The notes under the pieces: model-generated | Seen by the model: only the letters and a program-made list of their open reading frames with translations | The model's database searches: none | Told to the model about the DNA's origin: nothing | Program-made: the position numbers and the translations under genes | Shown here: positions 1 to 64,000 of the stretch, piece by piece | Numbering within the stretch: the first letter of the stretch is position 1 | How the letters are laid out: the number at the start of each line of letters is the position of its first letter | NCBI GenBank assembly: GCA_040876835.1 | Contig: JBBDOX010000018.1 | Location: forward strand, 82,396-146,395 | Direction: 5' to 3' | Length of the DNA stretch: 64,000 nt | Source: Candidatus Anderseniibacteriota bacterium | Lineage (GTDB): Bacteria > Patescibacteriota > Andersenbacteria > UBA10190

Positions 1-504
1 AATCCACTGCGACAGTGTCAGCTGCGGTAGAAGGTGTTGACGCAAGGCTTCAAATAGTTGCTCTGCGGGAACGTCAATAAATTGCAGGATGCTTTGAACA
101 GGAGGGTATCGTAAGAGCTGGGCTACTACAGTCTCGAGTGGTAGATCTTTGTCCGTTCCGCCTCCTATAACCTCAATGGCGTCCCAGCTCAATACATCGC
201 CGATATTTACAATATTTGTATCGGGTTGAAGTATTTCAGATACCGTATGGGGCGGGTCCTCGTGCAAAAGTGATGTGTTGCCATAGACATACACCAGCCA
301 AACCCCTGATGCCAACCCCCACAGGATATATCCCACCCCAAGTAACGTGGGGGATGTTATCCCAAACATAAAAAACCCTAATCCTCCAAGTGTAAATAGT
401 ATTCCCAGAATCACCACCAATGGAGCCCGCAACGTAACGTTTAATACGTAAGAGCGATATCGGCTTCGAGTATCGACGTGTAAGGATGTACTATCCAGCT
501 TCAT
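1..504 (-). CDS. Hypothetical membrane-associated protein, partial. The gene continues beyond the window start.
   Basis: Open frame on the minus strand from the ATG at 504 to the window edge. Its start overlaps the upstream stop (ATGA). An N-terminal hydrophobic segment is present. It is absent from the ORF track because it is incomplete. Confidence 0.4.
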   Translation of the reverse strand, partial: MKLDSTSLHVDTRSRYRSYVLNVTLRAPLVVILGILFTLGGLGFFMFGITSPTLLGVGYILWGLASGVWLVYVYGNTSLLHEDPPHTVSEILQPDTNIVNIGDVLSWDAIEVIGGGTDKDLPLETVVAQLLRYPPVQSILQFIDVPAEQLFEALRQHLLPQLTLSQWI

Positions 505-878
505 ATTCCGCTCCCCATGACAATACCTCCAGCGATAATAAAGACGAGAGGAATAATCGGCCATAACAGAAAGAACACTATGGTCGCAAAGCTTGATAGA
601 AAGAGAAAAATAGTGGAAAACATCCAGGCAATTAACGCCGCTGTGCGTATAATCATGCCGATCGCCCGAGAAATCTGGTTAAGGGCAAAAGTAGTGAGAT
701 GTTGCGTCAGTGACCCGCCACTATAGGGTAATACGTCGCGATGCCAGTGAGAGAAGAAGGTCTTAAGCATGATTGTGACAGAAAATAGCCGGAAGTTTGC
801 TCGCTGCAGATTCCATGCAAATTCAAGCAACCATGTCGGACCATACCAAAATTGCCAGGCTACGTACCCTCCTTTCAT
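501..878 (-). CDS. Hypothetical polytopic membrane protein (125 aa).
   Basis: ORF-track protein with several hydrophobic helices. It lies immediately downstream of rplL and is translationally coupled (ATGA) to the next minus-strand ORF. Confidence 0.5.
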   Translation of the reverse strand: MKGGYVAWQFWYGPTWLLEFAWNLQRANFRLFSVTIMLKTFFSHWHRDVLPYSGGSLTQHLTTFALNQISRAIGMIIRTAALIAWMFSTIFLFLSSFATIVFFLLWPIIPLVFIIAGGIVMGSGI

Positions 879-957
879 GATTGTTAGTATAGCATGCTAA
901 AACAAAACTCGGCCCTTCTTAAACGGAGCCGAGTTTTGATACTTAACAAGTAGTGAA

Positions 958-1383
958 TTATTTGAGTTCCACTTTTCCGCCAGCTTCTTCAAGCTTTTTC
1001 TTAAGCTCTTCTGCTTCTTCTTTTGGTACATTCTCCTTAATTGTTGCTGGAGCTTTATCAACCACGGCTTTGGCGTCCTTTAAGCCTAACCCGGTTACCT
1101 CACGGACTGCCTTGATTACGGCAATCTTCTGCGGTCCGGCATCAGTGAGTTCAACTGTGAAGGAAGTCTTTTCTGCTGCCGCGCTTGCTTCACCGCCAGC
1201 AGGCGCTGCTGCGGCTACTGCTACTGGAGCAGCTGCGGATACGCCGAACTTGTCCTCCAGAACTTTGACGAGTTCTGATAGTTCAAGCACAGACATTTCT
1301 TCGATCTGTTTTACCAGATCCTGGAACTTTGCAGGCACTTCCACTTGTTTTTGTTCATCCTGCTTTGTTTCTTCTGCAACCAT
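958..1383 (-). CDS. rplL: 50S ribosomal protein L7/L12.
   Basis: Ala-rich hinge and a C-terminal domain ending ...[13 protein letters not shown]. The length and gene context (downstream of rplJ) fit. Confidence 0.95.
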
Positions 1384-1405
1384 AGATATGTAATTAATTT
1401 AATAC

Positions 1406-1933
1406 TTAAGCGTTTTGCTGCTTCTGGTCGGCAATTGCCTGCAGCACGTACACCGTTTGTCGCTGTACGCCAGAGAGCACTCGCGCGAAGCTGCTGATTG
1501 GCGCTGCTAATGTGCCTACCAGGTGACCAAGTAGCTCCTGACGGCCTGGTAGGGCTGCTAGAGCTGCTACCTGTTCCAAGGAGATAACGTTCCCCTCTAA
1601 GACACCGCCACGCATCTGGACAGTCTCGCGTCCCTTGGCAAAAGCGCTGAGCACTTTTGCAGGCGCCACAGGATCTGGACCCCAAATGATGGCCACCTGT
1701 CCTTCATAAACAGTTGGATCAAATTCGAGGCTAGCCTGCTGCATTACGATTCGCAGAAGGCGCTTGGGCACAACATGCATTGAGCAGCCTTCTTCAAACA
1801 GCTTGTCCCGCAAGTCATTCACGTCAGGCAGAGACAATCCGTTGTATGTCATAAACACAACGGCTGTCGCACCGGCGACGTGCTTTCCTACGAGCTCTAC
1901 TCTTTCCTCTTTTTGTTGTCGTGTAAGACTCAT
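1406..1933 (-). CDS. rplJ: 50S ribosomal protein L10.
   Basis: 175-aa protein with an L10-like N-terminus (MSLTRQQKEERVELV...). It lies directly upstream of rplL. Confidence 0.95.
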   Translation of the reverse strand: MSLTRQQKEERVELVGKHVAGATAVVFMTYNGLSLPDVNDLRDKLFEEGCSMHVVPKRLLRIVMQQASLEFDPTVYEGQVAIIWGPDPVAPAKVLSAFAKGRETVQMRGGVLEGNVISLEQVAALAALPGRQELLGHLVGTLAAPISSFARVLSGVQRQTVYVLQAIADQKQQNA

Positions 1934-1980
1934 GTGAAAGTCTGTAAGTTTAGTAATTCGTAATCATATTCCCCGTCTTT

Positions 1981-2013
1981 TTCGACCAAAAAACGGGCTT
2001 GCCACCCGTTTGA
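1981..2013 (-). terminator. Hairpin plus U-tract in the rplJ leader: a possible attenuator or upstream terminator.
   Basis: Read on the minus strand the sequence is AAACGGG-TGGCAAG-CCCGTTT followed by TTT, a 7-bp stem then a T-run, about 50 nt upstream of the rplJ start. Confidence 0.35.
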
Positions 2014-2191
2014 ACATAAAAACAGCATATTGCTGCCTTCCTGCCAGGGTCTTATGGAATGCCCTGGGTCTTGGGATGACTGAATGTATATATGACATAT
2101 AATAGCCGTAAGCGCAAACTTGACTGTCCGACGTCTATACTGCATTACAAAGAAGAGCTGCACCTTTCCCCTCCCGAGAAGGAGCAATGCC

Positions 2192-2506
2192 ATGTCGAAT
2201 CTGACTGCGGAGCAGTTGGTGGAGACGAACAGCTTCCTCGTCTATGCACCAGAGCGCTTGATTCTGTTTCGGTGCAGGCCACGCCCGGAAGAGGGTCTCT
2301 CCCCGAGGATCGACGCGTTTGAAGACTGTGACGAAGATAAGGTCTCCGCCCTCACGCTGGAGTTGCTCAACCCCGAAAAAGAGCAGATCGTTTACTGGCG
2401 TGAGCAGGAGACTGAAAACGGTCTGCGTCTTTACACGTACGACGAGTCGCACACCGTACTCGCGGAGAAGGCTTTGTCCAAGATTCGCGAATACCTGCAG
2501 AAGTAA
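2192..2506 (+). CDS. Hypothetical protein (105 aa) in a GC-richer segment.
   Basis: A GAAGGAG ribosome-binding site sits 7 nt before the ATG at 2192. Local GC is visibly higher than the flanks. No family recognised. Confidence 0.5.
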   Translation: MSNLTAEQLVETNSFLVYAPERLILFRCRPRPEEGLSPRIDAFEDCDEDKVSALTLELLNPEKEQIVYWREQETENGLRLYTYDESHTVLAEKALSKIREYLQK

Positions 2507-2525
2507 CGTACTTCTGTTTTTTATT
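2498..2525 (+). terminator. Rho-independent terminator.
   Basis: CAGAAGTA-ACG-TACTTCTG forms an 8-bp hairpin followed by TTTTTTATT. It overlaps the stop codon of the 2192-2506 ORF. Confidence 0.6.
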
Positions 2526-3549
2526 GCAGATGCTTGGCTTTATTCACATTATGCTCGTCGTTTGTTCTGGAAAAAATTGTCTCACCACTGGGGGCTGATA
2601 GATAGTAATAGTATTCAGACTCCTGCGGTTCTACGGCGGCCATTAAGGCTCGCAAGCCCGGATTGCCGATCGGCCCGGGCGGCAGTCCGCGGAACCTGCG
2701 CGTGTTGTACGGCGAATCAACGGCCAGATTCTGCACCGTAAGCGGTGAATCCCACTGATCGAGAATGTACCGAATGGTAGCGTCCGCCCCTAGCCCCATT
2801 TCCTCATCGTTGCGCTTCCACAGTACACCTGAGACTAAAGCCATGTCATCATCGGATATGACTTCTCGTTCGATGATACTGGCCATAATGATAATTTCAT
2901 CGAGCGTGCGGTCCGCTGCTCGAGCTTTATCCGGCAGCTCCGCCTGCCGGACTCTTTGATCAAATGTTGCCAGCATGCGCTTAATAACATCTTCTGGGGT
3001 GTCATCAGGAAACACTTTATAGGTGTCCGGGAAGAGGTAGCCTTCCAGGGTTCGATTTGGCGGCATGTTGCCCAGGAAAGGAAACTCCTCAGCATAGGCC
3101 GCGGGGTCGCTGGCGGCTGCAAGAAAAGCTTCTTCAGTGCTGATTCCACGAGATGCGGTGCGGGCAGCAATTTGTTTCAGAGTAAATCCTTCCGGATATG
3201 TAATTGTGAGCTCATCCGGCTGGGTGTCCCCGGTAATGAACCGCCCTACAACCTCAGTAATTGGTTCTCCCTCCTCAAGGTAATATGTTCCGGCCTTAAT
3301 CTTACTGGCGGCATCTTGTTTCCAGCCGGCGTACTTCAGGGGAAGCGTCTGATTCACAAACTCTTCCTCTTCCAGTTTCTCCCACACCCGCTGAGCCGTC
3401 GCACCTGATTCAATAGTAAAAGCTTCTGTCTTTTGGATAGTAGAGTTGCCCCAGATCAAGGTAGCAAGCCCCCACACTATCAACAGCAGAGCACCAATAA
3501 CAACGATGACTGTGCCTGCAAAGCGATACGGATTTGTAATACTAATCAT
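2521..3549 (-). CDS. mltG: Endolytic murein transglycosylase MltG (YceG-like).
   Basis: N-terminal transmembrane helix followed by a YceG-like domain, including ...GLPPGPIGNPG... near the C-terminus. Confidence 0.85.
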   Translation of the reverse strand: MISITNPYRFAGTVIVVIGALLLIVWGLATLIWGNSTIQKTEAFTIESGATAQRVWEKLEEEEFVNQTLPLKYAGWKQDAASKIKAGTYYLEEGEPITEVVGRFITGDTQPDELTITYPEGFTLKQIAARTASRGISTEEAFLAAASDPAAYAEEFPFLGNMPPNRTLEGYLFPDTYKVFPDDTPEDVIKRMLATFDQRVRQAELPDKARAADRTLDEIIIMASIIEREVISDDDMALVSGVLWKRNDEEMGLGADATIRYILDQWDSPLTVQNLAVDSPYNTRRFRGLPPGPIGNPGLRALMAAVEPQESEYYYYLSAPSGETIFSRTNDEHNVNKAKHLQ

Positions 3550-3555
3550 TAAATC

Positions 3556-4623
3556 CTAAAGGAATTCACTTCTCTTTTCCTGTTCTAGTCTTTGTACAAC
3601 GTCTTTCACCTTGTGTGAAGAATCTTTGTGAGTCACCAGGATGGCGTCATCGGTCACTACTACAATGCAGTCTTTAACTCCCACTAACGACACAACTCGC
3701 TTGGTCGCGTTATACACATAGTTATCATTCGCATCAACGTGAATGTGATGTCCGGCTGGCATATGGTCACCCTGCACACCGAAGACGTCTTTAACCGCGC
3801 CCCAGCTGCCCACATCGCTCCAGCCGTAGTCGCCGGTTACGGCAATAATGTTGGGGGTTTTTTCCAGTAACGCATAGTCGATCGAGATTTTCTCGCACTG
3901 ACCATAGGCCTTAGCAAAAGCTTTCGTATCATCCCCGGCCAAAGCTTCTCGACAGACTTCGATCTGCTTCATCAGGTCCGGATTGTATGCCCTAAGTTGC
4001 TCCAGTAAAAATGATGGTCGTACGCTGATGTATGCCATGTTCCAGAAATACTTGCCGGAGATGACGTATTCTTCAGCCGTCTTCTTATCCGGCTTTTCCT
4101 TAAACGCTGCCACCTTGTATACATCGCTGTGTCCTTCGATTTTTTCTCCAACCTCTAGATATCCCAATCCCGTTTCCGGAAATGTGGGGGTGTGTCCGAC
4201 AATTACTACCGCTTCCGGATTCGCTGCGAGGATATCAGGGATTTTTTGAAGATCAGCTAGCAGTTCTGTTTCGTTGGTAAACACATGGTCAGACCACATG
4301 AAGATAGTGGGTTCATCTCCTTTTCCACGCTCCTGTAGTGTTACGGCCGCGGCAGCAAAGGCGGGGCCTGTGTCCCGGCGCTCCGGTTCGAACATCATGT
4401 TGGCTGTTTTTGTTTCAGGCAGCAGCTGTTTAATTTGCTCCGCGTATTCCTGCGTAGTGGCCACAAAGATGTTTTCAATCTCTGCCAGCTGCTTTGCCCG
4501 CTCCCATGTCTCCTCGAGTAATGTCTTACCTGAACCCAAATCTAAAAACTGCTTGGGTTTGCTCTGGCGAGACAGCGGCCACAAGCGCGACCCACCCCCA
4601 CCTGCCATAATGACAACATTCAT
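3556..4623 (-). CDS. Mannose-1-phosphate guanylyltransferase / NDP-sugar pyrophosphorylase.
   Basis: N-terminal VIMAGGGGSRLWPLS nucleotidyltransferase motif. The probable start is the ATG at 4623, not the longer ORF-track start. Confidence 0.8.
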   Translation of the reverse strand: MNVVIMAGGGGSRLWPLSRQSKPKQFLDLGSGKTLLEETWERAKQLAEIENIFVATTQEYAEQIKQLLPETKTANMMFEPERRDTGPAFAAAAVTLQERGKGDEPTIFMWSDHVFTNETELLADLQKIPDILAANPEAVVIVGHTPTFPETGLGYLEVGEKIEGHSDVYKVAAFKEKPDKKTAEEYVISGKYFWNMAYISVRPSFLLEQLRAYNPDLMKQIEVCREALAGDDTKAFAKAYGQCEKISIDYALLEKTPNIIAVTGDYGWSDVGSWGAVKDVFGVQGDHMPAGHHIHVDANDNYVYNATKRVVSLVGVKDCIVVVTDDAILVTHKDSSHKVKDVVQRLEQEKRSEFL

Positions 4624-4959
4624 GTAATAGAGAATACGCAAGCTCTGCGGGAGAATCAAGGATGGACGGCTATTAGTTGTGTTAGTACAGTGCCGACGTG
4701 ATTGCCACCGTTATCTTCGACCTCGGCAATACACGACCCAGCTGAGTTAACAGCTTTTACTGCTGATGCTGTTCGCGTACCTGTTTCTCGATACTCTGAA
4801 GCCGTTGCTCCGTACTGGAACGACTTCCAGCGGGGGATGATCAAAGAGGTGGCCCTGTGGTAGCAAATAGCTAAGGAATTAGGAGTCTCTATCCTTCACC
4901 CCGAACAAGCAATTGCCGCTATCAAAACCCTGCTCAATTCCTGATATACTAACGGCATT

Positions 4960-6402
4960 ATGAGTATCGCCGCTCGCAGCCTTCATGGAGTGGGTGTTTG
5001 TCTTATCCCTCGGGAGGAAAACGCTTATAAGCCATTGGCTCTCCGTCATAAGCCGCTGGCCTTTGTGTCGGCATTGTTAATTTTAATGAAAGTTGCTGCC
5101 CTGGGAGTCATCGCTCTCACCCCTTCCCAGGCCGAGCTTTCCTCAATTACTACCGCCCGCGTTATCCAGTTCACTAATGCCGAACGCACTAAAGCAGGGC
5201 TTCCACCCCTCACGGCTAACGCCCAACTTTCAGCAGCGGCCAAGGAAAAAGGTGAGCACATGTTAGCTGAGGACTACTTCGCCCACATCTCCCCTTCCGG
5301 CGTCACTCCGTGGTATTGGATCCAGAAGCATGGCTATGTCTATCAGGTGGCCGGAGAGAACCTGGCAATTGATTTTACGGAAGCTGAAGATGTGGTGGCA
5401 GCCTGGATGGCTAGTCCGTCACACAAGGATAATATTCTGCATTCGGCATACACCGAAACGGGGGTAGCTGTTGTGAGTGGCGAATTTCAGGGTGGCACCT
5501 CTATTATCGTGGTTCATATGTTCGGCAAACCTTCTGGCGGACAAGTGGCGGCCCAGCTTTCTTCTCCTACTCCAACCCCTACTCCTGTACCGGCAGCCGC
5601 CCCTGTCAACAGTCCTACAGTAGCTCCTACCCCCACGCCCTCGCCTACTCCGCTACCTACGCCAGTCCCGGACACCAACCCCCCACGGGTGCCCCGCATT
5701 GCCTACAATGGTCAAAACACCACCGTGGGTAATCAGGCTACTTTCCTTCTGGAAGGAGAGCCTAATTCGACTGTTCATGTGCTTATTAACAGTCAACTAC
5801 GTGATAGCGTAACGGTTTCAGCGGAAGGTACTGTGACCAGAGAGCTTAATCTATCCAACCTGCCTGACGGAACCGTTGTGCTGCGGGTATACAGCAGCGA
5901 CAGCGCTGGTAATAAAAGCAGTTTGTCAGACCCCTTCACTGTCACTAAGGATACTTCAGGCCCTGAAGTATCAGCTGACCAGGTGCGGCTGGTTATCGCC
6001 CCCCAGTTCGATACTGTCTCAGCCACGCTGCTGCCGTTCCAGGAATCCTTCACTGCCGCTCGTCTAGCGCACGGGAGTACGGAAGTATCGCTTGCTTCGT
6101 CTCCGACGCTCCTGTCGATACACGATCCGGCCATCGTCCACGTGTCTGACGAGAGCGGCAACGAGACTACACTGGAGCTGCCGCTGCTCATCCCGCAGTT
6201 TGAATTTGATTTTAAAGATAGTGAGCTTAAAGCTCCAGCGCGGTTTAGTCGCCTCACTCGAAATATGACTGCCGCCATATTTATCACCACCTTCATTCTC
6301 TTAATTGTCGCTGTTCTGATCCGAGTTCGGATCCAACATCCCGCTTTAATTACTCATGCCTCTTTTGTAGTACTCCTTGCAGCAGCACTCTTTCTGGTGT
6401 AG
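4960..6402 (+). CDS. Surface protein with an N-terminal CAP/SCP (YkwD-like) domain, a Pro/Thr-rich linker, an Ig-like domain and a C-terminal transmembrane anchor.
   Basis: CAP-like segment ...FTNAERTKAGLPPL...HKDNILHSAYTETGVAV. This is followed by a PTPTPTPVP linker and a hydrophobic C-terminus. Confidence 0.6.
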   Translation: MSIAARSLHGVGVCLIPREENAYKPLALRHKPLAFVSALLILMKVAALGVIALTPSQAELSSITTARVIQFTNAERTKAGLPPLTANAQLSAAAKEKGEHMLAEDYFAHISPSGVTPWYWIQKHGYVYQVAGENLAIDFTEAEDVVAAWMASPSHKDNILHSAYTETGVAVVSGEFQGGTSIIVVHMFGKPSGGQVAAQLSSPTPTPTPVPAAAPVNSPTVAPTPTPSPTPLPTPVPDTNPPRVPRIAYNGQNTTVGNQATFLLEGEPNSTVHVLINSQLRDSVTVSAEGTVTRELNLSNLPDGTVVLRVYSSDSAGNKSSLSDPFTVTKDTSGPEVSADQVRLVIAPQFDTVSATLLPFQESFTAARLAHGSTEVSLASSPTLLSIHDPAIVHVSDESGNETTLELPLLIPQFEFDFKDSELKAPARFSRLTRNMTAAIFITTFILLIVAVLIRVRIQHPALITHASFVVLLAAALFLV

Positions 6403-6420
6403 GCAGTGGAAAAGTAAAAA

Positions 6421-6450
6421 TTGAGTATTTTGGGCCTATAATGGTAGAAT
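6421..6450 (+). promoter_or_regulatory. Candidate sigma70-type promoter for the histone-like gene.
   Basis: TTGAGT, an 18-nt spacer, then TAGAAT. A TATAAT also overlaps the spacer. A strong ribosome-binding site TAAGGAGGTG follows at 6490-6499. Confidence 0.3.
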
Positions 6451-6506
6451 TGCCCCGATGTGGAAACATCCTTTAAATTTCACTAAATGGTAAGGAGGTG
6501 TTATCT

Positions 6507-6683
6507 ATGAGCGACATGGTTGTTGTAGCAAGTAAGGTTCGCGCTCATCTAAAAGAAAAGGGCGTGAAAATGTCCGGAGAACTTCCAGACGCGTTAAACA
6601 AGAAAGTAATGCAGATGCTAGATGCAGCTGCTGAACGTGCACGAGCGAACAAGCGATCTACCGTAAAGCCACAAGACGCGTAA
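6507..6683 (+). CDS. Bacterial histone-fold protein, Bd0055-like singlet histone.
   Basis: 58-aa MSDMVVVASKVRAHLKEKG...ERARANKRSTVKPQDA. The VVV-SKV-LKEKG start and A-R-x-x-x-R-x-T-V-x-x-x-D end match the HMfB/Bd0055 histone fold (alpha1 through alpha3). The ribosome-binding site is strong. Confidence 0.7.
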   Translation: MSDMVVVASKVRAHLKEKGVKMSGELPDALNKKVMQMLDAAAERARANKRSTVKPQDA

Positions 6684-6706
6684 CGTTTTACTTGTCTTTT
6701 GATTCA

Positions 6707-6744
6707 AATAACCGCTACCTTACACAGGAGCGGTTATTTGTATG
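6707..6744 (+). terminator. Rho-independent terminator after the histone-like gene.
   Basis: Perfect 10-bp hairpin AATAACCGCT (12-nt loop) AGCGGTTATT followed by TGTATG. Confidence 0.55.
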
Positions 6745-6998
6745 TACAGGGCTCTATGTGGCCGTATATGTTATCGTTCGAAAGGGGTGACTTCGATAAA
6801 ATAGGAGGAGGGAGATGGTGTTTGTAAGGAGGAAGAAGAGAAAAAACCGCTGGCCAGGAATAGGCCCCAGAATACTACGCCCAAGGCTATCAGACCGGCT
6901 AAAAACCACCACGGCGTCATGTTTGGTCCTTTCTCCATATCTAGTTGACAAAAGCTATAGCTGGTGCTATTATATCATGTTTTAGTAATGAGGTCAAT

Positions 6999-7835
6999 AT
7001 GCGTGAAAAGATTGAATCAATAGAATACGTCTCGGAAAACAGTGCGGCCTATCTCCCGACGGCTGCAGTTGTGCCTGCTCCGGTTCCGGACGCTATCCCA
7101 GTTGTCCCCACCCCCACACCGGCGGGAACCCCCTCTTCTCGTCCATCCGCTACGGTGTTTATCGGTACATTTGTGTCAGCCTTTATGCTGGCCTTCGGTA
7201 TTATTATAGGCGGACTGACTGTCGCTCCGGTTGTCGCCCATCTATTTGTCTATGCTGATCAGGACTATGCTCCTCAGCTACCGCTGAGTGAAGAGCGCGA
7301 TGAGAGCGTGTTTGATATTACAAAAAATCCGGGTAAGAGACTGTATCCGTCTCTTGGTGTCGTAGAGAATATTGAAAGCGGCAACTGGATCCGTATTCCA
7401 TCTCTTGATGTAAACGTACCGCTGGTGTTAAGTCCGACTCTGGAAGATGTTGATGTGCTTAAAACCCTCGACCACGGTGCAGCTCTGTACCCCAACGGTG
7501 TATTACCGGGGCGTCTAGGTAATACCTTCATTGCCGCTCACAGCACCGGGGAGCCTTGGAAGGGCCTGTATCGCTTCGCCTTCCTGCGCATTAATGAACT
7601 CGAACCAGGTAATGTTATTCACCTGGATTATGATGGTGCCCGCTACACGTATGCGGTGCAGGAAAAAGAAATTGTGATTCCTACCCCCGATTTTCTGGTT
7701 ATCTCTGACCGCCCCGTTCCTACTATGAGTTTGATGGCCTGCTGGCCTCTATGGTCAACCCAAAAGCGCATGCTGATCCATGCTGAGCTGCAAAACGTTA
7801 CTCAACTGACAAGTCCTCCGGCTAGTGTAAGCTAA
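6999..7835 (+). CDS. Sortase family transpeptidase.
   Basis: His motif NTFIAAHSTG, Cys motif MSLMACWP (TLxTC-like) and a conserved Arg (KRMLIHAEL), with an N-terminal membrane anchor. The internal start at 6999 is preferred over the ORF-track start. Confidence 0.8.
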   Translation: MREKIESIEYVSENSAAYLPTAAVVPAPVPDAIPVVPTPTPAGTPSSRPSATVFIGTFVSAFMLAFGIIIGGLTVAPVVAHLFVYADQDYAPQLPLSEERDESVFDITKNPGKRLYPSLGVVENIESGNWIRIPSLDVNVPLVLSPTLEDVDVLKTLDHGAALYPNGVLPGRLGNTFIAAHSTGEPWKGLYRFAFLRINELEPGNVIHLDYDGARYTYAVQEKEIVIPTPDFLVISDRPVPTMSLMACWPLWSTQKRMLIHAELQNVTQLTSPPASVS

Positions 7836-7840
7836 TTGCG

Positions 7841-8866
7841 CTATTTTCCCGTACCGGGTATTAAGGCCTGGTAGACATCCAGCAACGCAAATAGGAGAGC
7901 AATGATCAGGGGGCCCAGGAGAAAACCGATGGGACCGAAGAGGGCTAATCCGCCCAGTACGGATAACAGAATGAGCAGAGGATGAATATGCAGCCCCTGC
8001 TGGATAAATTTAGGACCTAAGAGATTATCAATGAGTCCTACTGCGACTATCGCCCAGATAGCGAGACCTATGGACTGCCCCACTGATCCGAAGGCAAAGA
8101 GATAGATGACTGCGGGGGTGCTTACAAGTGCCGTTCCCAAATTTGGTATGAGAGCAGCCACCGCGGCTATGCCTCCCCATAGCACAGGGTTGGGTACTCC
8201 AAATATTGCAAACCCGACGCCGGTAGAAAATCCCTGTAGGATCGCAATTAATAGTGATCCGCGCACAACGGACAGGACAGCCAGATGCAGCCTTGAGAAA
8301 ATATTCTGATCGTGTCTGTTTACAAGAGGGCTAAGCTCGACAATTTTTCGACGCAGGGCACGTCCGTCTTTAAACAAGTAGTACATAATGAGCACGCTCA
8401 AGAGGATTGTCACGATCGCTCCGACAGCGCTGCTAAATGCCGGCCCGATGTTATTCACCACCGCGCCTGAGATGCGCCGGATCATGCTTTGAATATCAAC
8501 TGTGCTAAGCCACTCTGCAATTGAGTCTCCGTAAGGCAGCGAGCGGACGCTTTGAAGCGTTTCTGAAACCGTAGGTGTTCCGCCGAGCGAAGTATACAGA
8601 TGCGCCGCTTCTCGAACGAGCAGAAAACCGAAAAACAGTACCGGGGTAAAGATGATTACTACCACCCCTGTAGAGGTAATTAATGACGCCAAGCTTTCAT
8701 TCGGAATTAGTTGACGGACTTTGCGGTACGCTGGCCTGAACAGTACCGCCAGTGTGCTTCCCAGTACAACTGCGCTTAAAAACGGCCAGAAAATATATGC
8801 TGCCAGCAGCAGCACCACGGTCAGCAGGATGATAAAGAAAACAATTTGGAGGTTATCGCGGTTCAT
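7841..8866 (-). CDS. AI-2E family transporter (PerM/YhhT-like).
   Basis: 341-aa polytopic membrane protein with the typical AI-2E N-terminus ...IFWPFLSAVVLGSTLAVLFRPAY. Confidence 0.8.
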   Translation of the reverse strand: MNRDNLQIVFFIILLTVVLLLAAYIFWPFLSAVVLGSTLAVLFRPAYRKVRQLIPNESLASLITSTGVVVIIFTPVLFFGFLLVREAAHLYTSLGGTPTVSETLQSVRSLPYGDSIAEWLSTVDIQSMIRRISGAVVNNIGPAFSSAVGAIVTILLSVLIMYYLFKDGRALRRKIVELSPLVNRHDQNIFSRLHLAVLSVVRGSLLIAILQGFSTGVGFAIFGVPNPVLWGGIAAVAALIPNLGTALVSTPAVIYLFAFGSVGQSIGLAIWAIVAVGLIDNLLGPKFIQQGLHIHPLLILLSVLGGLALFGPIGFLLGPLIIALLFALLDVYQALIPGTGK

Positions 8867-8922
8867 ACTGTATAGCCTATATATCCTCTAACTAATTGTC
8901 TATCGCATGATACAGTGAAAAT

Positions 8923-10710
8923 ATGAGGCGCTTACTCGTATTTGCCATTACAGTGCTGGCATTTCCGCTCACCTCTTCTGCTCAGGAAGACTGGCGGATT
9001 GACCGGTTTCACAGCGATCTTGTAATTACCCTCAGCGGAGTTGTCCAGATCACCGAGACTATTGCGGTTGATTTTGGTTCTGTGGACAAGCACGGGATTT
9101 TTCGCAATTTGCCACATACCTACAGTAATCCAAATGAATCTGCGAGTACCTACACGCGTCTGGACGTAGAAGCTGTAACACGCGACGGATCTGACGAGCC
9201 ATATACCATCAGCCGTAACAGCTCACACATACAGATAAAGATTGGGGATCCCAGTACCGAAATTTCTGGAATGCATACGTATGTGATTACGTATACTGCA
9301 ACGGGAATACTGCGAGCCTTCGACGACTACGATGAGTTGTACTGGAACGTGACGGGCAATGACTGGGGAGTCCCCATCACGACCGCTTCTGCAACAATCA
9401 AAGTTCCTGCTGGCGACTTTACTCAGATCTCTTGTTATCGAGGCTATGCAGGAGCAACCGATGAATGCACCACCCAGCTCACTGACTCAACCTTAGTAGG
9501 CTTCTTAACGGGCGAGCTGCTGGTAGGCGAAGGGATGACGGTAGCTGCCGGTTTTGCGAAAGGTATTGTCCCAATTGTCACCATTGATCCTCCTCCTACG
9601 CTCCTTGATGCCCTTGGTTCCCCTGCCTTTCCTGTTACTGCGGTTACCCTATCGGCGTTGGGAATAGGACTCTTGCTGCGCCGGTGGTGGCTATATGGAC
9701 GTGATCGACAGTGGATTCGTAAAGGACTCCATGATCCGGACGCTAAAGAGGGCGTGATGCCACTCATAGGCAGAGAAACAATTAGCGTGGAATATGATTC
9801 GCCTGACAATCTGCGGCCGGCCGAGATTGGCGTTCTGGTGGATGAAAAAGCTCACACGCTTGATGTTTCCGCCACTATTGTCGATCTGGCTGTACGCGGC
9901 TACCTTACGATTACAGAGATTGAAAAGAAGTGGCTTTTTGGTAAAACAGATTATCAGCTGGATCGAACGGAAAAAGTGGATGAGGAGTTGCTGGAATATG
10001 AAAGACTGTTACTTAAAAAGCTGTTCTCCGATGGCCAAACAGTCAAGCTCTCTGATCTGAAGAACTCATTTTACAAAAGCCTTCGGGATGTGAAAGCGCA
10101 GCTCTATGCGGACGTCACTTCAAAACAGCTATTTGCAGCTAATCCGGAAACTGTACGCACGGTTTATTTCGGCGTTGCTGTGGGATTGGTAATTTTCGGG
10201 GTTGCTCTGTTCTTTGTAACCGGGGCTTTAATCTCCCGGGCGCAGGCAATTAATACCTACCACAGTATTCTTCCCGGCCTGGGCGTGGGGATGGCAGTAA
10301 CCGGAGCTCTGGCTTTAGCCATGGCCCGCGCCATGCCTCGAAAAACGGCGCACGGTCGAGAGCTATACCGACGCACCAAAGGATATGAACTATTTGTCAG
10401 TGGCACCGAGAAATACCGGCAGCCTTTTTTCGAACGTCAGAATATCTTCATGGAAGTACTGCCGTATGCGATGGTGTTTGGGGTGACTGATAAATTAGCG
10501 CAGGCGTTTAAGGAAATGGGTATTGAGCCCGTACAGCCGACTTGGTATGCGGGCGCACATCCGTTTAACGTTGCGCTCTTTGCTACAAATTTGAATAGCT
10601 TCTCCCAGTCACTTTCCAGTGCCATGGCATCGGCTCCCAGTAGTGGCGGTAGCGGAGGCGGTGGGTTCTCCGGTGGCGGTTTTGGTGGTGGCGGTGGTGG
10701 CAGCTGGTAG
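8923..10710 (+). CDS. DUF2207-type membrane protein with a Gly-rich C-terminal tail.
   Basis: Signal peptide, extracytoplasmic domain, transmembrane helices and a C-terminal SSGGSGGGGFSGGGFGGGGGGSW tail, as characteristic of DUF2207. Confidence 0.7.
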   Translation: MRRLLVFAITVLAFPLTSSAQEDWRIDRFHSDLVITLSGVVQITETIAVDFGSVDKHGIFRNLPHTYSNPNESASTYTRLDVEAVTRDGSDEPYTISRNSSHIQIKIGDPSTEISGMHTYVITYTATGILRAFDDYDELYWNVTGNDWGVPITTASATIKVPAGDFTQISCYRGYAGATDECTTQLTDSTLVGFLTGELLVGEGMTVAAGFAKGIVPIVTIDPPPTLLDALGSPAFPVTAVTLSALGIGLLLRRWWLYGRDRQWIRKGLHDPDAKEGVMPLIGRETISVEYDSPDNLRPAEIGVLVDEKAHTLDVSATIVDLAVRGYLTITEIEKKWLFGKTDYQLDRTEKVDEELLEYERLLLKKLFSDGQTVKLSDLKNSFYKSLRDVKAQLYADVTSKQLFAANPETVRTVYFGVAVGLVIFGVALFFVTGALISRAQAINTYHSILPGLGVGMAVTGALALAMARAMPRKTAHGRELYRRTKGYELFVSGTEKYRQPFFERQNIFMEVLPYAMVFGVTDKLAQAFKEMGIEPVQPTWYAGAHPFNVALFATNLNSFSQSLSSAMASAPSSGGSGGGGFSGGGFGGGGGGSW

Positions 10711-10850
10711 AGTTAAAAGCAAGCGCTATAATCGTGAAAAAATATCCTGGATATCGACTCCTTAATTTTAGTGAAATCAATAACTTCCTCCTACCGGCCT
10801 TCCTTCTCAGGCGAAGTAGCTTTTTTAGGATATTCACCCACACCCCGATC

Positions 10851-11411
10851 TTAATCTAGCCTCTTTATATACTCTCCAAACTTTCGAAACGATTCTCCGC
10901 GTTGAGACAGCGCGCTCTTCTCCTCCGCAGTCATATCTGAAATTGTTTTTGCTTGGCCTTCATAAATGAAAATTTTGTCATATGGCATCACGTCTGCCTC
11001 CGGATTGTGAACTTCCTCCGTTATTGATCCTCGCATAATTCCTTCGAATAGCTGCGGCTCCTGTCCTGGCTCTGCATATCCCACCACAGTTCGAAAGTAT
11101 GCTTTTCGACTTTCTCCTTCTAACAATTTTAGAATTCCTTTGAAGCCAAGCGTATTCATCACGAATTTTGGTAGCGCGCCAGGAAATCCTTCATATGCTT
11201 CGAAGAATAGCCCCGTATCCTCTACGACCACTGGCGCATTGATCTCTTTGAGCATTTGCAATGCACCGCTGCGAGCCACTTCATCAATGCTCGCATCATG
11301 ATTTTCCTCATACGATCGATCTAGTTGCTCCAGTTCAATGGGGTAATCTTTGAGAATGTCCTGCACCTCCTGAAATTTGTGCTTGTTTGTAGTAACAAAA
11401 TATATTTTCAT
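10851..11411 (-). CDS. rdgB: Non-canonical purine NTP pyrophosphatase (RdgB/Ham1 ITPase family).
   Basis: N-terminus MKIYFVTTNKHKFQEV and Ham1 family architecture, 186 aa. Confidence 0.85.
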   Translation of the reverse strand: MKIYFVTTNKHKFQEVQDILKDYPIELEQLDRSYEENHDASIDEVARSGALQMLKEINAPVVVEDTGLFFEAYEGFPGALPKFVMNTLGFKGILKLLEGESRKAYFRTVVGYAEPGQEPQLFEGIMRGSITEEVHNPEADVMPYDKIFIYEGQAKTISDMTAEEKSALSQRGESFRKFGEYIKRLD

Positions 11412-11413
11412 GT

Positions 11414-12172
11414 TCAGTCATTCATTAATGTCACAAGCTGGCTGTGTAGATCTGCCGGGGCGGCAAGGACACCGGGTTTTCCATATTCAAGTTTTCCATT
11501 CCAGCGATACGGATTACCTTGTACGTCGGTTACCCTCCAACCAGCTTCGGATAGCAATAGTACCGGTGGAGCAAAGTCCCAATCGTATCCGTTATTAGTT
11601 ATGTATCCCTGACGATTTCCCGCTAACGCTTCGAGAGTGTCTGGTCCCGCCCCAAGATCACTCCCAGCAACATCAAGTGAGGTTATCCTTGCCTGTGCTG
11701 ACCGACTAATACCAAGTGGCTTATCAGAATAGTCACGTCCGGTTAAATCTACCTGTTTTCCCTGCAGATAGGCGCCTTTTCCTTTTTCCGCCGTTGCCAA
11801 TACGTCGTTTGCGGGGCTATATACTACCGCCAGCTCTATCTCATTCCCCCGAGCGCGACAAATCATCACAGCAAAATTCTTTTTGTTATTAGCGAAATTG
11901 CGTGTGCCATCTAAGGGATCAACAATCCACGTGTACTGGGAATCCCGCGCCTCGTGCTTGCCAGATTCTTCGGCAACAATAGCGTCTTGAGGGAAAGCTT
12001 CTTTTAACTGTTCGAGTATGATTTTCTCGGCGGCAACATCTGCCTCCGTGGCGTAATCGTTCGGCCCCGTCTTTATATTCCGCGTCAGCTCCGTTCCGAA
12101 ATATTCCATCAACACTTTGCCGGCTTGCTTGGCTAGATCAATTGCGAATTGTGTTTCTTTGCTGGGATTCAT
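11414..12172 (-). CDS. Inositol monophosphatase / CysQ-like phosphatase family protein.
   Basis: WIVDPLDGTRNF and WDFAPP... (WDxAAG-like) motifs. Confidence 0.8.
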   Translation of the reverse strand: MNPSKETQFAIDLAKQAGKVLMEYFGTELTRNIKTGPNDYATEADVAAEKIILEQLKEAFPQDAIVAEESGKHEARDSQYTWIVDPLDGTRNFANNKKNFAVMICRARGNEIELAVVYSPANDVLATAEKGKGAYLQGKQVDLTGRDYSDKPLGISRSAQARITSLDVAGSDLGAGPDTLEALAGNRQGYITNNGYDWDFAPPVLLLSEAGWRVTDVQGNPYRWNGKLEYGKPGVLAAPADLHSQLVTLMND

Positions 12173-12256
12173 CTTCTCTACACTACCAAGTCTTTAAATA
12201 ATTAGATAGAAAAAAACCGCATTCGGTATGCGGCGACTCGTGGGTCTGCGTCGGCT

Positions 12257-12790
12257 CTAAAACACTTCCTTGAAGCGTCGTCGAGCAACATGCAGCCGGC
12301 GCTTGATTGTGCCCAGCGGGGCCTCATTTCGCAGGCTCATCTCCTTGAGAGAGCAGCCGTTGAAGTAGAAGTCCTGCAGGATCGCTCGATCGGGGTCTTT
12401 GAGACATCCCAGGGCTTGCCTCACCCTATCCGCCCGCTCCTCAGCCAGGACAGCGTCATTGGGCTGACGAATGTGATGCTCAAGCGCAAGACTCTGCAAC
12501 ACGTCACCCACGGTTACTTCCATGGGGTGTCTGCTCACCCAGCTGCGAGCTTGGTTGCGAGCGATTTTGTACAACCACCCGGGGAACTTGGTGGGTTGTC
12601 GCAGCTGCCACAGTCTGTACCATGCCTGCAAACAGGCTTCCTGCACCAAATCCTTTACATCGTGCCAGGCCGTAACGTGCTTACGGACGGCATCATGCAT
12701 GAGCCCGGAATGTTCCTTCACCAGCTCATCGAAGGCAGTGCGACTACCAGCCTGGGCAGCAACAACGCGCTTTTCCATTTCTGCGTTCAA
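12257..12790 (-). CDS. ECF-type sigma-70 family RNA polymerase sigma factor, in a GC-richer segment.
   Basis: Region 2 ...LVQEACLQAWYRLWQL...WLYKIARNQARSW and region 4 ...LKEMSLRNEAPLGTIKRRLHVARRRF. No anti-sigma partner is adjacent. Confidence 0.8.
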   Translation of the reverse strand: MNAEMEKRVVAAQAGSRTAFDELVKEHSGLMHDAVRKHVTAWHDVKDLVQEACLQAWYRLWQLRQPTKFPGWLYKIARNQARSWVSRHPMEVTVGDVLQSLALEHHIRQPNDAVLAEERADRVRQALGCLKDPDRAILQDFYFNGCSLKEMSLRNEAPLGTIKRRLHVARRRFKEVF

Positions 12791-12869
12791 GGTACACCCC
12801 CTTTCTCCTAAAAGAGGATCGTTCAGAACCGAAACACCATTCTAGGCCCCTTTTCTTTGTATAGTCAAA

Positions 12870-13283
12870 TTACTGTATTTTTGAAAGGTCGCCGTGGATA
12901 ACTACTGGTTTCATCGCCTCCATTTCAGTTTTGTAATACGGCATATCGGGTATGGGATTGTAGAGAAATATTTTCTGGTTTAACACATGGGCAAAGCCCA
13001 TTTCCAAAAAGGTATTACCGCCTATATAGTTTTCAACACCGTGTTTATCAACATTTAGCACGAGTACCGCTTCTGCATCCTGCATCAGCCGCCACATTTC
13101 ACGAATAGCGTCCAGGTTATTTTTTTGATCAATCTTTATCTTCTCTTTTTCTTCGTCTGATTTGCCGATAAAGGGCGTGTGCAGATCGGTTACGAACGCG
13201 TCATGCCCCATAGTGCGCAGCTGATCGCGTACTTCGAGCATGTTCTCCGTAAATTGCATCGATCCAAGAATGCCGATTTTCAT
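12870..13283 (-). CDS. Nucleoside 2-deoxyribosyltransferase-like (NDT/DNPH1-like) protein.
   Basis: ...NYIGGNTFLEMGFAHVLNQKIFL matches the G-x-T-x-x-E-x-G-(Y/F)-A catalytic-Glu motif of the NDT/Rcl family. 137 aa. Confidence 0.55.
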   Translation of the reverse strand: MKIGILGSMQFTENMLEVRDQLRTMGHDAFVTDLHTPFIGKSDEEKEKIKIDQKNNLDAIREMWRLMQDAEAVLVLNVDKHGVENYIGGNTFLEMGFAHVLNQKIFLYNPIPDMPYYKTEMEAMKPVVIHGDLSKIQ

Positions 13284-13405
13284 ATGAGGCTTTTAGCCTA
13301 ACGAGTGCTTGTTGATCCCCTTAAGTGTTTGAATCTCATAGAATGCGTGGCCAGTGTCTTTCAAAATTATTATCTTCTTTGGATGACTTATGTGTTCAAA
13401 AGATT

Positions 13406-13711
13406 CTACAAATGATCTTTCCACTTACTGACAAACGCTTCTTCTAAATCTATATCAAGCGTATCGGCAAGTATCATAGCCATACCTGCAACATCAGCTA
13501 GTTCTTTAGCCAATTTTTCTTTTGATTCTTCTTCTGATACCCGCTTTACTTTTCGGCTCTTGCCCTGATGGATTAACAGCGCCTGAAACAACTCTCCAAC
13601 TTCTTCACCAAGTTTTAAAGCTGAAAAGTCGGTATCGATAATAATATCGTGAAGCTTGCTATATCCTTTCGCATCTTCTATTACCCGATCTGCTATTTCT
13701 TTGAATTCCAT
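13406..13711 (-). CDS. MazG-like nucleotide pyrophosphohydrolase.
   Basis: LKLGEEVGELFQAL and ELADVAGMAMILAD, the EExxE/MazG helical motifs. 101 aa. Confidence 0.7.
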   Translation of the reverse strand: MEFKEIADRVIEDAKGYSKLHDIIIDTDFSALKLGEEVGELFQALLIHQGKSRKVKRVSEEESKEKLAKELADVAGMAMILADTLDIDLEEAFVSKWKDHL

Positions 13712-13773
13712 AGTTAATTCAATATTATTTTAACTCAATCTGGCCACCACGTGTGACTTGGAGAAATTATTTC

Positions 13774-14364
13774 TTATACTAATAAACTAAATCCCCACTT
13801 CTGCGTAATCGTGTTCAGGCGACACAGAGGCAGCCCCATAAGCGCCGTTACGTCTCCCTCTATGCGTTCAATAATGACCGCTCCTTTGCCTTGAGCAGCG
13901 AAAGCGCCCGCGTGTCCTGCGAGGGGCTCCCCGGAAGCAATGTATGTGTCAATTTCACTATCGCTTAACTCCTTTATATGCACCGCAACCTCTTCGGTGT
14001 CAGTAATCTCTTCCCCAGTTGCGGAGTTAATAACCGTAAAACCTGTAAGAAAGATAAATTTTGCTCCACTTAACCTCTTAAGCATTGCTCGAGCCTCTGC
14101 CTCATCCTTCGGTTTTCCCAAAGCTTTGCCCTTTAGAACCGCAACCGAGTCGGCTCCGACAATAATAGCGCCAGGACGATGCTTGGTTACTGCCTGAGCT
14201 TTGCCCTGCGAAAACTCCTTTACCATTTCATGTGGTTCTAAAGGAAGTGTCATGTCCTCTTCGTAGTCGCTGGGCACTACTTCAAACTGCACTCCCGCTC
14301 GCTCTAGTAAAGTACGGCGACTTCGAGAGGTAGAGGCTAAAATGAGTTTTTTGGTATTGTCCAT
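13774..14364 (-). CDS. maf: Maf-like nucleoside triphosphate pyrophosphatase.
   Basis: N-terminus LILASTSRSRRTLL, plus ...GADSVAV and ...GLPL motifs typical of Maf/YhdE. Confidence 0.85.
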   Translation of the reverse strand: MDNTKKLILASTSRSRRTLLERAGVQFEVVPSDYEEDMTLPLEPHEMVKEFSQGKAQAVTKHRPGAIIVGADSVAVLKGKALGKPKDEAEARAMLKRLSGAKFIFLTGFTVINSATGEEITDTEEVAVHIKELSDSEIDTYIASGEPLAGHAGAFAAQGKGAVIIERIEGDVTALMGLPLCRLNTITQKWGFSLLV

Positions 14365-14445
14365 ATATCTCCCTCAGCATAGACCAGGTATCAGAAAAGA
14401 AAAACGAACCTCGACATATTCCTAATGCGAGATTCGCTGGGAGAA

Positions 14446-14847
14446 TTAGTGTCGCCGGGCAAAGATGCGGGGAACGTTCTCGGGAAGAGGCACCGTACCA
14501 GCAAGATGTATGCCGTCATGTTTTCCTCCCGCCAGCGGACACCAAATTGTCTGGCTGTAGTCGCACCTGAATGGGTTACGATGCAGATCCAGCACGAAGG
14601 GAAAGAGACGTTCGGGACATCGACTTTCCATAGAAGCCAGATCCTGCGTCCACCAGATTGCGGTGGAGTCCCGAAGCCAGAGCTCACGGAAGCAATGGAA
14701 TCTTTCGTTGAGATCCCCGTACTCACAAGTCACCTTCTCGATAAAGCCGTTGATCAAACTCTTTGTTTGACCGAAGGTGAAAATCTCCACCCAACAACCT
14801 CTCCACTCCATCTCCATCACCTCAGTCCACGTGAGAAAGCGGATCAT
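14446..14847 (-). CDS. Hypothetical protein (133 aa, Trp/Cys/His-rich) in a GC-rich segment.
   Basis: Protein-like composition with an AAGGAAAGG ribosome-binding site upstream. It is co-directional with its neighbours. The overlapping plus-strand ORF looks non-protein-like. Confidence 0.4.
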   Translation of the reverse strand: MIRFLTWTEVMEMEWRGCWVEIFTFGQTKSLINGFIEKVTCEYGDLNERFHCFRELWLRDSTAIWWTQDLASMESRCPERLFPFVLDLHRNPFRCDYSQTIWCPLAGGKHDGIHLAGTVPLPENVPRIFARRH

Positions 14848-14944
14848 GCGGTTGCCTTTCCTTTGAGATCAAAGAGCTCGAACTTTTTGGTTGTACCACA
14901 AGGCATGGTGCCTGCAAAGACGTCCCCTCACTATTACTTCGCTA

Positions 14945-15337
14945 TCACCTGAGGCCTTTCAGGCCAGGTACAATATCTTGTATGTCTTTATATTCAATTA
15001 CTCCTTCGGCAACTCCCCGAACACTATCTTTGATTACTGTTCCTTCTTTTGCAATAAGGATTACTTTCTTACGCATTGCGTAGGCCATACCAGCTTCCAC
15101 TGCCCTGCCCGTTGGCTTATCCGTCATATCAAGGAGCAGATAATCAGACTTTTGTATCTCCTGGGCCGTGCGTTTCATTAATTCGTGAGCATCATTAAAC
15201 ACTTTCTCGTAGTGCTCCACATCACGAATAAAGCAAAAATCTTCGAATCCCGCCTCTTTTACCAATGAACAAAGGTGTTCAATTTCGTCCTTATTCTTAC
15301 CGTGCTCAAACGAAGCAGTAATAAATACTCTGGGCAT
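14945..15337 (-). CDS. NDT/DNPH1-like protein, paralog A.
   Basis: ...LLLDMTDKPTGRAVEAGMAYAMRKKVILI matches the NDT catalytic motif. It is about 80% identical at the amino-acid level to 22498-22893. The likely start is MPRVFITAS. Confidence 0.65.
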   Translation of the reverse strand: MPRVFITASFEHGKNKDEIEHLCSLVKEAGFEDFCFIRDVEHYEKVFNDAHELMKRTAQEIQKSDYLLLDMTDKPTGRAVEAGMAYAMRKKVILIAKEGTVIKDSVRGVAEGVIEYKDIQDIVPGLKGLR

Positions 15338-15342
15338 AATTA

Positions 15343-15798
15343 TCAATCCCAAAAATTGCAGTTAGTCTTATATGCTTCAATATATCTTGCTGTAGGTGCG
15401 AAAAGTGGTTGCGGAAGATTATCGAGATCGTACCAGTCCCAATTTTCACGCTTGTGAGGTTCGAGATTCTGCGGTTCTCCGCGTTCCCATTCTGCCAGTA
15501 AACCAATATCAATATAATGTTTGGGTGCGTATTTTGTTACGTTGCTGACGCATAGGAACCGAATATTTTTTATTGTAATTCCCGCTTCTTCCAGAGTCTC
15601 TCTTCGCGCAGTTTCGAAAAGAGATTCGAGTAACTCGACGTGGCCTCCGGTATTGGCGTACTCCCCTTCACCATGGGCGTTTTTACGCTTCCCAAGCAGT
15701 ACTTTATTTTCTTTTAATATCATTACTCCAACACCTACTTTTGGGTACGCAGCAGGTACTTCCTGGATGGCTACGCTACTAATGGGCTGGGTTTTCAC
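15343..15798 (-). CDS. NUDIX hydrolase, paralog A.
   Basis: Nudix box GGHVELLESLFETARRETLEEAGI. Paralogous to 22895-23359. Confidence 0.8.
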   Translation of the reverse strand: MKTQPISSVAIQEVPAAYPKVGVGVMILKENKVLLGKRKNAHGEGEYANTGGHVELLESLFETARRETLEEAGITIKNIRFLCVSNVTKYAPKHYIDIGLLAEWERGEPQNLEPHKRENWDWYDLDNLPQPLFAPTARYIEAYKTNCNFWD

Positions 15799-16007
15799 TT
15801 ACTCACTATATCGCTACTTTTCTTTGGCGGCCAGCGTTTATGCCTTTGCTCGTATCCCGGCTTTGGTGGGTTCCTTTTACATACCTTTTCTTGATGTATG
15901 TCTTAGTTTGTGCTAATTAATACTTGGTTCTTTTGTGTCCCCTTGGCGCTCTTGCAGGTGGTTATTCTCACTTTTTCTGCCTGCAAGGCTTGGAAAGAGG
16001 AGAGCCC

Positions 16008-16357
16008 CCATGCTGCACCAGGTGCGCTTCGAGTGCAATAACCGCTCAGTGCACGTCATGTACGTGATTGACAGCGGGGAGTGCGTCTTCTCGGCGGTGA
16101 CAAAGAATCCATCGAGCATCAACGTTGCCGAGGATATCATCCAGGCCATCTGCATGAAGGAGCATTGCGACCCCACCTCGTTGCGGTTCTTTGACCTCCA
16201 GACTCATCAGGGCTACAGCTCCAAAAGCCCGGGTGAGTTCGAATTCGACCAGCTTTCTGTCGAGTGCCATGGAGACAAAGTCTCGATTCAGGGCTGGACG
16301 CAACTTCCGTGTCCGGCAACGATCCAAAACATCTTCAGTCGCTGCATCAGCGGCTAG
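16008..16357 (+). CDS. Hypothetical protein (116 aa) in a GC-rich segment.
   Basis: AAAGAGGAGAG ribosome-binding site 5 nt before the ATG at 16008. Local GC is well above the flanks. No family recognised. Confidence 0.4.
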
Positions 16358-16511
16358 AAGAGAGCGGGTCAACTCACGATTAACTCCAAAGCCTCTCATA
16401 CCCTTGGCAAGACCAAGGGCTTTTTTATAAAAACCTTCTCAGTAGCGCCACCTATCAATAAGTCGCTCATGGATCGACGCGTTGTTAGAGCAGGTATAAA
16501 AAAGAACCTTC

Positions 16512-16793
16512 TCACGAAGGATCTGGCGATTCGGCTGACTCAGTGGTGATAGTGATCTGCTTTTTGAAGAACCAACAGTGGATACCGTAGATCCAGTTCA
16601 CCATGTACAGAAAGTTGAGGAAAAAGAGGCCCCACTGTTCATGGACGTAAGTCGTAATGAGCCAAAAGGGAGCACCAATGAGCCCAAGAACGAATCCCCA
16701 GCGGTTCTTACGTGCGAGCAAAAAGAGAGCCGGAAGACCAGTCAGCAGAATTACGACCTGTGAGATGTTGTCCCACACTGCTTTTCTCCGCAA
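16512..16793 (-). pseudogene. pnuC: Truncated PnuC-like nicotinamide riboside transporter. Only the N-terminal roughly 90 aa (3 transmembrane helices) is present.
   Basis: Trp-rich helices ...WGFVLGLIGAPFWLITTY...FLNFLYMVNWIYGIHCW resemble the PnuC N-terminus. The ORF stops after 93 aa where the GC-rich segment begins. Confidence 0.4.
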
Positions 16794-16888
16794 AAGTGCA
16801 TTCGGTATGAGAAGAAAAGTAAGATATCATCTTCCCTCTCCAGGGTCAAAGGAATGGATATAGCCCGGCAAGCTGCTACTATACTCGT

Positions 16889-18196
16889 ATGCAGGACTTT
16901 TTCAGACGGGTTATACCAGCTGGAAGCGCTATCTTGATGGCAACAACCCTGGGGTCATACATTGTTGGCCTGTTGCGCGATCGTATCTTCGCCCAGACGT
17001 ATGGCTTATCCTCGCAGCTCGATGCCTACAACGCCGCATTTTTACTGCCTGACTTTTTCTTTAATCTGCTAGTCGCTAGTGGAATTGCGGCCGCAGTTGT
17101 TCCTCTGTTTTCTGATCTCAAACAGCAGGACAAAAAAGATGCCTACGGATACCTCAACTCAATTATAAGTGCTTCAATGCTGCTAATGGTGGGCGTTAGT
17201 TTGCTCCTAGTTATATTTGCTGGTCCTGCGGCTGCGCTAGTAGCGCCTGGGCTTTCAGCTGACGACCAGCAACTCACAACCCGTCTTATTCGCCTCCTGG
17301 CCCTTTCTCCAATTCTCTTTGCCGCCTCTAACGCTCTGGGCGCAGCTTTAATTACCGAAAAACGATTTCTCTTTTATGGCCTGTCTCCCATTTTTTATAA
17401 CATAGGTATTATCGGAGGCACGCTCTACTTAGCCCCTAGCTTTGGAGTTGTGGGCACGGCCATAGGAACTATCATCGGCGCCATCCTCCATGCCGTGGTT
17501 CGCGGCATTGACGCCTGGCGATCTGGATGGCGGCCAGCGTTTTCCGCACAATGGAACACAAAAGAATTTCGCACCACTGTCAGACTCATGATTCCAAAGA
17601 TGGTGGGACACCCTATAGAGCTAGTAACTTTTTGGATGTTTACTGCTATTGCCTCGACACTAACAGCTGGATCAATTAGCGCCCTTAATTTCGCCCGTAA
17701 CTTTCAAAGTGTGCCAGTCAGCATTATTGGTATTTCTATATCTACAGCTGTTTTCCCTGTATTAGCTAATGCCATGTCACGTAAATCACCCCAGGAATAC
17801 CACCGTACGCTGTGGCAAACCCTCAGCATTATTCTTGGCTTAAGCACGCTTGCTGCCATGGCCTTATACGTAATTCGTGAGCCGCTGGTTAGTATCCTGC
17901 TTGGCGGTGGAGAATTTGGCAGTGAGGATGCAGCTCGTACCGCTGGGATATTAGGTGCTTTTTGTCTGGCAGTTCCCACAGAATCTACCAGCCATCTTCT
18001 AGCACGAGCGTTTTATGCTAAAAAAAATACATTGACTCCAGTTGTGTTTAGCGTCATATCTCTTGCCATTGCAGTTGGCTCTGCTTTGCTAATGTTGCCC
18101 GCCCTACAGCTCTACGCCCTTCCAATTGGATTTTTCCTGGGTAGCTTAACGAAAGTAACCGGATTAACCATCGTCAGCTATCGACAACGAGCTTAG
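16889..18196 (+). CDS. murJ: Lipid II flippase MurJ (MviN family).
   Basis: N-terminal signature ...GLLRDRIFAQTYGLSSQLDAYNAAFLLPDFFFNLL..., about 12 transmembrane helices, 435 aa. Confidence 0.8.
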   Translation: MQDFFRRVIPAGSAILMATTLGSYIVGLLRDRIFAQTYGLSSQLDAYNAAFLLPDFFFNLLVASGIAAAVVPLFSDLKQQDKKDAYGYLNSIISASMLLMVGVSLLLVIFAGPAAALVAPGLSADDQQLTTRLIRLLALSPILFAASNALGAALITEKRFLFYGLSPIFYNIGIIGGTLYLAPSFGVVGTAIGTIIGAILHAVVRGIDAWRSGWRPAFSAQWNTKEFRTTVRLMIPKMVGHPIELVTFWMFTAIASTLTAGSISALNFARNFQSVPVSIIGISISTAVFPVLANAMSRKSPQEYHRTLWQTLSIILGLSTLAAMALYVIREPLVSILLGGGEFGSEDAARTAGILGAFCLAVPTESTSHLLARAFYAKKNTLTPVVFSVISLAIAVGSALLMLPALQLYALPIGFFLGSLTKVTGLTIVSYRQRA

Positions 18197-18975
18197 CCGA
18201 TAATAATGACGGCTTTGCGCCCGGCTGTAATGTTTTCATCTTCTCGCCAGTCGTGCATGGCGTTCATTAAAACAATTTCGTCGTAAATAAAGTCGGCTCC
18301 GCGACGCGTGCCCGGATCGTTCACAATAAACTTACCGTCGGACGTGTATCCCTTTACTACTATCATGTGATACAGCGGTCCCGGCTGTTGAAAGTACGGA
18401 TTGCCAAGCAGGCGCCCAGCAGCAGGAACGATAACCGGTTTGCCACTGGCGACGGCCTGACGAATCTGATCAGCCGTCGGGTTCTCGATGATACTAACGT
18501 TTGGGTATTCAAAGTAATCCGTAACAATGGCCGCTGTTTGCACAACATTCGTATCCTGATACTCACCAAATACCCGCTCCTCAAACTCCATTATTTTCAG
18601 CATGTCAGCTTCGGCCTGGTTGGGCCCTCCTATTGGCTGTTTTTGCAGATATCGCATCGCCATTAACACCGAAGCTTCTTCACAAAATTCCTTGTACGGC
18701 AACTCCCAGTTAGCACTTGGAGCCTGGGCCGTAAAGGGAATAGCCAGATTAGCTTCAGCTGGCAGGTCTGTCACGGCAACTTCAGCTGTAGAGGTATCGT
18801 CAGAAGAAGCTGGAAGAGATCCGCTTGATATATCTGTATATTCCTGGGCCTCCGGAAGCTGGGCCCGTTCAATGCCACGCTGCAGATCAAAGCGGTATTG
18901 CCATACAAAAACGCCGGCGGCGATTATTACGGCAGCTAGCACTCCGGTTATGATACCCGCTCTGCGCATACTCAT
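18193..18975 (-). CDS. Peptidase C39-like domain protein (secreted or membrane-anchored).
   Basis: N-terminal transmembrane helix. The ...FCEEASVLMAMRYL segment resembles the Cys-containing C39_2 region. The start at 18975 is preferred and abuts the upstream paralog. Confidence 0.55.
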   Translation of the reverse strand: MSMRRAGIITGVLAAVIIAAGVFVWQYRFDLQRGIERAQLPEAQEYTDISSGSLPASSDDTSTAEVAVTDLPAEANLAIPFTAQAPSANWELPYKEFCEEASVLMAMRYLQKQPIGGPNQAEADMLKIMEFEERVFGEYQDTNVVQTAAIVTDYFEYPNVSIIENPTADQIRQAVASGKPVIVPAAGRLLGNPYFQQPGPLYHMIVVKGYTSDGKFIVNDPGTRRGADFIYDEIVLMNAMHDWREDENITAGRKAVIIIG

Positions 18976-18977
18976 AT

Positions 18978-19808
18978 CTACAAAATATCGGTACCGGCGG
19001 TATATCTCAAGAGCTCTTCGTTCGTTACGGCCTGGATTGCCTGCGAGGCACCTCCACGGCGCTCGAATATGTCCCAGGTTGTGACCCACTGTCGCGTGTT
19101 TGTGCTTATATCAACTTCCCAGACCCTAATATCGCCTATTGCTCGAACCCACGTACGTGGCGGCATTACTACTACGGCGTGGTGATTGAGCGCACTCCAG
19201 TTATGCATAAATTCTTCCGTAGACCAGGACATGTGTCCATCTATGGGATCGATTAAGTAAAAGTGGGTGGGATTATCTGCAGTACCATCAAATCCATACA
19301 GGATACGAGTATGTTCACCGTTTACTGCTTTTATATTCTCTCCGGAAGGTGTCCTCCAGCTATGTACTGCACGCCGGCCGTAATATCCCCAAACAATTAC
19401 AGGGTTGCCAGAATCAATATGGCGGGCGACTTCGCTGGCTGATCCGTGTTTTATAACATGGGTGGGAGCGTAATCATTACCAACCTTAGCAATTGGATCC
19501 CAGTACACGCCATACCCGGTACCTAACATGGTTCCGTTAATAATACCTACAAACCCTTCATTCGGGTTGCCCCACACGCCTACTCCTTTCGGTGTCGGAT
19601 CAAATGGCAGTTTGGCAATCAATTCGCTTTCCGGTACGTCAACACCGTGGGCACCAAGTGCCATTTTGAGAGTTGCGATCTCGCAGCTTAATGAATGTTC
19701 CTGGCGGTGGAATGAAACCGGTAGGCGCACGGCGGCATCGGCAGCCAGCGGTGGCATGAGAAGGATACTGAGTGTGCCTAGAGCTGCACCGAGATGCCGA
19801 AAGACCAT
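18978..19808 (-). CDS. Peptidase C39-like domain protein with a signal peptide.
   Basis: Signal peptide followed by ...VSFHRQEHSLSCEIATLKMALGAHG, the Peptidase_C39_2-like catalytic Cys context. Confidence 0.6.
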   Translation of the reverse strand: MVFRHLGAALGTLSILLMPPLAADAAVRLPVSFHRQEHSLSCEIATLKMALGAHGVDVPESELIAKLPFDPTPKGVGVWGNPNEGFVGIINGTMLGTGYGVYWDPIAKVGNDYAPTHVIKHGSASEVARHIDSGNPVIVWGYYGRRAVHSWRTPSGENIKAVNGEHTRILYGFDGTADNPTHFYLIDPIDGHMSWSTEEFMHNWSALNHHAVVVMPPRTWVRAIGDIRVWEVDISTNTRQWVTTWDIFERRGGASQAIQAVTNEELLRYTAGTDIL

Positions 19809-19851
19809 AACTATTGTATTATAGCACGAAATTACGGCTTTTGCAAGGAGT

Positions 19852-20142
19852 TTAGTTCAGCTTTCGATCGGCTCTATGTTTTTCGTAAGTGAAGTATTGG
19901 ACCAGGGTTATCCCCCACATAATGATCCCGACTGAGAATGAGGCTAATGGTAACCAGGCGCGAGTTAGAATAAAGAAACCAATTGAAGAAGCGTAAAAAC
20001 CAAGTGCTATGAGTATAGTGGTGAGCGGTTGTCCGGACCGCTTTTCCTGATAATTTTTCTTAATCTGGGCCGGGATACCAATAAGCACTAAGGCGAGCGA
20101 AAACAAACTTACGAGAATACTGAGAGTGAATTGAATATCCAT
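19852..20142 (-). CDS. PQ-loop / SemiSWEET-like small membrane protein (3 transmembrane helices).
   Basis: 96 aa. A ...GIPAQIKKNYQEKRSG segment after the first helix resembles the PQ-loop motif. Three hydrophobic helices. Confidence 0.4.
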   Translation of the reverse strand: MDIQFTLSILVSLFSLALVLIGIPAQIKKNYQEKRSGQPLTTILIALGFYASSIGFFILTRAWLPLASFSVGIIMWGITLVQYFTYEKHRADRKLN

Positions 20143-20210
20143 TGCTCTAGCATACCACCATCTAAATACGTCTCTATCAGCAAAGGTATGCGAGGTTGAA
20201 ACTTAATACC

Positions 20211-22025
20211 TTACCCCTTTCCTGATTTTCCCAACTTGCTCTCTATTTCCGGCATAATAATCTGTGATGGTTTTCTTTCAGGAATCTGGATGTTGTTCCT
20301 GTTAAACAAACCTATTCGATGAAGCTTGGAGAGTGCTTCTATATTCACTCCGCCAACCATCAGAAGCTTCTCAGCATTTTGCTTTTGCAACGCACGAGTA
20401 ATAAGCGCTTGCTCCATATATACAAGAGGCTGCGTGTTCGTGGCATGAGGTGATGTGTCGGAAAAGGATCCACCGAATCGGAACTGCCTGGCTGAACGAT
20501 CAATGGCAAGTTTCGCTGTTTCCTTATCATCCTTTGCCGGATTTGCCTCTTTTACACTGTCAAAAAACGCTTTCATACATTCCACTAACGTCCCGCCCAA
20601 CATTCTCCGCTGCAGAGCGCGGAGATAATGGACGTCTACCACTCGCTGATGCCCAAAAAGCTCTGCCTGAGTTTCCTCCTCAATTAGCACTGCGCCTGCT
20701 TCTGAATTCACGCTTGATCTATCTAACCCGACGTTTTCTGTAATCGACAACCCCAACCCCTCCTTGTTTTCATTCTGGATTACGTGTGTTATCTCATGAT
20801 CCAGAACAGCCACGGCACCTGTCGGGCTGGTGCTGGCTAGCGCACGATTAAACGCTTCAGGCACCTTAACCACTCCCTGTTGACTTACAACAATCAGACT
20901 TTCTTTGGAGGGGTCAACAACGATCTGCCACAACCCGTCAGGAGCCCGGCCGGCTCTATCAGGACTATATTCTTCGTGCTGGCTTAAAATACCATATTCC
21001 CGTAAGGCCTTTTTTGCCCATCCGATGAACTCTTCAGCCCCTATTTTGATTTCCCGTAACAACTGTGGATCAACATCCTTGAATGTATAGTCCTCCATGG
21101 GCTCGGGATTTTTTATCATTTGCTCTATCTCTTCAATTATTTCCTGCGTTCCTGGATTAACGGGAGAGTAGTCACCTCCGTACATGCGCTCTCCTACACC
21201 CTGCGCGAATTTATCCAACCGACTAGAGGCCCGGTACTGTCGCTCGTCTTCAAAAAGCTTTGGACCGCGAATATTTTTCTCCAATCTTGCGTATATATCC
21301 TGTGACCTTTCCTGCGGGGCTGTCCTGTGCTGCTTTAAGAACACAGCCGTGTTGGCATATTCTCCTACCAGCAGCTCGTTCAACCGCCGCCTGTGTAAAG
21401 TCAGCATAGTTAGTTTTGCCTGCGAGACGTGGTCCTCTTTTCCTATAAACAACTCTTCTTGCTCCTTGTAGTACTGCTTCAGCAGGCGCAATGATTGCAG
21501 TTTATCTGCCAAAACTTCGGGGTTACGAACTATGTTGAGCTTTGTCGGATTCTCAACGTTCTCGAGTGATGCATACCCGTTATTGGCAAACTGCTCAACT
21601 ACAAGCCCTTCAGAATATTGCCTGCTCTTGCCTGAAATTTTTTCCAGCACTTTGGCATCAATCCCCCGGTAGTCAAGGCCACAAAAGTATTCTTCTATAT
21701 CTGTAAGGGAGCGGAACTGTGGCACCTCTGCGCCCAAGGCTTCTGCTAGATAGCTTCTTCCTTCTTCTGTGAGGAAGTACTCTTCGTAAAACTCAGAGGT
21801 ATTTATTCGCATCTTCCATGCATGTTCAATTCCCTTAGCTGTCTCTCCTGATTTTAAAGGCAGGCTCTCACTCCTTGTGAGTTCCTTTTCGTATTCCAAA
21901 ACCTCTTCTCGCTCTTCGGGAGAAAGAATGAATTCCGGGTCTTTGGCTAGAGATTCAACGGTCTGTTGAATGTCCATTCCGGGTCTTAAGGGAAAAGCCT
22001 CTGGTTTAAATGATTCCAGGTTCAT
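20211..22025 (-). CDS. DUF1704 / QEGLA-motif (MATCAP-like) putative zinc metallopeptidase.
   Basis: HEITH (HExxH) is followed by ...NENKEGLGLS, a QEGLA-like segment. 604 aa. Confidence 0.45.
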   Translation of the reverse strand: MNLESFKPEAFPLRPGMDIQQTVESLAKDPEFILSPEEREEVLEYEKELTRSESLPLKSGETAKGIEHAWKMRINTSEFYEEYFLTEEGRSYLAEALGAEVPQFRSLTDIEEYFCGLDYRGIDAKVLEKISGKSRQYSEGLVVEQFANNGYASLENVENPTKLNIVRNPEVLADKLQSLRLLKQYYKEQEELFIGKEDHVSQAKLTMLTLHRRRLNELLVGEYANTAVFLKQHRTAPQERSQDIYARLEKNIRGPKLFEDERQYRASSRLDKFAQGVGERMYGGDYSPVNPGTQEIIEEIEQMIKNPEPMEDYTFKDVDPQLLREIKIGAEEFIGWAKKALREYGILSQHEEYSPDRAGRAPDGLWQIVVDPSKESLIVVSQQGVVKVPEAFNRALASTSPTGAVAVLDHEITHVIQNENKEGLGLSITENVGLDRSSVNSEAGAVLIEEETQAELFGHQRVVDVHYLRALQRRMLGGTLVECMKAFFDSVKEANPAKDDKETAKLAIDRSARQFRFGGSFSDTSPHATNTQPLVYMEQALITRALQKQNAEKLLMVGGVNIEALSKLHRIGLFNRNNIQIPERKPSQIIMPEIESKLGKSGKG

Positions 22026-22040
22026 ACGGTCAAATATACT

Positions 22041-22496
22041 CTACCTGGTAAGACTAGCGCTAACTTTGGCAGAAAGTCGTTCACACAGGGACACAATCTC
22101 CTCTCCTGCCACAGCTTCAGTCTTTGATACGTTTAAAAGTGAGAAAATATTTGCCCCTCGTTTATCCGCCGGCAGGTCTTCGGGTATAGCGACAATATGG
22201 AAATGAATATGGTTACATCCCCCTTTTTCGGCAAACAATACGCTGTATTCTTTTTGACTTTGAAGCTCTTCATGGAGGGCCTTTGCTGTTGCTCCTTGCA
22301 TGATTGCCAGCTCGCTTAACTCCTTAGTTGATAGCTCATGCAGCGCTTCAGCGTGCCGCTTGAGTACTATGACAAGCCAGCCCGGTATAGCTGATGAATT
22401 CACGTGTTCCACTTTCCAGTATGTACCTTCGTAAATAACCGGACCGGGAGTAAGAGATATTTCGCCTTTAAGCGCTTGGCATGATAGACAGTTCAT
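22041..22496 (-). CDS. HIT family nucleotide hydrolase.
   Basis: Histidine triad ...NHIHFHIVA and an N-terminal Cys-x-x-Cys. Confidence 0.8.
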   Translation of the reverse strand: MNCLSCQALKGEISLTPGPVIYEGTYWKVEHVNSSAIPGWLVIVLKRHAEALHELSTKELSELAIMQGATAKALHEELQSQKEYSVLFAEKGGCNHIHFHIVAIPEDLPADKRGANIFSLLNVSKTEAVAGEEIVSLCERLSAKVSASLTR

Positions 22497-22497
22497 A

Positions 22498-22893
22498 CTA
22501 GCTAATAATCGCCGTTAGCCGAGGCACAATATCCTCGATGTTTTTGTATTCAATCACGGTCTCGGAAATACCTCGAACACTGTCCTTAATCTCTGTCCCT
22601 TCTTGAGCGATAAGAATTACCCTTTTCCCCATTGCGTATGCCATGCCCGCTTCAGCCGCTCTGCCTGTTGGTTTATCTGTCATATCTAATAATAGATAAT
22701 CTGATTTTTGTATTTCTTCTGCTGTTCGCTTCATGAGATCATGGGCATCATCAAACACTTTTTCATAGTTTTCTATATCGCGAATAAAGCAGAAATCCTT
22801 AAAACCGGATTCTTTTACTAGCGCACAAAGATACTCAATCTCAGTCTTATTTCTTCCATGTTCAAACGAGGCGGTAATAAATATTCTTGGCAT
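22498..22893 (-). CDS. NDT/DNPH1-like protein, paralog B.
   Basis: ...LLLDMTDKPTGRAAEAGMAYAMGKRVILI. About 80% amino-acid identity to 14945-15337. Confidence 0.65.
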   Translation of the reverse strand: MPRIFITASFEHGRNKTEIEYLCALVKESGFKDFCFIRDIENYEKVFDDAHDLMKRTAEEIQKSDYLLLDMTDKPTGRAAEAGMAYAMGKRVILIAQEGTEIKDSVRGISETVIEYKNIEDIVPRLTAIIS

Positions 22894-22894
22894 A

Positions 22895-23359
22895 CTATTT
22901 ACTATCCCAAAAAGTAGAATTTGTTTTGTATGCCTCTATATACCTTGCCGTTGAAGCAAATAGTGGCTGCGGCAGGTTATCTAGATCATACCAACTCCAC
23001 GCTTCGCGTTTATCAGGCTCAAGTATCTGCGGCTCTCCACTTTCCCATTCAGCTAATAGCCCTATGTCGATGTAATGTTTGGGTGCATATTCAGTGATGT
23101 TACTCAGGCACAAGAAACGAATATTCTTAATTGTAATTCCCGCCTCTTCCATAGTTTCCCGACGAGCAGTTTCAAAAAGTGATTCTAAATGCTCAACGTG
23201 GCCACCAGTATTGGCATATTCCCCCTCACCGTGGGCATTTTTTCGTTTTCCAAGGAGCACTTTGCCATCTTTTAAGATCATCACACCAACACCAACTTTG
23301 GGATACTGCACAGTTACTTCTTTAATTGCGGTTTCACTCATGCCTCTACCCCATCGCAC
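22895..23359 (-). CDS. NUDIX hydrolase, paralog B.
   Basis: Nudix box GGHVEHLESLFETARRETMEEAGI. Confidence 0.8.
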   Translation of the reverse strand: MRWGRGMSETAIKEVTVQYPKVGVGVMILKDGKVLLGKRKNAHGEGEYANTGGHVEHLESLFETARRETMEEAGITIKNIRFLCLSNITEYAPKHYIDIGLLAEWESGEPQILEPDKREAWSWYDLDNLPQPLFASTARYIEAYKTNSTFWDSK

Positions 23360-23756
23360 CTATAATTGCTCCGGCAGCCAATAGTGTTACAAGCATGTTA
23401 CCGGCACCAATCCAGAAGAGTGTCATGCTGCCGCCCCAGATAGCACTGCCGAATTGTACAGGCACTACGAAACCAACCCATGCCAGGAAGGCTGTAGAAA
23501 TTCCGCTACTAACACTCAGGTCTCCTTTTCCTACTACAAACAAGGCTAGAACGTAAAACATGACTAGGCTGGCGATGAGCTGCATGAAATACAGCTTGCC
23601 CATCTTTTTCTTTTCTGCTGCCTGTTTTTCTGGACTCCATTTATTCATTCCTGCAGCTTTCTGAAACGTTTTCCCAAACAAGGGGCCGTACCAGATGCTA
23701 CCTATAACCATAGAGGCTATTGCTGCTGCTATTAACGATATATAACTAACTGGCAT
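23346..23756 (-). CDS. DUF1761 family membrane protein.
   Basis: ...GSIWYGPLFGKTF... start and 4 transmembrane helices. 136 aa. Confidence 0.55.
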   Translation of the reverse strand: MPVSYISLIAAAIASMVIGSIWYGPLFGKTFQKAAGMNKWSPEKQAAEKKKMGKLYFMQLIASLVMFYVLALFVVGKGDLSVSSGISTAFLAWVGFVVPVQFGSAIWGGSMTLFWIGAGNMLVTLLAAGAIIGAMG

Positions 23757-23852
23757 AAGGATTTTATAAAGGGTTAAATATGACTTTATTATCTACCTAA
23801 GGTCATATCTTTTGCTAGTCGACTCACCGCCTAATTAAAACTTGCAAAGGTT

Positions 23853-24215
23853 TTAAGGAATCAGATTCTGCAAATCCGATACTGCCTGTTCCCAATTTTC
23901 GAAAGCAATAGCACGATCATCAATATACGCGATGGCTGCAGGCTTGTTGTTTGTTAGTTCATGGTAATGCTCGCCTTCAATGAATTTGTTTTCTAGTAAC
24001 CACGTTTCAACAGCCTTTCTTTGTTTGTCCATGTCGGGAAACTTTGGGTTCAGCCTCGCGGTCACTATGGCGATTCTAAACCCCCGTGCTACAAGGTTGG
24101 TAAGGGCTTCGTGTGATTCTTTCACTGGAATGTCATACATCGCTCCGCCATTCCAACCCTCAGAATAGGCATGGATAACTCCATCTAAATCTATGGCGAT
24201 TGTCTTTTTCTTCAT
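23853..24215 (-). CDS. Small HAD-superfamily hydrolase (deoxyribonucleotidase-like).
   Basis: Motif I IAIDLDGVIH. 120 aa, similar in size to NT5C or phage dNMPase. Confidence 0.55.
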   Translation of the reverse strand: MKKKTIAIDLDGVIHAYSEGWNGGAMYDIPVKESHEALTNLVARGFRIAIVTARLNPKFPDMDKQRKAVETWLLENKFIEGEHYHELTNNKPAAIAYIDDRAIAFENWEQAVSDLQNLIP

Positions 24216-24278
24216 CAGTAGGGGGTTTAGAGGCTAAGGTAGAACCTTATTGGAACACTTTTATGCAGTTGACAACGC

Positions 24279-24950
24279 TTACGATTTTTCCCGCATAGCC
24301 TCACTTACTAGACTGGGTGTTATTTCTTCTACACTCTCAACTATTATATCAGCGTCTTTTACCTTATCTCTTGTCACCGTATGAAGCACAGCAATGCATT
24401 TGGCACCAGACGCTTTAGCTGCCGCCACGCCAGACGGCGTGTCCTCAACAATCAATATTTGATCTTTTGATAAGCCAACCCCAGAAATTCCTTTTAAGTA
24501 CCCTTCTGGATCTGGTTTGCCTTTCTGAACATCGTCGATTGTTACAACAACTTCGAAATAATGCAGTAAATTCTCTTCTTCCAATATAGGGATCACCTCG
24601 GAACGCGGGGATGCAGTAACCAATCCCAGTCTGTAATTTTCACTTAGCCTTGATAAGACAGTCTTGATAGCGGGGTGGATAATACTCTCCTCTTTAACAA
24701 GTTCGGCGTATTCTTTAGCTTTCTGCTCTGTAAGCGCTTTAGCTGAACATCCTTTCAACTTTGCACTAAATGCATGTATAAGATTCTCGAATCCTGCCTG
24801 ACTAGTTCTTCCCAAGCAATGTTCGTTGAATAAATCATGAGTAAGTTCAACGCCTAAATTTGACATGATATTTACCATGACTTTTTCGTGAATATGCTCA
24901 TCATCTACAATAACGCCGTTGTAATCGAACAGGATCCCGTACTTTTTCAT
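24279..24950 (-). CDS. HAD-IA family phosphatase (beta-phosphoglucomutase-like).
   Basis: Motif I LFDYNGVI, a ...GKPDPE... segment and an ...EDTPSGV motif III region. Confidence 0.75.
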   Translation of the reverse strand: MKKYGILFDYNGVIVDDEHIHEKVMVNIMSNLGVELTHDLFNEHCLGRTSQAGFENLIHAFSAKLKGCSAKALTEQKAKEYAELVKEESIIHPAIKTVLSRLSENYRLGLVTASPRSEVIPILEEENLLHYFEVVVTIDDVQKGKPDPEGYLKGISGVGLSKDQILIVEDTPSGVAAAKASGAKCIAVLHTVTRDKVKDADIIVESVEEITPSLVSEAMREKS

Positions 24951-25015
24951 GACTGCAGCATATCAGGTTTAAACCGTCTTTACCCCTTTTAAACTACCCT
25001 TACCTTCAATTTGAG

Positions 25016-25048
25016 CTATCCGGAATTTCCGGATAGTTGGCTTTTTGC
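25016..25048. promoter_or_regulatory. Perfect 10+10 palindrome CTATCCGGAA-T-TTCCGGATAG followed by a T-run. Possible operator or terminator.
   Basis: Inverted repeat seen directly in the intergenic region 24951-25091. A T-tract follows only on the plus side, while both flanking genes are on the minus strand. Confidence 0.35.
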
Positions 25049-25091
25049 TTAGCTCTTTTGTTTTATAGATGTTGGCTATATGTTCATAGCA

Positions 25092-25658
25092 TCAATGTAC
25101 CAGGCTCAAGCGTTCTTGAGTTAACCCTTCTAATTCATACACCCACCCTGGTTGCCACTGCCAGGGCGCTGTTACTACTTCACGCAAACCTACGCCCTTG
25201 ATCCAGTGCTCTAAACCATACTGCGTAGCTCGGTGACCAATAATCATTACTCTTTTGCCATCGTATTTCTCTAACAAGTCTTCTAAAAAATTCTTCATTC
25301 GCTCTGATGTTTGTTCATAGCTTTCCCCGCTGGGAAACGGCTTTTTAATTCTCTCTGCTCGCTGTTCCTTTATTTCGTCGGCTGGATGCTGAGTTAGATC
25401 TCCGTAGTCACATTCTCGCAACCTTTTGTCTTGAATGATTGGAATGCTCCTGCCACTAAATGCGATCTCTGCTGTTTTATATGAACGTTGAAGATCGGAG
25501 CAGAATATGGCATCGAGTTCTTCGCTGATATAGCGGATGCCAAGCTCTTTCGCTTGTTGAAGGCCTAGCTTCGAAAGCTCGACATCGTTATGTCCAGATG
25601 ATAAATCTTGCTCGTTATCAAGGCTGGTTGCATGAGATTCAAAAATGATTTTAATCAT
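25092..25658 (-). CDS. Histidine phosphatase (phosphoglycerate mutase family)-like protein.
   Basis: ...LQRSYKTAEI... and ...IGHRATQ... resemble PGAM-family motifs, but the N-terminal RHG motif is divergent (ESHATS). Confidence 0.5.
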   Translation of the reverse strand: MIKIIFESHATSLDNEQDLSSGHNDVELSKLGLQQAKELGIRYISEELDAIFCSDLQRSYKTAEIAFSGRSIPIIQDKRLRECDYGDLTQHPADEIKEQRAERIKKPFPSGESYEQTSERMKNFLEDLLEKYDGKRVMIIGHRATQYGLEHWIKGVGLREVVTAPWQWQPGWVYELEGLTQERLSLVH

Positions 25659-25728
25659 ATTGGTAGGGACATATAGATCAATTTAGAGTCGCTTTCGAAG
25701 ATTTAAGCTGTATCAAATTATCAGTCTA

Positions 25729-26268
25729 TTAACATGTCTTGATCCAATTAGCTATTCCTCTAGCAACTTCCTCTGGTGTAAATCGTGCTGTATCAAATAT
25801 TTTACAATTATAATCTTGGCAAATATTCCTTAGCTGTGATGCAAAGGAGATGTTCTGTTTAACACTTTCCTCTAGCGAAAGCCCCGTAGTTCTTGCCCAT
25901 TCGTTTTGCATTTCCTTAGTTGAGAGTCTTTGTCTAAATCTCTCTTCAATTTTTAATGAAGAAACTTCTAGTAAAGCATAGTGAGGCTCTATATTTTCTA
26001 GAAGATCTTTGTTTGCTTCTACCTCACTAGGGATTGAAATTCCGCAAACTACTGCAGTTTTCTCTTGTCCTGCATCCCTTATTCCCTCTTCAAGCCAATA
26101 TCTAGTTTCTTGCTTTCTCCAATTTTCCGAAACATTATCAGGAACACCCCTTTGGTCAAAGTCGTATACGGAAAAATTTACTGGCAACAGCTTTTTAAGG
26201 TATGGGATAATCGTAGTCTTCCCAGACGTACTTACTCCTGTTATGAAAAACATTCTACCTTTAGACAC
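25729..26268 (-). CDS. P-loop NTPase, probable nucleoside or nucleotide kinase.
   Basis: Walker A FFITGVSTSGKTT. 179 aa, small kinase-like. Confidence 0.55.
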   Translation of the reverse strand: MSKGRMFFITGVSTSGKTTIIPYLKKLLPVNFSVYDFDQRGVPDNVSENWRKQETRYWLEEGIRDAGQEKTAVVCGISIPSEVEANKDLLENIEPHYALLEVSSLKIEERFRQRLSTKEMQNEWARTTGLSLEESVKQNISFASQLRNICQDYNCKIFDTARFTPEEVARGIANWIKTC

Positions 26269-26458
26269 TTGTTTGCAGGGAGTATTAGAAGCAACTCGAA
26301 CTTATTTTGAGCGTAACTCAAACGGCAATTAATGCACAACGACTTACCGCGCACGAGCGTGAGGTGCCCAGCCCCACGATGGCATACGAGGTTGTCCACT
26401 CAGCCGGAACTCATTGTGTTGGTTTACACTTGTAGAACTTCAAGTTTAGAATAAAATT

Positions 26459-27055
26459 ATGGGAGAAAAAGTGCCAAACTCATTCAATAGTTATGAGCGA
26501 GAAAGAAAGCTATTCTTACCTTTCATTGGCGTACTAGCTGGCTTACCTCTAACGGGGAAATCTACATTAGGTGAAGCCGTAGCTGCTAAGTCGAATGTCA
26601 TTTTTTTGGACGTAGATGCAGTACGGTATAAAGATGAATCTACTGATTCAGCTAGAGGAACAGAAGAGGAAGAAAAACGGGCAATGGAGACAGCCTATGA
26701 CCAGAATCACAGAATAGCCCAGGAGATGCTTGGTTTGGATCGTCCAGTGCTTTTAGCTGCCACATATTCCCGAGAAAGTTATCACGAGCAGTTAAAGAAA
26801 CTAATCGAAACTGCGCGCAAGCCATTAGTTTTCTTTTTACTAGAAGCATCTGATGATAATGTGCGTAACCGCATAGAGAGCCGTGCAGCCTCTAACAATC
26901 TTTCTAATATCCGTACATATGAGGATTATGCGAGCGTAAGAGACCGATACCAAAAGATGGTAGATGCGCCTGTTGTAACGATCGATACGGATCAGCCACT
27001 CGAACACAGCCGTGAGGCTATTTTCAAAACTCTTCAGCCGTATAGAATCGACTAA
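26459..27055 (+). CDS. P-loop kinase (AAA_33 / zeta-toxin-like fold).
   Basis: Walker A LAGLPLTGKSTLG. 198 aa. Confidence 0.55.
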   Translation: MGEKVPNSFNSYERERKLFLPFIGVLAGLPLTGKSTLGEAVAAKSNVIFLDVDAVRYKDESTDSARGTEEEEKRAMETAYDQNHRIAQEMLGLDRPVLLAATYSRESYHEQLKKLIETARKPLVFFLLEASDDNVRNRIESRAASNNLSNIRTYEDYASVRDRYQKMVDAPVVTIDTDQPLEHSREAIFKTLQPYRID

Positions 27056-27076
27056 TTGCCTTTGGGGATTAAAGTT

Positions 27077-27337
27077 CTAATCAAACGAAATAACCTGGAA
27101 ACCATGCTGGTTAACGTCTTCGTTTGACCAAAATTTCAAATCCCTGGTTTTTAGTATGTGGGTCGCCTTCTTCTCAATTACTCTCCCAGTATATTCCTCT
27201 GTCTTCGGATCCCATTCTTTAAGGACCAATATATCACCCGGTTTGCATTCCCAATTCGCTAAACGAAGTTCGTATTTTTTAGTTCCGTCAATAACACGCT
27301 GGAAGTATTCAGGCCAGACTTTTTTCTCGATTTTCAT
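27077..27337 (-). CDS. DUF3850 (ASCH/PUA-like) domain protein.
   Basis: MKIEKKVWPEYFQRVIDGTKKYELRL...GDILVLKEWDP matches the DUF3850 consensus. The start at 27337 is preferred. Confidence 0.6.
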   Translation of the reverse strand: MKIEKKVWPEYFQRVIDGTKKYELRLANWECKPGDILVLKEWDPKTEEYTGRVIEKKATHILKTRDLKFWSNEDVNQHGFQVISFD

Positions 27338-27339
27338 AA

Positions 27340-27407
27340 GCAGGGATATGCATACCAAGTTAGAGCCTTATTGCACCAGCTTGGGAGGCAGTTTGCAATA
27401 CCCGCGC
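27340..27407 (-). repeat. Decayed copy (gene-start remnant) of the 5' coding segment of the 27982-28863 gene.
   Basis: About 81% nucleotide identity to 28759-28825. The remnant ...AGIANCLPSWCNKALTWYAYPCL* parallels ...ADVANSFPNWRNEVLTWSIYPCQ in the intact gene. There is no start codon and an in-frame stop. Confidence 0.5.
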
Positions 27408-27490
27408 TTTTTCCTCGACCTTGACTTTATTATCATACTATCCTATGGTAGTAAACTTGAAATCAACACGCCAAAGAAAAGGAATATCCA

Positions 27491-27922
27491 ATGTTCATTC
27501 AACCACTCACACTCGATGATGTTGCCGAAGTTTGCCGAATTGGATTGGCCGAGTCAGCTTTCGAGGTTTCAGAGAGTGATACTTTCTGGACACCAGATCA
27601 GCTCTCAAAATGGGTTGAAACCGGTGAGGATGTGCTTCTCGTTGCCAAAGACAATGATCATAAGATCATCGGATTTGCATTGAGCACACTGCACCGGCCG
27701 ACCGGAAAAGCAACGTGGGAGAATCTCTATGTGAATCCCACTGCACGAAACCAGGGAGTCGGCATGGCTCTTACAGAGGAGATGACGCGGCAGCTCCACG
27801 CGAAGGGTGCAAGTTACATCTGCTTCTTCGTGAGAGCCGAGAAGGACGATGAAATTACTTACTTCACCAATCGAGGATTTACGCAGGGATACAACTTCGT
27901 TTGGTTCGGAAAATATTTGTAA
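27491..27922 (+). CDS. GNAT family N-acetyltransferase.
   Basis: ...RNQGVGMALTEEM... acetyl-CoA binding motif. 143 aa. Confidence 0.75.
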   Translation: MFIQPLTLDDVAEVCRIGLAESAFEVSESDTFWTPDQLSKWVETGEDVLLVAKDNDHKIIGFALSTLHRPTGKATWENLYVNPTARNQGVGMALTEEMTRQLHAKGASYICFFVRAEKDDEITYFTNRGFTQGYNFVWFGKYL

Positions 27923-27981
27923 TCCACACCAAGGACCAGCAAGCCGGGAGTCAAATCTCGGCTTTTTCATTTATAATGACT

Positions 27982-28863
27982 TCAGAAATCCTTGAACTGA
28001 TGTTTTGACAAATCAAATAGCAACTTACTTTCGAGATCATAATAGGAATTTTCATATATGTTATCTGGATTCTTGAATTCAAATATATTCTTTTGGTAAA
28101 GGTATCCCTCCGTCATGAGGGGTTTACCTGGGTAGCAGTTTAATATCCATTTTTCTCGGTGTTGAATATAGTCATTTGGAAATGAGAACTTTCCTTTTGC
28201 AATCAGGTAAAGCACTAAGCTCTCTTCTAAAATAAAGTTAGCTTGGTTCTCATTCACCTCTTTATCACCTGAATCAATTTTTACATATTCTTGCAGCTCT
28301 TGATCGTCTCTATACATTTTCTTAATTTCCGAGAAGTAAGTTGTAAATTCCCGCGAGTTGAGTAGAAGCTGCCCCCACGTCAGAAATGTATACGCTTTCG
28401 GAATAAGATCTCGACGTTTTTTAAGCACATTAAGAAACGAATTTTTGTGCTGTAGCATAGACTCAACATACTTCGCTCTTAATGCTTGCGGTGTGTCATT
28501 CGCTGTATGCATGTACAAATAATCGCTGTACAAGATGATCGCACCAATTCCGTCTGTTTTTACAATTTTTCTTAAAAATTCCTCCAGATATGAGAAATAA
28601 TTCTCTGCTCTTTGGGTGTTAGAAATTTTACTCATCGAGATTCCAAATACCACCAGCCCCTCGTCGTGGGGAAACTGGTTAATATCGTGAGGTTTCAGGT
28701 TTTCGTTCATATCCTTGAGTGTGTCATATCCGAAACTAAATTTTAATTTTCCCGATTGGCAGGGATATATAGACCAAGTTAGAACCTCATTACGCCAGTT
28801 TGGGAAGGAGTTTGCAACATCCGCGCCTGGATCTATATCTTCTCTCCCCATGTGCTGACCCAT
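27982..28863 (-). CDS. Hypothetical protein (293 aa), AT-rich. It is the source of the repeated N-terminal segment.
   Basis: Complete ORF. Codons about 13-35 (28759-28825) are the intact copy of the repeat. No family recognised. Confidence 0.5.
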   Translation of the reverse strand: MGQHMGREDIDPGADVANSFPNWRNEVLTWSIYPCQSGKLKFSFGYDTLKDMNENLKPHDINQFPHDEGLVVFGISMSKISNTQRAENYFSYLEEFLRKIVKTDGIGAIILYSDYLYMHTANDTPQALRAKYVESMLQHKNSFLNVLKKRRDLIPKAYTFLTWGQLLLNSREFTTYFSEIKKMYRDDQELQEYVKIDSGDKEVNENQANFILEESLVLYLIAKGKFSFPNDYIQHREKWILNCYPGKPLMTEGYLYQKNIFEFKNPDNIYENSYYDLESKLLFDLSKHQFKDF

Positions 28864-29468
28864 TTTGTGTCTCTGCGGCCACGTTCATCCTCCATAACTT
28901 CGGAGCGAATAATTTGAAAACCAGCATTCTCCAGTAGCTTCTCCATTTCTATTGGTGAGTAATAAACGAAGAATCTCTTTTTATTATCAGACAATTTTTC
29001 CTCCCGGTATTCTTCACCCTCTCCTTGTTTCACCCTAATGTGTACTTTCCCACCTGTCTTGAGAATACGCCAGAAGTTCTGAAGGATTGACGGTACGTCT
29101 TCTCGCTCGGCATGTAGTAAAACAGCATTGGCCCAGATAGCATCAAATTCGCCGTCGGGAAAGTCAAGATGGCGCATGTCTTTATTGAAAAATTGTGCTT
29201 GCGGAACTAATTGTTCTGCTTCGCGCAGAAAGCTGTCTACGACATCAGTTCCGACCACGGTCATGCCAGCGTCAACAAAAACTTTAGCATCCCTCCCGCC
29301 CGCAGTGCCGACTTCAAGGACTTTGCTGCCTTGACGAAGCTTCGCAATAAACTCAGGCAATTCTTGCGGGAATGAATCAGAAACGCCAGCAAGATATTTA
29401 CTGCTGATTTGGTCATAAACACTCTTTGTATTGCCGTATTTATCCACTAGTAGTGTTTTATAGATCAA
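28833..29468 (-). CDS. Class I SAM-dependent methyltransferase (small-molecule type). The 5' end is non-canonical.
   Basis: SAM-binding ...VLEVGTAGGRDA...DAGMTVVGTDV. The only available start is TTG, immediately after a decayed repeat remnant. Confidence 0.6.
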   Translation of the reverse strand: MIYKTLLVDKYGNTKSVYDQISSKYLAGVSDSFPQELPEFIAKLRQGSKVLEVGTAGGRDAKVFVDAGMTVVGTDVVDSFLREAEQLVPQAQFFNKDMRHLDFPDGEFDAIWANAVLLHAEREDVPSILQNFWRILKTGGKVHIRVKQGEGEEYREEKLSDNKKRFFVYYSPIEMEKLLENAGFQIIRSEVMEDERGRRDTKWVSTWGEKI

Positions 29469-29492
29469 GTTAGAACTCTACTTAGCCAGTAA
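29461..29492 (-). repeat. Third, partial copy of the N-terminal segment, upstream of the methyltransferase gene.
   Basis: About 30 nt match 28771-28800. The homologous frame carries stops (RVLT*SIK against EVLTWSIY). Confidence 0.4.
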
Positions 29493-29550
29493 TCTTTTTC
29501 CAGAATCATTCATACCTCTTTCCTCCCTTGAACCTTTAGTTCATCGTGAT

Positions 29551-31278
29551 TTAAATACTCGGTCCTACGTCCTCATTTGTAGTTCCTGGAGGAGCAACCA
29601 AGCGTATGTAGGAAAATGGAATAACTACTCCCCCCGTCTCATTACTCCACTGCACTGTAGCGATAAAAGGATTGATTTCTCTTCTCTGTTTGAGCCTGTA
29701 TTCTGCTATATGATCAACCTCATCCGGATTTCTCGGGAATATATACTTAACTATACCTTCTCTGCCATCGCTTGGATTAATGACGCGTTGCCCATTCCAC
29801 TTTCTCTGTGCTTTTGCAAGGAAAGCTGCCCTCCCAAACTTATTATCCGGCACATTCTTAGTTCCGTTACCTTTCAAGATGAAACTAATCATTCTAGAAC
29901 TAAGTTTCTTCGTAGGTGGAATATCTACACCGTACCCCGTGAGAAACGCTTCCTGTTTCTTGGTCGGTCGCATTGTTTCCGGCAACTGTTTTTTACCGGG
30001 AGATGCTTTTTCTCTTTCTTTTCTTCTTTTTTCGGCCTTTTCTTTTTTTGCCTGAGCCTCCTTAGCCTGAAGCTCCTCCACCCTTTTACGTTCCTCTTCT
30101 GGATTTTCTCGGAGCGCTCTCCTTTCCATAAATCGCTTGCGCGTTTCATTGAAGAGTTCTTTAATCCGAATTACTCCGCCTGAACTTTCTATAGCTTCCC
30201 GAAAAGATTTAAATCGTAATGGGCTTTCTGCTGGCTGAACGGCTACAGGGCTCTCATATTTGCGACTAGAAGTTTCGTTCGTAAGTTTGGGAATAAAAGT
30301 GTCGGAAGGGAGTTTGTAAATACAAACTGGTTTTTCTAGTCGGTCCGCGACTGATTTGTCAACCTCTAAGATAAGTCTTTGTTCCCCTCTGTCCCCATAG
30401 GATTCGTAATTTATTTTGAACTGAAAATTCTCTTCAAAGCGACTCCGTATAAGTCTGCGCGCAGCTGCGTGTGCGATATCCTCTGATGCCCACACACGTA
30501 AATTTTTATCGTTGGTGCGAATACTATATTCCCGATGCGGCTTTATTTCTTTTAGGCTTGTTTTCAAGCTTGCATGGTAAAGGAAAGGCGGCTTTTCAGC
30601 TTTTTCTGGACTTGATACCTCTTCAAAATTCTTATGCGTGTTTGAACTCTGTTTTTTCTGATCACCAACCAGCTTCCATTCATATTGGGTAACCTTGTCT
30701 GGTTCCAAATTTTGATGCCTATATCCAGTCGGGGTTCCTAATTTATCTAAGTTAATATTTTCAGAGGTACACCCTACTACATACTCGTGGTAGTGAATCA
30801 AATCTCTAAGTCCAGGATATTTCCAGCCATCTTCTGGCCTGTATTCCTTATCGTATTGCCGAGGATGCTTTAACGTGCTTGGATTTACATTTACTATCCC
30901 CGCCTCCGTTAAGGCTTTCATCGCCGCCTGTGCTGCGCTTTCTCCCTCTTGTATCCGCTTACCTATTTCTGTATGCTTCTCGTCTTCAGTATCGCCATGC
31001 AAGACTCTCTTCGCTTCAACTAACTTCCAAAGACTTCCTTTGTCATCGGTATATTGAATATCAACAAGAGCAACTGATACTTCTCGTACTAGCTCTCCTT
31101 CTTTCTCGACGAGAGCTGCATACCCCGCTTCAACTTCTCTCTCAAGATCTTTAAGGGTTTGGGCTGCGGGATATTCTTCCGATCCCCATCTTTGGTAAGG
31201 AATATTATATTTATCAAGCAGCTCTCTGACACTTGGTAAATTTTCAGGATTGTTAATCCTTGGTTCTCTTTCTGACAT
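29551..31278 (-). CDS. Large hypothetical protein (575 aa) with a Lys/Glu-rich coiled-coil stretch.
   Basis: Complete ORF containing KRVEELQAKEAQAKKEKAEKRRKEREK. No catalytic motif recognised. It lies immediately 3' of tRNA-Trp. Confidence 0.5.
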   Translation of the reverse strand: MSEREPRINNPENLPSVRELLDKYNIPYQRWGSEEYPAAQTLKDLEREVEAGYAALVEKEGELVREVSVALVDIQYTDDKGSLWKLVEAKRVLHGDTEDEKHTEIGKRIQEGESAAQAAMKALTEAGIVNVNPSTLKHPRQYDKEYRPEDGWKYPGLRDLIHYHEYVVGCTSENINLDKLGTPTGYRHQNLEPDKVTQYEWKLVGDQKKQSSNTHKNFEEVSSPEKAEKPPFLYHASLKTSLKEIKPHREYSIRTNDKNLRVWASEDIAHAAARRLIRSRFEENFQFKINYESYGDRGEQRLILEVDKSVADRLEKPVCIYKLPSDTFIPKLTNETSSRKYESPVAVQPAESPLRFKSFREAIESSGGVIRIKELFNETRKRFMERRALRENPEEERKRVEELQAKEAQAKKEKAEKRRKEREKASPGKKQLPETMRPTKKQEAFLTGYGVDIPPTKKLSSRMISFILKGNGTKNVPDNKFGRAAFLAKAQRKWNGQRVINPSDGREGIVKYIFPRNPDEVDHIAEYRLKQRREINPFIATVQWSNETGGVVIPFSYIRLVAPPGTTNEDVGPSI

Positions 31279-31316
31279 ATATCAACCCTATCACTAGGTT
31301 CTAATTTATTCCACGT

Positions 31317-31390
31317 TGGCAGGGGTGGAGAGAATCGAACTCCCGCTATCCGCTTTGGAGGCGGATGTCATGCCACTAGACCACACCCCC
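31317..31390 (-). tRNA. tRNA-Trp (anticodon CCA), with CCA encoded.
   Basis: Cloverleaf folds by hand. Anticodon stem TCCGC/GCGGA with loop CTCCAAA, T-arm GGGAG-TTCGATT-CTCTC, acceptor GGGGGTG/CACCCCT with a G1:U72 wobble. Confidence 0.8.
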
Positions 31391-31450
31391 GTATCAATAA
31401 AGACACGGTATCTACCGTGCCCTCATTGTACTGAATTTCGCCTGATTGGC

Positions 31451-31614
31451 TACTTTTTTGCTTTTTCGCCGTGGACAGTATGTTTGCGGCAACTCGGACA
31501 ATGCTTTTGAAGTTCTAGCTTATGTCCGTCCTGGCGGCGCAGATTGCGACCAGTGTGATAGTTGTACGATTTGCAATCCTTGCACTGCAGACGAATGAGG
31601 TTATCTTGGCTCAT
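31451..31614 (-). CDS. rpmG: 50S ribosomal protein L33.
   Basis: 54-aa MSQDNLIRLQCKDCKSYNYHTGRNLRRQDGHKLELQKHCPSCRKHTVHGEKAKK, with the CxxC...CxxC zinc ribbon of L33. It is below the ORF-track size cutoff and lies directly upstream of tRNA-Trp, as in many bacteria. Confidence 0.8.
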
Positions 31615-31676
31615 AGACTAATTTAATGAGTAGGGTAGTACGTAGTTACGTAGATGCCAATATATGGCATAAACAG

Positions 31677-33224
31677 CTATTTGTCCATATCCTGCTTTAG
31701 TATCCACTGCTTCACCGATTCTTCCCACTCGTACAGCCTCTTAGGGGTAGGATCCTGAGTAATTCCTTCAGTACGCTGCCACTGCCCCCCTGCCGCTCTG
31801 TAACGGGCCAGTATTTTCCATTCCGGATGAATAATGTCCGGAACCGCAATGGCCAGACGCTGCGTTTCTTCCTGGGAAAGCACGTCTACAAATACTGTAT
31901 TGGGCTGGTCTGTTATAACAACGCGGAGAGGATTTGCCTGAGGATCAGTGGCAATCTCTACAATGTGTTCGGCCACAAACGCAGTAAGCTCGGCGTCAGA
32001 AAATCCTGATGCCGGTAAAGACTCCTGAGAGTTTGCCGAGCGGATTTTTGACTGAACCAAATGTACGCTGCCGCCAGGCATCGCGAAGGAGCCGATGTTC
32101 TTGGTTAGCCCCACCCGGCTATCGAGAACATGCGCCTGGATTTGTCCGTTCGGCAACTGAAGCAGAAAAGACAGATACTGAGAGCTTGCGGCATGAGAAG
32201 AGAGCAGTACACCAGGGGTCTCTGCTATCTTGCTGTGTGTGCCACTCTGGGTAATCCAGAATGAAAGAGTCTGTTGATGTTGGGTGGCATACAGGAGTGT
32301 GTTGTCATTGATCCACTGCACGTGGACCACCGCCCCTACTACCGGATATTTATCAACTCGTCCGTCGCCGCGGGCAGTCACAAGCTGGGCCGGGGCGATG
32401 TTGCTACTGCTGCTGGCAAACGCCAGAGAGCTACCGTTAGCGCTAATATCCACGATGCCACGAGACACGTCGTCTTTTATATTGTCGAAGTTTAGTTGAG
32501 GAAACTGCGCGGATATTTTGGCCGGGAGTGCCTGTACGGTTACGAATTCAATTTTTTCTTCATCCCCTACCCCACTATCTGCCAGAAACCACAGAGCCGT
32601 ACTCTGACTGTTCCAGCGCGGAGTGGTTATAACATCGGAGGCAGTGATATTTTCAGCGAGCAGTCCTGTGCCGCCATCTTTAGTGTCATACATCCACAGT
32701 TCCGTCTTTTTCGGTTTGGAGTCGGCGTCATCAAGATAATATGCTAAACGCTCACCGCTCGGACTTAAGAAAAGATCGCGCAATTCGACCAGAGAGGTCT
32801 GATCAACAAGCAGCTTTTCTTCACCATTTTTATACACCAGTTGGCGCGCATCTTCCTTCTCACCAGCCCGATAGTGATACCATCCCCTTCCGTCAAACAC
32901 CGCCCCCGCCTCTGCAGTATCAGGAGGGTCAACTGGAATACATTGCGGATTGCAGATATACACCTGACGGCTTCCGTTGCTCTGTACGTGCGCCAGTACC
33001 AGATCCATATCAGGAATGGTCGAAGGAGAGGGGTCTTGAGCCGAGCGCACTTCAGGCTCTGGCTGCGGCTGGCTATCTTGCTGCAGCCACGCCCAAGCAC
33101 CACCAGCTAGAATGGCCAGAAGTACCAGCAGACGCCAGAAAAATCCAAAGGTAAAAAATGTATATCGACGCATACCTGTTGTAGTGTACCAAAGGCTAGC
33201 AGTTGCAGCGATTCGGAAAATCAA
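31677..33224 (-). CDS. Membrane-anchored beta-propeller (TolB/PD40-like) protein.
   Basis: N-terminal transmembrane helix. Repeated ...GERLAYY...DGG... segments resemble PD40/WD40-like blades. Confidence 0.4.
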   Translation of the reverse strand: MIFRIAATASLWYTTTGMRRYTFFTFGFFWRLLVLLAILAGGAWAWLQQDSQPQPEPEVRSAQDPSPSTIPDMDLVLAHVQSNGSRQVYICNPQCIPVDPPDTAEAGAVFDGRGWYHYRAGEKEDARQLVYKNGEEKLLVDQTSLVELRDLFLSPSGERLAYYLDDADSKPKKTELWMYDTKDGGTGLLAENITASDVITTPRWNSQSTALWFLADSGVGDEEKIEFVTVQALPAKISAQFPQLNFDNIKDDVSRGIVDISANGSSLAFASSSSNIAPAQLVTARGDGRVDKYPVVGAVVHVQWINDNTLLYATQHQQTLSFWITQSGTHSKIAETPGVLLSSHAASSQYLSFLLQLPNGQIQAHVLDSRVGLTKNIGSFAMPGGSVHLVQSKIRSANSQESLPASGFSDAELTAFVAEHIVEIATDPQANPLRVVITDQPNTVFVDVLSQEETQRLAIAVPDIIHPEWKILARYRAAGGQWQRTEGITQDPTPKRLYEWEESVKQWILKQDMDK

Positions 33225-33240
33225 TATAGTAAACCCTATT

Positions 33241-33312
33241 GCCGATGTAGCTCAGTGGTAGAGCATTCCCATGGTAAGGGAAAGGCCGCGGGTCCGATTC
33301 CCGCCATCGGCT
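33241..33312 (+). tRNA. tRNA-Thr (anticodon GGU).
   Basis: Acceptor GCCGATG/CATCGGC, D-arm GCTCAGTGGTAGAGC, anticodon loop ATGGTAA. The T-loop reads TCCGATT, with C at position 55. Confidence 0.75.
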
Positions 33313-33563
33313 CATTCAATTAGTGCGAAACGCGAAATCGCCTTTCCGTCTACCTCAACTTTTGCATTCCAATCGCTATACGTTCGCGCCCAGACTGTAT
33401 TGTTATGTTGTGGACTGCGGTAGATAACAAGCGGCTCGAGGGTGTCTTCCTTCACAGCTAAGCCCATTACTTCATATTCTCCGCTTTTGTAGTGCGTATA
33501 CCACTGCCCGACTTTAACTGGGAGTTCAGTAAGCGCTGCTTGAGCTTCATCCTTATCACTCAT
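33312..33563 (-). CDS. DUF1653 family protein.
   Basis: ...YTHYKSGEYEVMGLA...LVIYRS... matches the DUF1653 pattern. 83 aa. Confidence 0.55.
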   Translation of the reverse strand: MSDKDEAQAALTELPVKVGQWYTHYKSGEYEVMGLAVKEDTLEPLVIYRSPQHNNTVWARTYSDWNAKVEVDGKAISRFALIE

Positions 33564-34636
33564 CGCTTCGCCAGAACTTCATCAAGTTCGGCTTTCTTAG
33601 CGGCAATATCAGACTGAGCGAAATGTTCTCGTACCGGAGAGAGAAGTTCAATGAGTTCCTTGGAGACGGTAGATTTTAAATCCATCGGGTGCACGTCTCC
33701 AGCTGCGTAAGCTTTTTCCAGCTCCTCATAGTTAGTGAACTCTACATTGCCGCCATGTTCTTCTTTGCGTTCAATACGAAACGGCTGGCTGCGATTCCAG
33801 AAAAGAATATTCTTAATCCAGTTCAGGATCGGATTATGCTCTGTCTCTTTTTCCGGAGCAAAGGCTTTCTTTATCTTTCGTTCAATGTCAGCTGGATCAT
33901 CATGCACGAAGATAGCTGAGTCAGGATCTGACTTGCTCATCTTATCTTCCTTACTCTTCCCGTTCAGACTTTGAAGGAGTGGGTGGTGGAGGGCAATTGG
34001 TTTTGGCTGGTCGGGTCGAATCTTGTGGGCCACGTCCCTCATTACTACATGAGCTTTGCGCTGATCCATACCAGCGTGGGCGATGTCGATGTTTTGATAG
34101 AAAATGTCAGCAGCTTGCATGGCAGGATACATCGTCCGGGCATAGTCGACGTCTTCCCCGGCGGCTTTACCGGTAATATCAATACTACGCACGATACGAG
34201 CTAGGGTTGTATGCTGTCCGATGCTTACCACGTCCTTCCAGTATTCAGGAAAATCCCTGGCATACCATTCGCTAGCTAGGCGAAACTCAATATCGTCCGG
34301 GTTACCGCCAACGGCTTTGTAGCTCGCTTTCATAGCTTCCGTAAAATACCCCTGGCCGATTCTGGCTGCCGTCTCTTGTCTACCATCCAGTTTGTTATTA
34401 ATTGCAGAGTGCCAGTCAGCCAGCCACACTGTACATTTGACCCCAAGGTCAGTTAAATCCTTCATGACCAATGAAGTCATGATTCCTGTACCTAAATGAA
34501 CATAGCCGGATATCTCGAAACCGATATAATGGGTTAAGGGAGTTCCGGACGCTATTCGCTCCCGTAGATCTTCTTCAGTGATTACTTCAGCAAGATTATT
34601 AGCTAACCGGTTGATAATTTCGTCTTTTTCTGGCAT
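33560..34636 (-). CDS. tyrS: Tyrosyl-tRNA synthetase, archaeal/eukaryotic type.
   Basis: HIGH-like region ...YIGFEISGYVHLGT, KMSKS, and a C-terminal half closely resembling archaeal TyrRS (...KIKKAF-PE...NPILNWIKNILF...FTNYEELEKAYA-G-VHPMDLK...). The start at 34636 avoids overlap with the tRNA-Thr gene. Confidence 0.75.
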   Translation of the reverse strand: MPEKDEIINRLANNLAEVITEEDLRERIASGTPLTHYIGFEISGYVHLGTGIMTSLVMKDLTDLGVKCTVWLADWHSAINNKLDGRQETAARIGQGYFTEAMKASYKAVGGNPDDIEFRLASEWYARDFPEYWKDVVSIGQHTTLARIVRSIDITGKAAGEDVDYARTMYPAMQAADIFYQNIDIAHAGMDQRKAHVVMRDVAHKIRPDQPKPIALHHPLLQSLNGKSKEDKMSKSDPDSAIFVHDDPADIERKIKKAFAPEKETEHNPILNWIKNILFWNRSQPFRIERKEEHGGNVEFTNYEELEKAYAAGDVHPMDLKSTVSKELIELLSPVREHFAQSDIAAKKAELDEVLAKR

Positions 34637-34679
34637 ACAGACATAATATATATGACTGGTGATAAGTGCCAGTTTATAC

Positions 34680-34755
34680 GCCACCTTAGCTCAGCTGGTA
34701 GAGCAACTCACTTGTAATGAGTAGGTCGTCGGTTCGAATCCGACAGGTGGCTCCA
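34680..34755 (+). tRNA. tRNA-Thr (anticodon UGU), with CCA encoded.
   Basis: Acceptor GCCACCT/AGGTGGC, anticodon loop CTTGTAA, T-arm GTCGG-TTCGAAT-CCGAC. Confidence 0.85.
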
Positions 34756-34827
34756 CCGGGGATGGCAGATCGGCTTATGCAGCGGACTGTAAATCCGCGA
34801 AGGTAGGTTCAACTCCTACTCCCCGGA
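34756..34827 (+). tRNA. tRNA-Tyr (anticodon GUA), class-I-like with a 4-nt variable loop and a C1:G72 pair.
   Basis: Acceptor CCGGGGA/TCCCCGG, anticodon stem GCGGA/TCCGC with loop CTGTAAA, T-arm GTAGG-TTCAACT-CCTAC. There is no long variable arm. It abuts the tRNA-Thr gene with no spacer. Confidence 0.7.
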
Positions 34828-34873
34828 CAAAAAATCGCGAGACAGACATTCGCCATTATTATAAAATAGGATC

Positions 34874-35464
34874 ATGCACGCGGCACGAATTATTGCAATA
34901 TTCTTGGGAGTGATTCTTCTCTTGATAATGTCCTTAGTAGCATCTCTTTACTTCCGAGGAATAAAAACTGATTTATCGAAAACATTTCCTCCCGATTATT
35001 GGCCCGCAGTAAGAGGAGTTGGATCAACTGTATGTAGTGACCTAAGCGGGACGTACCAAGTAACCACGACTCCAGAAAATAAGTTTGAAACAGACGCCGT
35101 CGCATTTCCTCCTGGCATGAATACCCTCGACGGCTCCACATTTGAAGTGAGTCAGACAGGATGCAACACAATCACCATAGACTACATAAATCGATTTGAT
35201 TCTCCGCGAGAATATATTATCGATCGAGTCAACAATGATCTCATGTGGAATTCTGCAACGGGCTTATTTTGTTACAAAGTTACAGATTTTGAACCTGATG
35301 GATTTTCAGGTACAACTATCTTTAATAACGACCAAGCCTGTGTGGGGATCGGAACTGATCATTCCTTTTTAACCGATTACAAAATGGACCGTAAAGGACG
35401 GTTAGGCTTTATCACATTTGAATTCGTTGGAAATCAGAAGTATCGGTTTAAACAATTAAATTGA
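34874..35464 (+). CDS. Hypothetical membrane-anchored (N-terminal transmembrane) secreted protein.
   Basis: Complete ORF with an N-terminal hydrophobic helix. No family recognised. Confidence 0.45.
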   Translation: MHAARIIAIFLGVILLLIMSLVASLYFRGIKTDLSKTFPPDYWPAVRGVGSTVCSDLSGTYQVTTTPENKFETDAVAFPPGMNTLDGSTFEVSQTGCNTITIDYINRFDSPREYIIDRVNNDLMWNSATGLFCYKVTDFEPDGFSGTTIFNNDQACVGIGTDHSFLTDYKMDRKGRLGFITFEFVGNQKYRFKQLN

Positions 35465-35519
35465 ACCATCCTAGGCTTAAACAGAACCTGCTAAGGCGAG
35501 CCAGACGAGTTTTTTGTTA

Positions 35520-35548
35520 AAAGAAAAGCCGCCTTGCAAGAGGCGGGG
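35520..35548 (-). terminator. Hairpin plus T-tract terminator for the GC-rich minus-strand gene.
   Basis: On the minus strand: CCCGCCTCTTGCAAGGCGGC followed by TTTTCTTTT. Confidence 0.4.
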
Positions 35549-35550
35549 TG

Positions 35551-36255
35551 TCAGGCACAAACAAGTTCAGAATCGTAGTCGGCACACACCGAGGAAAGTT
35601 CCGACACTTTGCCCAGCGTATACAGCGGGAATTCGACGGGGGTAAGCCTGTCAATCAGCTTACCAGGAAGTTTCACAGTCATCTTCCGCGATGCCCACTG
35701 TCGACTCGACAGCTGAAGTTCTCCGAACGCTTCCTGATCACCAGAGGCCAGGCGGACCAGCAGCGACTGATGCAAGATCACGGCCGGACGATCAGGGTCG
35801 CCAGGGAAGGCTGGAACATGTGCTCCTGCCTTCTCACAGACCCGAACCAGAATTCGATGGTCAACGGCAAAGAGAGCCGTGCAATTCCGAATGACGAATT
35901 GCTCCACCTCCGCTTTCGTCCGACAGACGTTCAGCTTCGTTCCCCTCTTCGTTCGCCCGCTACCCTTGCGCCTCCCGTTGTTGTAGAAGAAGATCGCGTA
36001 GTAGAGGCCGTCCAGAGGGAAGCCACCGGCCATGCTTTCGTAGCGCTGGAGCTGGTCCGCGTCGACTCGGCACGGACGACTTCCGGCTGCTTTCACCTCA
36101 AGCCCTCGATTTTTCGGGAGCATAAGGTCGCTGCAGTCAGTCGGCTCTGCGGCTCTCCATATTCTCTGAGCCAGCTCCTCGAACACCTTCCCGACGATCC
36201 CCGGCGTCTCCTTACGCCGCGTTCTCTTCCAGAGAGCGTTAGCTGAAGCGCACAA
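35551..36255 (-). CDS. Hypothetical protein (234 aa) in a strongly GC-rich segment. Possible PD-(D/E)xK-type nuclease.
   Basis: The minus-strand frame is protein-like, whereas the overlapping plus frame is Arg/Ser/Pro-rich nonsense. A ...CSDLMLPKNRGLEVKAAG... segment fits a D...EVK (PD-(D/E)xK) pattern. A ribosome-binding site and its own terminator are present. Confidence 0.4.
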   Translation of the reverse strand: MCASANALWKRTRRKETPGIVGKVFEELAQRIWRAAEPTDCSDLMLPKNRGLEVKAAGSRPCRVDADQLQRYESMAGGFPLDGLYYAIFFYNNGRRKGSGRTKRGTKLNVCRTKAEVEQFVIRNCTALFAVDHRILVRVCEKAGAHVPAFPGDPDRPAVILHQSLLVRLASGDQEAFGELQLSSRQWASRKMTVKLPGKLIDRLTPVEFPLYTLGKVSELSSVCADYDSELVCA

Positions 36256-36311
36256 GGTCGGCCTGCCTTTCTGAAAAGAACCTGGGTGCTTTGTCTTACA
36301 CTCTTATGAGT

Positions 36312-36893
36312 TTATGATAACCCATTTTGCATCTTAAGTAGCCTTAAGGCCTCTACAATATTCATTGCGTCATCCAACCCTTGATGAGCAGCTCTTGTAT
36401 TTTCCTTCCCAAAGTATTGGACAATAGTACTACTCATGTATTTCTCAACGGGAACACCGTGCTGCTCAAATACCGGGCGAATGTCGTGAATCCGCCCTTC
36501 AAACGGGTTAGAAAGATTTTTCAGCTGACAGCTTTCGGCAATGGCTTTGGGATCCCCTGTTCCCCAGTTGTATAGTTCATATCCTTGAGTAAATGCATTG
36601 AAAGCTCGTAGTGCTTCGGCGAAAGATATACCATCGCGGTCAATATCAGCCTGAGTAATCCCCGTCAGCTGCCTGCTATACTCCGGCAAACTTGGTGTAA
36701 GCCGCAATGTCACAAGCTGGCGGTAGGTATCTGTAGTGTCAAAGTCTTTTCCTTCTACTCGTACCGCACCAATGTCGTAGACTTCCCGATATTCATTTGG
36801 TTCACTCCACCCACGTTGCTGGCTGCCCTCCCAAGCTGTCCATTCCAGATCAAATACAATAAATGTATCAGGAAGATTAAAGGACTTAGTCAT
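36312..36893 (-). CDS. DEDDh 3'-5' exonuclease (DnaQ/RNase T-like).
   Basis: Exo I FIVFDLEWTAW and Exo III HQGLDDAMNIVE motifs. 193 aa. Confidence 0.75.
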   Translation of the reverse strand: MTKSFNLPDTFIVFDLEWTAWEGSQQRGWSEPNEYREVYDIGAVRVEGKDFDTTDTYRQLVTLRLTPSLPEYSRQLTGITQADIDRDGISFAEALRAFNAFTQGYELYNWGTGDPKAIAESCQLKNLSNPFEGRIHDIRPVFEQHGVPVEKYMSSTIVQYFGKENTRAAHQGLDDAMNIVEALRLLKMQNGLS

Positions 36894-37204
36894 CCCAGAA
36901 AATTAACCCCAGCGCCACAACCCCTAAAAGAACTCCTAGTAGTTCAGTTTTGGTTAATGATTCTTTGTAGAACAGAAGTCCAATAATAATCGCCAGCACG
37001 GCTGAACCAACGGAAAAAATAAGCCCCACGGGTAAGGCCTGACCCCTGCCTAATGGCATAGAGCCAGAAGCCGTTGGCGAGCACATACACGCCGATAGCG
37101 AGCAACCACCACTTAGCCGTGCCCCGAAGCGAATACTCCTTCGCCAAAACATCAGCCACGGCCTCGAAGGCAATCAGAAGCATTAGTGGAATAATCCATC
37201 CCAT
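36886..37204 (-). pseudogene. SMR family (EmrE/SugE-like) small multidrug-resistance transporter with a frameshift.
   Basis: Frame A gives the TM1-2 segment with the conserved Glu (...LIAFEAVADVLAKE...GFWLYA). Frame B gives TM3-4 (...GRGQALPVGLIFSVGSAVLAIIIGLLF...). The two overlapping ORF-track entries switch frame near 37040-37060. Confidence 0.55.
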
Positions 37205-37233
37205 ATCCAAAAGTGTAGCATGGCCCTCTGCCA

Positions 37234-39483
37234 CTACGGCAGATCCTCGCGCTTAACAACATATACCAGCACCCGTTCCTCTCCATGAATGTTTTCGTAA
37301 GTATGTAGAAGCTCAAACAGATCCGGACGTTCTCGCACACTCTGCCAGAAGGGTCCGTCACTTCGTTCAACAAGGTATTTAATGTTGTTTCCTTTCATCC
37401 ATGACAATTCCGGCATAGCATCTACCCCTCCTTTGTAGAACATACGGCGCTTAACCGGCAGCAATATTTTTGCAACTTCCTCGTCACCATTCGGTATACC
37501 CACATTGCCGTGCTGACTGCGCAGGAAGGTTGCAGCCTTGATCATCATATTGGTTGAGTGCGCCCGCACGTTGTACACCTCCTGGGTCAGCTGGAGTGAT
37601 TGATGTCCCTCGGCATAGGCATAAGTGGAAAGCATGCCCAATGCAAAAAGTGTAGCTAGTTGAGCATAGTTAGATTTACCCCACTGTAGAAGACTGTGAA
37701 TGCCAAAGACGAGTAGCAGGGTGAAGAATGGAATAAGGGGCAGAAAATAGCGGGATTTCGGGAGGATGAGTAAAATGACAAACATTTGCAGAAGGGCTAC
37801 TGCCAGTACTACCAGGGCGTCATAACGGCGTGAACGAATAAACGGTACCAGCCCCAAACCTGTAAAGAGCCACGGGATGACAATAAGGAACTGACGAGCG
37901 GCTGAACTTTTCGTCAACATAAATATGGCCAGGACGAGAAGAGACGCCAGTCCAGCCGTTGCCCAGTAGAGCCTACCATTCTTAAAAGAGCGTGCTTTTA
38001 GCAGCCCGATTGCTACGCTTGCCAATACACCAAGCCCCACAGCGGGCAAGGTAAACGGATGTATGTCACCCTCTTCGGGGGTCAACCACATGGAATTTAT
38101 AAATTTATTAAACTGATACAGGTTATCCGCCAGTCCTCCTAAGGATTGGACAAGAGATAGTCCTCCATCAGCCTGCAAATCTTCAAATGTACGGATACCG
38201 GACGTACCTGACCATACCAGCGAAACCTGCGGGATCATCATAATTAAGATGGCCGTCGTAATAAGGAGAGTAGCTCGCTTCCAAGGCAGTTTTTCACGCC
38301 ACCAAAGAGCCGGTAATAGCACCGCGGCAATGACTACCCCTTCATACCGCGTTAAGAATGTCAGCCCGCACAGGACAGCTAATGCCCACTGCCAGTTGCG
38401 ATTCTTGCCTTTAAGATAGGCAAGAATCGAGCCTAATATGAATGCGACGTATAGCGTGTTAGCCAGGCCACTCGGAGATTCCCAAATGAAATCCTGATTT
38501 ACTGCAAGCAAGACTCCCGCCCCAATAGCCAGACCCCAGGAAAGTTTGAACTCCCGCGCAACGAAAGCAAGCAGTACGGCTGCGCCGGCAGCTGCGATCA
38601 TACCTACCAGACGCGACCACAAAAGCGGATCGGGTGTAAAAAAGCCGGGAATTAAAAGTAAGGAATACAGAGGGCCTTTACGGGGATCGGCTGCAAAAGG
38701 ATCGTTGCCCTGGAGCGCTTCGTTAGCTTTTGAGAGATAATTAAATGCATCCCCTCCAAATATGCCTTCGATGCTCTGAAGATATGGTACCCGGATAGAG
38801 AATGTTGCTAAGGCTAACAGAACAAGGAGCCCGCCTACGACAACCGGCCTGGAGTTGCCTCTGGAAGCTGCAAACAAAAGCCCGGCAATCAGAAGACTAA
38901 TAAGGAGACGATTCAGACCTCGGATAGCGGCGGCGTCTGTAATTTGCCCCCAGATAGCAACAGATTGCCAAAGCGGCACACGCTGGAAAGTTCGAAATCC
39001 GATGTCCCCATACGAATCCTCACCATCTACGATCATGAGTCCTCCTTCGTACAGCTCGGACTGGGATTCATAACGGATTAGGATCGCTTGGTCCTGGGAT
39101 GTCTCGGTCGTTGTAGTAAAAGTAATTACAGGCTGTCCCGGGGTAAGTGGAGGCGTAAGTTGTACTCGCACCCATTGGTCTTGAGGGGTGAGATTAATAC
39201 CTGCACGACCTCGCTCTTTACCTTCTTCGTCAACAGCGATAATAGTTGCTGGGTATGTATCATTCCCTCGAACAGCCACTTCAATAGTATGAACAGGATA
39301 TTCTCCAGTGATACGTTGTCCTACTGTATGTTCCCCAAAAACACGCCTGATATATTTTGGGTCTTCTTTAGGTACGCTATGCTGCCGCAGCGCTAGAACG
39401 GGAATGAATGCAGCAATGATCACCATTCCTACCAGCGCTGCTTTAATGGCCATTTGTGTATCCTTCTGCTTCATAGAACGCAT
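37234..39483 (-). CDS. Large polytopic membrane protein, possible GT-C type glycosyltransferase (ArnT/PMT/YfhO-like).
   Basis: 749 aa, more than 12 transmembrane helices, an N-terminal extracytoplasmic domain and acidic loop motifs (GGDAFNY...). No firm family signature. Confidence 0.4.
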   Translation of the reverse strand: MRSMKQKDTQMAIKAALVGMVIIAAFIPVLALRQHSVPKEDPKYIRRVFGEHTVGQRITGEYPVHTIEVAVRGNDTYPATIIAVDEEGKERGRAGINLTPQDQWVRVQLTPPLTPGQPVITFTTTTETSQDQAILIRYESQSELYEGGLMIVDGEDSYGDIGFRTFQRVPLWQSVAIWGQITDAAAIRGLNRLLISLLIAGLLFAASRGNSRPVVVGGLLVLLALATFSIRVPYLQSIEGIFGGDAFNYLSKANEALQGNDPFAADPRKGPLYSLLLIPGFFTPDPLLWSRLVGMIAAAGAAVLLAFVAREFKLSWGLAIGAGVLLAVNQDFIWESPSGLANTLYVAFILGSILAYLKGKNRNWQWALAVLCGLTFLTRYEGVVIAAVLLPALWWREKLPWKRATLLITTAILIMMIPQVSLVWSGTSGIRTFEDLQADGGLSLVQSLGGLADNLYQFNKFINSMWLTPEEGDIHPFTLPAVGLGVLASVAIGLLKARSFKNGRLYWATAGLASLLVLAIFMLTKSSAARQFLIVIPWLFTGLGLVPFIRSRRYDALVVLAVALLQMFVILLILPKSRYFLPLIPFFTLLLVFGIHSLLQWGKSNYAQLATLFALGMLSTYAYAEGHQSLQLTQEVYNVRAHSTNMMIKAATFLRSQHGNVGIPNGDEEVAKILLPVKRRMFYKGGVDAMPELSWMKGNNIKYLVERSDGPFWQSVRERPDLFELLHTYENIHGEERVLVYVVKREDLP

Positions 39484-39588
39484 TTACTGTTCATTGAAGC
39501 ATTAATCTGCAGCTAATTAAAGCTTTATGAAAAACATGAACAATCTCTCCTTTTGTCATTCCCTGCTGACAAGGGTATTTACAGCCTC

Positions 39589-39618
39589 TTGACCTTTTGG
39601 AGCCAGATGGTATATGAT
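39589..39618 (+). promoter_or_regulatory. Candidate sigma70 promoter.
   Basis: TTGACC, an 18-nt spacer, then TATGAT. The -10 element ends about 8 nt before the ATG at 39627, so the mRNA would be leaderless or nearly so. Confidence 0.35.
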
Positions 39619-39626
39619 ACTTTGTT

Positions 39627-39971
39627 ATGGAAAATAATCGCTCAAAAATCGTTATTATCGCTATCGTCCTGGCAACCTTTGCCGCTGGAGCGCTGGTGTG
39701 GTTTTTGGCCCGGCCTGCTGACGAAGTAGTAGATGTGGCCCAACAGGAAGAGCAGCCAATTTTTGACTCTACTCCTGAACCCACTCAAATTATCTCCCGT
39801 GAGCTTGTTCCGGTACCGCAACAGGAAGAACAGCAGGTGTTCCCTGAACCCCAGGTTGCGGCAGCCGTCAGTCCTTCGGCTCAAACAGGTCCTGCAGAAA
39901 TCACTCTCGCCCTCATTGTGATTGGAGCCATTGTCGGAGCGATGGGGTTGCGAAAGTTTACTACGGCTTAA
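39627..39971 (+). CDS. Small hypothetical bitopic membrane protein.
   Basis: Transmembrane helices at both ends and a Gln/Glu/Pro-rich middle. 114 aa. Confidence 0.45.
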   Translation: MENNRSKIVIIAIVLATFAAGALVWFLARPADEVVDVAQQEEQPIFDSTPEPTQIISRELVPVPQQEEQQVFPEPQVAAAVSPSAQTGPAEITLALIVIGAIVGAMGLRKFTTA

Positions 39972-40005
39972 ATTAAGTCTCCGATAAGATCAAAGAGCCT
40001 TGTCT

Positions 40006-41145
40006 TTAGCGGACAGGCTCTTTTGCTTGTTCTCGAATCGATTCGAATTCTATTTTAGACATATTCTCTTTAACCGAACGTTCCAGTACCTTATTATCCA
40101 TACGCTGTGCAATTGTCAGGAGGTCCTGCAAAACCTGTACATCAGACGGGTCTTCATCATGCGCACGCTGCAAAGAAGATAGAGCCAGGGTCATTTTTCC
40201 CATTTTAAGTGCAGCGTGTCCCAAGACTGCCCGAACGCCACTTAGTGAGTCGTCAATTGCCAGCACTTGCTCAAAAATCTCTAAAGCCTCTTCCCAAGCC
40301 TGCTTACCAAGCGCGGCTTTGCCAAGTAACATATACGCTTTCGCATCTCGTGAATGCTGAACAATGTACGGAACAAGAATGTCTTCAGCTTGGTCATACT
40401 GCTGGTCTTGCAGGGCCGTTATTGCCTGGCCCAACGGACCAGACGGAATAGAGAGGGCTCTTTTCTGAAGTTCTTTAGCCTTTACAACTTTTGTTTCCTG
40501 CATCACCTCTGGCTTACGTCGACGTTCCTCTTCAACGACTTGGGCCTCTGTTTTTTTCTGAACGCGCACCAGTTTTATTTTCGAATCCTCGCCCTGGTCT
40601 TGGTCTTGTTCCAACTCCAAAGCTCGTGTTTTAACCGCTGAAGGTAAAGCAGCTCCTCCAGCTGTAGGCGATCCAATCCGGATACGACGAGGCACTTTGT
40701 CGGAGACATTATGAGTAATAGTGGATAATTTGCCTTTACTCTTTTCGGACCATTGTGAAACTCTTTCTCGCCACGCCTTCCGCGGCTGCTGAATAGTTGC
40801 TTCAGTTATCGGCACTACCTCTTTTGGCTTTTCGACTACTGCTTCCTCTTTATGTTTTTTCCGTTCTATTTTCGCTTCTTTTCTATCCTCTAACCACTGC
40901 TTTGTACTCGCAGTACGACTCTTAACGAGGTGCGGGATGAGTGCAGCCCGGTGAGAAAATAGCTGTAAACCTTTCTTGTTAGGAGATAACAAAGGAGTTT
41001 CTTTCGTGTCAGTATTAACTACTGACTGCCTAATATCATGGGAAAATTGAGCGCGACGAATCCGCATCGTAACGCGAGATACCACCAGGACTATCCCCCC
41101 TAAGGATCCGAACAAAAATAATGGTGGCAAGACGTCGTAGAGCAT
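40006..41145 (-). CDS. Membrane-anchored TPR-repeat protein.
   Basis: N-terminal transmembrane helix, a Lys/Glu-rich linker and C-terminal TPR-like helices (...AKAYMLLGKAALGKQAWEEALEIFEQVLAID...). Confidence 0.5.
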   Translation of the reverse strand: MLYDVLPPLFLFGSLGGIVLVVSRVTMRIRRAQFSHDIRQSVVNTDTKETPLLSPNKKGLQLFSHRAALIPHLVKSRTASTKQWLEDRKEAKIERKKHKEEAVVEKPKEVVPITEATIQQPRKAWRERVSQWSEKSKGKLSTITHNVSDKVPRRIRIGSPTAGGAALPSAVKTRALELEQDQDQGEDSKIKLVRVQKKTEAQVVEEERRRKPEVMQETKVVKAKELQKRALSIPSGPLGQAITALQDQQYDQAEDILVPYIVQHSRDAKAYMLLGKAALGKQAWEEALEIFEQVLAIDDSLSGVRAVLGHAALKMGKMTLALSSLQRAHDEDPSDVQVLQDLLTIAQRMDNKVLERSVKENMSKIEFESIREQAKEPVR

Positions 41146-41360
41146 GTGCTCAGGTTGAACAATATATGTGTTTAAAAACAGCTTGTGCAGGAAAACATCT
41201 TCCCCAGCGACAAAGTCACGACTTGGATGAAGGATGATTTGAGTTAAGCTTCAAAAGGGCGGTGCGCGTAGCTGTCATTCCGTATGATATCAGTAAAGAT
41301 GTCCCCCGCCAAGGCAATATAGCTTGATTTTTGAACAGGGTCTGGCCATTTTCTCTTCTC

Positions 41361-41405
41361 AAAAGCCCAACCGGCCCTCGCGGGGCCGGTTTAAAGATTT
41401 TTTGT
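41361..41405. terminator. Bidirectional rho-independent terminator downstream of tsf.
   Basis: GC hairpin CCGGCCC-TCGC-GGGGCCGG flanked by A-runs on one side and T-runs on the other. Confidence 0.5.
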
Positions 41406-41416
41406 CTTAAAGAAGG

Positions 41417-41998
41417 CTAAATTGTCACTCGCGTAAACTCCTTTATCGTGACATTTTCTCCCAGCTCATGAACTGCCCCATTGAGCATATCTTGAACCGT
41501 TTTTTTGGGATCTTTTACATAGGGCTGCGTTAGTAAAGCCCGTTCTTCGCGGAATTTTTTCAGCTTTCCTTCAATGATTTTCTCCTGCATCTGCGCTGGT
41601 TTATCAGCTACCTGCTTTTGAGCCAGTTCCCGCTCGCTTGCCAATTCCGACTCCGGAACATCATCAGGGCTTACAACAAGTGGGTCCATAGCAGCTATAT
41701 GCATTGCGATCCCACGCGCCAATTCCTGAAACTTCTCATTACGGGCCACAAAATCCGTTTCGCACAGTAACGACACCATTACGGCAAGCTTATTGTTGCC
41801 ATGGACATAAACCCCTACAGCACCTTCATGAGTGGCACGATCTGCCTTTTTAGCCGCCTTAGCTTTCCCTTGTTCGCGCAGCCAAGCAATTGCCTTGTCC
41901 ATGTCGCCATTAGATGAGGAAAGAGCTTCTTTGGCATCTACCACCCCAACTCCCGTACGGGAGCGAAGTTCTTTGATTTGATCTAGTGAAATAGCCAT
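41417..41998 (-). CDS. tsf: Elongation factor Ts (short form).
   Basis: N-terminal UBA-like ...IKELRSRTGVGVVDAKEAL... and a dimerisation core. 193 aa. Confidence 0.9.
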   Translation of the reverse strand: MAISLDQIKELRSRTGVGVVDAKEALSSSNGDMDKAIAWLREQGKAKAAKKADRATHEGAVGVYVHGNNKLAVMVSLLCETDFVARNEKFQELARGIAMHIAAMDPLVVSPDDVPESELASERELAQKQVADKPAQMQEKIIEGKLKKFREERALLTQPYVKDPKKTVQDMLNGAVHELGENVTIKEFTRVTI

Positions 41999-42023
41999 AT
42001 ATGTCTCGAAAATTATTAACGTA

Positions 42024-42827
42024 TTACGCGGAAGATGCGGACGACTCCTTTGTGTCCTCTACCACTGGTGCTTTCATTGTAACAGAAGCGTCAAGTTCTT
42101 TACCTCGAGCTTTAAGAATGGCCTGAACCAATGTGCGAGTAAGCAGTTCGATTGATCGAACAGCATCATCGTTGCCAGGTATTGGGTAATCAACCATTTC
42201 CGGATCAGCATTTGTATCCGTGATTCCAATGACCGGTATACCTACGCGAGCCGCTTCCCGAACAGCAATCCGTTCGTCATGAGCCCCAATAACACAGATT
42301 GCCGTTGGCATTGTTTTTACATCTTTAATACCTTCAAGCACACCTTCAAGACGCTCAATTTCTTTGCGGTGTACGCCACGTTCCTTTTTGGTCATTTTTT
42401 CCATTGCGGAGCCCTCGGCAATCCGCTTAAACTCATCAAGCTTTTCGATACTCTTAAGAATCGTAGAAAAGTTAGTCAGGGTGCCTCCTAGCCATCGCTT
42501 GGTTACATAGGGCATTCCGGCTGCTTCGGCGTACTTGCGAACAATGGCCCGGGCCTGGCGCTTGGTTCCTACAAACAGAATCTGATTAGAAGGGGTGCTG
42601 GCAATTTTGTAGGCGAACTCGGCGGCTTCTTTCAGTTTTGCAAGTGTTTGTTCTAAATCAACGATCGCTACTCTGTTGCGCTGCATAAATATATAACGCT
42701 CCATTTTAGGGTTGCGTTTGCTTCGCTCGTGACCAAAGTGAACCCCTGCTTCCAGCAGAGTAACAAGCTCTGGCATGATATCGGCTACGTTTGAGACCTG
42801 CGTCTCTGACTTTGTATTTGCTGACAT
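42024..42827 (-). CDS. rpsB: 30S ribosomal protein S2.
   Basis: ...LLEAGVHFGHERSKRNPKMERYIF... The start at 42827 has an AGGAG ribosome-binding site. The ORF-track N-terminal extension is unlikely to be translated. Confidence 0.9.
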   Translation of the reverse strand: MSANTKSETQVSNVADIMPELVTLLEAGVHFGHERSKRNPKMERYIFMQRNRVAIVDLEQTLAKLKEAAEFAYKIASTPSNQILFVGTKRQARAIVRKYAEAAGMPYVTKRWLGGTLTNFSTILKSIEKLDEFKRIAEGSAMEKMTKKERGVHRKEIERLEGVLEGIKDVKTMPTAICVIGAHDERIAVREAARVGIPVIGITDTNADPEMVDYPIPGNDDAVRSIELLTRTLVQAILKARGKELDASVTMKAPVVEDTKESSASSA

Positions 42828-43074
42828 ATTATTTTCTCCTTGTGCCTCCTTGAGATCGCTTAAGCCCTGGTTCCCATAGGCTTGCCGGCTATGCCGCCAA
42901 GAGGAGTGGGTCCCTTGTCCTATCTCCGAGGATAAGGTGGGGTAAGCGTCCAAGTGGGTGATAAAGTATAAATTGAAACCGCCCTATCTTTAAAGCGGCC
43001 CAGACGCCCACCATACGACATCTGCTTGCAAAAATCAAGCTATGCCGCTATGCTGGAGATTCTCATATTTTGCT

Positions 43075-43362
43075 ATGAAAAAAGAGATCCACCCAACTTA
43101 TAACGATGCCGTGACTGTCACATGTTCCTGTGGCAATAACTTTGAAACTGGTTCGACTGAGTCAGCCTTGACTGTTGAGGTATGTTCAAACTGTCATCCC
43201 TTCTATACAGGCAAGCAGAAGCTATTAGACGTTGCCGGACGAGTAGACAAGTTCCGCCAGCGACAAGAAGGATTTAAGGCACTCCAGAAAGATCGCATAG
43301 CTGTCTCAAAAACCAAAAAGAAGAATACACAACCGGATTCCGACACCGTAAAGCTGGGTTAA
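43075..43362 (+). CDS. rpmE: 50S ribosomal protein L31 (type A, Cys-containing) with a C-terminal basic extension.
   Basis: [28 protein letters not shown]...[13 protein letters not shown]. Confidence 0.85.
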
Positions 43363-43377
43363 CTCAGCTAAAAACAA

Positions 43378-43408
43378 AGGCGCCACGGATATACGTGGTG
43401 CTTTTTGT
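43378..43408 (+). terminator. Rho-independent terminator after rpmE.
   Basis: GCGCCACG-GATATA-CGTGGTGC hairpin followed by TTTTTGTG. Confidence 0.5.
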
Positions 43409-43432
43409 GTATAGATAGCCTATCGTTAGATT

Positions 43433-44503
43433 ATGAACTACCCCTCAATCGAAAAACTTCGAGTCGATATCAACCAACTCACCGCCACGATGAGTGAGCC
43501 TGACGTGATGAAAAGTGGTAGCAAAATGAAGGAGCTTGCCCGTGAACTTAATCACAAGCGCGAGCTGGCAGATACTATTGAGAGACTTAAGCTAATTGAA
43601 GAACAGCAGGCAGAAGTCGCGTTGATGCTGGAAAGTGACGATCAAGAGATGATGGCTCTTGCTATTGAAGAGCAAACCAGGCTTGCCTCAGAACACGCCT
43701 CGCTGGAAAAGAAGTTACAGAGCCTACTTGTTCCTGTTGACCCTTTAAACTCGCGAGATGTGATCGTAGAAATTCGGGCGGGTGCCGGCGGTGAAGAAGC
43801 GGCTCTCTTTGCCGGTGAGTTATTTCGAGCTTATGCACGATATGCCGAACTCCAGGGATGGAAAACCACTGTAATGAGTCAGTCTTTTAGTGAACAAGGG
43901 GGCTTCAAAGAAGTGGTAGCTGAAGTATCCGGTGAACAAGTATTTGGTACAATGAAATATGAGCGTGGTGTGCATCGTGTCCAACGTGTACCGGAGACTG
44001 AAAAAATGGGACGCATCCACACTTCAACTATTACCGTTGCTATTCTACCCCAAGCAGAAGAAGTTGATATCGAGATTCGCCCAGAAGATTTACGAATAGA
44101 CACTTATCGCGCTAGTGGAGCTGGTGGTCAGCATGTTAATAAGACGAGCTCGGCTATTCGCATTACCCACATTCCAACCGGTGTTGTTGTTGCCTGTCAG
44201 GAGGAGCGCAGTCAGCACAAAAATAAAACTAAGGCGATGGGTTTGTTGCGAGCTCGACTTCTTGATGCTCAAGAAGAGCGTCGTGCTAAAGCACAAGCTC
44301 AGGAGCGCCGCGGTCAAATTGGAACCGGTGATCGCTCTGAAAAAATTCGTACGTATAACTTTCCCCAAGATCGAATTACCGATCATCGCATCAAGCAATC
44401 TTGGAGCAATATTGGGATAGTAATGGAAGGAAATCTAGGTCCGATGTTTGAAGCTCTAAAGGAAGCCGAGCAGCGACTGCTTCTGGAACAGACACCTTCT
44501 TAA
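43433..44503 (+). CDS. prfA: Peptide chain release factor 1.
   Basis: GGQ motif (SGAGGQHVNKT) and a PxT-type tripeptide (RVQRVPETE). 356 aa. Confidence 0.9.
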   Translation: MNYPSIEKLRVDINQLTATMSEPDVMKSGSKMKELARELNHKRELADTIERLKLIEEQQAEVALMLESDDQEMMALAIEEQTRLASEHASLEKKLQSLLVPVDPLNSRDVIVEIRAGAGGEEAALFAGELFRAYARYAELQGWKTTVMSQSFSEQGGFKEVVAEVSGEQVFGTMKYERGVHRVQRVPETEKMGRIHTSTITVAILPQAEEVDIEIRPEDLRIDTYRASGAGGQHVNKTSSAIRITHIPTGVVVACQEERSQHKNKTKAMGLLRARLLDAQEERRAKAQAQERRGQIGTGDRSEKIRTYNFPQDRITDHRIKQSWSNIGIVMEGNLGPMFEALKEAEQRLLLEQTPS

Positions 44504-44508
44504 AAGCC

Positions 44509-45288
44509 GTGGTAACAGTCAAACAGATACGGGAGCGCATTACTATTGCCCTCCAAGATATATCAGATGCCCCTTCGCTGGATGCAGAATTTATACTTCG
44601 AGCTACCCTACCTGCTGTTCTCTTCCCCCTTCCTGCGCATCTTGACGATGAGTTGGAAGTAGCTTTATTAAGCAAAATACAGCATATGATCAATGAACGT
44701 AAGACTGGGAAGCCCCTGGCTTACGTTCTTGGAGAGTGGGATTTTTACGGCCGGCCATTTACCGTGAACCCAAATGTTCTTATCCCCCGCCCCGCTACAG
44801 AAAATCTCGTTGCAAAAACTCTAGATTACATCGTGCAAACGTGTCAGCAAGCAGAGCGAAGCTTAGTCGTTGCAGATGTCGCGACCGGAAGTGGTTGCGT
44901 TGCTACTACACTTCTCCTAGAACATCCCACTCTCATTTCCCATATGTACGCAACAGATATTTCTCTGCGGGCTCTTGAGGTTGCAAAACATAATGCGGAA
45001 AAATACGCTGTCGATTCGAAGATTACTTTTTTGCACGGCAATATGCTGGATCCTCTGGAAAATGTGACGATAGACTTAGTGGTTTCAAACCCGCCCTATG
45101 TACCAAGCCCAGAACTCCAACAACCCCCGAATGCCAATACTAGGGGTCTGCAGTTTGAACCTCAAATCGCTTTGGACGGAGGACCACTGGGCACTACCTT
45201 CACCGACACCTTATTGGCCTCTTCCCTCCCAGTCATATACGAAGGTTTAAACGGGGAGATTCTTAGTCACAATATCCCGGCGCCATAA
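44509..45288 (+). CDS. prmC: Release factor glutamine N5-methyltransferase PrmC (HemK).
   Basis: NPPY motif (LVVSNPPYVPS) and a SAM-binding region. It lies immediately downstream of prfA. Confidence 0.8.
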   Translation: MVTVKQIRERITIALQDISDAPSLDAEFILRATLPAVLFPLPAHLDDELEVALLSKIQHMINERKTGKPLAYVLGEWDFYGRPFTVNPNVLIPRPATENLVAKTLDYIVQTCQQAERSLVVADVATGSGCVATTLLLEHPTLISHMYATDISLRALEVAKHNAEKYAVDSKITFLHGNMLDPLENVTIDLVVSNPPYVPSPELQQPPNANTRGLQFEPQIALDGGPLGTTFTDTLLASSLPVIYEGLNGEILSHNIPAP

Positions 45289-45289
45289 A

Positions 45290-45317
45290 CAAACAGCCTG
45301 CACAAGCAGGCTGTTTG
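45290..45317. terminator. Bidirectional terminator between convergent prmC and rplY.
   Basis: Perfect hairpin AAACAGCCTGC-ACAA-GCAGGCTGTTT. Confidence 0.6.
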
Positions 45318-45347
45318 TAGGTAAAAGTCGGGATAAGTGAAGAAGTG

Positions 45348-46028
45348 CTACTCTTTCTTTTCTTCAGTAGCAGCAGGTTCGGCCCCTTCAACAGTCTCTT
45401 CCTTCTTGTCTTCTACGCCTTCCACAGCCGCAACCTCTTCTTTCACCTCTTCGGCCAAATCAGCATCAATCTGCTCCTGGGTCTTTGGCTCTTGAACAAG
45501 GGCTACAACCTCTTCTATCTCTTGAAGCGTTTTAACGCCTTCTGGCAGCTTTAGGTCACGAACATGAATAATATCCTCAAATGTATTAAGGGAGGATATG
45601 TCTACTTCGATATCGTGCGGAAGATTCTGAGGCAAAGCTTCAACCTCAATGCTATCCATATTGCGAACGAATACGCCTCCAAGGTCCTTAACAGCTGCGG
45701 ACTCTCCCACAAAAGTAAGTGGGACCTCAGCAGTAATTTCCTCATCCATGCGAACCTGGTAGAAATCTATATGGAGAGCCTTATTTTTTAGGGGGTGGTA
45801 TTGCACCTCACGAATAAGGACTGGGTGCTCTGTGCTATTAATGGTGACCATAACTAAGCTTGTTGAGCCCGTCTGATTAAAAACGCGACTAAATTCTTTC
45901 TCCTCTACTTGGACGCTCATTGAATCTAAGTCATGCCCATACAACACCGCCGGAATAAATCCTTTTCGGCGGATGGAACTGGCCTTTTTGTCCCGGATTT
46001 CTGCTGCAAGATTGTATCGATTTGCCAT
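45348..46028 (-). CDS. rplY: 50S ribosomal protein L25 / general stress protein Ctc.
   Basis: N-terminal ...LAAEIRDKKASSIRRKGFIPAVLYG... and an acidic C-terminal tail. Confidence 0.85.
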   Translation of the reverse strand: MANRYNLAAEIRDKKASSIRRKGFIPAVLYGHDLDSMSVQVEEKEFSRVFNQTGSTSLVMVTINSTEHPVLIREVQYHPLKNKALHIDFYQVRMDEEITAEVPLTFVGESAAVKDLGGVFVRNMDSIEVEALPQNLPHDIEVDISSLNTFEDIIHVRDLKLPEGVKTLQEIEEVVALVQEPKTQEQIDADLAEEVKEEVAAVEGVEDKKEETVEGAEPAATEEKKE

Positions 46029-46113
46029 ATTGATATACGTTTATTGCCTCAAATGAAAGAGGAATCGAATACCCGATTCCTACTTTCAGGTTCTTATATG
46101 GACCTAGCCTAGC

Positions 46114-46443
46114 CTACTTTTTATTCTGCGTCAATGACTTCACAATTCCCTTATCAGTCTTGAGTTTTTCGTAAATAGCCAGGAGTTCATTGCTTGAAAC
46201 TTCCCTGCTTCCAAAGAATTTCTTAGTGTCCTCAGCGGTCATATCAGTTACCAGGCCCAGGCTTACAATACCTAAGCCGGTCATAGCTACCATAGCTACA
46301 ATAGAGCTTTCACACTTTGAGCATGCAACATACACAACCGTCGCGTCCTCCTCTTCTCCAATAACTTTAGCACCGTCAAGATCATATTCTGCACTGCAGA
46401 AGGGACAGCGGGATACAAAGTGCATGTTGTCATCGAACTCCAT
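46114..46443 (-). CDS. Hypothetical zinc-ribbon protein with a C-terminal hydrophobic segment.
   Basis: CPFC...CSKC Cys pairs. The start at MEFDD is preferred. Confidence 0.4.
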   Translation of the reverse strand: MEFDDNMHFVSRCPFCSAEYDLDGAKVIGEEEDATVVYVACSKCESSIVAMVAMTGLGIVSLGLVTDMTAEDTKKFFGSREVSSNELLAIYEKLKTDKGIVKSLTQNKK

Positions 46444-46536
46444 AGTCTTATATTTATGGTAATCTAATTTTTCGTCTTTGTCAATTATTTTGCAGCTGTT
46501 TTTGCACACATATTATGTTCTATTCTGTGTTTTTTC

Positions 46537-47658
46537 TTATCCAAAGTGGCTTATTTCAGGCGTAGGACCTCGCATAAAGCTACTATACACATGAACGGAT
46601 TCTGCCAGCCCAATCAACAGCAGTGTTACTACTAAGCTTGATCCGCCATAGCTGATGAGTGGTAGAGGAATTCCTGTTACTGGCAACAGCCCCATATTCA
46701 TTCCTGCACTTACAATGAAGCTGGCGAGCAGGAGAAGGAAAACACCTATCGCGATTAACTGTCCGAAAGGGTCCTGTGTCCCCCGCGCAATAAGCAACAG
46801 CCGCCATAATACAATTCCGTATAAAATAACCACAACTATCACTCCTATGAACCCTAACTCTTCTCCGATGCTCGCAAGCACAAAATCCGTATGACGTTCA
46901 GGTAAAAACTTCAGCTGGGACTGGGGGCCCTGACCTAGTCCGCGACCTAGAATCTGTCCTGAACCCAAGGCAATGATAGATTGCGTAACATTATACCCGG
47001 AACGAAGCGGATCCTTACCGGGATCAACAAACGTCAACAGACGTTCTTTTTGGTAATCGAGCAACGTCCATTGCCATAGACCCCCAAGCGCTACTATGCC
47101 AACTAGCCCCAAAGTTGCAATAATTTTCCAAGAAATTCCGCTAAAGATAATCAACCCTGCCCATAAAGCTATCATTAAGGCCGCTACACCAAAGTCTGGC
47201 TCTTGAGCCACTAGAACAACAGGCAAGGCAACAATAAGTCCACTAATGCCAACCTGTTTCCACCGTACATACTTAAACTGTGAGAACAGCCAGGCCAAGG
47301 CGATCACTAGGGCAATCTTCATATATTCAGATGGCTGGACTTGAAATCCAAAAAAATCTAGCCGGCTAATCGTCCCTCGAATGGTGGTACCTAGAATTGT
47401 GACAAGTCCCAGTCCAGCTAGCCCCAATCCATATAGTCCCCATGAGAGCTGTCGCCACACATGATAGGGTGTCTTGAGAATAAAGAACCCTAATCCTAGC
47501 CCTATACCAGAGGCTATAAGCTGCCTAAAGAAGAGCGATGACAACAAGCTCCCTCTATCTGTAGCGCTGATAAGCATGGCGAAACCAACCAGAATCAGCA
47601 GTAACGTTGCCGATAACAGCGTCCAATCAAGAGATCGCAATATCGCTCGTATCGACAT
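46537..47658 (-). CDS. SEDS family peptidoglycan glycosyltransferase (RodA/FtsW).
   Basis: C-terminal ...LPVTGIPLPLISYGGSSLVVTLLLIGL... signature. 373 aa, about 10 transmembrane helices. Confidence 0.8.
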   Translation of the reverse strand: MSIRAILRSLDWTLLSATLLLILVGFAMLISATDRGSLLSSLFFRQLIASGIGLGLGFFILKTPYHVWRQLSWGLYGLGLAGLGLVTILGTTIRGTISRLDFFGFQVQPSEYMKIALVIALAWLFSQFKYVRWKQVGISGLIVALPVVLVAQEPDFGVAALMIALWAGLIIFSGISWKIIATLGLVGIVALGGLWQWTLLDYQKERLLTFVDPGKDPLRSGYNVTQSIIALGSGQILGRGLGQGPQSQLKFLPERHTDFVLASIGEELGFIGVIVVVILYGIVLWRLLLIARGTQDPFGQLIAIGVFLLLLASFIVSAGMNMGLLPVTGIPLPLISYGGSSLVVTLLLIGLAESVHVYSSFMRGPTPEISHFG

Positions 47659-47672
47659 ATCACCTTGAGGGG

Positions 47673-48467
47673 TTACCGCAATCTGGCGGGATCTCCAATA
47701 ATCTCAACAACATTCTCTTCTTTAAAGATATTGGTAGAAGGTACGGCAATTACTTGTTGAATGGTTTCCGTGCCTTTGGGCCACTCTAAAGCAAACTCTC
47801 GCTGTTCACCTACCAACAGGCGGCCCACAAACGTCTCCCCTACTCCAATTACCCCTCCACTGCTATCCAGAGCAACAGCACGTACCTCAACACGCTGCCA
47901 GTCAAATGTGCCAGTATTGCGGACAATTCCACCCTGTACAATTACAGGAGTACCTCCTGTTTGTCGTTCTTGCCGTTCCTGTAAAAACAAGCTGAAACTG
48001 GGCAAATCAACAGTCTCTGGCAACCGAACAAATACTTCCTCAGTGGGTCGATCTATTTGAACTCGCCCTAACTGTCGCTCTCGAGGGAAGGAAACATTCA
48101 GAACTGTGACGTACTGCACAGATCCCGGCAAAACATACGCTTCCTTCTCTACGGTTGTTATTTCTTTTTCAGTAGTGTCCAGTAGTACAAAACGAAGAGT
48201 ATAACTTGCTAATCCTGCTCGAGGATTGGGGTTATGAACCTTGGCTACAATGTCAAAGGTTCGTTTATCAGACGTAGGCAGCACAGGGTGAGGAATGACA
48301 GACACTTCTTCTACATCTATCGGGAGATACGGCGTTGGTGTTATTTGAGGAAGCGTATTAGGAGAATTCAGTTGCCGCAGCGTGGCAGGGACGGCGAATA
48401 GTCCTACCAGCAATAGAATAGGGACAATAACGTATGCTGCTTTTTTTGCATTGCGCTGGAGGCTCAT
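47673..48467 (-). CDS. Hypothetical membrane-anchored protein upstream of the SEDS gene.
   Basis: N-terminal transmembrane helix, 264 aa, no family recognised. It is co-directional with rodA/ftsW, with a 14-nt gap. Confidence 0.45.
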   Translation of the reverse strand: MSLQRNAKKAAYVIVPILLLVGLFAVPATLRQLNSPNTLPQITPTPYLPIDVEEVSVIPHPVLPTSDKRTFDIVAKVHNPNPRAGLASYTLRFVLLDTTEKEITTVEKEAYVLPGSVQYVTVLNVSFPRERQLGRVQIDRPTEEVFVRLPETVDLPSFSLFLQERQERQTGGTPVIVQGGIVRNTGTFDWQRVEVRAVALDSSGGVIGVGETFVGRLLVGEQREFALEWPKGTETIQQVIAVPSTNIFKEENVVEIIGDPARLR

Positions 48468-48573
48468 TGGCTCTCATCATATCACCTCAAGAAGACGTTT
48501 GCAGCTAGGGCGCCTCCAGTATATATGGCCTTGAAACATCTGCTCCCACTTGGGGTATACTAAACTACTACCT

Positions 48574-51500
48574 ATGGCAGGCGATTTCACCCATCTTCAC
48601 GTACACAGTCACTATTCTCTACTGGATGGGCTAGGTAAACTCGATGCTATTGTCGCTCGCACCAAAGCCTTAGGCATGGACTCCATTGCCGTTACTGACC
48701 ACGGAGCAATGTATGGCGTTATTGAGTTTGTCCAAACTGCTAAAGAGTATGGGATCAAGCCCATCATTGGCATGGAAGCCTATTTGGCTCCAAAAGGGCG
48801 GGCAAACAAGCGGGGTAAAATTGATGCTAACCCCCGCCATTTGACGATCATTGCTCAGAACAATGAGGGATACAAGAATCTTATGAAGCTAAGCACTAAA
48901 GCCTTTCTGGAAGGATATTATTACAAGCCCCGGCTGGACTACGAGTTACTAGAGCAGCATAGAAACGGCCTGATTATCCTTTCCGGCTGTCTCAATGGAG
49001 ATATTCCTAAGGCAATCCAGGAGAAACGGCCTGATGACGTTAAACAACTAATAGAATGGCACCTGGAAATGTTTGGTCGAGACAATTTCTACTTTGAAGT
49101 ACAGGACCACCCTCACATTGAAGAACAAAAACAACTTAATGCTGCGCTAGTGAAATATGCCAAACAGTACAATATCGGCTTGGTTGCTACCGCCGATAGT
49201 CATTATATTCACCCAGAAGACGCCGAGGCTCAGGATGTACTGGTGTGTGTTCAAACAGGCAAAACTGTTCAGGACAAAGATCGACTATGTATGTTAGATG
49301 AGGATTTCTCAATTAAAAGCCCTCAGGAAGTGAAAGAGGCGTGGAAGGATCACCCAGAAGCTGTCGACAATACCCAGAAAATTGCTGAGATGTGTAACGT
49401 TGAATTCGAGTTTGGCGTGAATAAGCTCCCCCCTTTTCCTCTCCCCAAAGGCAAGACCGCCGATGCCGCCCTGCGCGAATCCTGCGAACAGGGGCTGAAA
49501 ACTCGGTTTGGAAAGAATTTACCCGCAGACGCTCGAGAGCGAGTAGATTACGAGCTGGATGTTATCAAGAAAACCGGGTTCGCTTCATACTTTTTAATTG
49601 TTTCTGACTTTGTGAACGAAGCTAAGCGACGAGGTATTTTAGTAGGTCCAGGGCGCGGCAGCGCTGCCGGTAGCCTTGTTTCCTATCTTACAAATATTAC
49701 GAATGTGGATCCACTGAAATACAATCTTCTGTTTGAACGCTTTCTAAACCCGGAACGTGTATCAATGCCTGATATCGACCTAGATTTTGCTGATGATCGT
49801 CGAGGCGAGGTTATTGATTATGTCAGAGATAAGTATGGCGCCGCACATGTCTCTCAGATTATTACTTTTGGAACAATGGCTGCTCGTGCTGCCATACGCG
49901 ATGCTGGACGAGCCCTCGCCTTCCCCTATTCGTTTTGTGATCAGATTGCCAAGGCTATTCCTCCGTTCACAAATTTTGAACAATCTCTAGCTCAAACTGG
50001 CGAGCTGAGACAGATGTACGATAGTGATCCTCAGGCAAAGAAACTGATCGACACCGCTAAGAAACTTGAAGGTGTATGCCGTCATGCTTCCACTCACGCT
50101 GCGGCAGTGGTTATTACCGATGAACCACTTACGGAATATGTCCCTTTGCAGCTCTCCAGTACTGACGACGGGGAAACGGGCACAGTCACTCAATACGCTA
50201 TGGGACCAGTGGAGGCACTGGGGCTACTGAAAATGGACTTCCTAGGACTTAAAAACCTCACTGTTATTCAAAAAGCGATCGATATTATTAAGGAGCGTCA
50301 TAACACCAACATCGACCTTGATGATCTTCCCCTGCAGGATCCGGCAGCATACAAACTGCTTCAAGAAGGAAAAAGTATTGGGGTATTCCAATTGGAGTCG
50401 GCCGGCATGCGCCGTTATCTCAAAGAACTTAAGCCGACAGAATTCGAGGACATTATCTCTATTTTGGCTCTTTATCGCCCAGGTCCCATGGATTCTATCC
50501 CTGACTTTATTGCCGCCAAACACGGCAGAAAGAAAATTACTTATCTACACCCTATTCTTCAGCCGATTCTGGAGAAAACGTATGGCGTTATTGTTACTCA
50601 GGATCAAGTACTTCAGATTGCCCGAGACTTTGCCGGTTTCTCTTACGCCGAAGCTGACATTCTTCGTAAGGCGGTGGGGAAGAAGATCAAAGAATTACTA
50701 GACGAGCAACGGAACAAATTCATTACCGGGGCAATAAATACTAAAAGTATTGATAAAGAAACTGCTCAAAAAGTATGGGACTTTATCGAGCCCTTTGCCC
50801 GATACGGATTTAACCGGGCGCACGCTGCTTGTTATGCCATGATCGCCTACCAAACAGCTTACTTAAAAGCTAACTACCCTTCGGAATTTTTGTGTGCTCT
50901 TCTTATCTCAGATGAAGGTAATACTGATCGGCAGGCAATTGAAATTGCTGATGCCCTAAGCCTTAATATCGAAGTCCTGCCCCCGGATATTAATGAGAGT
51001 TATGACGATTTCACCGTTGTCTCAACCGAAGAAAGTACGGCAGCCATCCGCTTTGGCTTGGGAGGAGTTAAGAATGTTGGTCATAATGCTATTGGAGCCT
51101 TGATTGAAGAGCGAACCAAGAATGGTGCCTACAAAGACTTATTTGACGTTTTTCGTCGCGTAAACTCTAGAGATTTTAACCGTAAATCAGTTGAAAGCCT
51201 AGCTAAGGCTGGAGCGTTTGATTGCGTGGCGGAACGAGCCCAGATGATAACGAATGCGGAGAAACTGTTGGAATTTAACCGCGGCCTGTATCGTAAACGT
51301 GACATGGGACAGCAAAACCTTTTCGGAACCAACCAGGAAGAGTTGGCTGCCCCTACTATTCAACTTGATACTGTCGCCCCTGCTGAACAGGATTTAAAAC
51401 TTCAGTGGGAAAAAGAACTGCTTGGTTTGTATGTATCCGAACACCCCCTTACCGCCTTAAGACAAGACCTAGAACGGTTGTCAGTCCCGATTGCAGAGAT

Positions 51501-52068
51501 CATTGGTGCTCGGGATCAGTCCCCTGTACGGATAGCTGGTGTTATCGCAAAAATTAACAAGATTATTACTAAAAGTGGTCAGCCAATGCTTTTTGTGGCT
51601 GTAGAGGATCTAACAAGCAAAGTAGAAGTATTAGTCTTTCCTAAGATGCTTGAGACTACGAGTGAAATTTGGGTTGATGGCGGTAAGGTAATCCTGCAAG
51701 GAAAAATTAGTGATAAAGACGGTGAAACTAAGATTCTCCTTGATAAAGCCTGGCCTCTAACGAAAGAAAACCTAGAAAACCTGGCTGGCAGTAATCCCCA
51801 CGTCAAAAAGGCCAGCGGCGGTTCTGCGCCCTCGCGTGGCGTTCATCTGTATATTCCTGAAGCAATTAGCCGTATACAGATGGAGGCCATACGCGATGTT
51901 TTATCTCGCCTGCATCAGGATGGTGGTCCCCTGCCAGTAGAAATTATCGTCTCGCGTGATGGAAAACCCACTAAACTGCAGACTCAGTACCGCGTATCGC
52001 TCGAAGCACAGATTGTGCAGGAACTTGCCCCTATTCTAGGACCTCAAGCCATTACAGTTGTTAGCTAA
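48574..52068 (+). CDS. dnaE: DNA polymerase III alpha subunit.
   Basis: PHP domain HLHVHSHYSLLDG at the N-terminus, about 1160 aa. The start at 48574 is preferred. Confidence 0.9.
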   Translation: MAGDFTHLHVHSHYSLLDGLGKLDAIVARTKALGMDSIAVTDHGAMYGVIEFVQTAKEYGIKPIIGMEAYLAPKGRANKRGKIDANPRHLTIIAQNNEGYKNLMKLSTKAFLEGYYYKPRLDYELLEQHRNGLIILSGCLNGDIPKAIQEKRPDDVKQLIEWHLEMFGRDNFYFEVQDHPHIEEQKQLNAALVKYAKQYNIGLVATADSHYIHPEDAEAQDVLVCVQTGKTVQDKDRLCMLDEDFSIKSPQEVKEAWKDHPEAVDNTQKIAEMCNVEFEFGVNKLPPFPLPKGKTADAALRESCEQGLKTRFGKNLPADARERVDYELDVIKKTGFASYFLIVSDFVNEAKRRGILVGPGRGSAAGSLVSYLTNITNVDPLKYNLLFERFLNPERVSMPDIDLDFADDRRGEVIDYVRDKYGAAHVSQIITFGTMAARAAIRDAGRALAFPYSFCDQIAKAIPPFTNFEQSLAQTGELRQMYDSDPQAKKLIDTAKKLEGVCRHASTHAAAVVITDEPLTEYVPLQLSSTDDGETGTVTQYAMGPVEALGLLKMDFLGLKNLTVIQKAIDIIKERHNTNIDLDDLPLQDPAAYKLLQEGKSIGVFQLESAGMRRYLKELKPTEFEDIISILALYRPGPMDSIPDFIAAKHGRKKITYLHPILQPILEKTYGVIVTQDQVLQIARDFAGFSYAEADILRKAVGKKIKELLDEQRNKFITGAINTKSIDKETAQKVWDFIEPFARYGFNRAHAACYAMIAYQTAYLKANYPSEFLCALLISDEGNTDRQAIEIADALSLNIEVLPPDINESYDDFTVVSTEESTAAIRFGLGGVKNVGHNAIGALIEERTKNGAYKDLFDVFRRVNSRDFNRKSVESLAKAGAFDCVAERAQMITNAEKLLEFNRGLYRKRDMGQQNLFGTNQEELAAPTIQLDTVAPAEQDLKLQWEKELLGLYVSEHPLTALRQDLERLSVPIAEIIGARDQSPVRIAGVIAKINKIITKSGQPMLFVAVEDLTSKVEVLVFPKMLETTSEIWVDGGKVILQGKISDKDGETKILLDKAWPLTKENLENLAGSNPHVKKASGGSAPSRGVHLYIPEAISRIQMEAIRDVLSRLHQDGGPLPVEIIVSRDGKPTKLQTQYRVSLEAQIVQELAPILGPQAITVVS

Positions 52069-53224
52069 TATGCCGGTTGAAGTTGTTTTACCTGTCAAAA
52101 CGCTAGTTCTGCTTCTGATAGCAGGGATTACTGCCGTTGGGGGGAGCTTAGCATATGTCTACCTGCCGCGGGCAACCATTACTCTGCGCCCCGCTACTTC
52201 AATTAAGGAAGCAGAGCAAACTATCATTCTTTCCACCGCAGCTAAGGAGCCTGATTTTGTGCGATATATTCTTCCCGCAAAGCTAGTTGAGCAAGAAGTA
52301 ACTCAAAAACAGCTATTTCAACGATCGGGTAGTGAAGCTGCAACGACCGAGGATTTTGCAAGAGGAATAATAACTTTGACTAACAAACAATCAGAAGAGC
52401 AAAATCTACTTCCCAAAACTCATTTGCGTCACGAAGCAAATGGGGTATTTTTTCTCACCGATGCGGCAGTGAAAATTCCGCCCCAGAGCGAAGTGCAAGT
52501 ATCGATAACTGCTAAAGAGAAAGGATCTTCAGGTAACGTGCCTGCTGGTTCATTCATTGTTGATAAACTGCCTACTTCATTGCAAACAGCTGTTTACGGC
52601 ACCAGTAGCCAAGCGTTTAGTGGTGGATTGGTGACTGAACGTGCCTTAACAGAGGAAGAAATTTCAGCCGCTAAAGAAAATATTCTTGTAGCCGCTAAGC
52701 AACAAGCAACGGGAGAGCTTACCTTAAAAGCTGGTGGAGCACAGATTCGCGAGGACCTAATTACGGCATCAGTGCTCTCTGAAAACATATCGGCTGAACC
52801 GGGCAGTCGCACTACTGAGTACTCTATTGAAACTACTGTGCGAGCACGCGGATTTGTAGTTGATGACAAAGACATGCTTAGTCTAACCTTACTAAAATTG
52901 CGCAGTAATATTCCATCCGATGAAGAATTTATTTCCTATGAGCCTGATTCATTTCAGCTCAGCGTTGATAAAGCTGATTTCGAACGAGGTGAAATTCGCG
53001 TGATCGGCAAACTGACTGGTCTGTTTGCTCGCAAGATAAGTCCGAGCACTTTGCGAGCCGCTAGCATTGCCGGGCTTAGCCAGAAGGAAGCTCAAACACA
53101 TTTTGAACAAATGCCGGATGTGGGCACTGCCGAGGTCCGCTTTTGGCCCTTCTGGGTCACCACCACACCCGCTCGACCCCAAGCCGTAGAAATGATGGTA
53201 GAAAATATTCACGCTAAACCCTAG
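52058..53224 (+). CDS. Hypothetical membrane-anchored protein.
   Basis: Overlaps the dnaE stop by 11 nt. N-terminal transmembrane helix. No family recognised. Confidence 0.45.
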   Translation: MLANMPVEVVLPVKTLVLLLIAGITAVGGSLAYVYLPRATITLRPATSIKEAEQTIILSTAAKEPDFVRYILPAKLVEQEVTQKQLFQRSGSEAATTEDFARGIITLTNKQSEEQNLLPKTHLRHEANGVFFLTDAAVKIPPQSEVQVSITAKEKGSSGNVPAGSFIVDKLPTSLQTAVYGTSSQAFSGGLVTERALTEEEISAAKENILVAAKQQATGELTLKAGGAQIREDLITASVLSENISAEPGSRTTEYSIETTVRARGFVVDDKDMLSLTLLKLRSNIPSDEEFISYEPDSFQLSVDKADFERGEIRVIGKLTGLFARKISPSTLRAASIAGLSQKEAQTHFEQMPDVGTAEVRFWPFWVTTTPARPQAVEMMVENIHAKP

Positions 53225-53290
53225 AAATGCTTCTAAAAAAGCCACCCCATTACTTGCATATGGTAAAATGCGATAGTATACAGAGCAGTT

Positions 53291-55039
53291 ATGGCATCCA
53301 ATACTCCATCCCAAGATCTTGACCAGCTGCGACACTCTGCTGCCCATTTACTCGCAGCGGCGATTTTGCAGCTTTGGCCCGAGGCTAAACCAACTATTGG
53401 CCCCCCGACTGAGGATGGGTTTTATTACGATTTTGAATTTCCGGAGGCTATCTCGGAAAAAGACTTACTAAGAATCGAGAAAAGGATGAAGCAGCTTCTG
53501 CCAACCTGGAAGCAGTTCTCGCATAAAGAAGTAACTCCACAGGAAGCAAAAGAATTTTTTGCCTACAACCTCTACAAACAGGAACTGGTGGACGAAATTG
53601 CTGGACGCGGTGAGACTATTACACTTTATACCGCTGGAGAATTTACTGACTTGTGCCGAGGCGGGCATGTTGACGAGCCTTCTAAACAGCTCAAGTCTTT
53701 TAAACTACTTTCTGTTGCAGGTGCCTACTGGCGAGGCGATGAGAACAACGCCATGCTAACACGTATCTACGGCACCGCTTTTCCAACTCAAGAAGAGCTA
53801 GAACGATACGTTACTAACCTTGAAGAGGCTAAAAAGCGCGATCATCGTAAGCTTGGCCAGCAATTAGACCTTTTTACCTTCTCCTCTCTCGTAGGCTCTG
53901 GTCTACCTCTTTTTACGCCTCGAGGAACGATCGTACGCAACGAACTTAAATCATTCATCTGGGAGCTTCAGCTTCGCCAAGGCTATCAAGAGGTTACAAT
54001 TCCTCACCTTGCAAAGAGTGACTTATACAAAACCTCTGGTCACTGGGATAAGTTTAAAGAAGACCTTTTCCACGTAAAAGGCAGGAGTAGTGACGAGTTT
54101 GTGATTAAACCAATGAATTGCCCGCACCACACCCAGATCTACGCCAGTAAGCAGCGCAGCTATCGGGAACTGCCACTACGACTAGCCGAAGTTACAACGG
54201 TGTATCGTGATGAGCAGGCTGGTGAACTGCAAGGCCTCACACGCGTTCGCTCTATTACTCAAGACGATGCTCACGTATTCTGTCGACCCGACCAGATTGA
54301 AGAAGAGATAGATCGAATTGTCACTATTATCAATGAATTCTATGGAGTATTTGATTTCTCTCTGGCTTATCAGCTTTCATTGCGAGATCCTGAGCAACCC
54401 GACAAATACCTTGGAGACGCCATAATTTGGGAGCAATCCCAAAATGCTCTCCGCGATGTCCTGAAACGTAAGGGGATAGATTTTACTGAGGCAATCGGTG
54501 AGGCAGCCTTTTATGGTCCTAAGATAGATATGGTTGCTAAAGACTCTCTGGGACGACCCTGGCAGCTGGCAACAATCCAGCTCGACTTCAACATGCCAGC
54601 TCGTTTTGAACTTACATATATTGATCAGCAAAACGATAGCAAGACACCTGTTATGATTCACCGGGCAATCTCGGGATCTCTGGAACGCTTTATGGCAGTC
54701 CTTATTGAGAATTACGCTGGCGATCTTCCTCTTTGGCTATCCCCTGCGCAAGTTGTCGTACTACCAATTAGCGATGAGCAGCATACATATAGCGAAGAAG
54801 TGACAGTGGCCCTACAGGCTGCCGGTATTCGCGCAGAGTTAGATGCTCGCTCTGAAAGTATTGGTAAAAAAATCCGGGCAGCGGAAGTAAGCAAAACTCC
54901 TGTAATGTTTGTAATCGGAAAGAAAGAGACTGACGCTCAGTCGGTTGCCGTGCGAACTCGAAGCCAAGGTGATCGTGGACCAATGAAGCTAGCTGATATT
55001 ATTGCCGAGCTTAGTCAAGCAATCAAAAATCGCAGTTAG
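53291..55039 (+). CDS. thrS: Threonyl-tRNA synthetase (lacks the N-terminal TGS domain).
   Basis: Class II core with ...HRKLGQQLDLFTF... and the C-terminal anticodon-binding domain. 582 aa. Confidence 0.9.
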   Translation: MASNTPSQDLDQLRHSAAHLLAAAILQLWPEAKPTIGPPTEDGFYYDFEFPEAISEKDLLRIEKRMKQLLPTWKQFSHKEVTPQEAKEFFAYNLYKQELVDEIAGRGETITLYTAGEFTDLCRGGHVDEPSKQLKSFKLLSVAGAYWRGDENNAMLTRIYGTAFPTQEELERYVTNLEEAKKRDHRKLGQQLDLFTFSSLVGSGLPLFTPRGTIVRNELKSFIWELQLRQGYQEVTIPHLAKSDLYKTSGHWDKFKEDLFHVKGRSSDEFVIKPMNCPHHTQIYASKQRSYRELPLRLAEVTTVYRDEQAGELQGLTRVRSITQDDAHVFCRPDQIEEEIDRIVTIINEFYGVFDFSLAYQLSLRDPEQPDKYLGDAIIWEQSQNALRDVLKRKGIDFTEAIGEAAFYGPKIDMVAKDSLGRPWQLATIQLDFNMPARFELTYIDQQNDSKTPVMIHRAISGSLERFMAVLIENYAGDLPLWLSPAQVVVLPISDEQHTYSEEVTVALQAAGIRAELDARSESIGKKIRAAEVSKTPVMFVIGKKETDAQSVAVRTRSQGDRGPMKLADIIAELSQAIKNRS

Positions 55040-55662
55040 AATTTCAGCGGTATCTGAGGGGTAGGAGTTGCTAAATTCGGAGCACTATTCTCTTGCTTAT
55101 CAATACTTCCCGCAACCTCTCCTTCGCTTTGTTGAGGCTCGCCCAGGCTACCCTGAAGAGAGGAAGTAATGTCAGCTAAACGCTCCTCATATTCACCATA
55201 ATCCTTCTGAATTTTTTCTAGCTCCGAGAGAACAGTGCTGGTCTTTTGTACAATAAGATTGGCTTGGTCCTGAAGTGCAACTAACTCTTCATCAGATAAT
55301 TGCTGAGCAAACTCCTTCATGTTCTCTACACTCCCCAAGAGAAGCTCAGCAGTAGAGATAATGACATCGGGATTTTCTTTCTTATCAAGCAATTCCGTCA
55401 GACTCTGAGTATCGACTTCGGTATATTTCATAGCTAACTCCATTTTATTTGTATTGCTATCAGCAAGATACAGTTCAGCTTTTCGCTTCCAGCTGATAAT
55501 TTTATTCTTAGTAGATGTAAGTAACCCGCCGTCAGAAACAAGGTTCTGTACCGTGCCCGGAACAGTAGCTAGCTTATCTGGCTGGAGTTCTATCTTGATC
55601 ACTCCACTAAAGAATAGGGCTGCGAGAACAGCGACTCCCACTAATAGCGTTATCTTAGACAT
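55036..55662 (-). CDS. Hypothetical membrane-anchored coiled-coil protein.
   Basis: N-terminal transmembrane helix, 208 aa, no family recognised. Confidence 0.45.
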   Translation of the reverse strand: MSKITLLVGVAVLAALFFSGVIKIELQPDKLATVPGTVQNLVSDGGLLTSTKNKIISWKRKAELYLADSNTNKMELAMKYTEVDTQSLTELLDKKENPDVIISTAELLLGSVENMKEFAQQLSDEELVALQDQANLIVQKTSTVLSELEKIQKDYGEYEERLADITSSLQGSLGEPQQSEGEVAGSIDKQENSAPNLATPTPQIPLKF

Positions 55663-56559
55663 ATGGGTAGTATATCAGGCATGAAACCAGAAGTAACAGT
55701 GATACTTGGACCAACAGCTGCCGGCAAGACTGATTACGCGATCAAGCTCGCAAAGCAGCGTGATGGAATGATCATCTCGGCTGACTCCCGTCAGGTCTAC
55801 GCTGGAATGAATATTGGTACGGCAAAACCCTCCAAGGCATGGGCTGAAACCCCCCATGATGTCCTGACTCCAGATAGTGTTCAAGGCGTTGACCACTTTC
55901 TCTTCAATATTCAGACGCCTGATCATCCTGTAACCCTAGCTGATTGGCAGACGGCTGCAAGACAGGTAATTGATCATATCCTGTCTCAGCATAAACACCC
56001 TATATTGGTGGGAGGCACTATGTTATATATCGACAGTATTGTATATAACTACTCCCTACCACGGGTAGCTCCTAATACAGAACTACGAGCAAAGTTAGAA
56101 CAAGAAGAAGCGGGTCAACTCTATCAGCAGCTCTTAGCACAAGATCCTGAGGCATCTTCGTATATTGAGCCTAGCAATAAACGGCGCATTATCCGAGCCT
56201 TGGAAGTAATGCAGGCAACAGAGACATCTTTTTCTTCTTTGCGTCAACAGCAACCATCCCCCTATCAGTTTTCTCTTATTGGTCTATTTCCGGGGTGGGA
56301 AATACTGACACAGCGAATCCAACAACGGCAAAAAACCATGTTTACTGAGGGACTTTTAACAGAAACTCAGAAGTTACTAGATGCTTATGGTATTTCTCTA
56401 CCGCTGCTTCAAACAATAAATTATACTCAAGCCGTTAAGGTGCTCAATGAGGAATATACATTCGAGGAGGCTCTCCAGGAAAGCCTCCGGGTTAATCTGC
56501 GGTACGCGCGCCGACAAATGTCCTGGTGGCGCAGGCATAACACCATTCACTGGATATAA
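55663..56559 (+). CDS. miaA: tRNA dimethylallyltransferase.
   Basis: P-loop ...VILGPTAAGKTDYAIKLA... and ...ISADSRQVYAGMNIGTAKP. Confidence 0.85.
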   Translation: MGSISGMKPEVTVILGPTAAGKTDYAIKLAKQRDGMIISADSRQVYAGMNIGTAKPSKAWAETPHDVLTPDSVQGVDHFLFNIQTPDHPVTLADWQTAARQVIDHILSQHKHPILVGGTMLYIDSIVYNYSLPRVAPNTELRAKLEQEEAGQLYQQLLAQDPEASSYIEPSNKRRIIRALEVMQATETSFSSLRQQQPSPYQFSLIGLFPGWEILTQRIQQRQKTMFTEGLLTETQKLLDAYGISLPLLQTINYTQAVKVLNEEYTFEEALQESLRVNLRYARRQMSWWRRHNTIHWI

Positions 56560-56565
56560 GACGTA

Positions 56566-58047
56566 CTACCCTAAAATCTTTTTCCGGAGCAAGGCAATTA
56601 CCTGAGTAGGATTTGCTTTCCCCTGAGATCTAGCCATAACCTGGCCCATAAGAAATTGAATAGCCCCTTCTTTACCACTGGCGATTTTCTCTACAACCTC
56701 GGGATTTTCAGCAATGACCTGTTCAACAAATTTCTCTAGTTCCCCTGTCTCGCTTACCTGCTCTAATCCTAATTTCAGAATGATAGGATCAGGATCTCCA
56801 GCAGTTTTTTGCATCTCATCTAATACTTTACGCACTGCAATTCGATTAATTTTCCCTTGTAACACATACACTACAAGCTCAGCGAAGTTAGCGGTTGTAA
56901 TCTTCAAATCACTATATCGGAGGCCTTCGTCCGTCATTATATCCCGTACTTCCCGCAGAATGATTTTAATGGCGATAGAGACCAGCTCTGGCACTTGAGC
57001 AGGAGAAATATCAACTTGCTCCTTATCGAGCTGTCTCAACTCACTTACTGCATCCTCAAACATGTATGCCAACTCTTTGTTAGCTATAAGCAGATCAGCT
57101 TGCTGTGACGACAAGCCATATTCATCCATAAATCGATTGCGCTTGGCACTAGGCAGCTCAATAAGCTGTTTACGAATAGTGTTCATGTATTTGGTATCGA
57201 AGATAAATGGCGGAATATCTGGCTCAGGGAAATACCGATAATCGGCGGCTTCTTCTTTGGTGCGCTGTTCCACTGTTACTCCTTCCTCACTATCGTAGCC
57301 ACGCGTAGCGTGAGAAGGGATTTCTCCTTCCTCCCACATCTTTGATTGTCTGGTTATTTCATAATCAAGCGCCCGTTCTACAAATCGAAACGAATTTACA
57401 TTCTTGATTTCAGTTTTTGGATTTAAAGTAGTACTACCCTTTTCGCGAAGAGAGATATTAGCATCACAGCGCATCTGCCCTTTTTCCATATCAGCATCCG
57501 AAACCCCTAGCGCCCTTACAATACGCTGTAACTCCTGAAGAAATATTTTAGCCTCACGGGGACTGCGAATATCTGGTTCAGTTACGATTTCAATAAGTGG
57601 GGTGCCGGCTCGGTTGTAATCTACTAATGTATAGTCTGCTCCTCGCGGATGAGTATTTTTTGCAGCATCTTCCTCTAGGTGAATCCGGGTGATACCAATA
57701 GTTCGCTCTTCTCCGTCGACAACAATTGTGAGCTCCCCTTTCCCACAAAATGGTTTATCGTACTGACTAATTTGATACCCCTTGGGCAGGTCGGGATAAA
57801 AGTAACTTTTACGGTCAAATTTACTTTCTAAGGCAAGCTCACAGTTTAGAGCTAAGCCTGTAAGTTGTGTCCATTCAATAGCTTTTTTGTTAGGCACTGG
57901 CAACGTTCCGGGATGCCCCATGCATATCGGGCAGATGGCTGTATTGGGCTCTACTTCGCCAAATATATTTGCACACGCACAGAACATTTTACTCTCCGTT
58001 TTCAGCTGAACGTGGATTTCAAGACCAATAACAGGTTCACTCTTCAT
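56566..58047 (-). CDS. gatB: Asp/Glu-tRNA amidotransferase subunit B.
   Basis: N-terminus ...GLEIHVQLKTESKMFCACANIFG... The start at 58047 is preferred. Confidence 0.9.
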   Translation of the reverse strand: MKSEPVIGLEIHVQLKTESKMFCACANIFGEVEPNTAICPICMGHPGTLPVPNKKAIEWTQLTGLALNCELALESKFDRKSYFYPDLPKGYQISQYDKPFCGKGELTIVVDGEERTIGITRIHLEEDAAKNTHPRGADYTLVDYNRAGTPLIEIVTEPDIRSPREAKIFLQELQRIVRALGVSDADMEKGQMRCDANISLREKGSTTLNPKTEIKNVNSFRFVERALDYEITRQSKMWEEGEIPSHATRGYDSEEGVTVEQRTKEEAADYRYFPEPDIPPFIFDTKYMNTIRKQLIELPSAKRNRFMDEYGLSSQQADLLIANKELAYMFEDAVSELRQLDKEQVDISPAQVPELVSIAIKIILREVRDIMTDEGLRYSDLKITTANFAELVVYVLQGKINRIAVRKVLDEMQKTAGDPDPIILKLGLEQVSETGELEKFVEQVIAENPEVVEKIASGKEGAIQFLMGQVMARSQGKANPTQVIALLRKKILG

Positions 58048-58188
58048 ACGGAGCAAGAGTAGCGCAATTATTCCCGGCCGGCAATTGGCTTATCGTGGAA
58101 ATATCGGCTTGTAGGCACTCCCCTGCTCACGTAGCATATACAGATGCCTACTGTGCATTTTCTTATTTCTTTACTCTATTAAGAGGCT

Positions 58189-58761
58189 ATGATTTTATCC
58201 GATCGGGACATAAAGCAAGCTATAAAGGAAAAACGTATTATCGTAAAACCAAAGCCGGATTATGAATCCCAGCTCGGCAGCTCAAGCCTGGATTTGCGAC
58301 TGGGTTACTATTTCCGTATCTTTAAACACCGCCGCACGCCTTTTGTTGATCCCTTTGACGCCAAAACAACTGAAGGGATGACTGAGGAAATTAAAATTAC
58401 CCAGAAGGAGCCCTACGTAATCCAGCCGGGGGAGTTTGTCTTGGCCTCTATACTAGAATGGGTAGAGCTAGCTGATGACCTTTCGGCTCGAATTGATGGT
58501 CGCAGTAGCCTGGGTCGCCTAGGCCTAGTCATCCACTCCACGGCAGGACATATTGATGCAGGCTTTAAAGGCTCTATCACTATGGAGCTATCGAATATCG
58601 GCATGATGCCAATTGTGCTGTATCCAAAAATGCGTATCTGCCAACTAGTCTTTGAACCGCTTTCTTCGCCCGCCGAGCGCCCATATACCCTGAAACCTGG
58701 TGCTAAGTACCACAACAAAACAACCCCCGCCGAGACAGCAATTGGACAAGAGAAACTGTAA
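58189..58761 (+). CDS. dcd: dCTP deaminase.
   Basis: MILSDRDIKQAI... N-terminus and the dUTPase-like fold, with ...GRSSLGRLG... 190 aa. Confidence 0.85.
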   Translation: MILSDRDIKQAIKEKRIIVKPKPDYESQLGSSSLDLRLGYYFRIFKHRRTPFVDPFDAKTTEGMTEEIKITQKEPYVIQPGEFVLASILEWVELADDLSARIDGRSSLGRLGLVIHSTAGHIDAGFKGSITMELSNIGMMPIVLYPKMRICQLVFEPLSSPAERPYTLKPGAKYHNKTTPAETAIGQEKL

Positions 58762-58770
58762 ACTTCATAT

Positions 58771-59193
58771 ATGATTTCCTTTGAAGTAAAGCGCCTAAGC
58801 GATAACGCCACTCTGCCCCAGAAGAATAACCCTTTGGACGCTGGTATCGATATCTTTACAAATGAGTCATATACTCTCTCCCCTGGCGAAACTCACATGT
58901 TCTCAACCGGCATTTCTGCAGCCTTACCGGACGGTTATGTGGCCTTGATCTGGGACCGATCGGGCCTCGGCAGCAAAGGTATCCACCGTTTAGCTGGAGT
59001 GATTGATTCTATTTACCGCGGCGAATGGAAAATTATTCTTACCAACCTAACTGCCGACCCTTACGAAATACAGGCTGGAGACAAGATTGCTCAATGTATA
59101 GTACAAAAGTTTGAACCGGTCACAATTACTGAAGTGGAAGAACTCTCCAATACTGATCGTGGCAGTCAAGGTTTCGGCAGTTCAGGACGTTAG
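58771..59193 (+). CDS. dut: dUTP diphosphatase.
   Basis: Motifs ...AGIDIF..., ...RSGLGSKG..., ...IDSIYRGEW..., ...DRGSQGFGSSG. 140 aa. Confidence 0.85.
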   Translation: MISFEVKRLSDNATLPQKNNPLDAGIDIFTNESYTLSPGETHMFSTGISAALPDGYVALIWDRSGLGSKGIHRLAGVIDSIYRGEWKIILTNLTADPYEIQAGDKIAQCIVQKFEPVTITEVEELSNTDRGSQGFGSSGR

Positions 59194-59196
59194 CCT

Positions 59197-60762
59197 CTAC
59201 TCAACAATTTCTTCTTTTCGCTCTCGAATAAACACAAACCACTCTTCGGCTACATCGATCAGGAGCTTAAAAGGAGCTTCGATAATAAGGTCCATTACGA
59301 ATACGACAATATTAAGCTGAGTTATACCAGTTGCCAGCCAACGTCCAAATTCCAGCATCGGAAGGGTTAGAAAGCTGAATATAGCGCTAAAAGCGCCTTC
59401 TTTCTTACGCACCAACTGGACTTCCCTAATTGATCGGCGAATTCTGAAGGCTAAAAAGCTTGTTAGGCCTAAAAATACTACAAAGAAAAACGTCGCTACC
59501 ACAGAGAATTCTAACCGATGAAGTACGAAGAAAAGTACGTAGAAAAATCCAATTAATAGACTAGCGTAAATAGTAGCAAAGACCCAACGGGTAATGAGCC
59601 CATACCCCCGCGGAGGACTGATAATGATATTGGGCAACACTCCCTGCCCAGTAACGATTGTTCGTACCTGCTCGACAATACGAACGGTATTTTCATTTCC
59701 AGGCAGACGTACTGTCACGCTTAATAGGAACAGAAGAAACGGATGAAAGAGAACGTTAATCAGTAGAGCCAGCAAGTGAATGGTGCGAGCCGTAATAAGC
59801 TCAAATAACAGTTCAAATGGCAAAGTTAGCGCCGTTTTGGTAATAAGCAGAAACACCACACTGTGATAGGCACGCTGTTGAATTTTTTGCTGGATGTATT
59901 GCGTGCGAGCGGTTATTGCTTGCTTAGTACCCTCTTCAAGAGACTCCCGAGAATCCCATGTACCAGGCGAAAAACGTAGCAGATGCCAGATCATACGGTA
60001 TGGGACGCTGACTGGCATAAGAAGCCGCTGTAAGCGTGGCTGAATGGGGTGAGATATAATCCGATCCATTTCTGCCCGAAAAGCAGGAAACTGCTGAGCG
60101 AGCTCCTGGGTATGCTCGACGGTAAACTCTGACCGCTGCCAAAAAGGAAAACGGCGAACGAAGTAGTGATACAACACTAGCGACTCACTGGAGGCAAACA
60201 GTGCCTTATGACATGCAAAATATAGCTGAACTGGCTGTTGAGCAGGGGTAACCAACTCATCAGCCCAGATCACTCGGTGATAGGTGTCCTGATACATGAC
60301 ATGTACCAATGAGTCTTCAAGCTGCTCTGGAAAAAACAGTCGATCAATAGTTATTGCCACGAATTTTAAAAAGTACGCCTTATCGGCTTCGGATAATCCG
60401 TCAATAACCGACCGAGCCTTATCAATAACAGAAGCCACCGCTGGAATAATTGCTTTAGATACAGGACGTATATAATGAGCGCGAATCAGCTCTTGCAACA
60501 CCAAGTTTGCCAATAGTTCGTTAGAGCGATCTTCTGCGATGCGACGCTCAACTATACGAGCTATAGCGTTCTGACGAAGAATATGTTCTTCATCAGGCTC
60601 AAGAGTATTACGCAGTCGCTCATACGCGAATGCGATTCTACGCGTAGCAGAAGAGACTGGAATTACTTCATCTTCCGTCAATATTCTTTCTTCGGCAGGA
60701 TCACGTACCAGTGACCGTAACGCCACAATCTGTTCTCGTAAAAGCACTTCCATAAGTAACAC
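59197..60762 (-). CDS. Hypothetical protein with an N-terminal soluble domain and a C-terminal multi-pass membrane domain.
   Basis: 521 aa with hydrophobic helices in the last roughly 200 aa. No family recognised. Confidence 0.45.
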   Translation of the reverse strand: MLLMEVLLREQIVALRSLVRDPAEERILTEDEVIPVSSATRRIAFAYERLRNTLEPDEEHILRQNAIARIVERRIAEDRSNELLANLVLQELIRAHYIRPVSKAIIPAVASVIDKARSVIDGLSEADKAYFLKFVAITIDRLFFPEQLEDSLVHVMYQDTYHRVIWADELVTPAQQPVQLYFACHKALFASSESLVLYHYFVRRFPFWQRSEFTVEHTQELAQQFPAFRAEMDRIISHPIQPRLQRLLMPVSVPYRMIWHLLRFSPGTWDSRESLEEGTKQAITARTQYIQQKIQQRAYHSVVFLLITKTALTLPFELLFELITARTIHLLALLINVLFHPFLLFLLSVTVRLPGNENTVRIVEQVRTIVTGQGVLPNIIISPPRGYGLITRWVFATIYASLLIGFFYVLFFVLHRLEFSVVATFFFVVFLGLTSFLAFRIRRSIREVQLVRKKEGAFSAIFSFLTLPMLEFGRWLATGITQLNIVVFVMDLIIEAPFKLLIDVAEEWFVFIRERKEEIVE

Positions 60763-60840
60763 CCTATACTACTCTGCTTGGCAATCTAAACACAAGTATG
60801 TCAGTAATTGCATACCGTGATAAAAAGCCTCTGTTTAGCT

Positions 60841-61218
60841 TCAGGCAAGATCTTGCAGATTGCTGATAATGTCGTCTTCAGAGACGTAAATAATGATCTG
60901 GGAGGTCACGAACTTTAAGGCTGGAGATGGTTCTGAGCCGCCATGATGGAATGCGATGATTTCTTTCTTAGCTGCATTAGCCCAACCGAGCTCAATACCG
61001 CTTCCAGTCGAAGGAATAGATACTTCCACTAACACTAAATCCGCTTTCGCAATTTCGTCTTTGGTAAGCTGCACTTCATCCTCCTCTTTATGCGGAAGCA
61101 CTACCTTAATATCAGGGTGTTCCTCCGCAAAGCGGTTAATGGCATTAAAGAATGTAGGAGTATGTTGCGGACTGCCAGAAGGGTGAGAAACAAACCACAG
61201 CTGTTTTCTGCTTAACAT
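60841..61218 (-). CDS. NDT/DNPH1-like (nucleoside 2-deoxyribosyltransferase family) protein.
   Basis: ...VEVSIPSTGSGIELGWANAAKKEIIAF matches the NDT catalytic-Glu motif. The start at 61218 avoids overlap with the upstream gene. Confidence 0.55.
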   Translation of the reverse strand: MLSRKQLWFVSHPSGSPQHTPTFFNAINRFAEEHPDIKVVLPHKEEDEVQLTKDEIAKADLVLVEVSIPSTGSGIELGWANAAKKEIIAFHHGGSEPSPALKFVTSQIIIYVSEDDIISNLQDLA

Positions 61219-61235
61219 AGAAAAGGTATTTACAA

Positions 61236-61901
61236 CTAAACCCGACTCGATATGTGCCCCCACACTTCCTCATGAATATCCTGCCGCGTGCGTTCCCGCC
61301 CTTGTTGATCGACATTATTTACAATAAGCCAGTTCTCCTCCCGTGCAAACTTGGCATAACTGCGTCTCGTCATGGTCAGCTTATCGCGCTGTTCAAATAT
61401 ATCCTTTTTTCTACCCGCTTTCTCGAGACGGTGCATAGCCAAATCCACAGGAATATCAAGTAAGATCACGGCCGTAGGTACTAGAAGACTGGGGTGCCCC
61501 TCCCAACATAACCACTTGATCCATTTCAGCATTTCTTCCCGCTGCTTTCCATTCAACCCGATAGTCTGATATGCCATAGTACTCGTACAGTACCGATCAG
61601 AAATGATAACGTCGCGCTTTTTTCCTTTTTCTACAATAGCGCTCATCTCCTCCAGGCGAGAGTAAAAATCTTGAATGTATAGGAGGGCCTGCTCTCGTCG
61701 ACTTAACGGGTGTCGGTGTTTATCGTGTAAATACTTTTCATAAATGAGCTGGCCTGTTGGAGAGTCTTCCTGCGGGAAATGATACTCATGAGGGTTGTAA
61801 TGAGTCTTTTTAAGACGCTGGACGAGCAAATCTAGCTGGGTAGACCCTCCCCCAGCGTCAAGAGATTCTATAACAAAAAATGGACGGGATGAGGAAGCCA
61901 T
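61236..61901 (-). CDS. Thymidylate kinase-like paralog with a degenerate P-loop.
   Basis: DRY motif (IISDRY) and lid region present, but the P-loop reads FFVIESLDAGGGST. The Walker lysine is missing. Confidence 0.55.
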   Translation of the reverse strand: MASSSRPFFVIESLDAGGGSTQLDLLVQRLKKTHYNPHEYHFPQEDSPTGQLIYEKYLHDKHRHPLSRREQALLYIQDFYSRLEEMSAIVEKGKKRDVIISDRYCTSTMAYQTIGLNGKQREEMLKWIKWLCWEGHPSLLVPTAVILLDIPVDLAMHRLEKAGRKKDIFEQRDKLTMTRRSYAKFAREENWLIVNNVDQQGRERTRQDIHEEVWGHISSRV

Positions 61902-61934
61902 CTCGCTAGTGTAACGCGCCTGCCGCTTGAATGT

Positions 61935-62639
61935 CTACGCAAAGATACGAGGTAAGGTCTGCGTAATCCTCCCCCATATGAGTTGATGTATTTCTTCGAT
62001 TGGTAGAAGATTTTCTCCCTGCGTACAAGGGATACTGACATATTGCGGATTACTTTGAGCCAAATATTGATATTCTGCATATAATCGTTCCTGTACGTGA
62101 ATATGGTCGGTATATTCATCGTCATCCCGAAGCTTCTCTTTTCGTTTTTCAAGAAGTGCTGTTGTAATTGATGGAGGAACGTCAAGAAATATCGATATAT
62201 CCTCTCTTGGCATACCGTTTTTCTCGTACTCGACATTTCGTACCGCCTGGTGAACTTCCTCTCGTGATACCGAGCTGGCATCATGCATAGCCTCTACCGC
62301 GATAAAAGCCAGGCTGCTAGGAACATAACGGTCATACACAACAACCTCTCCTCGCTTCAACGCTTCAATCACTTCCTGACGATGTTCCGCCCTATTGCGA
62401 GCAAAGTACATTAACTTTTCCTCCCAAGAAGTTTCTTCCCAGTTGCCAAGCCTGCCTTGAAGACGCAACTTAAGCTCTTTTCCTGATTCTGTTTCATAAT
62501 CAGGAGTCTGAAACTGACGGACTGTTTTTCCTGCGCGTTCAAGCCGTTCTATGAAAAGACGAGCTTGCGTTTCCTTACCAGAAGAGTCGAGGCCATCAAA
62601 AGAAATAAGGAACCCCTTGCCTGCTTCTGTCTCCATCAT
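61935..62639 (-). CDS. tmk: Thymidylate kinase.
   Basis: P-loop FLISFDGLDSSGKET and DRY motif (VVYDRY). Confidence 0.75.
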   Translation of the reverse strand: MMETEAGKGFLISFDGLDSSGKETQARLFIERLERAGKTVRQFQTPDYETESGKELKLRLQGRLGNWEETSWEEKLMYFARNRAEHRQEVIEALKRGEVVVYDRYVPSSLAFIAVEAMHDASSVSREEVHQAVRNVEYEKNGMPREDISIFLDVPPSITTALLEKRKEKLRDDDEYTDHIHVQERLYAEYQYLAQSNPQYVSIPCTQGENLLPIEEIHQLIWGRITQTLPRIFA

Positions 62640-62644
62640 ATTTT

Positions 62645-63325
62645 CTATAACGAAAGCCGCACGGCCGGACCCATAGTGGTCGCAAGCACAGCGTGCGATA
62701 AGAACTCCCCTTTTTGACTGGCCGGACGAGCTGCACGAATAGCATCAACGAGAGCCTCAAGGTTTTCCTGGATTTTTTCTGCTTCCCAACTGAGTTTGGC
62801 CACACTTTCATGAATGTTTCCAAGTTGATCCATTTTGAAGGCAAGCTTACCTGCAACTAGTTCCTTAACAGCTTCCTCCACGTTAGGAGTAACCGTACCG
62901 GTTTTAGGATTTGGCATTAGGCCTTTAGGACCAAGAATTTTCGCAATCTTGGCAACTTTCGGCATCATATCAGGCGATGCAATGGTTACGTCAGCATCCA
63001 AACCACCTTCTGAAGCAATCTGATCAATTAGAGCTTGTCCCCCCACCTGGGCGGCACCAGCAGCCTCAGCTGCTTTCTGTTTGGCTGAATCTTCGGTAAA
63101 GACAACAATGGTTTTCTGTTTAGGCGTACCATGTGGCAAAACAACACTTCCACGCACCGCTTGGTCCGACTTACTAGGATCTACTCCCAAGCGAATATGA
63201 AGCTCTACAGTTTCATCAAATTTTGCGCGCGGATTTCCTTTAATAAAAGAGATTGCTTCCGATGCTGAAACTACACTGGTCGGAGCTTTTTCCTTAACTG
63301 TTTTGTATCCCTTACTTCGTGCCAT
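62645..63325 (-). CDS. rplA: 50S ribosomal protein L1.
   Basis: 226 aa, ...KFDETVELHIRLGVDP..., directly downstream of rplK. Confidence 0.95.
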   Translation of the reverse strand: MARSKGYKTVKEKAPTSVVSASEAISFIKGNPRAKFDETVELHIRLGVDPSKSDQAVRGSVVLPHGTPKQKTIVVFTEDSAKQKAAEAAGAAQVGGQALIDQIASEGGLDADVTIASPDMMPKVAKIAKILGPKGLMPNPKTGTVTPNVEEAVKELVAGKLAFKMDQLGNIHESVAKLSWEAEKIQENLEALVDAIRAARPASQKGEFLSHAVLATTMGPAVRLSL

Positions 63326-63330
63326 AGAAA

Positions 63331-63750
63331 TTATTCAACTGTTATACCCATTGATCGAGCAGTGCCTTCAACAATCTTTATTGCTGCTTCAACGTCGCGG
63401 GCTGATAAATCTTCAAGCTTACGTTCAGCAATTTCCCGTACCTGTTGTTTGGTTACCTTGCCGACTTTGGCAGTGTTGGGAGTAGGAGATCCTCCTTTTA
63501 CCCCAGCCGCCTTCTTAAGTAACTCAGCAGCTGGCGGAGTTTTGAGCTTAAGTTCCATTGTGCGGTCAGCATAAATGGTTACTTCGACAGGAATAATGTC
63601 GCCGCGCATTTCTTTCGTCATGTCGTTAAATCGAGTGACAAAATCACTGATGTTTACGCCATGTTGACCCAAAGCTGGACCAATAGGTGGAGCCGGGGTT
63701 GCTTGTCCACCCGGGGCCTGGATCTTTACTACTGTAAGTACTTCTGCCAT
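63331..63750 (-). CDS. rplK: 50S ribosomal protein L11.
   Basis: ...[16 protein letters not shown]... L11 signature. 139 aa. Confidence 0.95.
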
Positions 63751-63791
63751 ATAACTAGCGTATAGTGAGTTATTCTAAGGAGAGAGTCAAG

Positions 63792-64000
63792 TTAGCTGTC
63801 TTTTTTGACCTGCAAGAAGTCGAGTTCAACTGGTGTTTCTCGGCCAAAGACGTTGACCAGCACCTTTACCGTACCCTTGGCTTCACTGACCTCAGAAATC
63901 TTTCCTTCAAAGTCTTTAAATGGTCCATCCATAATTTTAACTGAGTCGCCTTCTTCCACGTCCATTTTGTATTTAGGCTCATCTTCGCCCATACGAGATA
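63792..64000 (-). CDS. nusG: Transcription termination/antitermination factor NusG, C-terminal KOW part. The gene continues beyond the window end.
   Basis: KOW motif ...GDSVKIMDGPFKDFEGKISEV. Confidence 0.85.
   Translation of the reverse strand, partial: SRMGEDEPKYKMDVEEGDSVKIMDGPFKDFEGKISEVSEAKGTVKVLVNVFGRETPVELDFLQVKKDS

Follow-up and report, generated by a model that had tools for sequence, protein, structure and literature searches.

Gene content of the locus

The window, a stretch of 64,000 nucleotides, belongs to a MAG of Candidatus Andersenbacteria (Patescibacteria/CPR); its L10 and L1 match NCBI proteins of a Candidatus Andersenbacteria MAG at 100% identity. Genes of the rpmG-tRNA-Trp-secE-nusG-rplKAJL-rpoBC neighbourhood were found in three pieces with a common minus-strand orientation. 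One, nusG (partial)-rplK-rplA, spans 62.6-64 kb; rpmG-tRNA-Trp lies at 31.3-31.6 kb and rplJ-rplL at 1.0-1.9 kb (Table 1). Profile searches, ARAGORN and Rfam reproduced the gene identities, coordinates and strands given for these pieces in a preliminary description. The distance from rplKA to rplJL is 60.7 kb, with rpmG-tRNA-Trp in between. Of 72 genes in the window 56 lie on the minus strand and GC skew, an indirect indicator of replication direction, is negative over nearly its entire length, from which the common orientation of the three pieces is probably due to leading-strand placement.

Table 1. Features of the window (positions in nucleotides).
Feature	Position	Strand	Basis or remark
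Clp/Hsp100-like AAA+ ATPase, 822 aa, membrane-anchored, 2-TM N-terminus; extends past window	1-504	-	Pfam AAA_2/ClpB_D2-small on Logan contig L001
89-aa protein, 2 TM segments, after rplL in place of rpoB	501-770	-	gene call, hydropathy
rplL (L7/L12)	958-1383	-	TIGR00855, 150.8 bits
rplJ (L10)	1406-1933	-	NF000955, 141.8 bits
rplJ 5' leader	1934-2125	-	alignment A3, RNAalifold
terminator-like hairpin AAACGGG...CCCGUUU with U-run	1988-2011	-	rplJ leader
small hairpin with U-run	~2018-2036	-	rplJ leader
core RNA motif	2035-2082	-	P1 UCC/GGA; K-turn-like NNN-GA // NA; 6-bp P2 hairpin, invariant unpaired UAAG
promoter-like boxes, conserved	~2088-2118	-	alignment A3
mltG	2521-3549	-	conserved upstream neighbour of rplJ, in place of rplKA
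manC-like	3556-4659	-	upstream of mltG; conserved neighbour
variable accessory interval, tRNA-Trp to sortase gene	7841-31278		Pfam, GC profile
tRNA-Trp (CCA)	31317-31390	-	ARAGORN; Rfam RF00005, 63.7 bits
rpmG (L33)	31450-31614	-	TIGR01023, 60.2 bits (cutoff 24); ORF
tmk, second dTMP-kinase paralogue (tandem)	61236-61901	-	TIGR00041/NF005923
tmk, first dTMP-kinase paralogue	61935-62639	-	TIGR00041/NF005923
rplA (L1)	62645-63325	-	TIGR01169, 264.1 bits
rplK (L11)	63331-63750	-	TIGR01632, 182.4 bits
nusG, C-terminal KOW part; extends past window	63792-64000	-	translation; full gene on Logan contig L002: Pfam NusG+KOW, TIGR00922, 212.7 bits

The secE gene, which had been bracketed as unplaced, was located a short way beyond the window, adjacent to nusG on its upstream side (TIGR00964 match on a Logan contig), and is preceded by gyrB and pheST. 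On the other side, the tandem tmk pair is a conserved downstream neighbour of rplKA and occupies the place of rplJL; the gap between rplA and the first tmk is 5 nt here and 3-5 nt in the relatives L084-L087. The tRNA-Trp gene lies 59 nt downstream of rpmG, and syntenic rpmG homologues were found in six relatives (67-78% identity). The block of ∼31 kb from rplA to rpmG consists of core housekeeping genes and matches the gene order of relatives over the part that can be read in them, namely to thrS (L084, L085) or miaA (L087). All of the intervening genes listed earlier (dnaE, thrS, gatB, prfA, rpsB, tsf) are present, and their identities were confirmed.

After rplL, two small membrane-protein genes had been described instead of rpoB. 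Indeed rpoB is absent there, but only the 89-aa protein is small, the second gene encoding the 822-aa ATPase, whose matches to NCBIfam ClpB/ClpA all remain below the equivalog cutoffs. A tblastn search with E. coli RpoB and RpoC gave no match in the window or within ∼10 kb past either end.

Assembly of the junctions

Contigs of an independent Logan assembly (run SRR27977662) cover window positions 1-11933, 24709-34575 and 54120-64000 at 99.99-100% identity (L002, covering the last of these, 99.99%), and each of the three spans one disputed junction. The suspicion of misassembly was therefore not borne out: with all operon junctions recovered independently, chimerism is very unlikely. A contig joined by assembly or binning from three unrelated pieces, with a split that is not biological, might be considered because the source is a short-read MAG and the Logan assembly itself breaks within the window (contig ends at ∼24.25/24.71 kb, 34.58 kb and ∼54.0-54.1 kb), so that the original assembler alone supports the long-range joins. 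However, the operon breakpoints are all internal to Logan contigs, with none at a contig end, and identical junctions occur in MAGs of unrelated samples and projects. Furthermore, two relatives hold the pieces on one contig, 45-47 kb apart, in the same order and orientation: CAYUBL010000002.1 (rplA at 43.2 kb, rplJ at 90.8 kb, both on the plus strand) and JGI Ga0613207_062990 (rplA at 91.2 kb, rpmG at ∼129.5 kb, rplJ at 137.2 kb, all plus). Breakpoints inside Logan contigs and junctions repeated across unrelated MAGs effectively refute a chimera, to which we give hardly any credence.

Gene order in relatives

Gene order was compared in 80 GTDB loci picked by similarity to the L10 of the window, all of them MAGs of one assembly technology and covering part of the Patescibacteria (Andersen-, Magasanik-, Moran-, Uhr- and Paceibacteria-type). 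Their upstream sequence reaches at least 3 kb in 58 and at least 9.5 kb in 47 loci. Within 10 kb of these 80 L10 genes, L1, L11, NusG, SecE, GyrB and Tmk gave no match, and neither RpoB nor RpoC was matched across 88 loci and the window; the same queries, run against E. coli as a positive control, recovered its orthologues at E ≤ 1e-9. None of the 80 retrieved Patescibacteria loci has rplJL next to rplKA or rpoBC. All Andersenbacteria relatives examined, with protein identities as low as 48-58%, share the breakpoints gyrB/secE, rplA/tmk and mltG/rplJ...rplL/non-rpoB.

Around L1, the order pheST-gyrB-(secE)-nusG-rplK-rplA-tmk-(tmk)-dcd-dcd was found in 7/7 relatives examined (54-74% L1 identity), with gatB following in six. 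The order rplA-tmk-tmk is kept in six of the seven, the exception being L090, whose second tmk has the reverse orientation. Around L10, a tblastn map showed the block sortase-CAP-manC-mltG-rplJ-rplL-(p89-clp)-p742-p215-DUF2238-mraZ-rsmH in all 18 loci of the Andersenbacteria clade, within the reach of each locus. All 15 loci of this clade with sufficient upstream sequence have manC-mltG-rplJ-rplL, and mltG-rplJL was also seen in one Paceibacterota genome (L071).

This synteny comparison contradicts the earlier view of a rearrangement within this genome. Since every sampled relative carries the identical split, it is an old and ordinary, lineage-typical trait, and the three breakpoints, being common to all relatives, long predate this genome. 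The claim of large rearrangements or insertions holds in part: a broken canonical cluster means that genes were rearranged at some point, but the breaks are not specific to the genome, and an insertion remains plausible only for the rpmG-rplJ interval.

A variable interval beside tRNA-Trp

Between tRNA-Trp and the sortase gene the window has 23.5 kb, where relatives have 62 nt to 3.6 kb. From rpmG to rplJ it measures 29.5 kb, versus 4.5-7.9 kb in six relatives, a stretch caused by the ∼22 kb of accessory genes that fill this variable slot. Only these ∼22 kb of extra, partly low-GC genes are genome-specific. Pfam matches in the interval include an ECF-type sigma factor, Maf, MazG-like, MurJ, two NDT-like plus NUDIX pairs, two peptidase C39-like proteins, HIT, HAD, His-phosphatase, a kinase, acetyl- and methyltransferases, besides unknowns. 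GC content falls to 41-43% at 22-30 kb. The accessory genes are almost without counterparts in the relatives' loci, except for two genes beside tRNA-Trp in L010 and L018. These are 80-81% identical, while the L10 proteins of both loci share 55-57% identity with that of the window, which suggests lateral exchange of cargo at the tRNA-Trp slot.

The interval resembles tRNA-adjacent genomic islands in its position directly at a tRNA gene, its lower GC content and its cargo unexpectedly similar to that of distant relatives. Unlike such islands, it has no integrase, transposase or phage gene among its Pfam matches, and no tRNA 3'-end direct repeat among the repeats found. The extra genes, their low GC content and the signs of lateral exchange are what could favour the first reading of the locus, in which recent, genome-specific rearrangements or large insertions (e.g. 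mobile elements) split an intact cluster. We consider this improbable. The absence of mobility genes and of the repeat speaks against it, as does the collinear housekeeping block between rplA and rpmG, and for the main breaks it is rejected by the conserved split in all relatives.

A structured leader upstream of rplJ

A covariation-supported RNA leader was observed in front of rplJ. Between 97 and 99% of cells in its pair counts are paired, P2 shows compensatory changes at 4-5 of its 6 pairs, none of 500 shuffles equalled the observed score, and the MFE z-score is -2.4. Apart from two weak matches (E 0.019 and 0.37), model R1 of the leader had its matches exclusively in front of rplJ, in Andersenbacteria as well as in nine outgroup loci (seven titled Moran(i)ibacteria). 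No Rfam family matched the leader; L10_leader (RF00557) gave no match even at E ≤ 10. A generic scan for sigma-70 promoters and terminators remained at chance level.

Binding of the L10(L12)4 complex is determined by a kink-turn and an unpaired UAA, and an attenuation mechanism has been described (PMC4538822). Like the B. subtilis attenuator, the E. coli translational operator and RF00557, the leader lies in the rplJ 5' UTR and comprises a hairpin that combines a kink-turn-like internal loop with an unpaired UAA; a terminator-like hairpin with a U-run comes after it. It differs from known leaders in its much shorter core (∼48 nt) and in its K-turn 2n position, which is C, U, G or A with no conserved G; no anti-terminator was found, and protein binding is predicted. 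L10(L12)4 would recognise the internal loop and the unpaired UAA. Since the leader has both recognition features followed by a terminator-like hairpin, rplJL most likely controls its own expression, either by attenuation or by translational repression, in the manner of Bacillus and E. coli. With its own promoter-like boxes and leader, rplJL may form a self-contained unit that would not need linkage to rplKA or rpoBC.

The split might also be adaptive, with rplJL and rplKA uncoupled from rpoBC and fused to a cell-wall gene (mltG) and nucleotide genes (tmk), respectively, for new co-regulation in the slow-growing, reduced CPR life. The long-kept mltG-rplJL and rplA-tmk-tmk adjacencies and the very short gaps on the rplA side would fit. 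However, conserved adjacency can be neutral in small, gene-dense genomes, and the own leader of rplJ together with a spacer of 150-950 nt after mltG argues against co-regulation of these two genes. We regard an adaptive origin as rather unlikely.

Discussion

The preliminary description took the whole neighbourhood to be contiguous in most bacteria. This is true of secE-nusG-rplKAJL-rpoBC, E. coli being an example, but rpmG and tRNA-Trp lie outside the cluster there. Compared with (tufB)-secE-nusG-rplKAJL-rpoBC of E. coli K-12, the same genes are found here, the secE-nusG-rplK-rplA and rplJ-rplL sub-units are kept adjacent, a regulatory leader precedes rplJ and tRNA-Thr/Tyr genes are nearby. 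In contrast to E. coli, rplKA and rplJL are far apart and flank rpmG-tRNA-Trp, and the examined span of 83 kb contains no rpoBC. Furthermore, rplA is followed by tmk, and rplL by genes for a membrane protein and a Clp-like ATPase. Departures from rplKAJL-rpoBC contiguity are also known from Mycoplasma and from cyanobacteria with rpoBC1C2 apart. In Bradyrhizobium diazoefficiens and Actinomyces israelii intervening genes part rplKA from rplJL (bioRxiv 10.1101/2025.04.14.645983). The breaks there fall at the same natural seams (rplA/rplJ, rplL/rpoB), the boundaries of known transcription and regulatory units, whereas here they amount to tens of kb and three pieces, common to 80/80 sampled candidate-phylum loci. 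Our literature search found no description of a split rplKA/rplJL cluster for Patescibacteria.

With gene identities, independent assembly support and conserved junctions in hand, we are confident that the gene order is correctly assembled, normal and ancestral in Candidatus Andersenbacteria, the super-cluster having been dismantled long ago into independent units. We infer from the sequences in which direction and order the ancient rearrangements took place, and also the transcription units: secE-nusG-rplK-rplA would have moved behind pheST-gyrB and been joined downstream to nucleotide-metabolism genes (tmk, tmk, NDT-like gene); rpmG-tRNA-Trp would have stayed beside tyrS and the tRNA-Thr/Tyr genes; and rplJ-rplL would have been placed after manC-mltG, ahead of membrane and cell-division genes, with rpoBC elsewhere. 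Each separated unit may function independently. For Andersenbacteria the split gene order is lineage-typical, neither a recent rearrangement nor an assembly error.

The rplKAJL-rpoBC region is split in three pieces

The window (GC 46.8%) carries short, tightly packed genes, and 56 of its 72 main ORFs (78%) lie on the minus strand. Its host belongs to the Patescibacteria group, Parcubacteria group, Ca. Anderseniibacteriota. Family scans supported all genes named in the preliminary description, and gene calls confirmed that the cluster lies in three co-oriented pieces on the minus strand. The intervening blocks carry dnaE, thrS, prfA/prmC, rpsB, tsf, tyrS, rodA, L25, gatB and miaA. TyrRS (33560-34684) had its best match to PRK08560, which we take to be an archaeal-type TyrRS model. 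EF-Ts (41417-41998) is very short (193 aa) and S2 (42024-42953) has a ~60-aa N-terminal extension ahead of its conserved domain. Presumably a PRK08560-type TyrRS, a short EF-Ts and an extended S2 are all typical for CPR genomes.

Features of the split cluster in the window and, where marked, on L001, the contig of the same sample that overlaps the window start
Feature	Position	Strand	Remark
89-aa protein with two transmembrane segments (p89)	501-770	-	directly after rplL
822-aa membrane-anchored Clp/Hsp100-like AAA+ ATPase (clp)	1-504, continuing on L001 (p89-clp pair: L001:11164-13898)	-	N-terminus alone in the window
rplL	958-1383	-	far over NCBIfam equivalog cutoff
rplJ	1406-1933	-	far over NCBIfam equivalog cutoff
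rplJ leader (candidate)	1934-2125, core 2035-2082	-	
tRNA-Trp(CCA)	31317-31390	-	
rpmG	31450-31614	-	TIGR01023, 60 bits vs cutoff 24
rplA	62645-63325	-	far over NCBIfam equivalog cutoff
rplK	63331-63750	-	far over NCBIfam equivalog cutoff
nusG, KOW end	63792-64000	-	

Past the window end, on the overlapping contig L002 of the same sample, the gene order is pheS-pheT-gyrB-secE-nusG-rplK-rplA. Thus, secE is present in its usual place before nusG, and secE-nusG stands directly upstream of rplK-rplA with gaps of 5-41 nt. Compared with the canonical secE-nusG-rplKAJL-rpoBC super-operon, the secE-nusG-rplKA part is kept, whereas rplJL is lacking after rplA and rpoBC after rplL. The downstream neighbour of rplA is tmk instead, and rplJ is 60.7 kb away. 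In the Firmicutes/Actinobacteria/Thermotoga-type arrangement rpmG and/or tRNA-Trp are found directly upstream of secE. This order is absent here: secE is preceded by gyrB, and 31 kb separate rplA from rpmG-tRNA-Trp further downstream.

The same unit was found in relatives. In seven of seven loci with 54-74% L1 identity, drawn from NCBI, ENA, JGI and Logan, the order is pheST-gyrB-(secE)-nusG-rplK-rplA-tmk-(tmk)-dcd-dcd, with gatB next in six. The secE-nusG-rplK-rplA adjacency itself was seen in five of the seven; in L090 and L091 secE was not called and a 0.4-0.5-kb gap devoid of gene calls precedes nusG. In the window rplA is separated from tmk by 5 nt, and the two tandem tmk genes (dTMP-kinase paralogues) by 33 nt. 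These short gaps, together with the conservation in seven relatives, suggest that rplKA and the tmk genes probably form one transcript running into nucleotide-metabolism genes. Two tandem paralogues of the dCTP-deaminase/dUTPase fold lie near the tmk pair, and a gene similar to nucleoside 2-deoxyribosyltransferases (NDT-like; 60841-61263), the third of its kind, follows it. Together the tmk and dCTP-deaminase/dUTPase-fold genes make up a deoxynucleotide-metabolism module (58189-62639 in the window) that stays attached to secE-nusG-rplKA in each of the seven relatives (including L084, L085, L087 and L090-L092).

Downstream of rplL, the preliminary description had placed two small membrane-protein genes and no rpoB. 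The absence of rpoB from this place was confirmed. One of the two genes is indeed small and encodes p89; the other encodes the 822-aa ATPase, which stayed below every NCBIfam equivalog cutoff. A full-length p89-clp pair occurs in seven Andersenbacteria-clade loci, counting the end-cut L017, which shows p89 only; elsewhere the pair is missing or gave weak partial matches. Beyond clp, L001 continues with genes for proteins of 742 aa (p742) and 215 aa (p215), DUF2238 and the mraZ-rsmH-PBP division cluster.

An independent assembly and related genomes support the arrangement

The preliminary description had called for misassembly to be excluded. Logan contigs of run SRR27977662 match the window at 1-11933, 24709-34575 and 54120-64000 with 99.99-100% identity, and the first of them extends to ~24.25 kb. 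The mltG-rplJ-rplL-p89-clp junctions lie inside the first contig, p515-rpmG-tRNATrp-p575 inside the second and gyrB-secE-nusG-rplKA-tmk inside the third. Since all operon junctions are internal to independently assembled contigs, they are not an assembly artefact, and the long-range order is backed by relatives. The Logan contigs break at ~24251/24709 within a HAD hydrolase gene, at 34575 beside a tRNA-Thr/Tyr pair and at ~54000 in thrS. None of these breaks falls on an operon breakpoint; strain heterogeneity or repeats may be their cause.

To compare the rplJ region among relatives, L10 was searched by pattern in one genome per GTDB species. The pattern was built from a 12-sequence alignment, a 46-sequence alignment being too divergent for this type of search; a contig scan using the single L10 protein yielded no relative. 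Of the 80 loci obtained, 18 belong to the Andersenbacteria clade, with L10 identities of 48-77%; the remaining 62 come from other Patescibacteria, whose titles read Magasanik-, Moran-, Uhr- or Paceibacteria or Parcubacteria group. As judged by tblastn with the window proteins, Andersenbacteria loci follow the order sortase(-)-CAP(-)-manC-mltG-rplJ-rplL-(p89-clp)-p742(-)-p215-DUF2238-mraZ-rsmH as far as each extends. The p742(-)/p215(+) pair, located just beyond the window start at L001:13901-16909, matched neither Pfam nor NCBIfam families. It follows rplL in Andersenbacteria and is also present in 40 of the 62 outgroup loci; in most Magasanikbacteria-type loci it likewise stands after rplL, with 22-36% identity. 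p742/p215 and rplL form a conserved neighbourhood.

E. coli RpoB and RpoC had no tblastn match in the window, in ~10 kb past either of its ends (10 kb beyond rplL on L001) or in any of 88 loci. L1, L11, NusG, SecE, GyrB and Tmk gave no tblastn match in any of the 80 L10 loci, within flanks of up to 10 kb. The upstream flank was at least 3 kb in 58 of these loci and at least 9.5 kb in 47; downstream, 56 loci extended for at least 5 kb and 48 for at least 9.5 kb. With E. coli as the target, these queries picked up the orthologues at E ≤ 1e-9, and query sensitivity is therefore not behind the zero matches. Two relatives show the order of the window on single contigs, with the genes co-oriented: CAYUBL010000002.1 (rplA at ~43.2 kb, rplJ at ~90.8 kb) and JGI Ga0613207_062990 (rplA at 91.2 kb, rpmG at ~129.5 kb, rplJ at 137.2 kb).

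The split is thus real but lineage-typical, and it reflects neither misassembly nor novel biology. The preliminary description, which regarded the arrangement as unusual, had conceded that it would be typical if relatives had the same split as an ancestral and common trait, and this is what their loci reveal. Its proposal of large rearrangements or insertions is supported only in part, for a rearranged cluster and one genome-specific accessory expansion; the breaks themselves are ancient and lineage-wide and not specific to this genome.

A variable accessory slot lies beside tRNA-Trp

The expansion accounts for a long interval between two of the pieces. The distance from rpmG down to rplJ is 29.5 kb in the window, compared to 4.5-7.9 kb in six relatives, and the slot from tRNA-Trp (or rpmG) to the sortase gene measures 23.5 kb (7841-31278), compared to 62 nt to 3.6 kb in these six. 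It encodes small house-cleaning/nucleotide enzymes (Maf, MazG-like, HIT, HAD, His-phosphatase), an ECF-type sigma factor, MurJ, two C39-like peptidases, transferases and several proteins that remained unassigned. A pair of NDT-like and NUDIX genes is duplicated within it (14961-15638 and 22517-23196, ~74% nucleotide identity, 7.56 kb apart). GC content falls to 41-43% at 22-30 kb, with 46-52% in the flanks. In or beside genes of unknown function in this low-GC region a 68-nt direct repeat (82% identity) is found at 27340-27407 and 28759-28826, 1.4 kb apart. Two slot genes (19852-20142 and 25092-25658) share 80-81% identity with tRNA-Trp-adjacent genes of two Andersenbacteria-clade loci, L010 and L018, the L10 proteins of which are only 55-57% identical to that of the window.

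Atypical composition and variable presence are features that the slot shares with tRNA-targeted integrative islands. Such islands would also be expected to carry a tyrosine or serine integrase beside the tRNA and, at the far border, a direct repeat of the tRNA 3' end. Neither was seen here: between 12 and 31 kb, the ORFs scanned or already annotated with Pfam matches included no integrase, recombinase or phage gene, and the repeats detected at 7-32 kb included none derived from the tRNA. With no integrase, phage genes or att-like repeats among these, we rejected the idea that a prophage or an integrative element occupies 12-31 kb beside tRNA-Trp. We regard the region as a variable accessory slot, probably supplied by lateral exchange, rather than a classical integrative element. 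The tRNA-Trp gene itself also varies: it is co-oriented with rpmG in the window, L008 and the distant Paceibacterota locus L071, and inverted relative to rpmG, and co-oriented with the sortase gene, in L010 (5494-5567), L014 (5488-5559), L015 (5465-5538) and L018 (2088-2160). The inversion was confirmed by blastn in L010, L014 and L015; for L018 it was called by ARAGORN alone. Such flipping among relatives fits a local rearrangement hot spot and suggests that small inversions recur at this site.

A conserved structured motif precedes rplJ

The rplJ gene starts 587 nt after mltG. A generic scan for sigma-70 promoters and terminators around rplJL did no better than chance and failed to detect conserved boxes that became visible when the 220-nt regions ahead of rplJ were aligned for 19 genomes. 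In this alignment TTGCAT-N17-(TG)nTATACA-like boxes are conserved, followed downstream by AGUCAUCC-NNAGAC-(6-bp stem)-GC...UAAGA-(stem)-NA-GGA. The stem was recovered by RNAalifold. With a hand-specified structure, 98.7% of cells were paired, four of the six stem pairs showed double (compensatory) changes, and the covariation score was equalled in 0 of 500 shuffles; register-shifted controls collapsed. After addition of outgroup sequences, 97% of cells were paired and five of six P2 pairs had compensatory changes, again with 0 of 500 shuffles at the observed score.

Besides the window, 18 Andersenbacteria-clade loci carry the motif, namely 17 of the 18 GTDB loci (L016 has no upstream sequence) and L089. 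R1, a covariance model of the leader, recovered 17 of the clade loci; L021 was missed and seen by alignment and pattern match only. R1 also matched nine outgroup loci (L022, L033, L040-L042, L044, L046, L060 and L072), seven of which are titled Moran(i)ibacteria. Apart from two weak matches (E 0.019 and 0.37), R1 hits were restricted to the region just upstream of rplJ. The motif always precedes rplJ by 60-260 nt, in the window as well as in L004-L021, L089 and the nine outgroup loci.

Rfam searches of the window and leader returned only tRNAs and noise: L10_leader (RF00557) had no match in the whole window at the gathering threshold, in 1.8 kb at E ≤ 1 or in 211 nt at E ≤ 10. The leader, for which Rfam 15 has no counterpart, is a candidate new class of L10(L12)4 autoregulatory leader in Patescibacteria, and we found no published L10 leader for CPR/Patescibacteria in the literature searched. 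Yakhnin et al. (2015, PMC4538822), who cite Iben & Draper for it, state that L10(L12)4 recognizes 23S rRNA and its own leader alike by a kink-turn together with an unpaired UAA. In B. subtilis, L10(L12)4 binding favours termination at the leader terminator (PMC4538822). By sequence, the UCC-NNN-GA // NA-GGA layout fits a K-turn, with an invariant G.A at 1b.1n and a variable position 2n. UAAG is unpaired in the loop of 24 of 27 aligned sequences; L017 has UCAG, L042 has CAAG, and in L020 the loop is interrupted by an insertion. Downstream of the core, the window carries a hairpin AAACGGG-N7-CCCGUUU with a U-run (1988-2011), and most relatives carry comparable GC hairpins with U-runs.

From the K-turn-like loop, the UAA and the terminator-like hairpin we infer that rplJL would be a self-contained, autoregulated operon in this lineage. 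Self-contained regulation would in turn make linkage to rplKA and rpoBC dispensable. We see an even chance that the 48-nt K-turn/UAA hairpin and the terminator-like hairpin represent an undescribed Patescibacteria class of L10(L12)4 autoregulatory leader, enabling free-standing rplJL in the sampled Andersenbacteria and Moranbacteria-type genomes.

Possible origin and significance of the split

In Andersenbacteria and in L071, rpmG-tRNA-Trp is located a few kb upstream of mltG-rplJL and in the same orientation; L071 reads tRNA-Tyr, tRNA-Thr, rpmG, tRNA-Trp, 2.6 kb, mltG-rplJ-rplL. A possible history is that, in an early Patescibacterium, secE-nusG-rplKA left its place between tRNA-Trp and rplJ; rpoBC would have become detached, and a few genes would have been inserted afterwards. 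We would expect rpoBC to be found beside rpsL-rpsG-fusA. The position of rpmG-tRNA-Trp a few kb before mltG-rplJL is the remnant expected from such a removal. Nearly the entire window has a negative GC skew, and the co-orientation of the three pieces may most simply be explained by leading-strand placement of highly expressed genes.

Additional splits of this cluster exist in Mycoplasma and cyanobacteria. We found no publication on the gene order of the window in CPR/Patescibacteria in the literature searched. The rplKAJL-rpoBC locus is described as widely conserved, and in Bradyrhizobium and Actinomyces genes intervene between rplKA and rplJL (bioRxiv 10.1101/2025.04.14.645983). Andersenbacteria are a further lineage split at the same seams.

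Since the split is lineage-typical, it would be wrong to label it a rearrangement, insertion or misassembly in this genome. It carries little weight as an anomaly, and its value is modest and comparative: rplJL stands physically apart from both rplKA and rpoBC in all 80 Patescibacteria loci sampled, which runs counter to the near-universality often claimed for rplKAJL-rpoBC, and the breaks coincide exactly with the seams of known regulatory units. To our knowledge, almost no cis-regulatory RNAs are annotated in CPR bacteria. The candidate Patescibacteria L10 leader is the most interesting by-product of the analysis and offers a specific case in which ribosomal-protein autoregulation could be tested in these organisms.

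Follow-up and report, generated by a model that had tools for sequence, protein, structure and literature searches.

A tail-less, α3-truncated histone, probably of the face-to-face type, encoded in Candidatus Anderseniibacteriota

A stretch of 64,000 nucleotides from a member of Candidatus Anderseniibacteriota (hereafter "the window", meaning the whole of the DNA analysed) carries a gene of 58 codons (6507..6683, + strand) whose product is, judging from sequence comparison and a structural model, a genuine α3-truncated histone. Read by analogy with its solved relatives, the sequence suggests a tail-less histone of the face-to-face (FtF) kind, one that would most likely form a tetramer like that of HLp from Leptospira perolatii and wrap about 60 bp of DNA non-specifically; this reading is considered probable. 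On this reading a whole lineage of the CPR, Candidatus Anderseniibacteriota, would join the FtF branch, whose members are tetramers that wrap DNA, and this suggests that ultra-small bacteria of the episymbiont type may organise their DNA with a histone. The protein is also a minimal natural variant, of 58 amino acids and without a tail, with which the requirements of the FtF tetramer can be probed. What is added here is the FtF assignment, the synteny across the lineage, a set of transcription signals that are supported by comparison, and a promoter box; the last of these, a DnaA-box-like element and as such a candidate site, is the sole part that might be new biology.

The reading frame and the histone fold

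The coding sequence starts at ATG 6507 and stops with TAA at 6681-6683, giving the product MSDMVVVASKVRAHLKEKGVKMSGELPDALNKKVMQMLDAAAERARANKRSTVKPQDA (58 aa); the reading frame of the preliminary description required a correction of one base. An in-frame GTG at 6498 sits within the Shine-Dalgarno sequence and is therefore not the start codon, which leaves ATG 6507 as the start. The protein is basic (pI 10, net charge +5), its close homologues are 58-60 aa long throughout, and an identical protein from a Candidatus Andersenbacteria MAG is annotated at NCBI as a "hypothetical protein". The gene is present in a single copy in the window, with a GC content of 47.5% against 46.8% for the window. 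The gene, for which comparison with eight orthologues gave a pN/pS of 0.12-0.30 with nearly saturated synonymous sites, is real and under strong purifying selection. That the frame is spurious or stems from a fault of assembly, a view for which one could point to its very short length and to an NCBI product name of nothing beyond "hypothetical protein", is of negligible probability, and this reading had already been refuted: besides the low pN/pS there are a significant match to solved histone structures and 84 homologous clusters, and a GTDB scan found relatives at 465 places in species-representative genomes.

The closest relative of solved structure is HLp (PDB 9QT0, 9QT1 and 9QT2; PMC12701072), with which the protein shares 46-49% identity over the whole fold without a gap. 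When all PDB chains were searched with phmmer, HLp (9QT0) was matched ungapped over residues 3-57 with an E-value of 2.2e-12, followed by Bd0055/HBb of Bdellovibrio bacteriovorus (8FVX/8CMP, 3e-5) and the archaeal HTkC of Thermococcus kodakarensis (9F2C, 0.03). A profile built from 43 homologues and run against the PDB gave 3e-24 (88 bits) for HLp, 3.7e-10 (43 bits) for HBb and 4.5e-8 (37 bits) for HTkC. In the AF2 model of the monomer, which was obtained with the family alignment and is of moderate confidence (pLDDT 77), helix α1 comprises residues 8-17, α2 residues 26-47 and a one-turn α3 residues 55-57, with loops L1 at 18-25 and L2 at 48-54; the chain ends at residue 58, and the 22 residues of α2 align ungapped with the shortened α2 of HLp. 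Foldseek against the PDB returned HLp first (TM 0.80, 46% identity), then HBb, Bd0055 and HTkC, which together take ranks 1-5 with TM 0.74-0.80, then H4, H2B and NF-Y, nearly all of the top matches being histone-fold proteins. The phmmer, profile and Foldseek matches and the AF2 model thus bear out the original proposal of a singlet bacterial histone-fold protein.

The residues that are invariant in the 43 homologues are V7, S9, K10, S23, A41, R44, N48, R50, T52, V53, K54 and D57. The bacterial S9-K10 motif is present, as is the RxTxxxxD motif, which holds the RD clamp and the DNA-binding threonine of L2 and here reads R50-S-T52-V-K-P-Q-D57. An HMM search for CBFD_NFYB_HMF, to which the preliminary description had looked for confirmation, did not provide it: Pfam PF00808 scored 14.2 bits against a gathering score of 21.4, and PF09123 (DUF1931) was likewise below its own (17.2 against 21.8), the Pfam matches being confined to residues 25-57. 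These sub-threshold scores reflect the limited sensitivity of the models to α3 singlets and are no counter-evidence to the fold. The NCBIfam matches (Cbp1, isoprenyl transferase) were set aside as irrelevant. Bacterial histones are rare, in that the exhaustive profile search found 1,699 representative clusters (about 1,700; 272 of them at E ≤ 1e-10) among 1.84 billion.

Subtype and the predicted complex with DNA

Among the α3-truncated histones treated by Schwab et al. (2024), the Bd0055-like "bacterial dimers" have neither the R48 nor the N52 of the FtF category. The defining feature of that category is a closed toroidal homotetramer, in which an arginine at the end of α2 (HMM R48, HLp R49, HTkC R45) forms a salt bridge with the C-terminal carboxylate of the opposite dimer and an asparagine (HMM N52, HLp N53) forms a hydrogen bond with the clamp arginine of the opposite dimer. 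In HLp the tetramer interface sets R49, S52 and N53 against R55, T61 and F63; in HTkC it is R45 that binds the C-terminal carboxylate of the opposite dimer, and the R45A change gives a dimer. In the ungapped alignment a position in the Andersenbacteria protein equals the HLp position minus 5. Its R44, N48 and R50 are the counterparts of HLp R49, N53 and R55 in the tetramer interface and its D57 that of the HLp clamp residue D62, with R44 aligning in addition with HTkC R45; all four are invariant in the 43 homologues. The C-terminus lies one residue beyond the clamp residue Asp57 in every family member, a register that is the same in HLp, HTkC and D4GZE0, and the nearest genomic relatives outside the lineage come from Planctomycetota and Leptospira, both phyla being on the FtF list. 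Since the profile lies nearest to HLp, the R/N/R set is invariant and the chain ends at Asp+1, the protein was assigned to the FtF/HLp type and not to the Bd0055 type under which it had been introduced.

The assignment has to be weighed against a "bacterial dimer" of the Bd0055/HBb type, that is, a protein that stays a dimer and bends DNA as HU/IHF do, or coats straight DNA end-on, with no wrapping. Bd0055/HBb belong to the same α3 superfamily, are 38-40% identical to the protein and share with it S9-K10 and the VVxSKV N-terminus, and of the six interface residues of HLp it has replaced three (S52 by A47, T61 by Q56 and F63 by A58). Such a dimer is nevertheless unlikely, given that the family profile scores far higher for HLp than for HBb, and that the FtF arginine and asparagine, which are by definition absent from bacterial dimers (Bd0055 has S and D in these columns), do not vary at all in this family; moreover, the chain ends at the clamp Asp+1 in the manner of HLp and HTkC, without the kind of extension that packs on α2 in Bd0055.

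For the preferred reading, an FtF histone, homology to HLp and HTkC supplies the expected order of assembly. Two histone chains would pair into a handshake dimer, and the faces of two dimers would then meet to close a toroidal tetramer, in which R44 would bridge to the C-terminal carboxylate of A58 in the opposite dimer and N48 would bond R50; about 60 bp of DNA would wrap around the basic rim non-specifically. The model of a natural tandem-doublet relative (P0085), which is of low confidence, is matched best in the PDB by single-chain pseudodimers such as HMk, H2A-H2B chimeras and AQ328, and it is indirectly suggestive of handshake pairing. The DNA contacts of HLp (A13, S14, K15, K17, K21, G29, K54, T57 and R59) map to A8, S9, K10, R12, K16, G24, K49, T52 and K54, and the residues at these positions are mostly invariant or nearly so. 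Contacts are accordingly placed, as a prediction, in α1 (A8-S9-K10, R12 and K16), in L1 (G24) and in L2 (K49, S51, T52 and K54). By the same homology the histone would act as a nucleoid-organising protein and is predicted to be abundant, an expectation for which the evidence in the window is the quality of the promoter and of the Shine-Dalgarno sequence. A tblastn search for HU with the sequences of E. coli HupA and B. subtilis HBsu, which covered the window and 10-kb locus flanks and hence a small part of the genomes, gave no match.

The locus and its transcription signals

The host lineage runs from the Patescibacteria group through the Parcubacteria group to Ca. Anderseniibacteriota. Upstream of the histone gene lies a gene for a secreted or membrane protein with a CAP domain (4960..6402, + strand), and downstream a sortase gene (6945..7835, + strand) with a promoter of its own; both belong to a block, yceG<-manC<-|->CAP->histone->sortase, that is kept in about 28 related loci. 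Several MAGs with this synteny carry the label "uncultured Candidatus Saccharibacteria". Among the syntenic loci the neighbours are 41-75% identical and the histone 65-84%, and the fixed synteny together with these identities points to vertical inheritance within the Andersenbacteria lineage. The window also holds DnaE, ThrRS, GatB, MiaA, RF1, PrmC, FtsW, S2, MurJ, L10/L12 and four tRNAs, the last being the only Rfam matches across the window (none falls in 6350-6950), and with such housekeeping flanks and an ordinary GC content the histone gene is taken to be chromosomal and not on a mobile element.

The strictly kept order of CAP, histone and sortase genes in about 28 genomes, and the fact that histone folds have uses outside chromatin, could be taken to mean that the protein has a non-chromatin or locus-specific role, either in partnership with the CAP/sortase envelope genes or as a specific regulator. 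This is very improbable: the conserved residues correspond to the non-specific contacts of HLp with the DNA backbone, the Planctomycetota and Leptospira homologues have unrelated neighbours, and the histone gene has its own conserved promoter and terminator while the sortase promoter is separate.

The -35 hexamer of the histone gene, TTGAGT (6421..6426, + strand), is followed, after a spacer of 18 nt, by the -10 proper, TAGAAT (6445-6450), which has a TG ahead of the hexamer and so forms an extended -10, TGGTAGAAT (6442..6450, + strand). The promoter scan that found both elements is not by itself above chance, since 1.2 kb yielded three promoter-like sites where 1.7 were expected. In the orthologous upstream regions, TGnTAnAnT occurs at the equivalent place in 22 of 24, at -56 to -66 from the ATG, and TTGnnn exactly 18 nt 5′ of the -10 in 18 of 24, and the promoter borne out by the comparison has the form TTGnnn-18-TGGTAnAAT; it is this conservation across the 24 regions that supports the promoter call despite the chance-level scan. 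The Shine-Dalgarno sequence TAAGGAGGTG (6491..6500, + strand) stands 6-8 nt before the ATG, and AAGGAGGTG is found at -15 to -17 in all 24 orthologous loci. Both the promoter, TTGAGT-18-TAGAAT, and the strong ribosome-binding site of the preliminary description have therefore held up.

So has its perfect hairpin terminator, with a longer stem than the 10 bp that had been claimed. Folding placed an intrinsic-terminator-like hairpin with a T-rich 3′ side at 6705..6740 (+ strand), with a perfect stem of 12 bp and three inner pairs, a ΔG of -24 kcal/mol and a z of -3.9, a stability that none of 200 shuffles equalled. Part of the T-rich run (TTATTTG, then TATGT) falls within the stem; the consensus scanner missed the terminator most likely because it counts only runs with at least five T in the eight bases after the stem. 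Nearly all orthologues have a hairpin and a T-run within about 50 nt past the stop codon, differing in sequence from one orthologue to another. The sortase promoter, TTGACA-17-TATTAT at 6945-6973, matches at 11 of 12 positions. The conserved promoter, the 3′ hairpins and this separate sortase promoter together support the histone gene as a transcription unit of its own, in agreement with its first description as monocistronic. Some read-through into it from the CAP gene may occur, and no terminator was found between 6402 and 6421, from the end of the CAP gene to the -35.

The core promoter is flanked by two copies of a further motif, 54 bp apart. One, GCAGTGGAAAA (6403..6413, + strand), is a GTGGAAA or DnaA-box-like copy just 5′ of the -35; the other, GATGTGGAAAC (6457..6467, + strand), lies at the transcription start, at about +1 to +11, and is a degenerate DnaA-box-like sequence and putative operator. 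Both copies of the window are degenerate, as TGTGGAAAC and AGTGGAAAA, and two copies are likewise spaced 54-55 bp apart in the orthologous loci L024 and L027. In most Andersenbacteria loci GATGTGGAWAA follows 6-9 nt past the -10, and TGTGGA[AT]AG occurs just 5′ of the -35 in L013, L015, L024, L026, L027, L029, L030 and L031. Orthologous promoters have either TGTGGATAA, which is the perfect box and is found in L019, L020, L022, L023 and L027, or TGTGGAAAA. Read on the opposite strand, TGTGGATAA is the canonical DnaA box, TTATCCACA, and the base that varies between the two orthologous forms is the W position of TTWTNCACA, the relaxed DnaA-box consensus.

Sites with at most one mismatch were found upstream of the histone gene in 21 of about 29 loci of the Andersenbacteria lineage, always on the coding strand, and in none of about 47 Planctomycetota, Leptospira and other loci, with a background expectation of 0.085 per 320 nt. 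The 64-kb window has a single occurrence of the exact core ATGTGGAAA. In about 329 kb, which hold some 169 extended -10-like sites, a -10 with the box after it was seen at the histone promoter and, apart from that, only at position 5811 of L030; a general promoter element was ruled out, as the arrangement is confined to the histone promoter and this one stray match. A hairpin at the 5′ end of the mRNA was also rejected as the basis of GATGTGGAWAA, since the hairpins are weak and do not keep a constant register (z between -3.4 and +0.9); copies of the motif also lie 5′ of the -35, outside the transcript, and an operator in the DNA fits better than an mRNA hairpin. Among the large ORFs of the window neither dnaA nor an origin was found. 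From the sequence pattern one may tentatively propose, as a possibility of rather low probability, that DnaA controls the histone gene in Andersenbacteria and that the histone is possibly also the principal nucleoid protein of the lineage. If such control by DnaA were true, an ultra-small CPR bacterium would couple its supply of histone to the replication of its chromosome, a parallel among bacteria to the synthesis of histones in S phase.

Relation to known histones

To our knowledge only two bacterial histones, HBb and HLp, have been characterised. Known bacterial FtF histones come from Spirochaetota, Planctomycetota, Bdellovibrionota and Myxococcota, and several homologues of the present protein carry the JGI label "histone H3/H4". 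The lineage had been announced as a new one for histones, a claim that falls with Supplementary Table 1 of Hocher et al. (2023), where two Andersenbacteria singlets (OGY33174.1 and PIT98311.1) and one "Patescibacteria group" singlet appear; with Andersenbacteria already in the published catalogue, the lineage is not new and the picture of bacterial histones is unchanged. OGY33174.1, PIT98311.1 and UBA6539 of that table are orthologues of the present protein, OGY33174.1, the protein of locus L030, being 66% identical to it. They were entered by Hocher et al. (2023) only as "bacterial singlets", with no subtype, synteny, promoter or regulation. In the searchable literature no main-text discussion of the Andersenbacteria or Patescibacteria singlets was found, nor a main-text link between histone folds and Patescibacteria/CPR, and the supplements of Schwab et al. 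(2024) and Hu et al. (2025) are silent on the matter.

The protein had been said to align position by position with the archaeal histone HMfB. The part that stood is the end of α2 with the L2 motif, RKT...D, which is all that the two have in common; the rest did not, since hhalign covered 23 columns at a probability of 4%, and the position-by-position match was rejected on that ground. The sequence similarity is not significant, and HMfB, which forms hypernucleosomes, has a full α3 and a longer α2, unlike the present protein. HTkC, an archaeal FtF histone, has the toroid-type residues and the same C-terminal register, with 30% identity and without the bacterial A-S-K motif. Bd0055/HBb (8FVX, 8CMP and 9EZZ) shares with the Andersenbacteria protein the short α2, the one-turn α3, the S-K motif and the RD clamp. 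Bd0055 is a strict dimer that bends or coats DNA, lacks the arginine and asparagine of the tetramer, and has a C-terminal extension (...DIVIDHL) that packs on α2, whereas the present protein has no residue beyond Asp+1.

Outside the lineage, the next-closest clade is that of the Planctomycetota FtF histones (Phycisphaerae, Sedimentisphaerales, Brocadiia and Pirellulales), at 55-64% identity, with the Leptospira relatives coming after them at 49%. The Planctomycetota proteins have the C-terminus ...ANKRSTVKPQD[LV] in common with the Andersenbacteria histone, but most of them carry Lys/Ala-rich N-terminal tails of 15-45 aa, and both the Andersenbacteria synteny and the TGTGGAWAA promoter box are absent from all of them. 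The absence of a tail, with four residues before the VVVASKV helix, likewise sets the protein apart from the histones of Leptospira and from most bacterial FtF histones, which have basic tails. HLp, whose orthologue in L. interrogans, LA_2458, is essential and highly abundant (Hu et al. 2025, PMC12701072), has in common with it the truncated α2 and α3, the RD clamp, the R/N/R residues, the end at Asp+1 and nearly all of the DNA contacts. The two differ in the C-terminal residue, which is Ala or Val in the Andersenbacteria family and Phe in HLp, and in the neighbouring genes, CAP and sortase in the one case and SMC, MAP and DUF350 in the other, the host of the present protein being a CPR bacterium.

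A DnaA-box-like motif at the histone promoter and the lineage that carries it

At the histone promoter, TGTGGAWAA, a motif that resembles a DnaA box (its reverse complement is TTWTCCACA), is kept at about +1 and/or directly 5′ of the −35 element; in the window, copies lie at both places (6403–6413 and 6457–6467). It recurs at the histone promoters of L002, L005, L007–L011, L014, L016–L020, L022–L024 and L027, among other genomic loci, and in those with two copies the pair has a spacing of 54–55 bp and an identical orientation. The motif is restricted to the Andersenbacteria lineage, and within it essentially to this promoter.

The full Andersenbacteria synteny (yceG–manC–CAP–histone–sortase) was also found, as far as the contigs extend, in MAGs labelled “uncultured Candidatus Saccharibacteria” (L007–L011, L013, L018, L019, L023, L026–L029 and L031), with the CAP gene kept only in part in L019. 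Because these MAGs have this gene order, their labels are probably wrong or generic.

The histone–sortase interval and other ORFs of the window

A small hydrophobic ORF on the minus strand (6771–6938; 55 aa in the ORF list) sits between the terminator of the histone gene and the sortase gene. At the matching position, the Logan contig L001 has a called gene of 49 aa (10265–10414), and no gene is called at the equivalent position in L002, L003 or L005. Two near-consensus σ70-like promoters, pointing away from one another, occupy 6945–6997, each matching at 11 of 12 positions and having a TG extension: TTGACA-17-TATTAT (6945–6973, plus strand), which is probably the promoter of the sortase gene, and TTGACC-17-TATAAT (6997–6969, minus strand).

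Elsewhere in the window, six large ORFs of 388–749 aa, five on the minus strand (20214–22025, 29554–31278, 31680–33224, 37237–39483 and 59200–60762) and one on the plus strand (52058–53221), had no Pfam match at E ≤ 1e-5, as is usual for the “dark” proteins of CPR genomes.

Relatives, tandem doublets and tailed homologues

Relatives sharing 51–55% identity with the Andersenbacteria histone come from an archaeal MAG (“archaeon isolate ARS54”, L059), from Candidatus Falkowbacteria, another Parcubacteria lineage (L055), and from the “Deltaproteobacteria” MAG RIFCSPHIGHO2_02_FULL_40_28, a probable member of the Bdellovibrionota (L057), which fits the patchy, transfer-prone distribution of FtF (face-to-face) histones.

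Outside the window, many of the top-scoring matches to the family profile are tandem doublets of the α3/FtF-like fold, 118–150 aa long (P0085, P0087, P0089, P0090, P0092–P0095, P0097 and P0103), with xSKV... and R..N(G/K)R.TV...D retained in both halves of each. Pfam assigned none of these doublets to the DUF1931 pseudodimers; a low-confidence structure model of P0085 is similar to single-chain histone pseudodimers. A category of FtF doublets is absent from the main text of Schwab 2024.

Bacterial FtF histones with basic tails are already known (Schwab 2024). Planctomycetota homologues (L035, L038, L044, L046, L048, L049, L067, L069–L071, L074, L076 and L082) carry Lys/Ala-rich N-terminal tails of 15–45 aa upstream of the fold, exemplified by a 28-aa stretch in L070 and L071, whereas the Andersenbacteria histones are tailless.

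Follow-up and report, generated by a model that had tools for sequence, protein, structure and literature searches.

The co-directional runs of nucleotide-acting genes in the 64,000-nucleotide stretch analysed here (the window), which is chromosomal DNA from a Candidatus Andersenbacteria MAG (Patescibacteria/CPR), consist of known enzyme families in a mosaic that changes fast, and they form neither a conserved operon nor a new kind of system. We lean towards reading them as a cluster of known enzymes for nucleotide sanitation and salvage that is plastic and specific to this lineage, built up in co-directional runs in a part of the chromosome that varies gene by gene. The taxon follows from identical proteins that NCBI lists under Candidatus Andersenbacteria and from the top genome match of Maf, which is a Patescibacteria MAG. 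The source bacterium has a tiny genome and probably depends on a host. Nucleotide synthesis is missing in most CPR (PMC4736985), and cells living by salvage require sanitising enzymes of the same superfamilies as those in the window (PMC12887539). The absence of de novo nucleotide genes, remarked on in the first-pass annotation, holds across ~84 kb in total: a scan of 73 ORFs, and of ~10 kb beyond each side, turned up no gene for making purines or pyrimidines de novo.

RESULTS

Four NTP-pyrophosphatase superfamilies within 5 kb

Nine of ten consecutive genes in array 1 (10.85-15.8 kb, all on the minus strand) had been named before; profile searches uphold eight of them, the count itself was slightly off and the remaining ORF is doubtful. 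Four different NTP-pyrophosphatase superfamilies lie inside 5 kb here. An RdgB/HAM1 non-canonical purine NTP pyrophosphatase of the ITPase superfamily is encoded at 10851..11411 (Pfam Ham1p_like E 3.8e-40; 159 bits with NCBIfam TIGR00042, above its cut-off of 145), with 57% identity to the gene in the syntenic position of a 62%-identical relative, L082. Only 2 bp separate its start from the stop of an IMPase/CysQ/HisN-family phosphomonoesterase gene (11414..12172; Pfam Inositol_P E 1.8e-49), whose product falls under the cut-offs of all NCBIfam equivalog models, including HisN, SuhB and CysQ, and is 40% identical to one of two IMPase genes of L082. At 13406..13711 a small, single-domain, MazG-like all-alpha NTP pyrophosphohydrolase was recognised by its EExxE and ExxD motifs; Pfam MazG-like, PRA-PH and MazG all score under cut-off, the nearest solved structures are YpjD (2gta, E 0.0015) and a nucleotide pyrophosphohydrolase (5ie9), and the L082 orthologue is 58% identical. 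The Maf nucleotide pyrophosphatase (13774..14364; Pfam Maf E 4.8e-53; 175 bits with NCBIfam TIGR00172, cut-off 117) has its top genome match, at 51% identity, in a Patescibacteria MAG, and in this nearest species-level genome no neighbour of the gene is held in common.

Intergenic gaps are mostly 60-120 bp, and one, at 14365..14944, extends over 580 bp and holds no confident gene. It contains a 133-aa minus-strand ORF (14446-14847), doubtful as a gene, with a Trp- and Cys-rich translation, no Pfam match, no Rfam match at E <= 1 and nothing similar in any fetched locus; the RNA fold z-score of the gap is -2.5, and the adjoining minus-strand genes have the reverse AT skew. Upstream of the array, at 16512-16793, lies a PnuC fragment with its ORF truncated to 93 aa.

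The sigma factor gene inside array 1

An ECF-type sigma-70 factor is encoded at 12257..12790 on the minus strand (NCBIfam TIGR02937, 82 bits, cut-off 43), and its described GC richness is confirmed, with 56.9% GC and 65.7% GC3 compared with a gene mean of 46.8% GC. The nearest homologues reach only ~43% identity, belong to Planctomycetota-type large genomes and include none from CPR; the gene is missing from L082 and was probably acquired horizontally. It is bracketed on the minus strand by a promoter-like site (12868-12839) and a terminator-like hairpin (12234-12216), and from these signals it is probably a separate transcription unit. No anti-sigma partner adjoins it. Thus, the gene looks like a foreign, stand-alone insertion and not a demonstrated regulator, and the proposal that it provides dedicated regulation of the surrounding genes finds no support. 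Along with this gene, the DUF1761 gene described below and the doubtful ORF are the unrelated members of the runs.

A Nudix-NDT pair is present twice

At the end of array 1, a Nudix hydrolase gene (copy A, 15343..15798, minus strand; Pfam NUDIX E 2.7e-17) stops 5 bp from the start of an NDT-superfamily gene (subfamily a, copy A, 14945..about 15337, minus strand; Pfam PF05014 28.7 bits, cut-off 28.8). The Nudix protein carries the Nudix box and is NUDX1/NUDT15/MTH1-like, with PDB matches to 4kyx (E 9e-33), AtNUDX1 (E 3e-29), NUDT15 (E 9e-20) and MTH1. The same pair is found a second time in the window, as Nudix copy B (22895..23359, minus strand; 85% amino-acid identity to copy A, and likewise 85% identity to its L172 orthologue) and NDT-a copy B (22498..22893, minus strand; Pfam PF05014 27.5 bits; 80% amino-acid identity to copy A). 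Both copies of the pair are under purifying selection, pN/pS being about 0.12-0.13, with synonymous sites saturated for the Nudix B figure. Among 78 metagenome loci, the gene most often found right beside a member of the NDT-like family is a Nudix (10 of 139 neighbours), Nudix frequency drops with distance from the NDT-like gene (6.5%, 2.0% and 0.8%), and the NDT-a subfamily adjoins Nudix above chance expectation.

The NDT-a protein folds, in an AF2 model with pLDDT 85, like DNPH1, MilB and BcmB, which are its top Foldseek matches (TM 0.65-0.77), and Glu81 is invariant. From this model, copy A is a putative nucleoside-5'-monophosphate N-glycosidase of the DNPH1/MilB type. Homologues number 289, and the best 120 of the 289, at 58-81% identity, span CPR phyla and one Woesearchaeota MAG (a DPANN archaeon). 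Two further subfamilies are encoded on the minus strand. The divergent NDT-b (12870..13283), with a short C-terminus, is under the Pfam PF05014 cut-off (E 1.3e-3, 19 bits) and has no PDB match by sequence; its family comprises 977 clusters, and HHalign aligns it with NDT-a at 92.3% probability and E 5.6e-7, conserved Glu included. NDT-c (60841..61263; Pfam PF05014 E 4e-4, under cut-off) is 29% identical to NDT-a copy B (BLASTP E 3e-8) and keeps the Glu. All NDT-like proteins are thus at or under the Pfam cut-off.

Array 2 and the dcd-dut-tmk region

For array 2 (22.0-27.1 kb), profile searches bear out the HIT, NDT-like, Nudix, HAD, histidine phosphatase and P-loop proteins named in the first-pass annotation, weakly for the P-loop protein at 25729, but the supposed second HAD has motifs only. 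On the minus strand, a HIT-family nucleotide hydrolase/transferase (22041..22496; Pfam HIT 24.3 bits, cut-off 21.5; DcpS_C 24.1 bits, cut-off 24) shows the histidine-triad motif HIHFHIV in its translation, and the Nudix-NDT pair is accompanied by a DUF1761 membrane protein gene with no assigned nucleotide function (23346..23756; Pfam DUF1761 E 3e-23; 92% identity in L172), which had gone unmentioned. These are joined by the small HAD-like protein (23853..24215; motifs DLDGV, VTAR and K..YIDD, with neither a Pfam nor a PDB match), a HAD-superfamily phosphatase (24279..24950; Pfam HAD_2 E 2.9e-28), a PGAM-like, branch 1 histidine phosphatase (25092..25658; Pfam His_Phos_1 E 1.1e-33) and a P-loop kinase-like protein (25729..26268; Walker A GVSTSGKT, weak Pfam AAA_18). 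The gene of the last is AT-rich (37.4% GC), and its L172 homologue, at 60% identity, lies directly after an NDT gene. On the plus strand, an AAA_33 P-loop kinase follows (26459..27055; Pfam AAA_33 E 2.6e-12); it also matches dNK and SKI weakly and has a counterpart in L082. The IMPase, HAD, histidine phosphatase, HIT and P-loop families are generic, and action on nucleotides is not obligatory for them. MurJ, C39 peptidases and a 604-aa unknown protein are encoded between arrays 1 and 2.

The dcd, dut, NDT-like and two Tmk genes annotated at 58-62.6 kb were likewise recovered by profile searches, weakly for the NDT-like gene. The dCTP deaminase (dcd, 58189-58761; Pfam DCD E 2e-46) and dUTPase (dut, 58771-59193; Pfam dUTPase E 1.5e-32) genes are on the plus strand. 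On the minus strand, two paralogs of the thymidylate kinase family, at 61236-61901 (Pfam Thymidylate_kin E 3.6e-24) and 61935-62639 (E 4.7e-22), are 24% identical to one another and lie directly downstream of rplA (L1), beyond which L11 is encoded; NDT-c shares 28 bp with the end of the Tmk gene upstream of it.

Non-random clustering and gene-by-gene turnover

The density of nucleotide-acting genes, previously noted as unusual, is non-random when gene order is permuted within the window only, with gene classes set post hoc: a strict set of 14 genes forms 8 adjacent pairs (p = 1.6e-4, about 2e-4), and a broad set of 20 forms 13, a number reached in 0/100,000 shuffles. In a relative ~90% identical in the flanking proteins, the flanks are kept and different small genes lie between them. 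In L082, the AI-2E transporter, DUF2207, RdgB, the 604-aa protein and a methyltransferase are kept as flanks, and between them are three Nudix genes, the MazG-like orthologue, two IMPase genes, NT5C and a nucleotidyltransferase, so that the nucleotide-hydrolase theme returns at the same locus. The arrays are absent from relatives at 39-45% identity. Hence, the idea of single operons or conserved modules fails, given this variable content even at ~90% identity, the 580-bp gap and the bracketed sigma gene; the runs comprise several transcription units instead of a single operon. Non-nucleotide accessory genes are also present, namely GNAT, methyltransferase and ASCH protein genes in the window and PemK toxin, aminoglycoside nucleotidyltransferase, glyoxalase and cupin genes in the relatives' versions.

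DISCUSSION

Such turnover could also mean that the region is a recombination and horizontal-transfer hotspot where accessory genes are dumped, with the nucleotide theme a by-product lacking functional coupling and small self-sufficient genes (Nudix, HAD, HIT, GNAT, methyltransferase, glyoxalase) simply being the commonest in CPR genomes. The gene-by-gene differences between close relatives, the per-gene GC ranging from 37% to 57%, the foreign sigma factor, the PnuC fragment, the accessory genes of the window and relatives, and NDT-like family neighbourhoods that are mostly unlike one another all agree with this. However, it leaves poorly explained the four pyrophosphatase superfamilies in 5 kb, the return of the theme with other members in L082, where RdgB and the MazG-like gene hold position and IMPase-family genes also occur, the falling gradient of Nudix genes beside the NDT-like gene, and the purifying selection on both Nudix-NDT copies. 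We regard this explanation as unlikely, if well short of negligible.

Alternatively, the enzymes may serve cofactor or other phosphoester metabolism and not (d)NTP sanitation, e.g. with Nudix acting on NAD, NMN or ADP-ribose by the PnuC remnant, IMPase as NADP or pAp phosphatase, HIT on dinucleoside polyphosphates and the NDT-like proteins on NMN-like or cytokinin-type ribotides. NADP and pAp phosphatases do belong to the IMPase family, the best PDB match of Nudix is annotated as an ADP-ribose pyrophosphatase, and its best NCBIfam match is NAD+ diphosphatase; but that NudC match, at 47 bits, is far under the cut-off of 158, with NUDX1, NUDT15 and MTH1 equally close. Moreover, the PnuC ORF upstream is truncated, the kinase matches nicotinamide riboside kinase only at a non-significant E of 0.6, and RdgB, Maf, MazG, dUTPase and dcd are (d)NTP-specific, which makes this improbable. 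An anti-phage defence or counter-defence island, depleting nucleotides or removing phage-modified ones, is very improbable, for although the region is variable and gene-dense, a relative's version holds a toxin-antitoxin gene, known defence systems include dCTP deaminases, NDT-like proteins, HIT (ThsC-like) and Nudix domains, and PADLOC gave weak domain-level matches (PDC-S07 E 3e-8 for Nudix, ThsC E 1e-3 for HIT), there was no PADLOC system-level match and none of any kind for the NDT-like, MazG-like, dcd and 604-aa proteins, sensor/effector architecture is absent, dcd, dut and tmk beside ribosomal protein genes indicate a housekeeping context, neither IMG/VR nor GenBank phages contain relatives of the NDT-like family, and no phage DNA similarity was found.

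The CPR taxon, the cited studies of CPR synthesis and salvage, and the theme recurring in L082 make scavenging and sanitising by an organism dependent on external nucleotides the best reading, and the original proposal is partly supported; we infer the dependence itself. In the sanitising and salvage cluster that we favour, Tmk-family and P-loop kinases would phosphorylate scavenged nucleosides and nucleotides, and five pyrophosphatase superfamilies (RdgB/ITPase, all-alpha MazG-like, Maf, MTH1/NUDT15-like Nudix, and dUTPase with dCTP deaminase) would cut non-canonical (d)NTPs to (d)NMP and pyrophosphate. Aberrant monophosphates could then be irreversibly removed by two routes, either by DNPH1/MilB-like N-glycosidases of the NDT superfamily, yielding base and (deoxy)ribose-5-phosphate, or by HAD, histidine or IMPase-type phosphatases. 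These substrates and their coupling into a pathway are predicted, and the twice-present Nudix-NDT pair would be the tightest two-step unit. The general-acid Asp of DNPH1 has no counterpart in the sequence alignment with the NDT-like proteins; their nucleophile Glu is invariant.

Gene content and clustering of the nucleotide-related genes

All ORFs of the window were mapped and 73 ORFs were scanned against Pfam, and the gene inventory of the first-pass annotation was essentially borne out by Pfam and NCBIfam profile matches. The minus-strand run at 10.85-15.8 kb (array 1) had been described as holding nine identifiable genes out of ten; eight are assignable, namely RdgB/HAM1, an IMPase-family phosphatase, an ECF sigma factor, a gene resembling nucleoside 2-deoxyribosyltransferases (NDT-like), a small MazG-like gene, Maf and, beyond a 580-bp stretch, a second NDT-like gene and a Nudix gene. 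In the run at 22.0-27.1 kb (array 2), the HIT, NDT-like, Nudix, HAD, histidine phosphatase and P-loop genes are present as listed before, but a DUF1761 membrane protein gene between Nudix and the phosphatases had been omitted; a motif-only HAD-like gene precedes the HAD gene, and an AAA_33 kinase gene on the plus strand follows the P-loop gene. In region 3 (58-62.6 kb), dcd and dut are accompanied by a gene whose 521-aa product has no known function, by an NDT-like gene of a third type and by two Tmk paralogs that directly follow rplK-rplA.

Curated NCBIfam cut-offs were passed by RdgB (TIGR00042, 159.4 bits versus 145.35; Pfam PF01725, E 3.8e-40, covering profile positions 1-185 of 186), Maf (TIGR00172, 174.9 bits versus 117.15; Pfam PF02545, E 4.8e-53) and the sigma factor (TIGR02937, 82.4 bits versus 42.9), in which regions 2 and 4 were also found by Pfam. 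The HIT protein scores 24.3 bits against a cut-off of 21.5 and shows the histidine triad HxHxHxx as HIHFHIV in its translation. Both Nudix copies are well above their Pfam cut-off (63.5 and 64.4 bits versus 21.1) and carry the Nudix box pattern GX5EX7REUXEEXGU. In the PDB the Nudix is closest to Arabidopsis NUDX1 (AtNUDX1), NUDT15 and MTH1, the best match being 4kyx, a Rickettsia Nudix annotated as ADP-ribose pyrophosphatase. Judged by sequence, it is an MTH1/NUDT15-like putative (d)NTP-sanitising enzyme.

The MazG-like and NDT-like calls are below the Pfam cut-offs, so further support was needed. For the MazG-like protein, which scores 23.3 bits against the MazG-like profile (cut-off 27), 20.9 against PRA-PH (21.3) and 17.5 against MazG (22), EExxE...ExxD metal-binding motifs are visible in the translation and a PDB match to YpjD was obtained (E 0.0015). 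Sequence-only PDB search returned nothing significant for the 120-aa HAD-like and 179-aa P-loop proteins.

The nucleotide genes are non-randomly clustered within the window. When gene order was shuffled within the window 100,000 times, with gene classes defined after seeing the data, the 8 adjacent pairs in a strict set of 14 nucleotide-acting genes corresponded to p = 1.6e-4, and the 13 adjacent pairs in a broad set of 20 genes were reached in none of the 100,000 shuffles.

Chromosomal setting

The window is chromosomal, since it carries ribosomal proteins, aminoacyl-tRNA synthetases, DnaE, GatB, MiaA, RF1, EF-Ts and four tRNAs. The genes rplK-rplA (63750-62645) and rplJ-rplL (1933-1406, 1383-958) lie on the same strand 60.7 kb apart, and thus the whole window sits inside the normally contiguous L11-L1-L10-L7/L12 cluster. 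The secE-nusG genes precede L11 as usual, two Tmk genes follow L1, and L7/L12 is followed by a ClpB-like gene, not by rpoB. Directly after dnaE, at 52058-53224, a 388-aa protein with a weak Baseplate_J-like Pfam match (E 3e-5) is encoded, which is odd in a housekeeping context.

The reported lack of de novo purine and pyrimidine genes holds for the window and ∼10 kb on each side, ∼84 kb of genome in total. Nucleotide synthesis is mostly lacking in CPR/Patescibacteria (PMC4736985).

The NDT-like proteins most resemble nucleotide-monophosphate N-glycosidases

Three subfamilies of NDT-like genes were distinguished: NDT-a, with two copies of 80% mutual identity (14945-15337 and 22498-22893), NDT-b (12870-13283) and NDT-c (60841-61263). 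The four paralogs score 28.7, 27.5, 20.9 and 19.3 bits against Pfam PF05014, and none reaches the gathering cut-off of 28.8 bits that was used as the test of nucleoside 2-deoxyribosyltransferase family membership. NDT-a has 289 homologues, of which the best 120 are 58-81% identical and are labelled as Woesebacteria, Shapirobacteria, Paceibacterota, Moraniibacteria, Jacksonbacteria, Andersenbacteria and Woesearchaeota MAGs; among the matches listed, NDT-a is seen only in CPR/DPANN-type metagenome sequences. In a sample of 39 homologues, 29 of 130 positions are invariant, including Cys23, Cys35 and Glu81. The Glu, which each of the four window paralogs also has, lines up with the catalytic nucleophile.

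An AlphaFold (AF2) model of NDT-a (pLDDT 85, pTM 0.81) was compared with known structures by Foldseek, and the top 17 matches were all DNPH1, MilB, BcmB or a designed phosphodeoxyribosyltransferase (TM 0.65-0.77), with human DNPH1 and the CMP/hmCMP N-glycosidases MilB and BcmB ahead of true deoxyribosyltransferases. BcmB was also the best match in a profile search of the PDB (E 0.011). NDT-b forms a large family of its own (977 clusters), for which sequence-only search gave no significant PDB match; HHalign, run with an NDT-a alignment free of NDT-b sequence, related it to NDT-a at 92.3% probability, so that the two are very probably homologous. The predicted structure of NDT-a, the Glu shared by the four paralogs and the relation of NDT-b to NDT-a place the NDT-like proteins in the NDT superfamily, which is marked by a flavodoxin-like fold and a catalytic Glu on the loop before a helix.

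NDT-a shares with DNPH1/Rcl (5-hydroxymethyl-dUMP N-hydrolase), MilB and BcmB the predicted fold, the nucleophile Glu and the size of ∼130 aa, but sequence identity to them is 17-24% and NDT-a has its own set of invariant residues. Assignment as DNPH1 would call for catalytic Glu104 together with Asp80 and Tyr24, and for hydrolysis of hmdUMP or dNMP; of these residues the Glu is matched, Asp80 faces a non-conserved Thr in the HMMER alignment, and the Tyr is not placeable. Because of the fold matches, the invariant Glu and the profile comparison, the NDT-like proteins most resemble nucleotide-monophosphate N-glycosidases, and we file them neither as DNPH1 nor as NDT. No published description of this family in CPR was found in a literature search.

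NDT-a is loosely linked to Nudix

The Nudix-NDT pair occurs twice in the window, and the similarity between the copies does not extend beyond the two coding regions. With synonymous sites saturated and a pN/pS of 0.12-0.13, the copies stem either from an old duplication or from separate acquisitions, and selection maintains both. L172, a second Andersenbacteria MAG, has the pair once, orthologous to the copy in array 2.

Among 139 immediate neighbours of NDT-a at 78 metagenome loci, some of them near-duplicates, Nudix is the commonest (10), followed by SecA (6-9), glyoxalase (3), HIT (2) and GNAT (2). ORFs with a Nudix box make up 6.5% of adjacent genes, 2.0% of genes two or three positions away and 0.8% beyond; by Fisher's test the odds ratio for adjacency is 5.4 (p = 0.002, with some loci near-duplicates). 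At one Paceibacterota locus the genes run HIT, NDT, glyoxalase, Nudix. A Nudix partner is missing from most NDT-a loci, and the link is real but loose.

Several probable transcription units and a probably foreign sigma factor gene

Tight spacing is limited to four junctions (Nudix/NDT-a, NDT-a/HIT, IMPase/RdgB and NDT-c/Tmk), and the remaining intergenic gaps measure 60-120 bp, except for the one of 580 bp. A single operon would be expected to have short or overlapping gaps, no internal terminators and a gene order kept in relatives; we found wide gaps, a terminator-like hairpin after the sigma factor gene and an order that is not conserved. The arrays would therefore not read as one operon by these features, and probably comprise several transcription units. 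In array 2, a hairpin with a perfect 11-bp stem lies at 25014-25038, in the gap between the HAD and histidine phosphatase genes, and could be a bidirectional terminator splitting this array.

The ECF sigma factor had been proposed as a possible dedicated regulator. Its gene has 56.9% GC and 66% GC3, with the best promoter-like site of the region (10/12 matches) just upstream and the terminator-like hairpin just downstream; counts of promoter-like and terminator-like sites are at chance overall, so only their positions are suggestive. No anti-sigma gene adjoins it, the neighbours being NDT-like and IMPase genes. The nearest homologues among the matches listed are only ∼43% identical, those with a name belong to large genomes of Planctomycetota/Pirellulales type, and none of the best 120 matches except the protein itself is from CPR. 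The gene is also absent from L082, the relative closest in the protein encoded between the arrays. Because it has no anti-sigma partner, is missing in relatives, has foreign composition and has distant homologues, we reject the role of dedicated regulator; the gene is best read as foreign and stand-alone.

The arrays are a region of gene-by-gene turnover

For synteny we used as anchor a 604-aa lineage-specific protein encoded between the arrays (20211-22025), which has no Pfam match and only 8 homologues besides itself among 5.8 billion proteins, all of ∼600 aa and 39-62% identical. L082, with 62% identity in the anchor, keeps the AI-2E transporter, DUF2207, RdgB (57%), an orthologue of the MazG-like gene (58%) and a methyltransferase (64%). 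Maf, MurJ, PnuC, both C39 peptidases and all of the NDT-like genes are missing from it; it has three further Nudix genes instead, together with a pair of IMPase genes, a cupin, a DUF6036 nucleotidyltransferase and a 5'-nucleotidase of NT5C type. The functional theme of NTP pyrophosphatases and nucleotide phosphatases is thereby kept in L082, the sole relative showing the whole locus of array 1.

In L172, MurJ, DUF1761 and one of two C39 peptidases are 89-94% identical to those of the window and the other C39 peptidase 79%. The place of the small HAD-like gene is taken in L172 by genes for UCP014422, a glyoxalase and an aminoglycoside nucleotidyltransferase; that of HIT and the 604-aa gene is taken by a P-loop kinase gene, which comes immediately after the NDT gene. 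Relatives at 39-45% identity have ordinary housekeeping neighbours and no arrays. Per-gene GC within the arrays ranges from 37% to 57%, against a gene mean of 46.8%. Given the gene differences between relatives and this mixed GC, the arrays are a region of gene-by-gene turnover with fluid membership, and the idea of a conserved operon or module does not hold: contents differ in L082 and L172, and the arrays are absent at 39-45% identity.

Other features of the locus may be recorded here. A HIT gene comes after the 604-aa gene in two distant relatives and before it in the window. The variable region of the closer relatives (L082 9153-9831, L172 997-1569) holds a PemK toxin preceded by a small ORF, together with DUF4440, glyoxalase and aminoglycoside nucleotidyltransferase genes, none of which is in the window. 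The 580 bp that separate NDT-a from Maf (14365-14944) contain a single, doubtful ORF of 133 aa, rich in Trp and Cys; the stretch has 52.7% GC, 61% GC3 and an AT skew opposite to that of its neighbours, shows no Pfam match and no similarity to any relative's locus compared, and may be a decayed gene or unknown element. The GC-rich stretch 15799-16511 (55%) contains a plus-strand ORF (15935/16010-16357; GC3 73%) with no Pfam match, a gene according to the Logan annotation, which looks like another foreign or orphan gene. A hidden RNA gene in either stretch was considered and discarded, as Rfam gave no match at E ≤ 1 and the fold z-score of -2.5 at 14365-14944 is unremarkable. At 16512-16793, a 93-aa ORF covering positions 4-74 of 175 of the PnuC (NMN transporter) profile is probably a gene fragment.

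Maf synteny proved uninformative because the collection of 185,579 species genomes holds no close relative: the best Maf match, in a Patescibacteria MAG, is 51% identical, and no other array genes are shared at its Maf locus or at the other 79 Maf loci. The window genes seen near Maf in a few loci are only dut, FtsW, HAD and sigma factor. As an anchor, the 604-aa protein served better than Maf.

Discussion

The window runs bring together nucleotide-sanitising and salvage enzymes of known families in a plastic cluster specific to the lineage, and are neither a conserved operon nor a new type of system. The interpretation first put forward is supported in part: scavenging and sanitising in a CPR bacterium is retained as the likelier reading, and dedicated regulation by the sigma factor is given up. 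We infer a scheme in which kinases of broad specificity would phosphorylate scavenged nucleosides and nucleotides, RdgB, the MazG-like enzyme, Maf, Nudix and dUTPase would hydrolyse aberrant (d)NTPs, and the N-glycosidase-like proteins or phosphatases would destroy aberrant monophosphates.

A landing site for small accessory genes, with no nucleotide theme as such, would account for the gene turnover and the mixed composition; we consider it somewhat unlikely, as it leaves unexplained why the theme recurs and why Nudix frequency falls off with distance from NDT-a. Metabolism of NAD or ADP-ribose cofactors, to which sub-threshold matches point, is quite improbable. Membership in an anti-phage defence system is highly improbable and was rejected as the main reading, since the system-specific protein models of PADLOC-DB 2.0 gave no system-level match, only weak domain-level ones (Nudix to PDC-S07, HIT to ThsC, P-loop proteins to AAA models) and none for the NDT-like, MazG-like, dcd and 604-aa proteins, and viral relatives were not found. 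A phage or mobile-element origin was likewise rejected: megablast of the array against GenBank phages was empty, and neither IMG/VR nor phage records contain a relative of the NDT-like family.

Within the sanitising and salvage reading, the most interesting remainder is the highly conserved, uncharacterised DNPH1/MilB-like family, recurrently paired with Nudix. A more specific proposal, which we hold to be unlikely, is that NDT-a serves host-dependent, ultra-small prokaryotes as a dedicated N-glycosidase of nucleotide monophosphates and, together with the MTH1/NUDT15-like Nudix, disposes in two steps of modified (d)NTPs acquired from host or environmental nucleic acids. The route would run from (d)NTP to (d)NMP and on to base and (deoxy)ribose-5-phosphate, and if so, sugar phosphate would also be fed into central metabolism. 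This family of CPR and DPANN is a tractable target for enzymology. The dependence of CPR on external nucleotides is already established; what the scavenging and sanitising reading would add, if true, is a gene-level picture of a bacterium that lives on scavenged nucleotides and shields its DNA and RNA against nucleotides that are damaged or carry foreign modifications, with a tool kit assembled and reshuffled fast and not inherited as a fixed operon.

Comparison with known systems

The arrays resemble genomic islands and regions of genome plasticity in their kept flanks, gene-by-gene replacement, mixed composition, foreign sigma factor gene and truncated transporter gene, but their edges show no visible integrase, tRNA boundary or direct repeats, and essential-looking genes (MurJ) lie inside. 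No published description of arrays of this kind in CPR was found in a literature search.

All five superfamilies of house-cleaning NTP pyrophosphatases (RdgB/ITPA, all-alpha MazG, Maf, MutT/MTH1/NUDT15 Nudix and dUTPase) are represented in the window, that of MazG by a putative member, and four of the five lie inside 5 kb. In model bacteria rdgB, maf, mazG, mutT and dut are scattered singletons, at separate loci in E. coli, whereas those of the window are juxtaposed, and this juxtaposition is lineage-specific and unstable.

With the nucleotide salvage of CPR/DPANN, that is, AMP phosphorylase and the nucleoside pathway of form II/III or III-like RuBisCO, the window shares the setting of a small-genome, probably host-dependent organism using external nucleotides (PMC5113843, PMC4736985). 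None of the enzymes of that pathway is encoded in the window, however, and the window genes would serve the quality of the nucleotide pool and the breakdown of (d)NMPs, not the recovery of carbon through RuBisCO.
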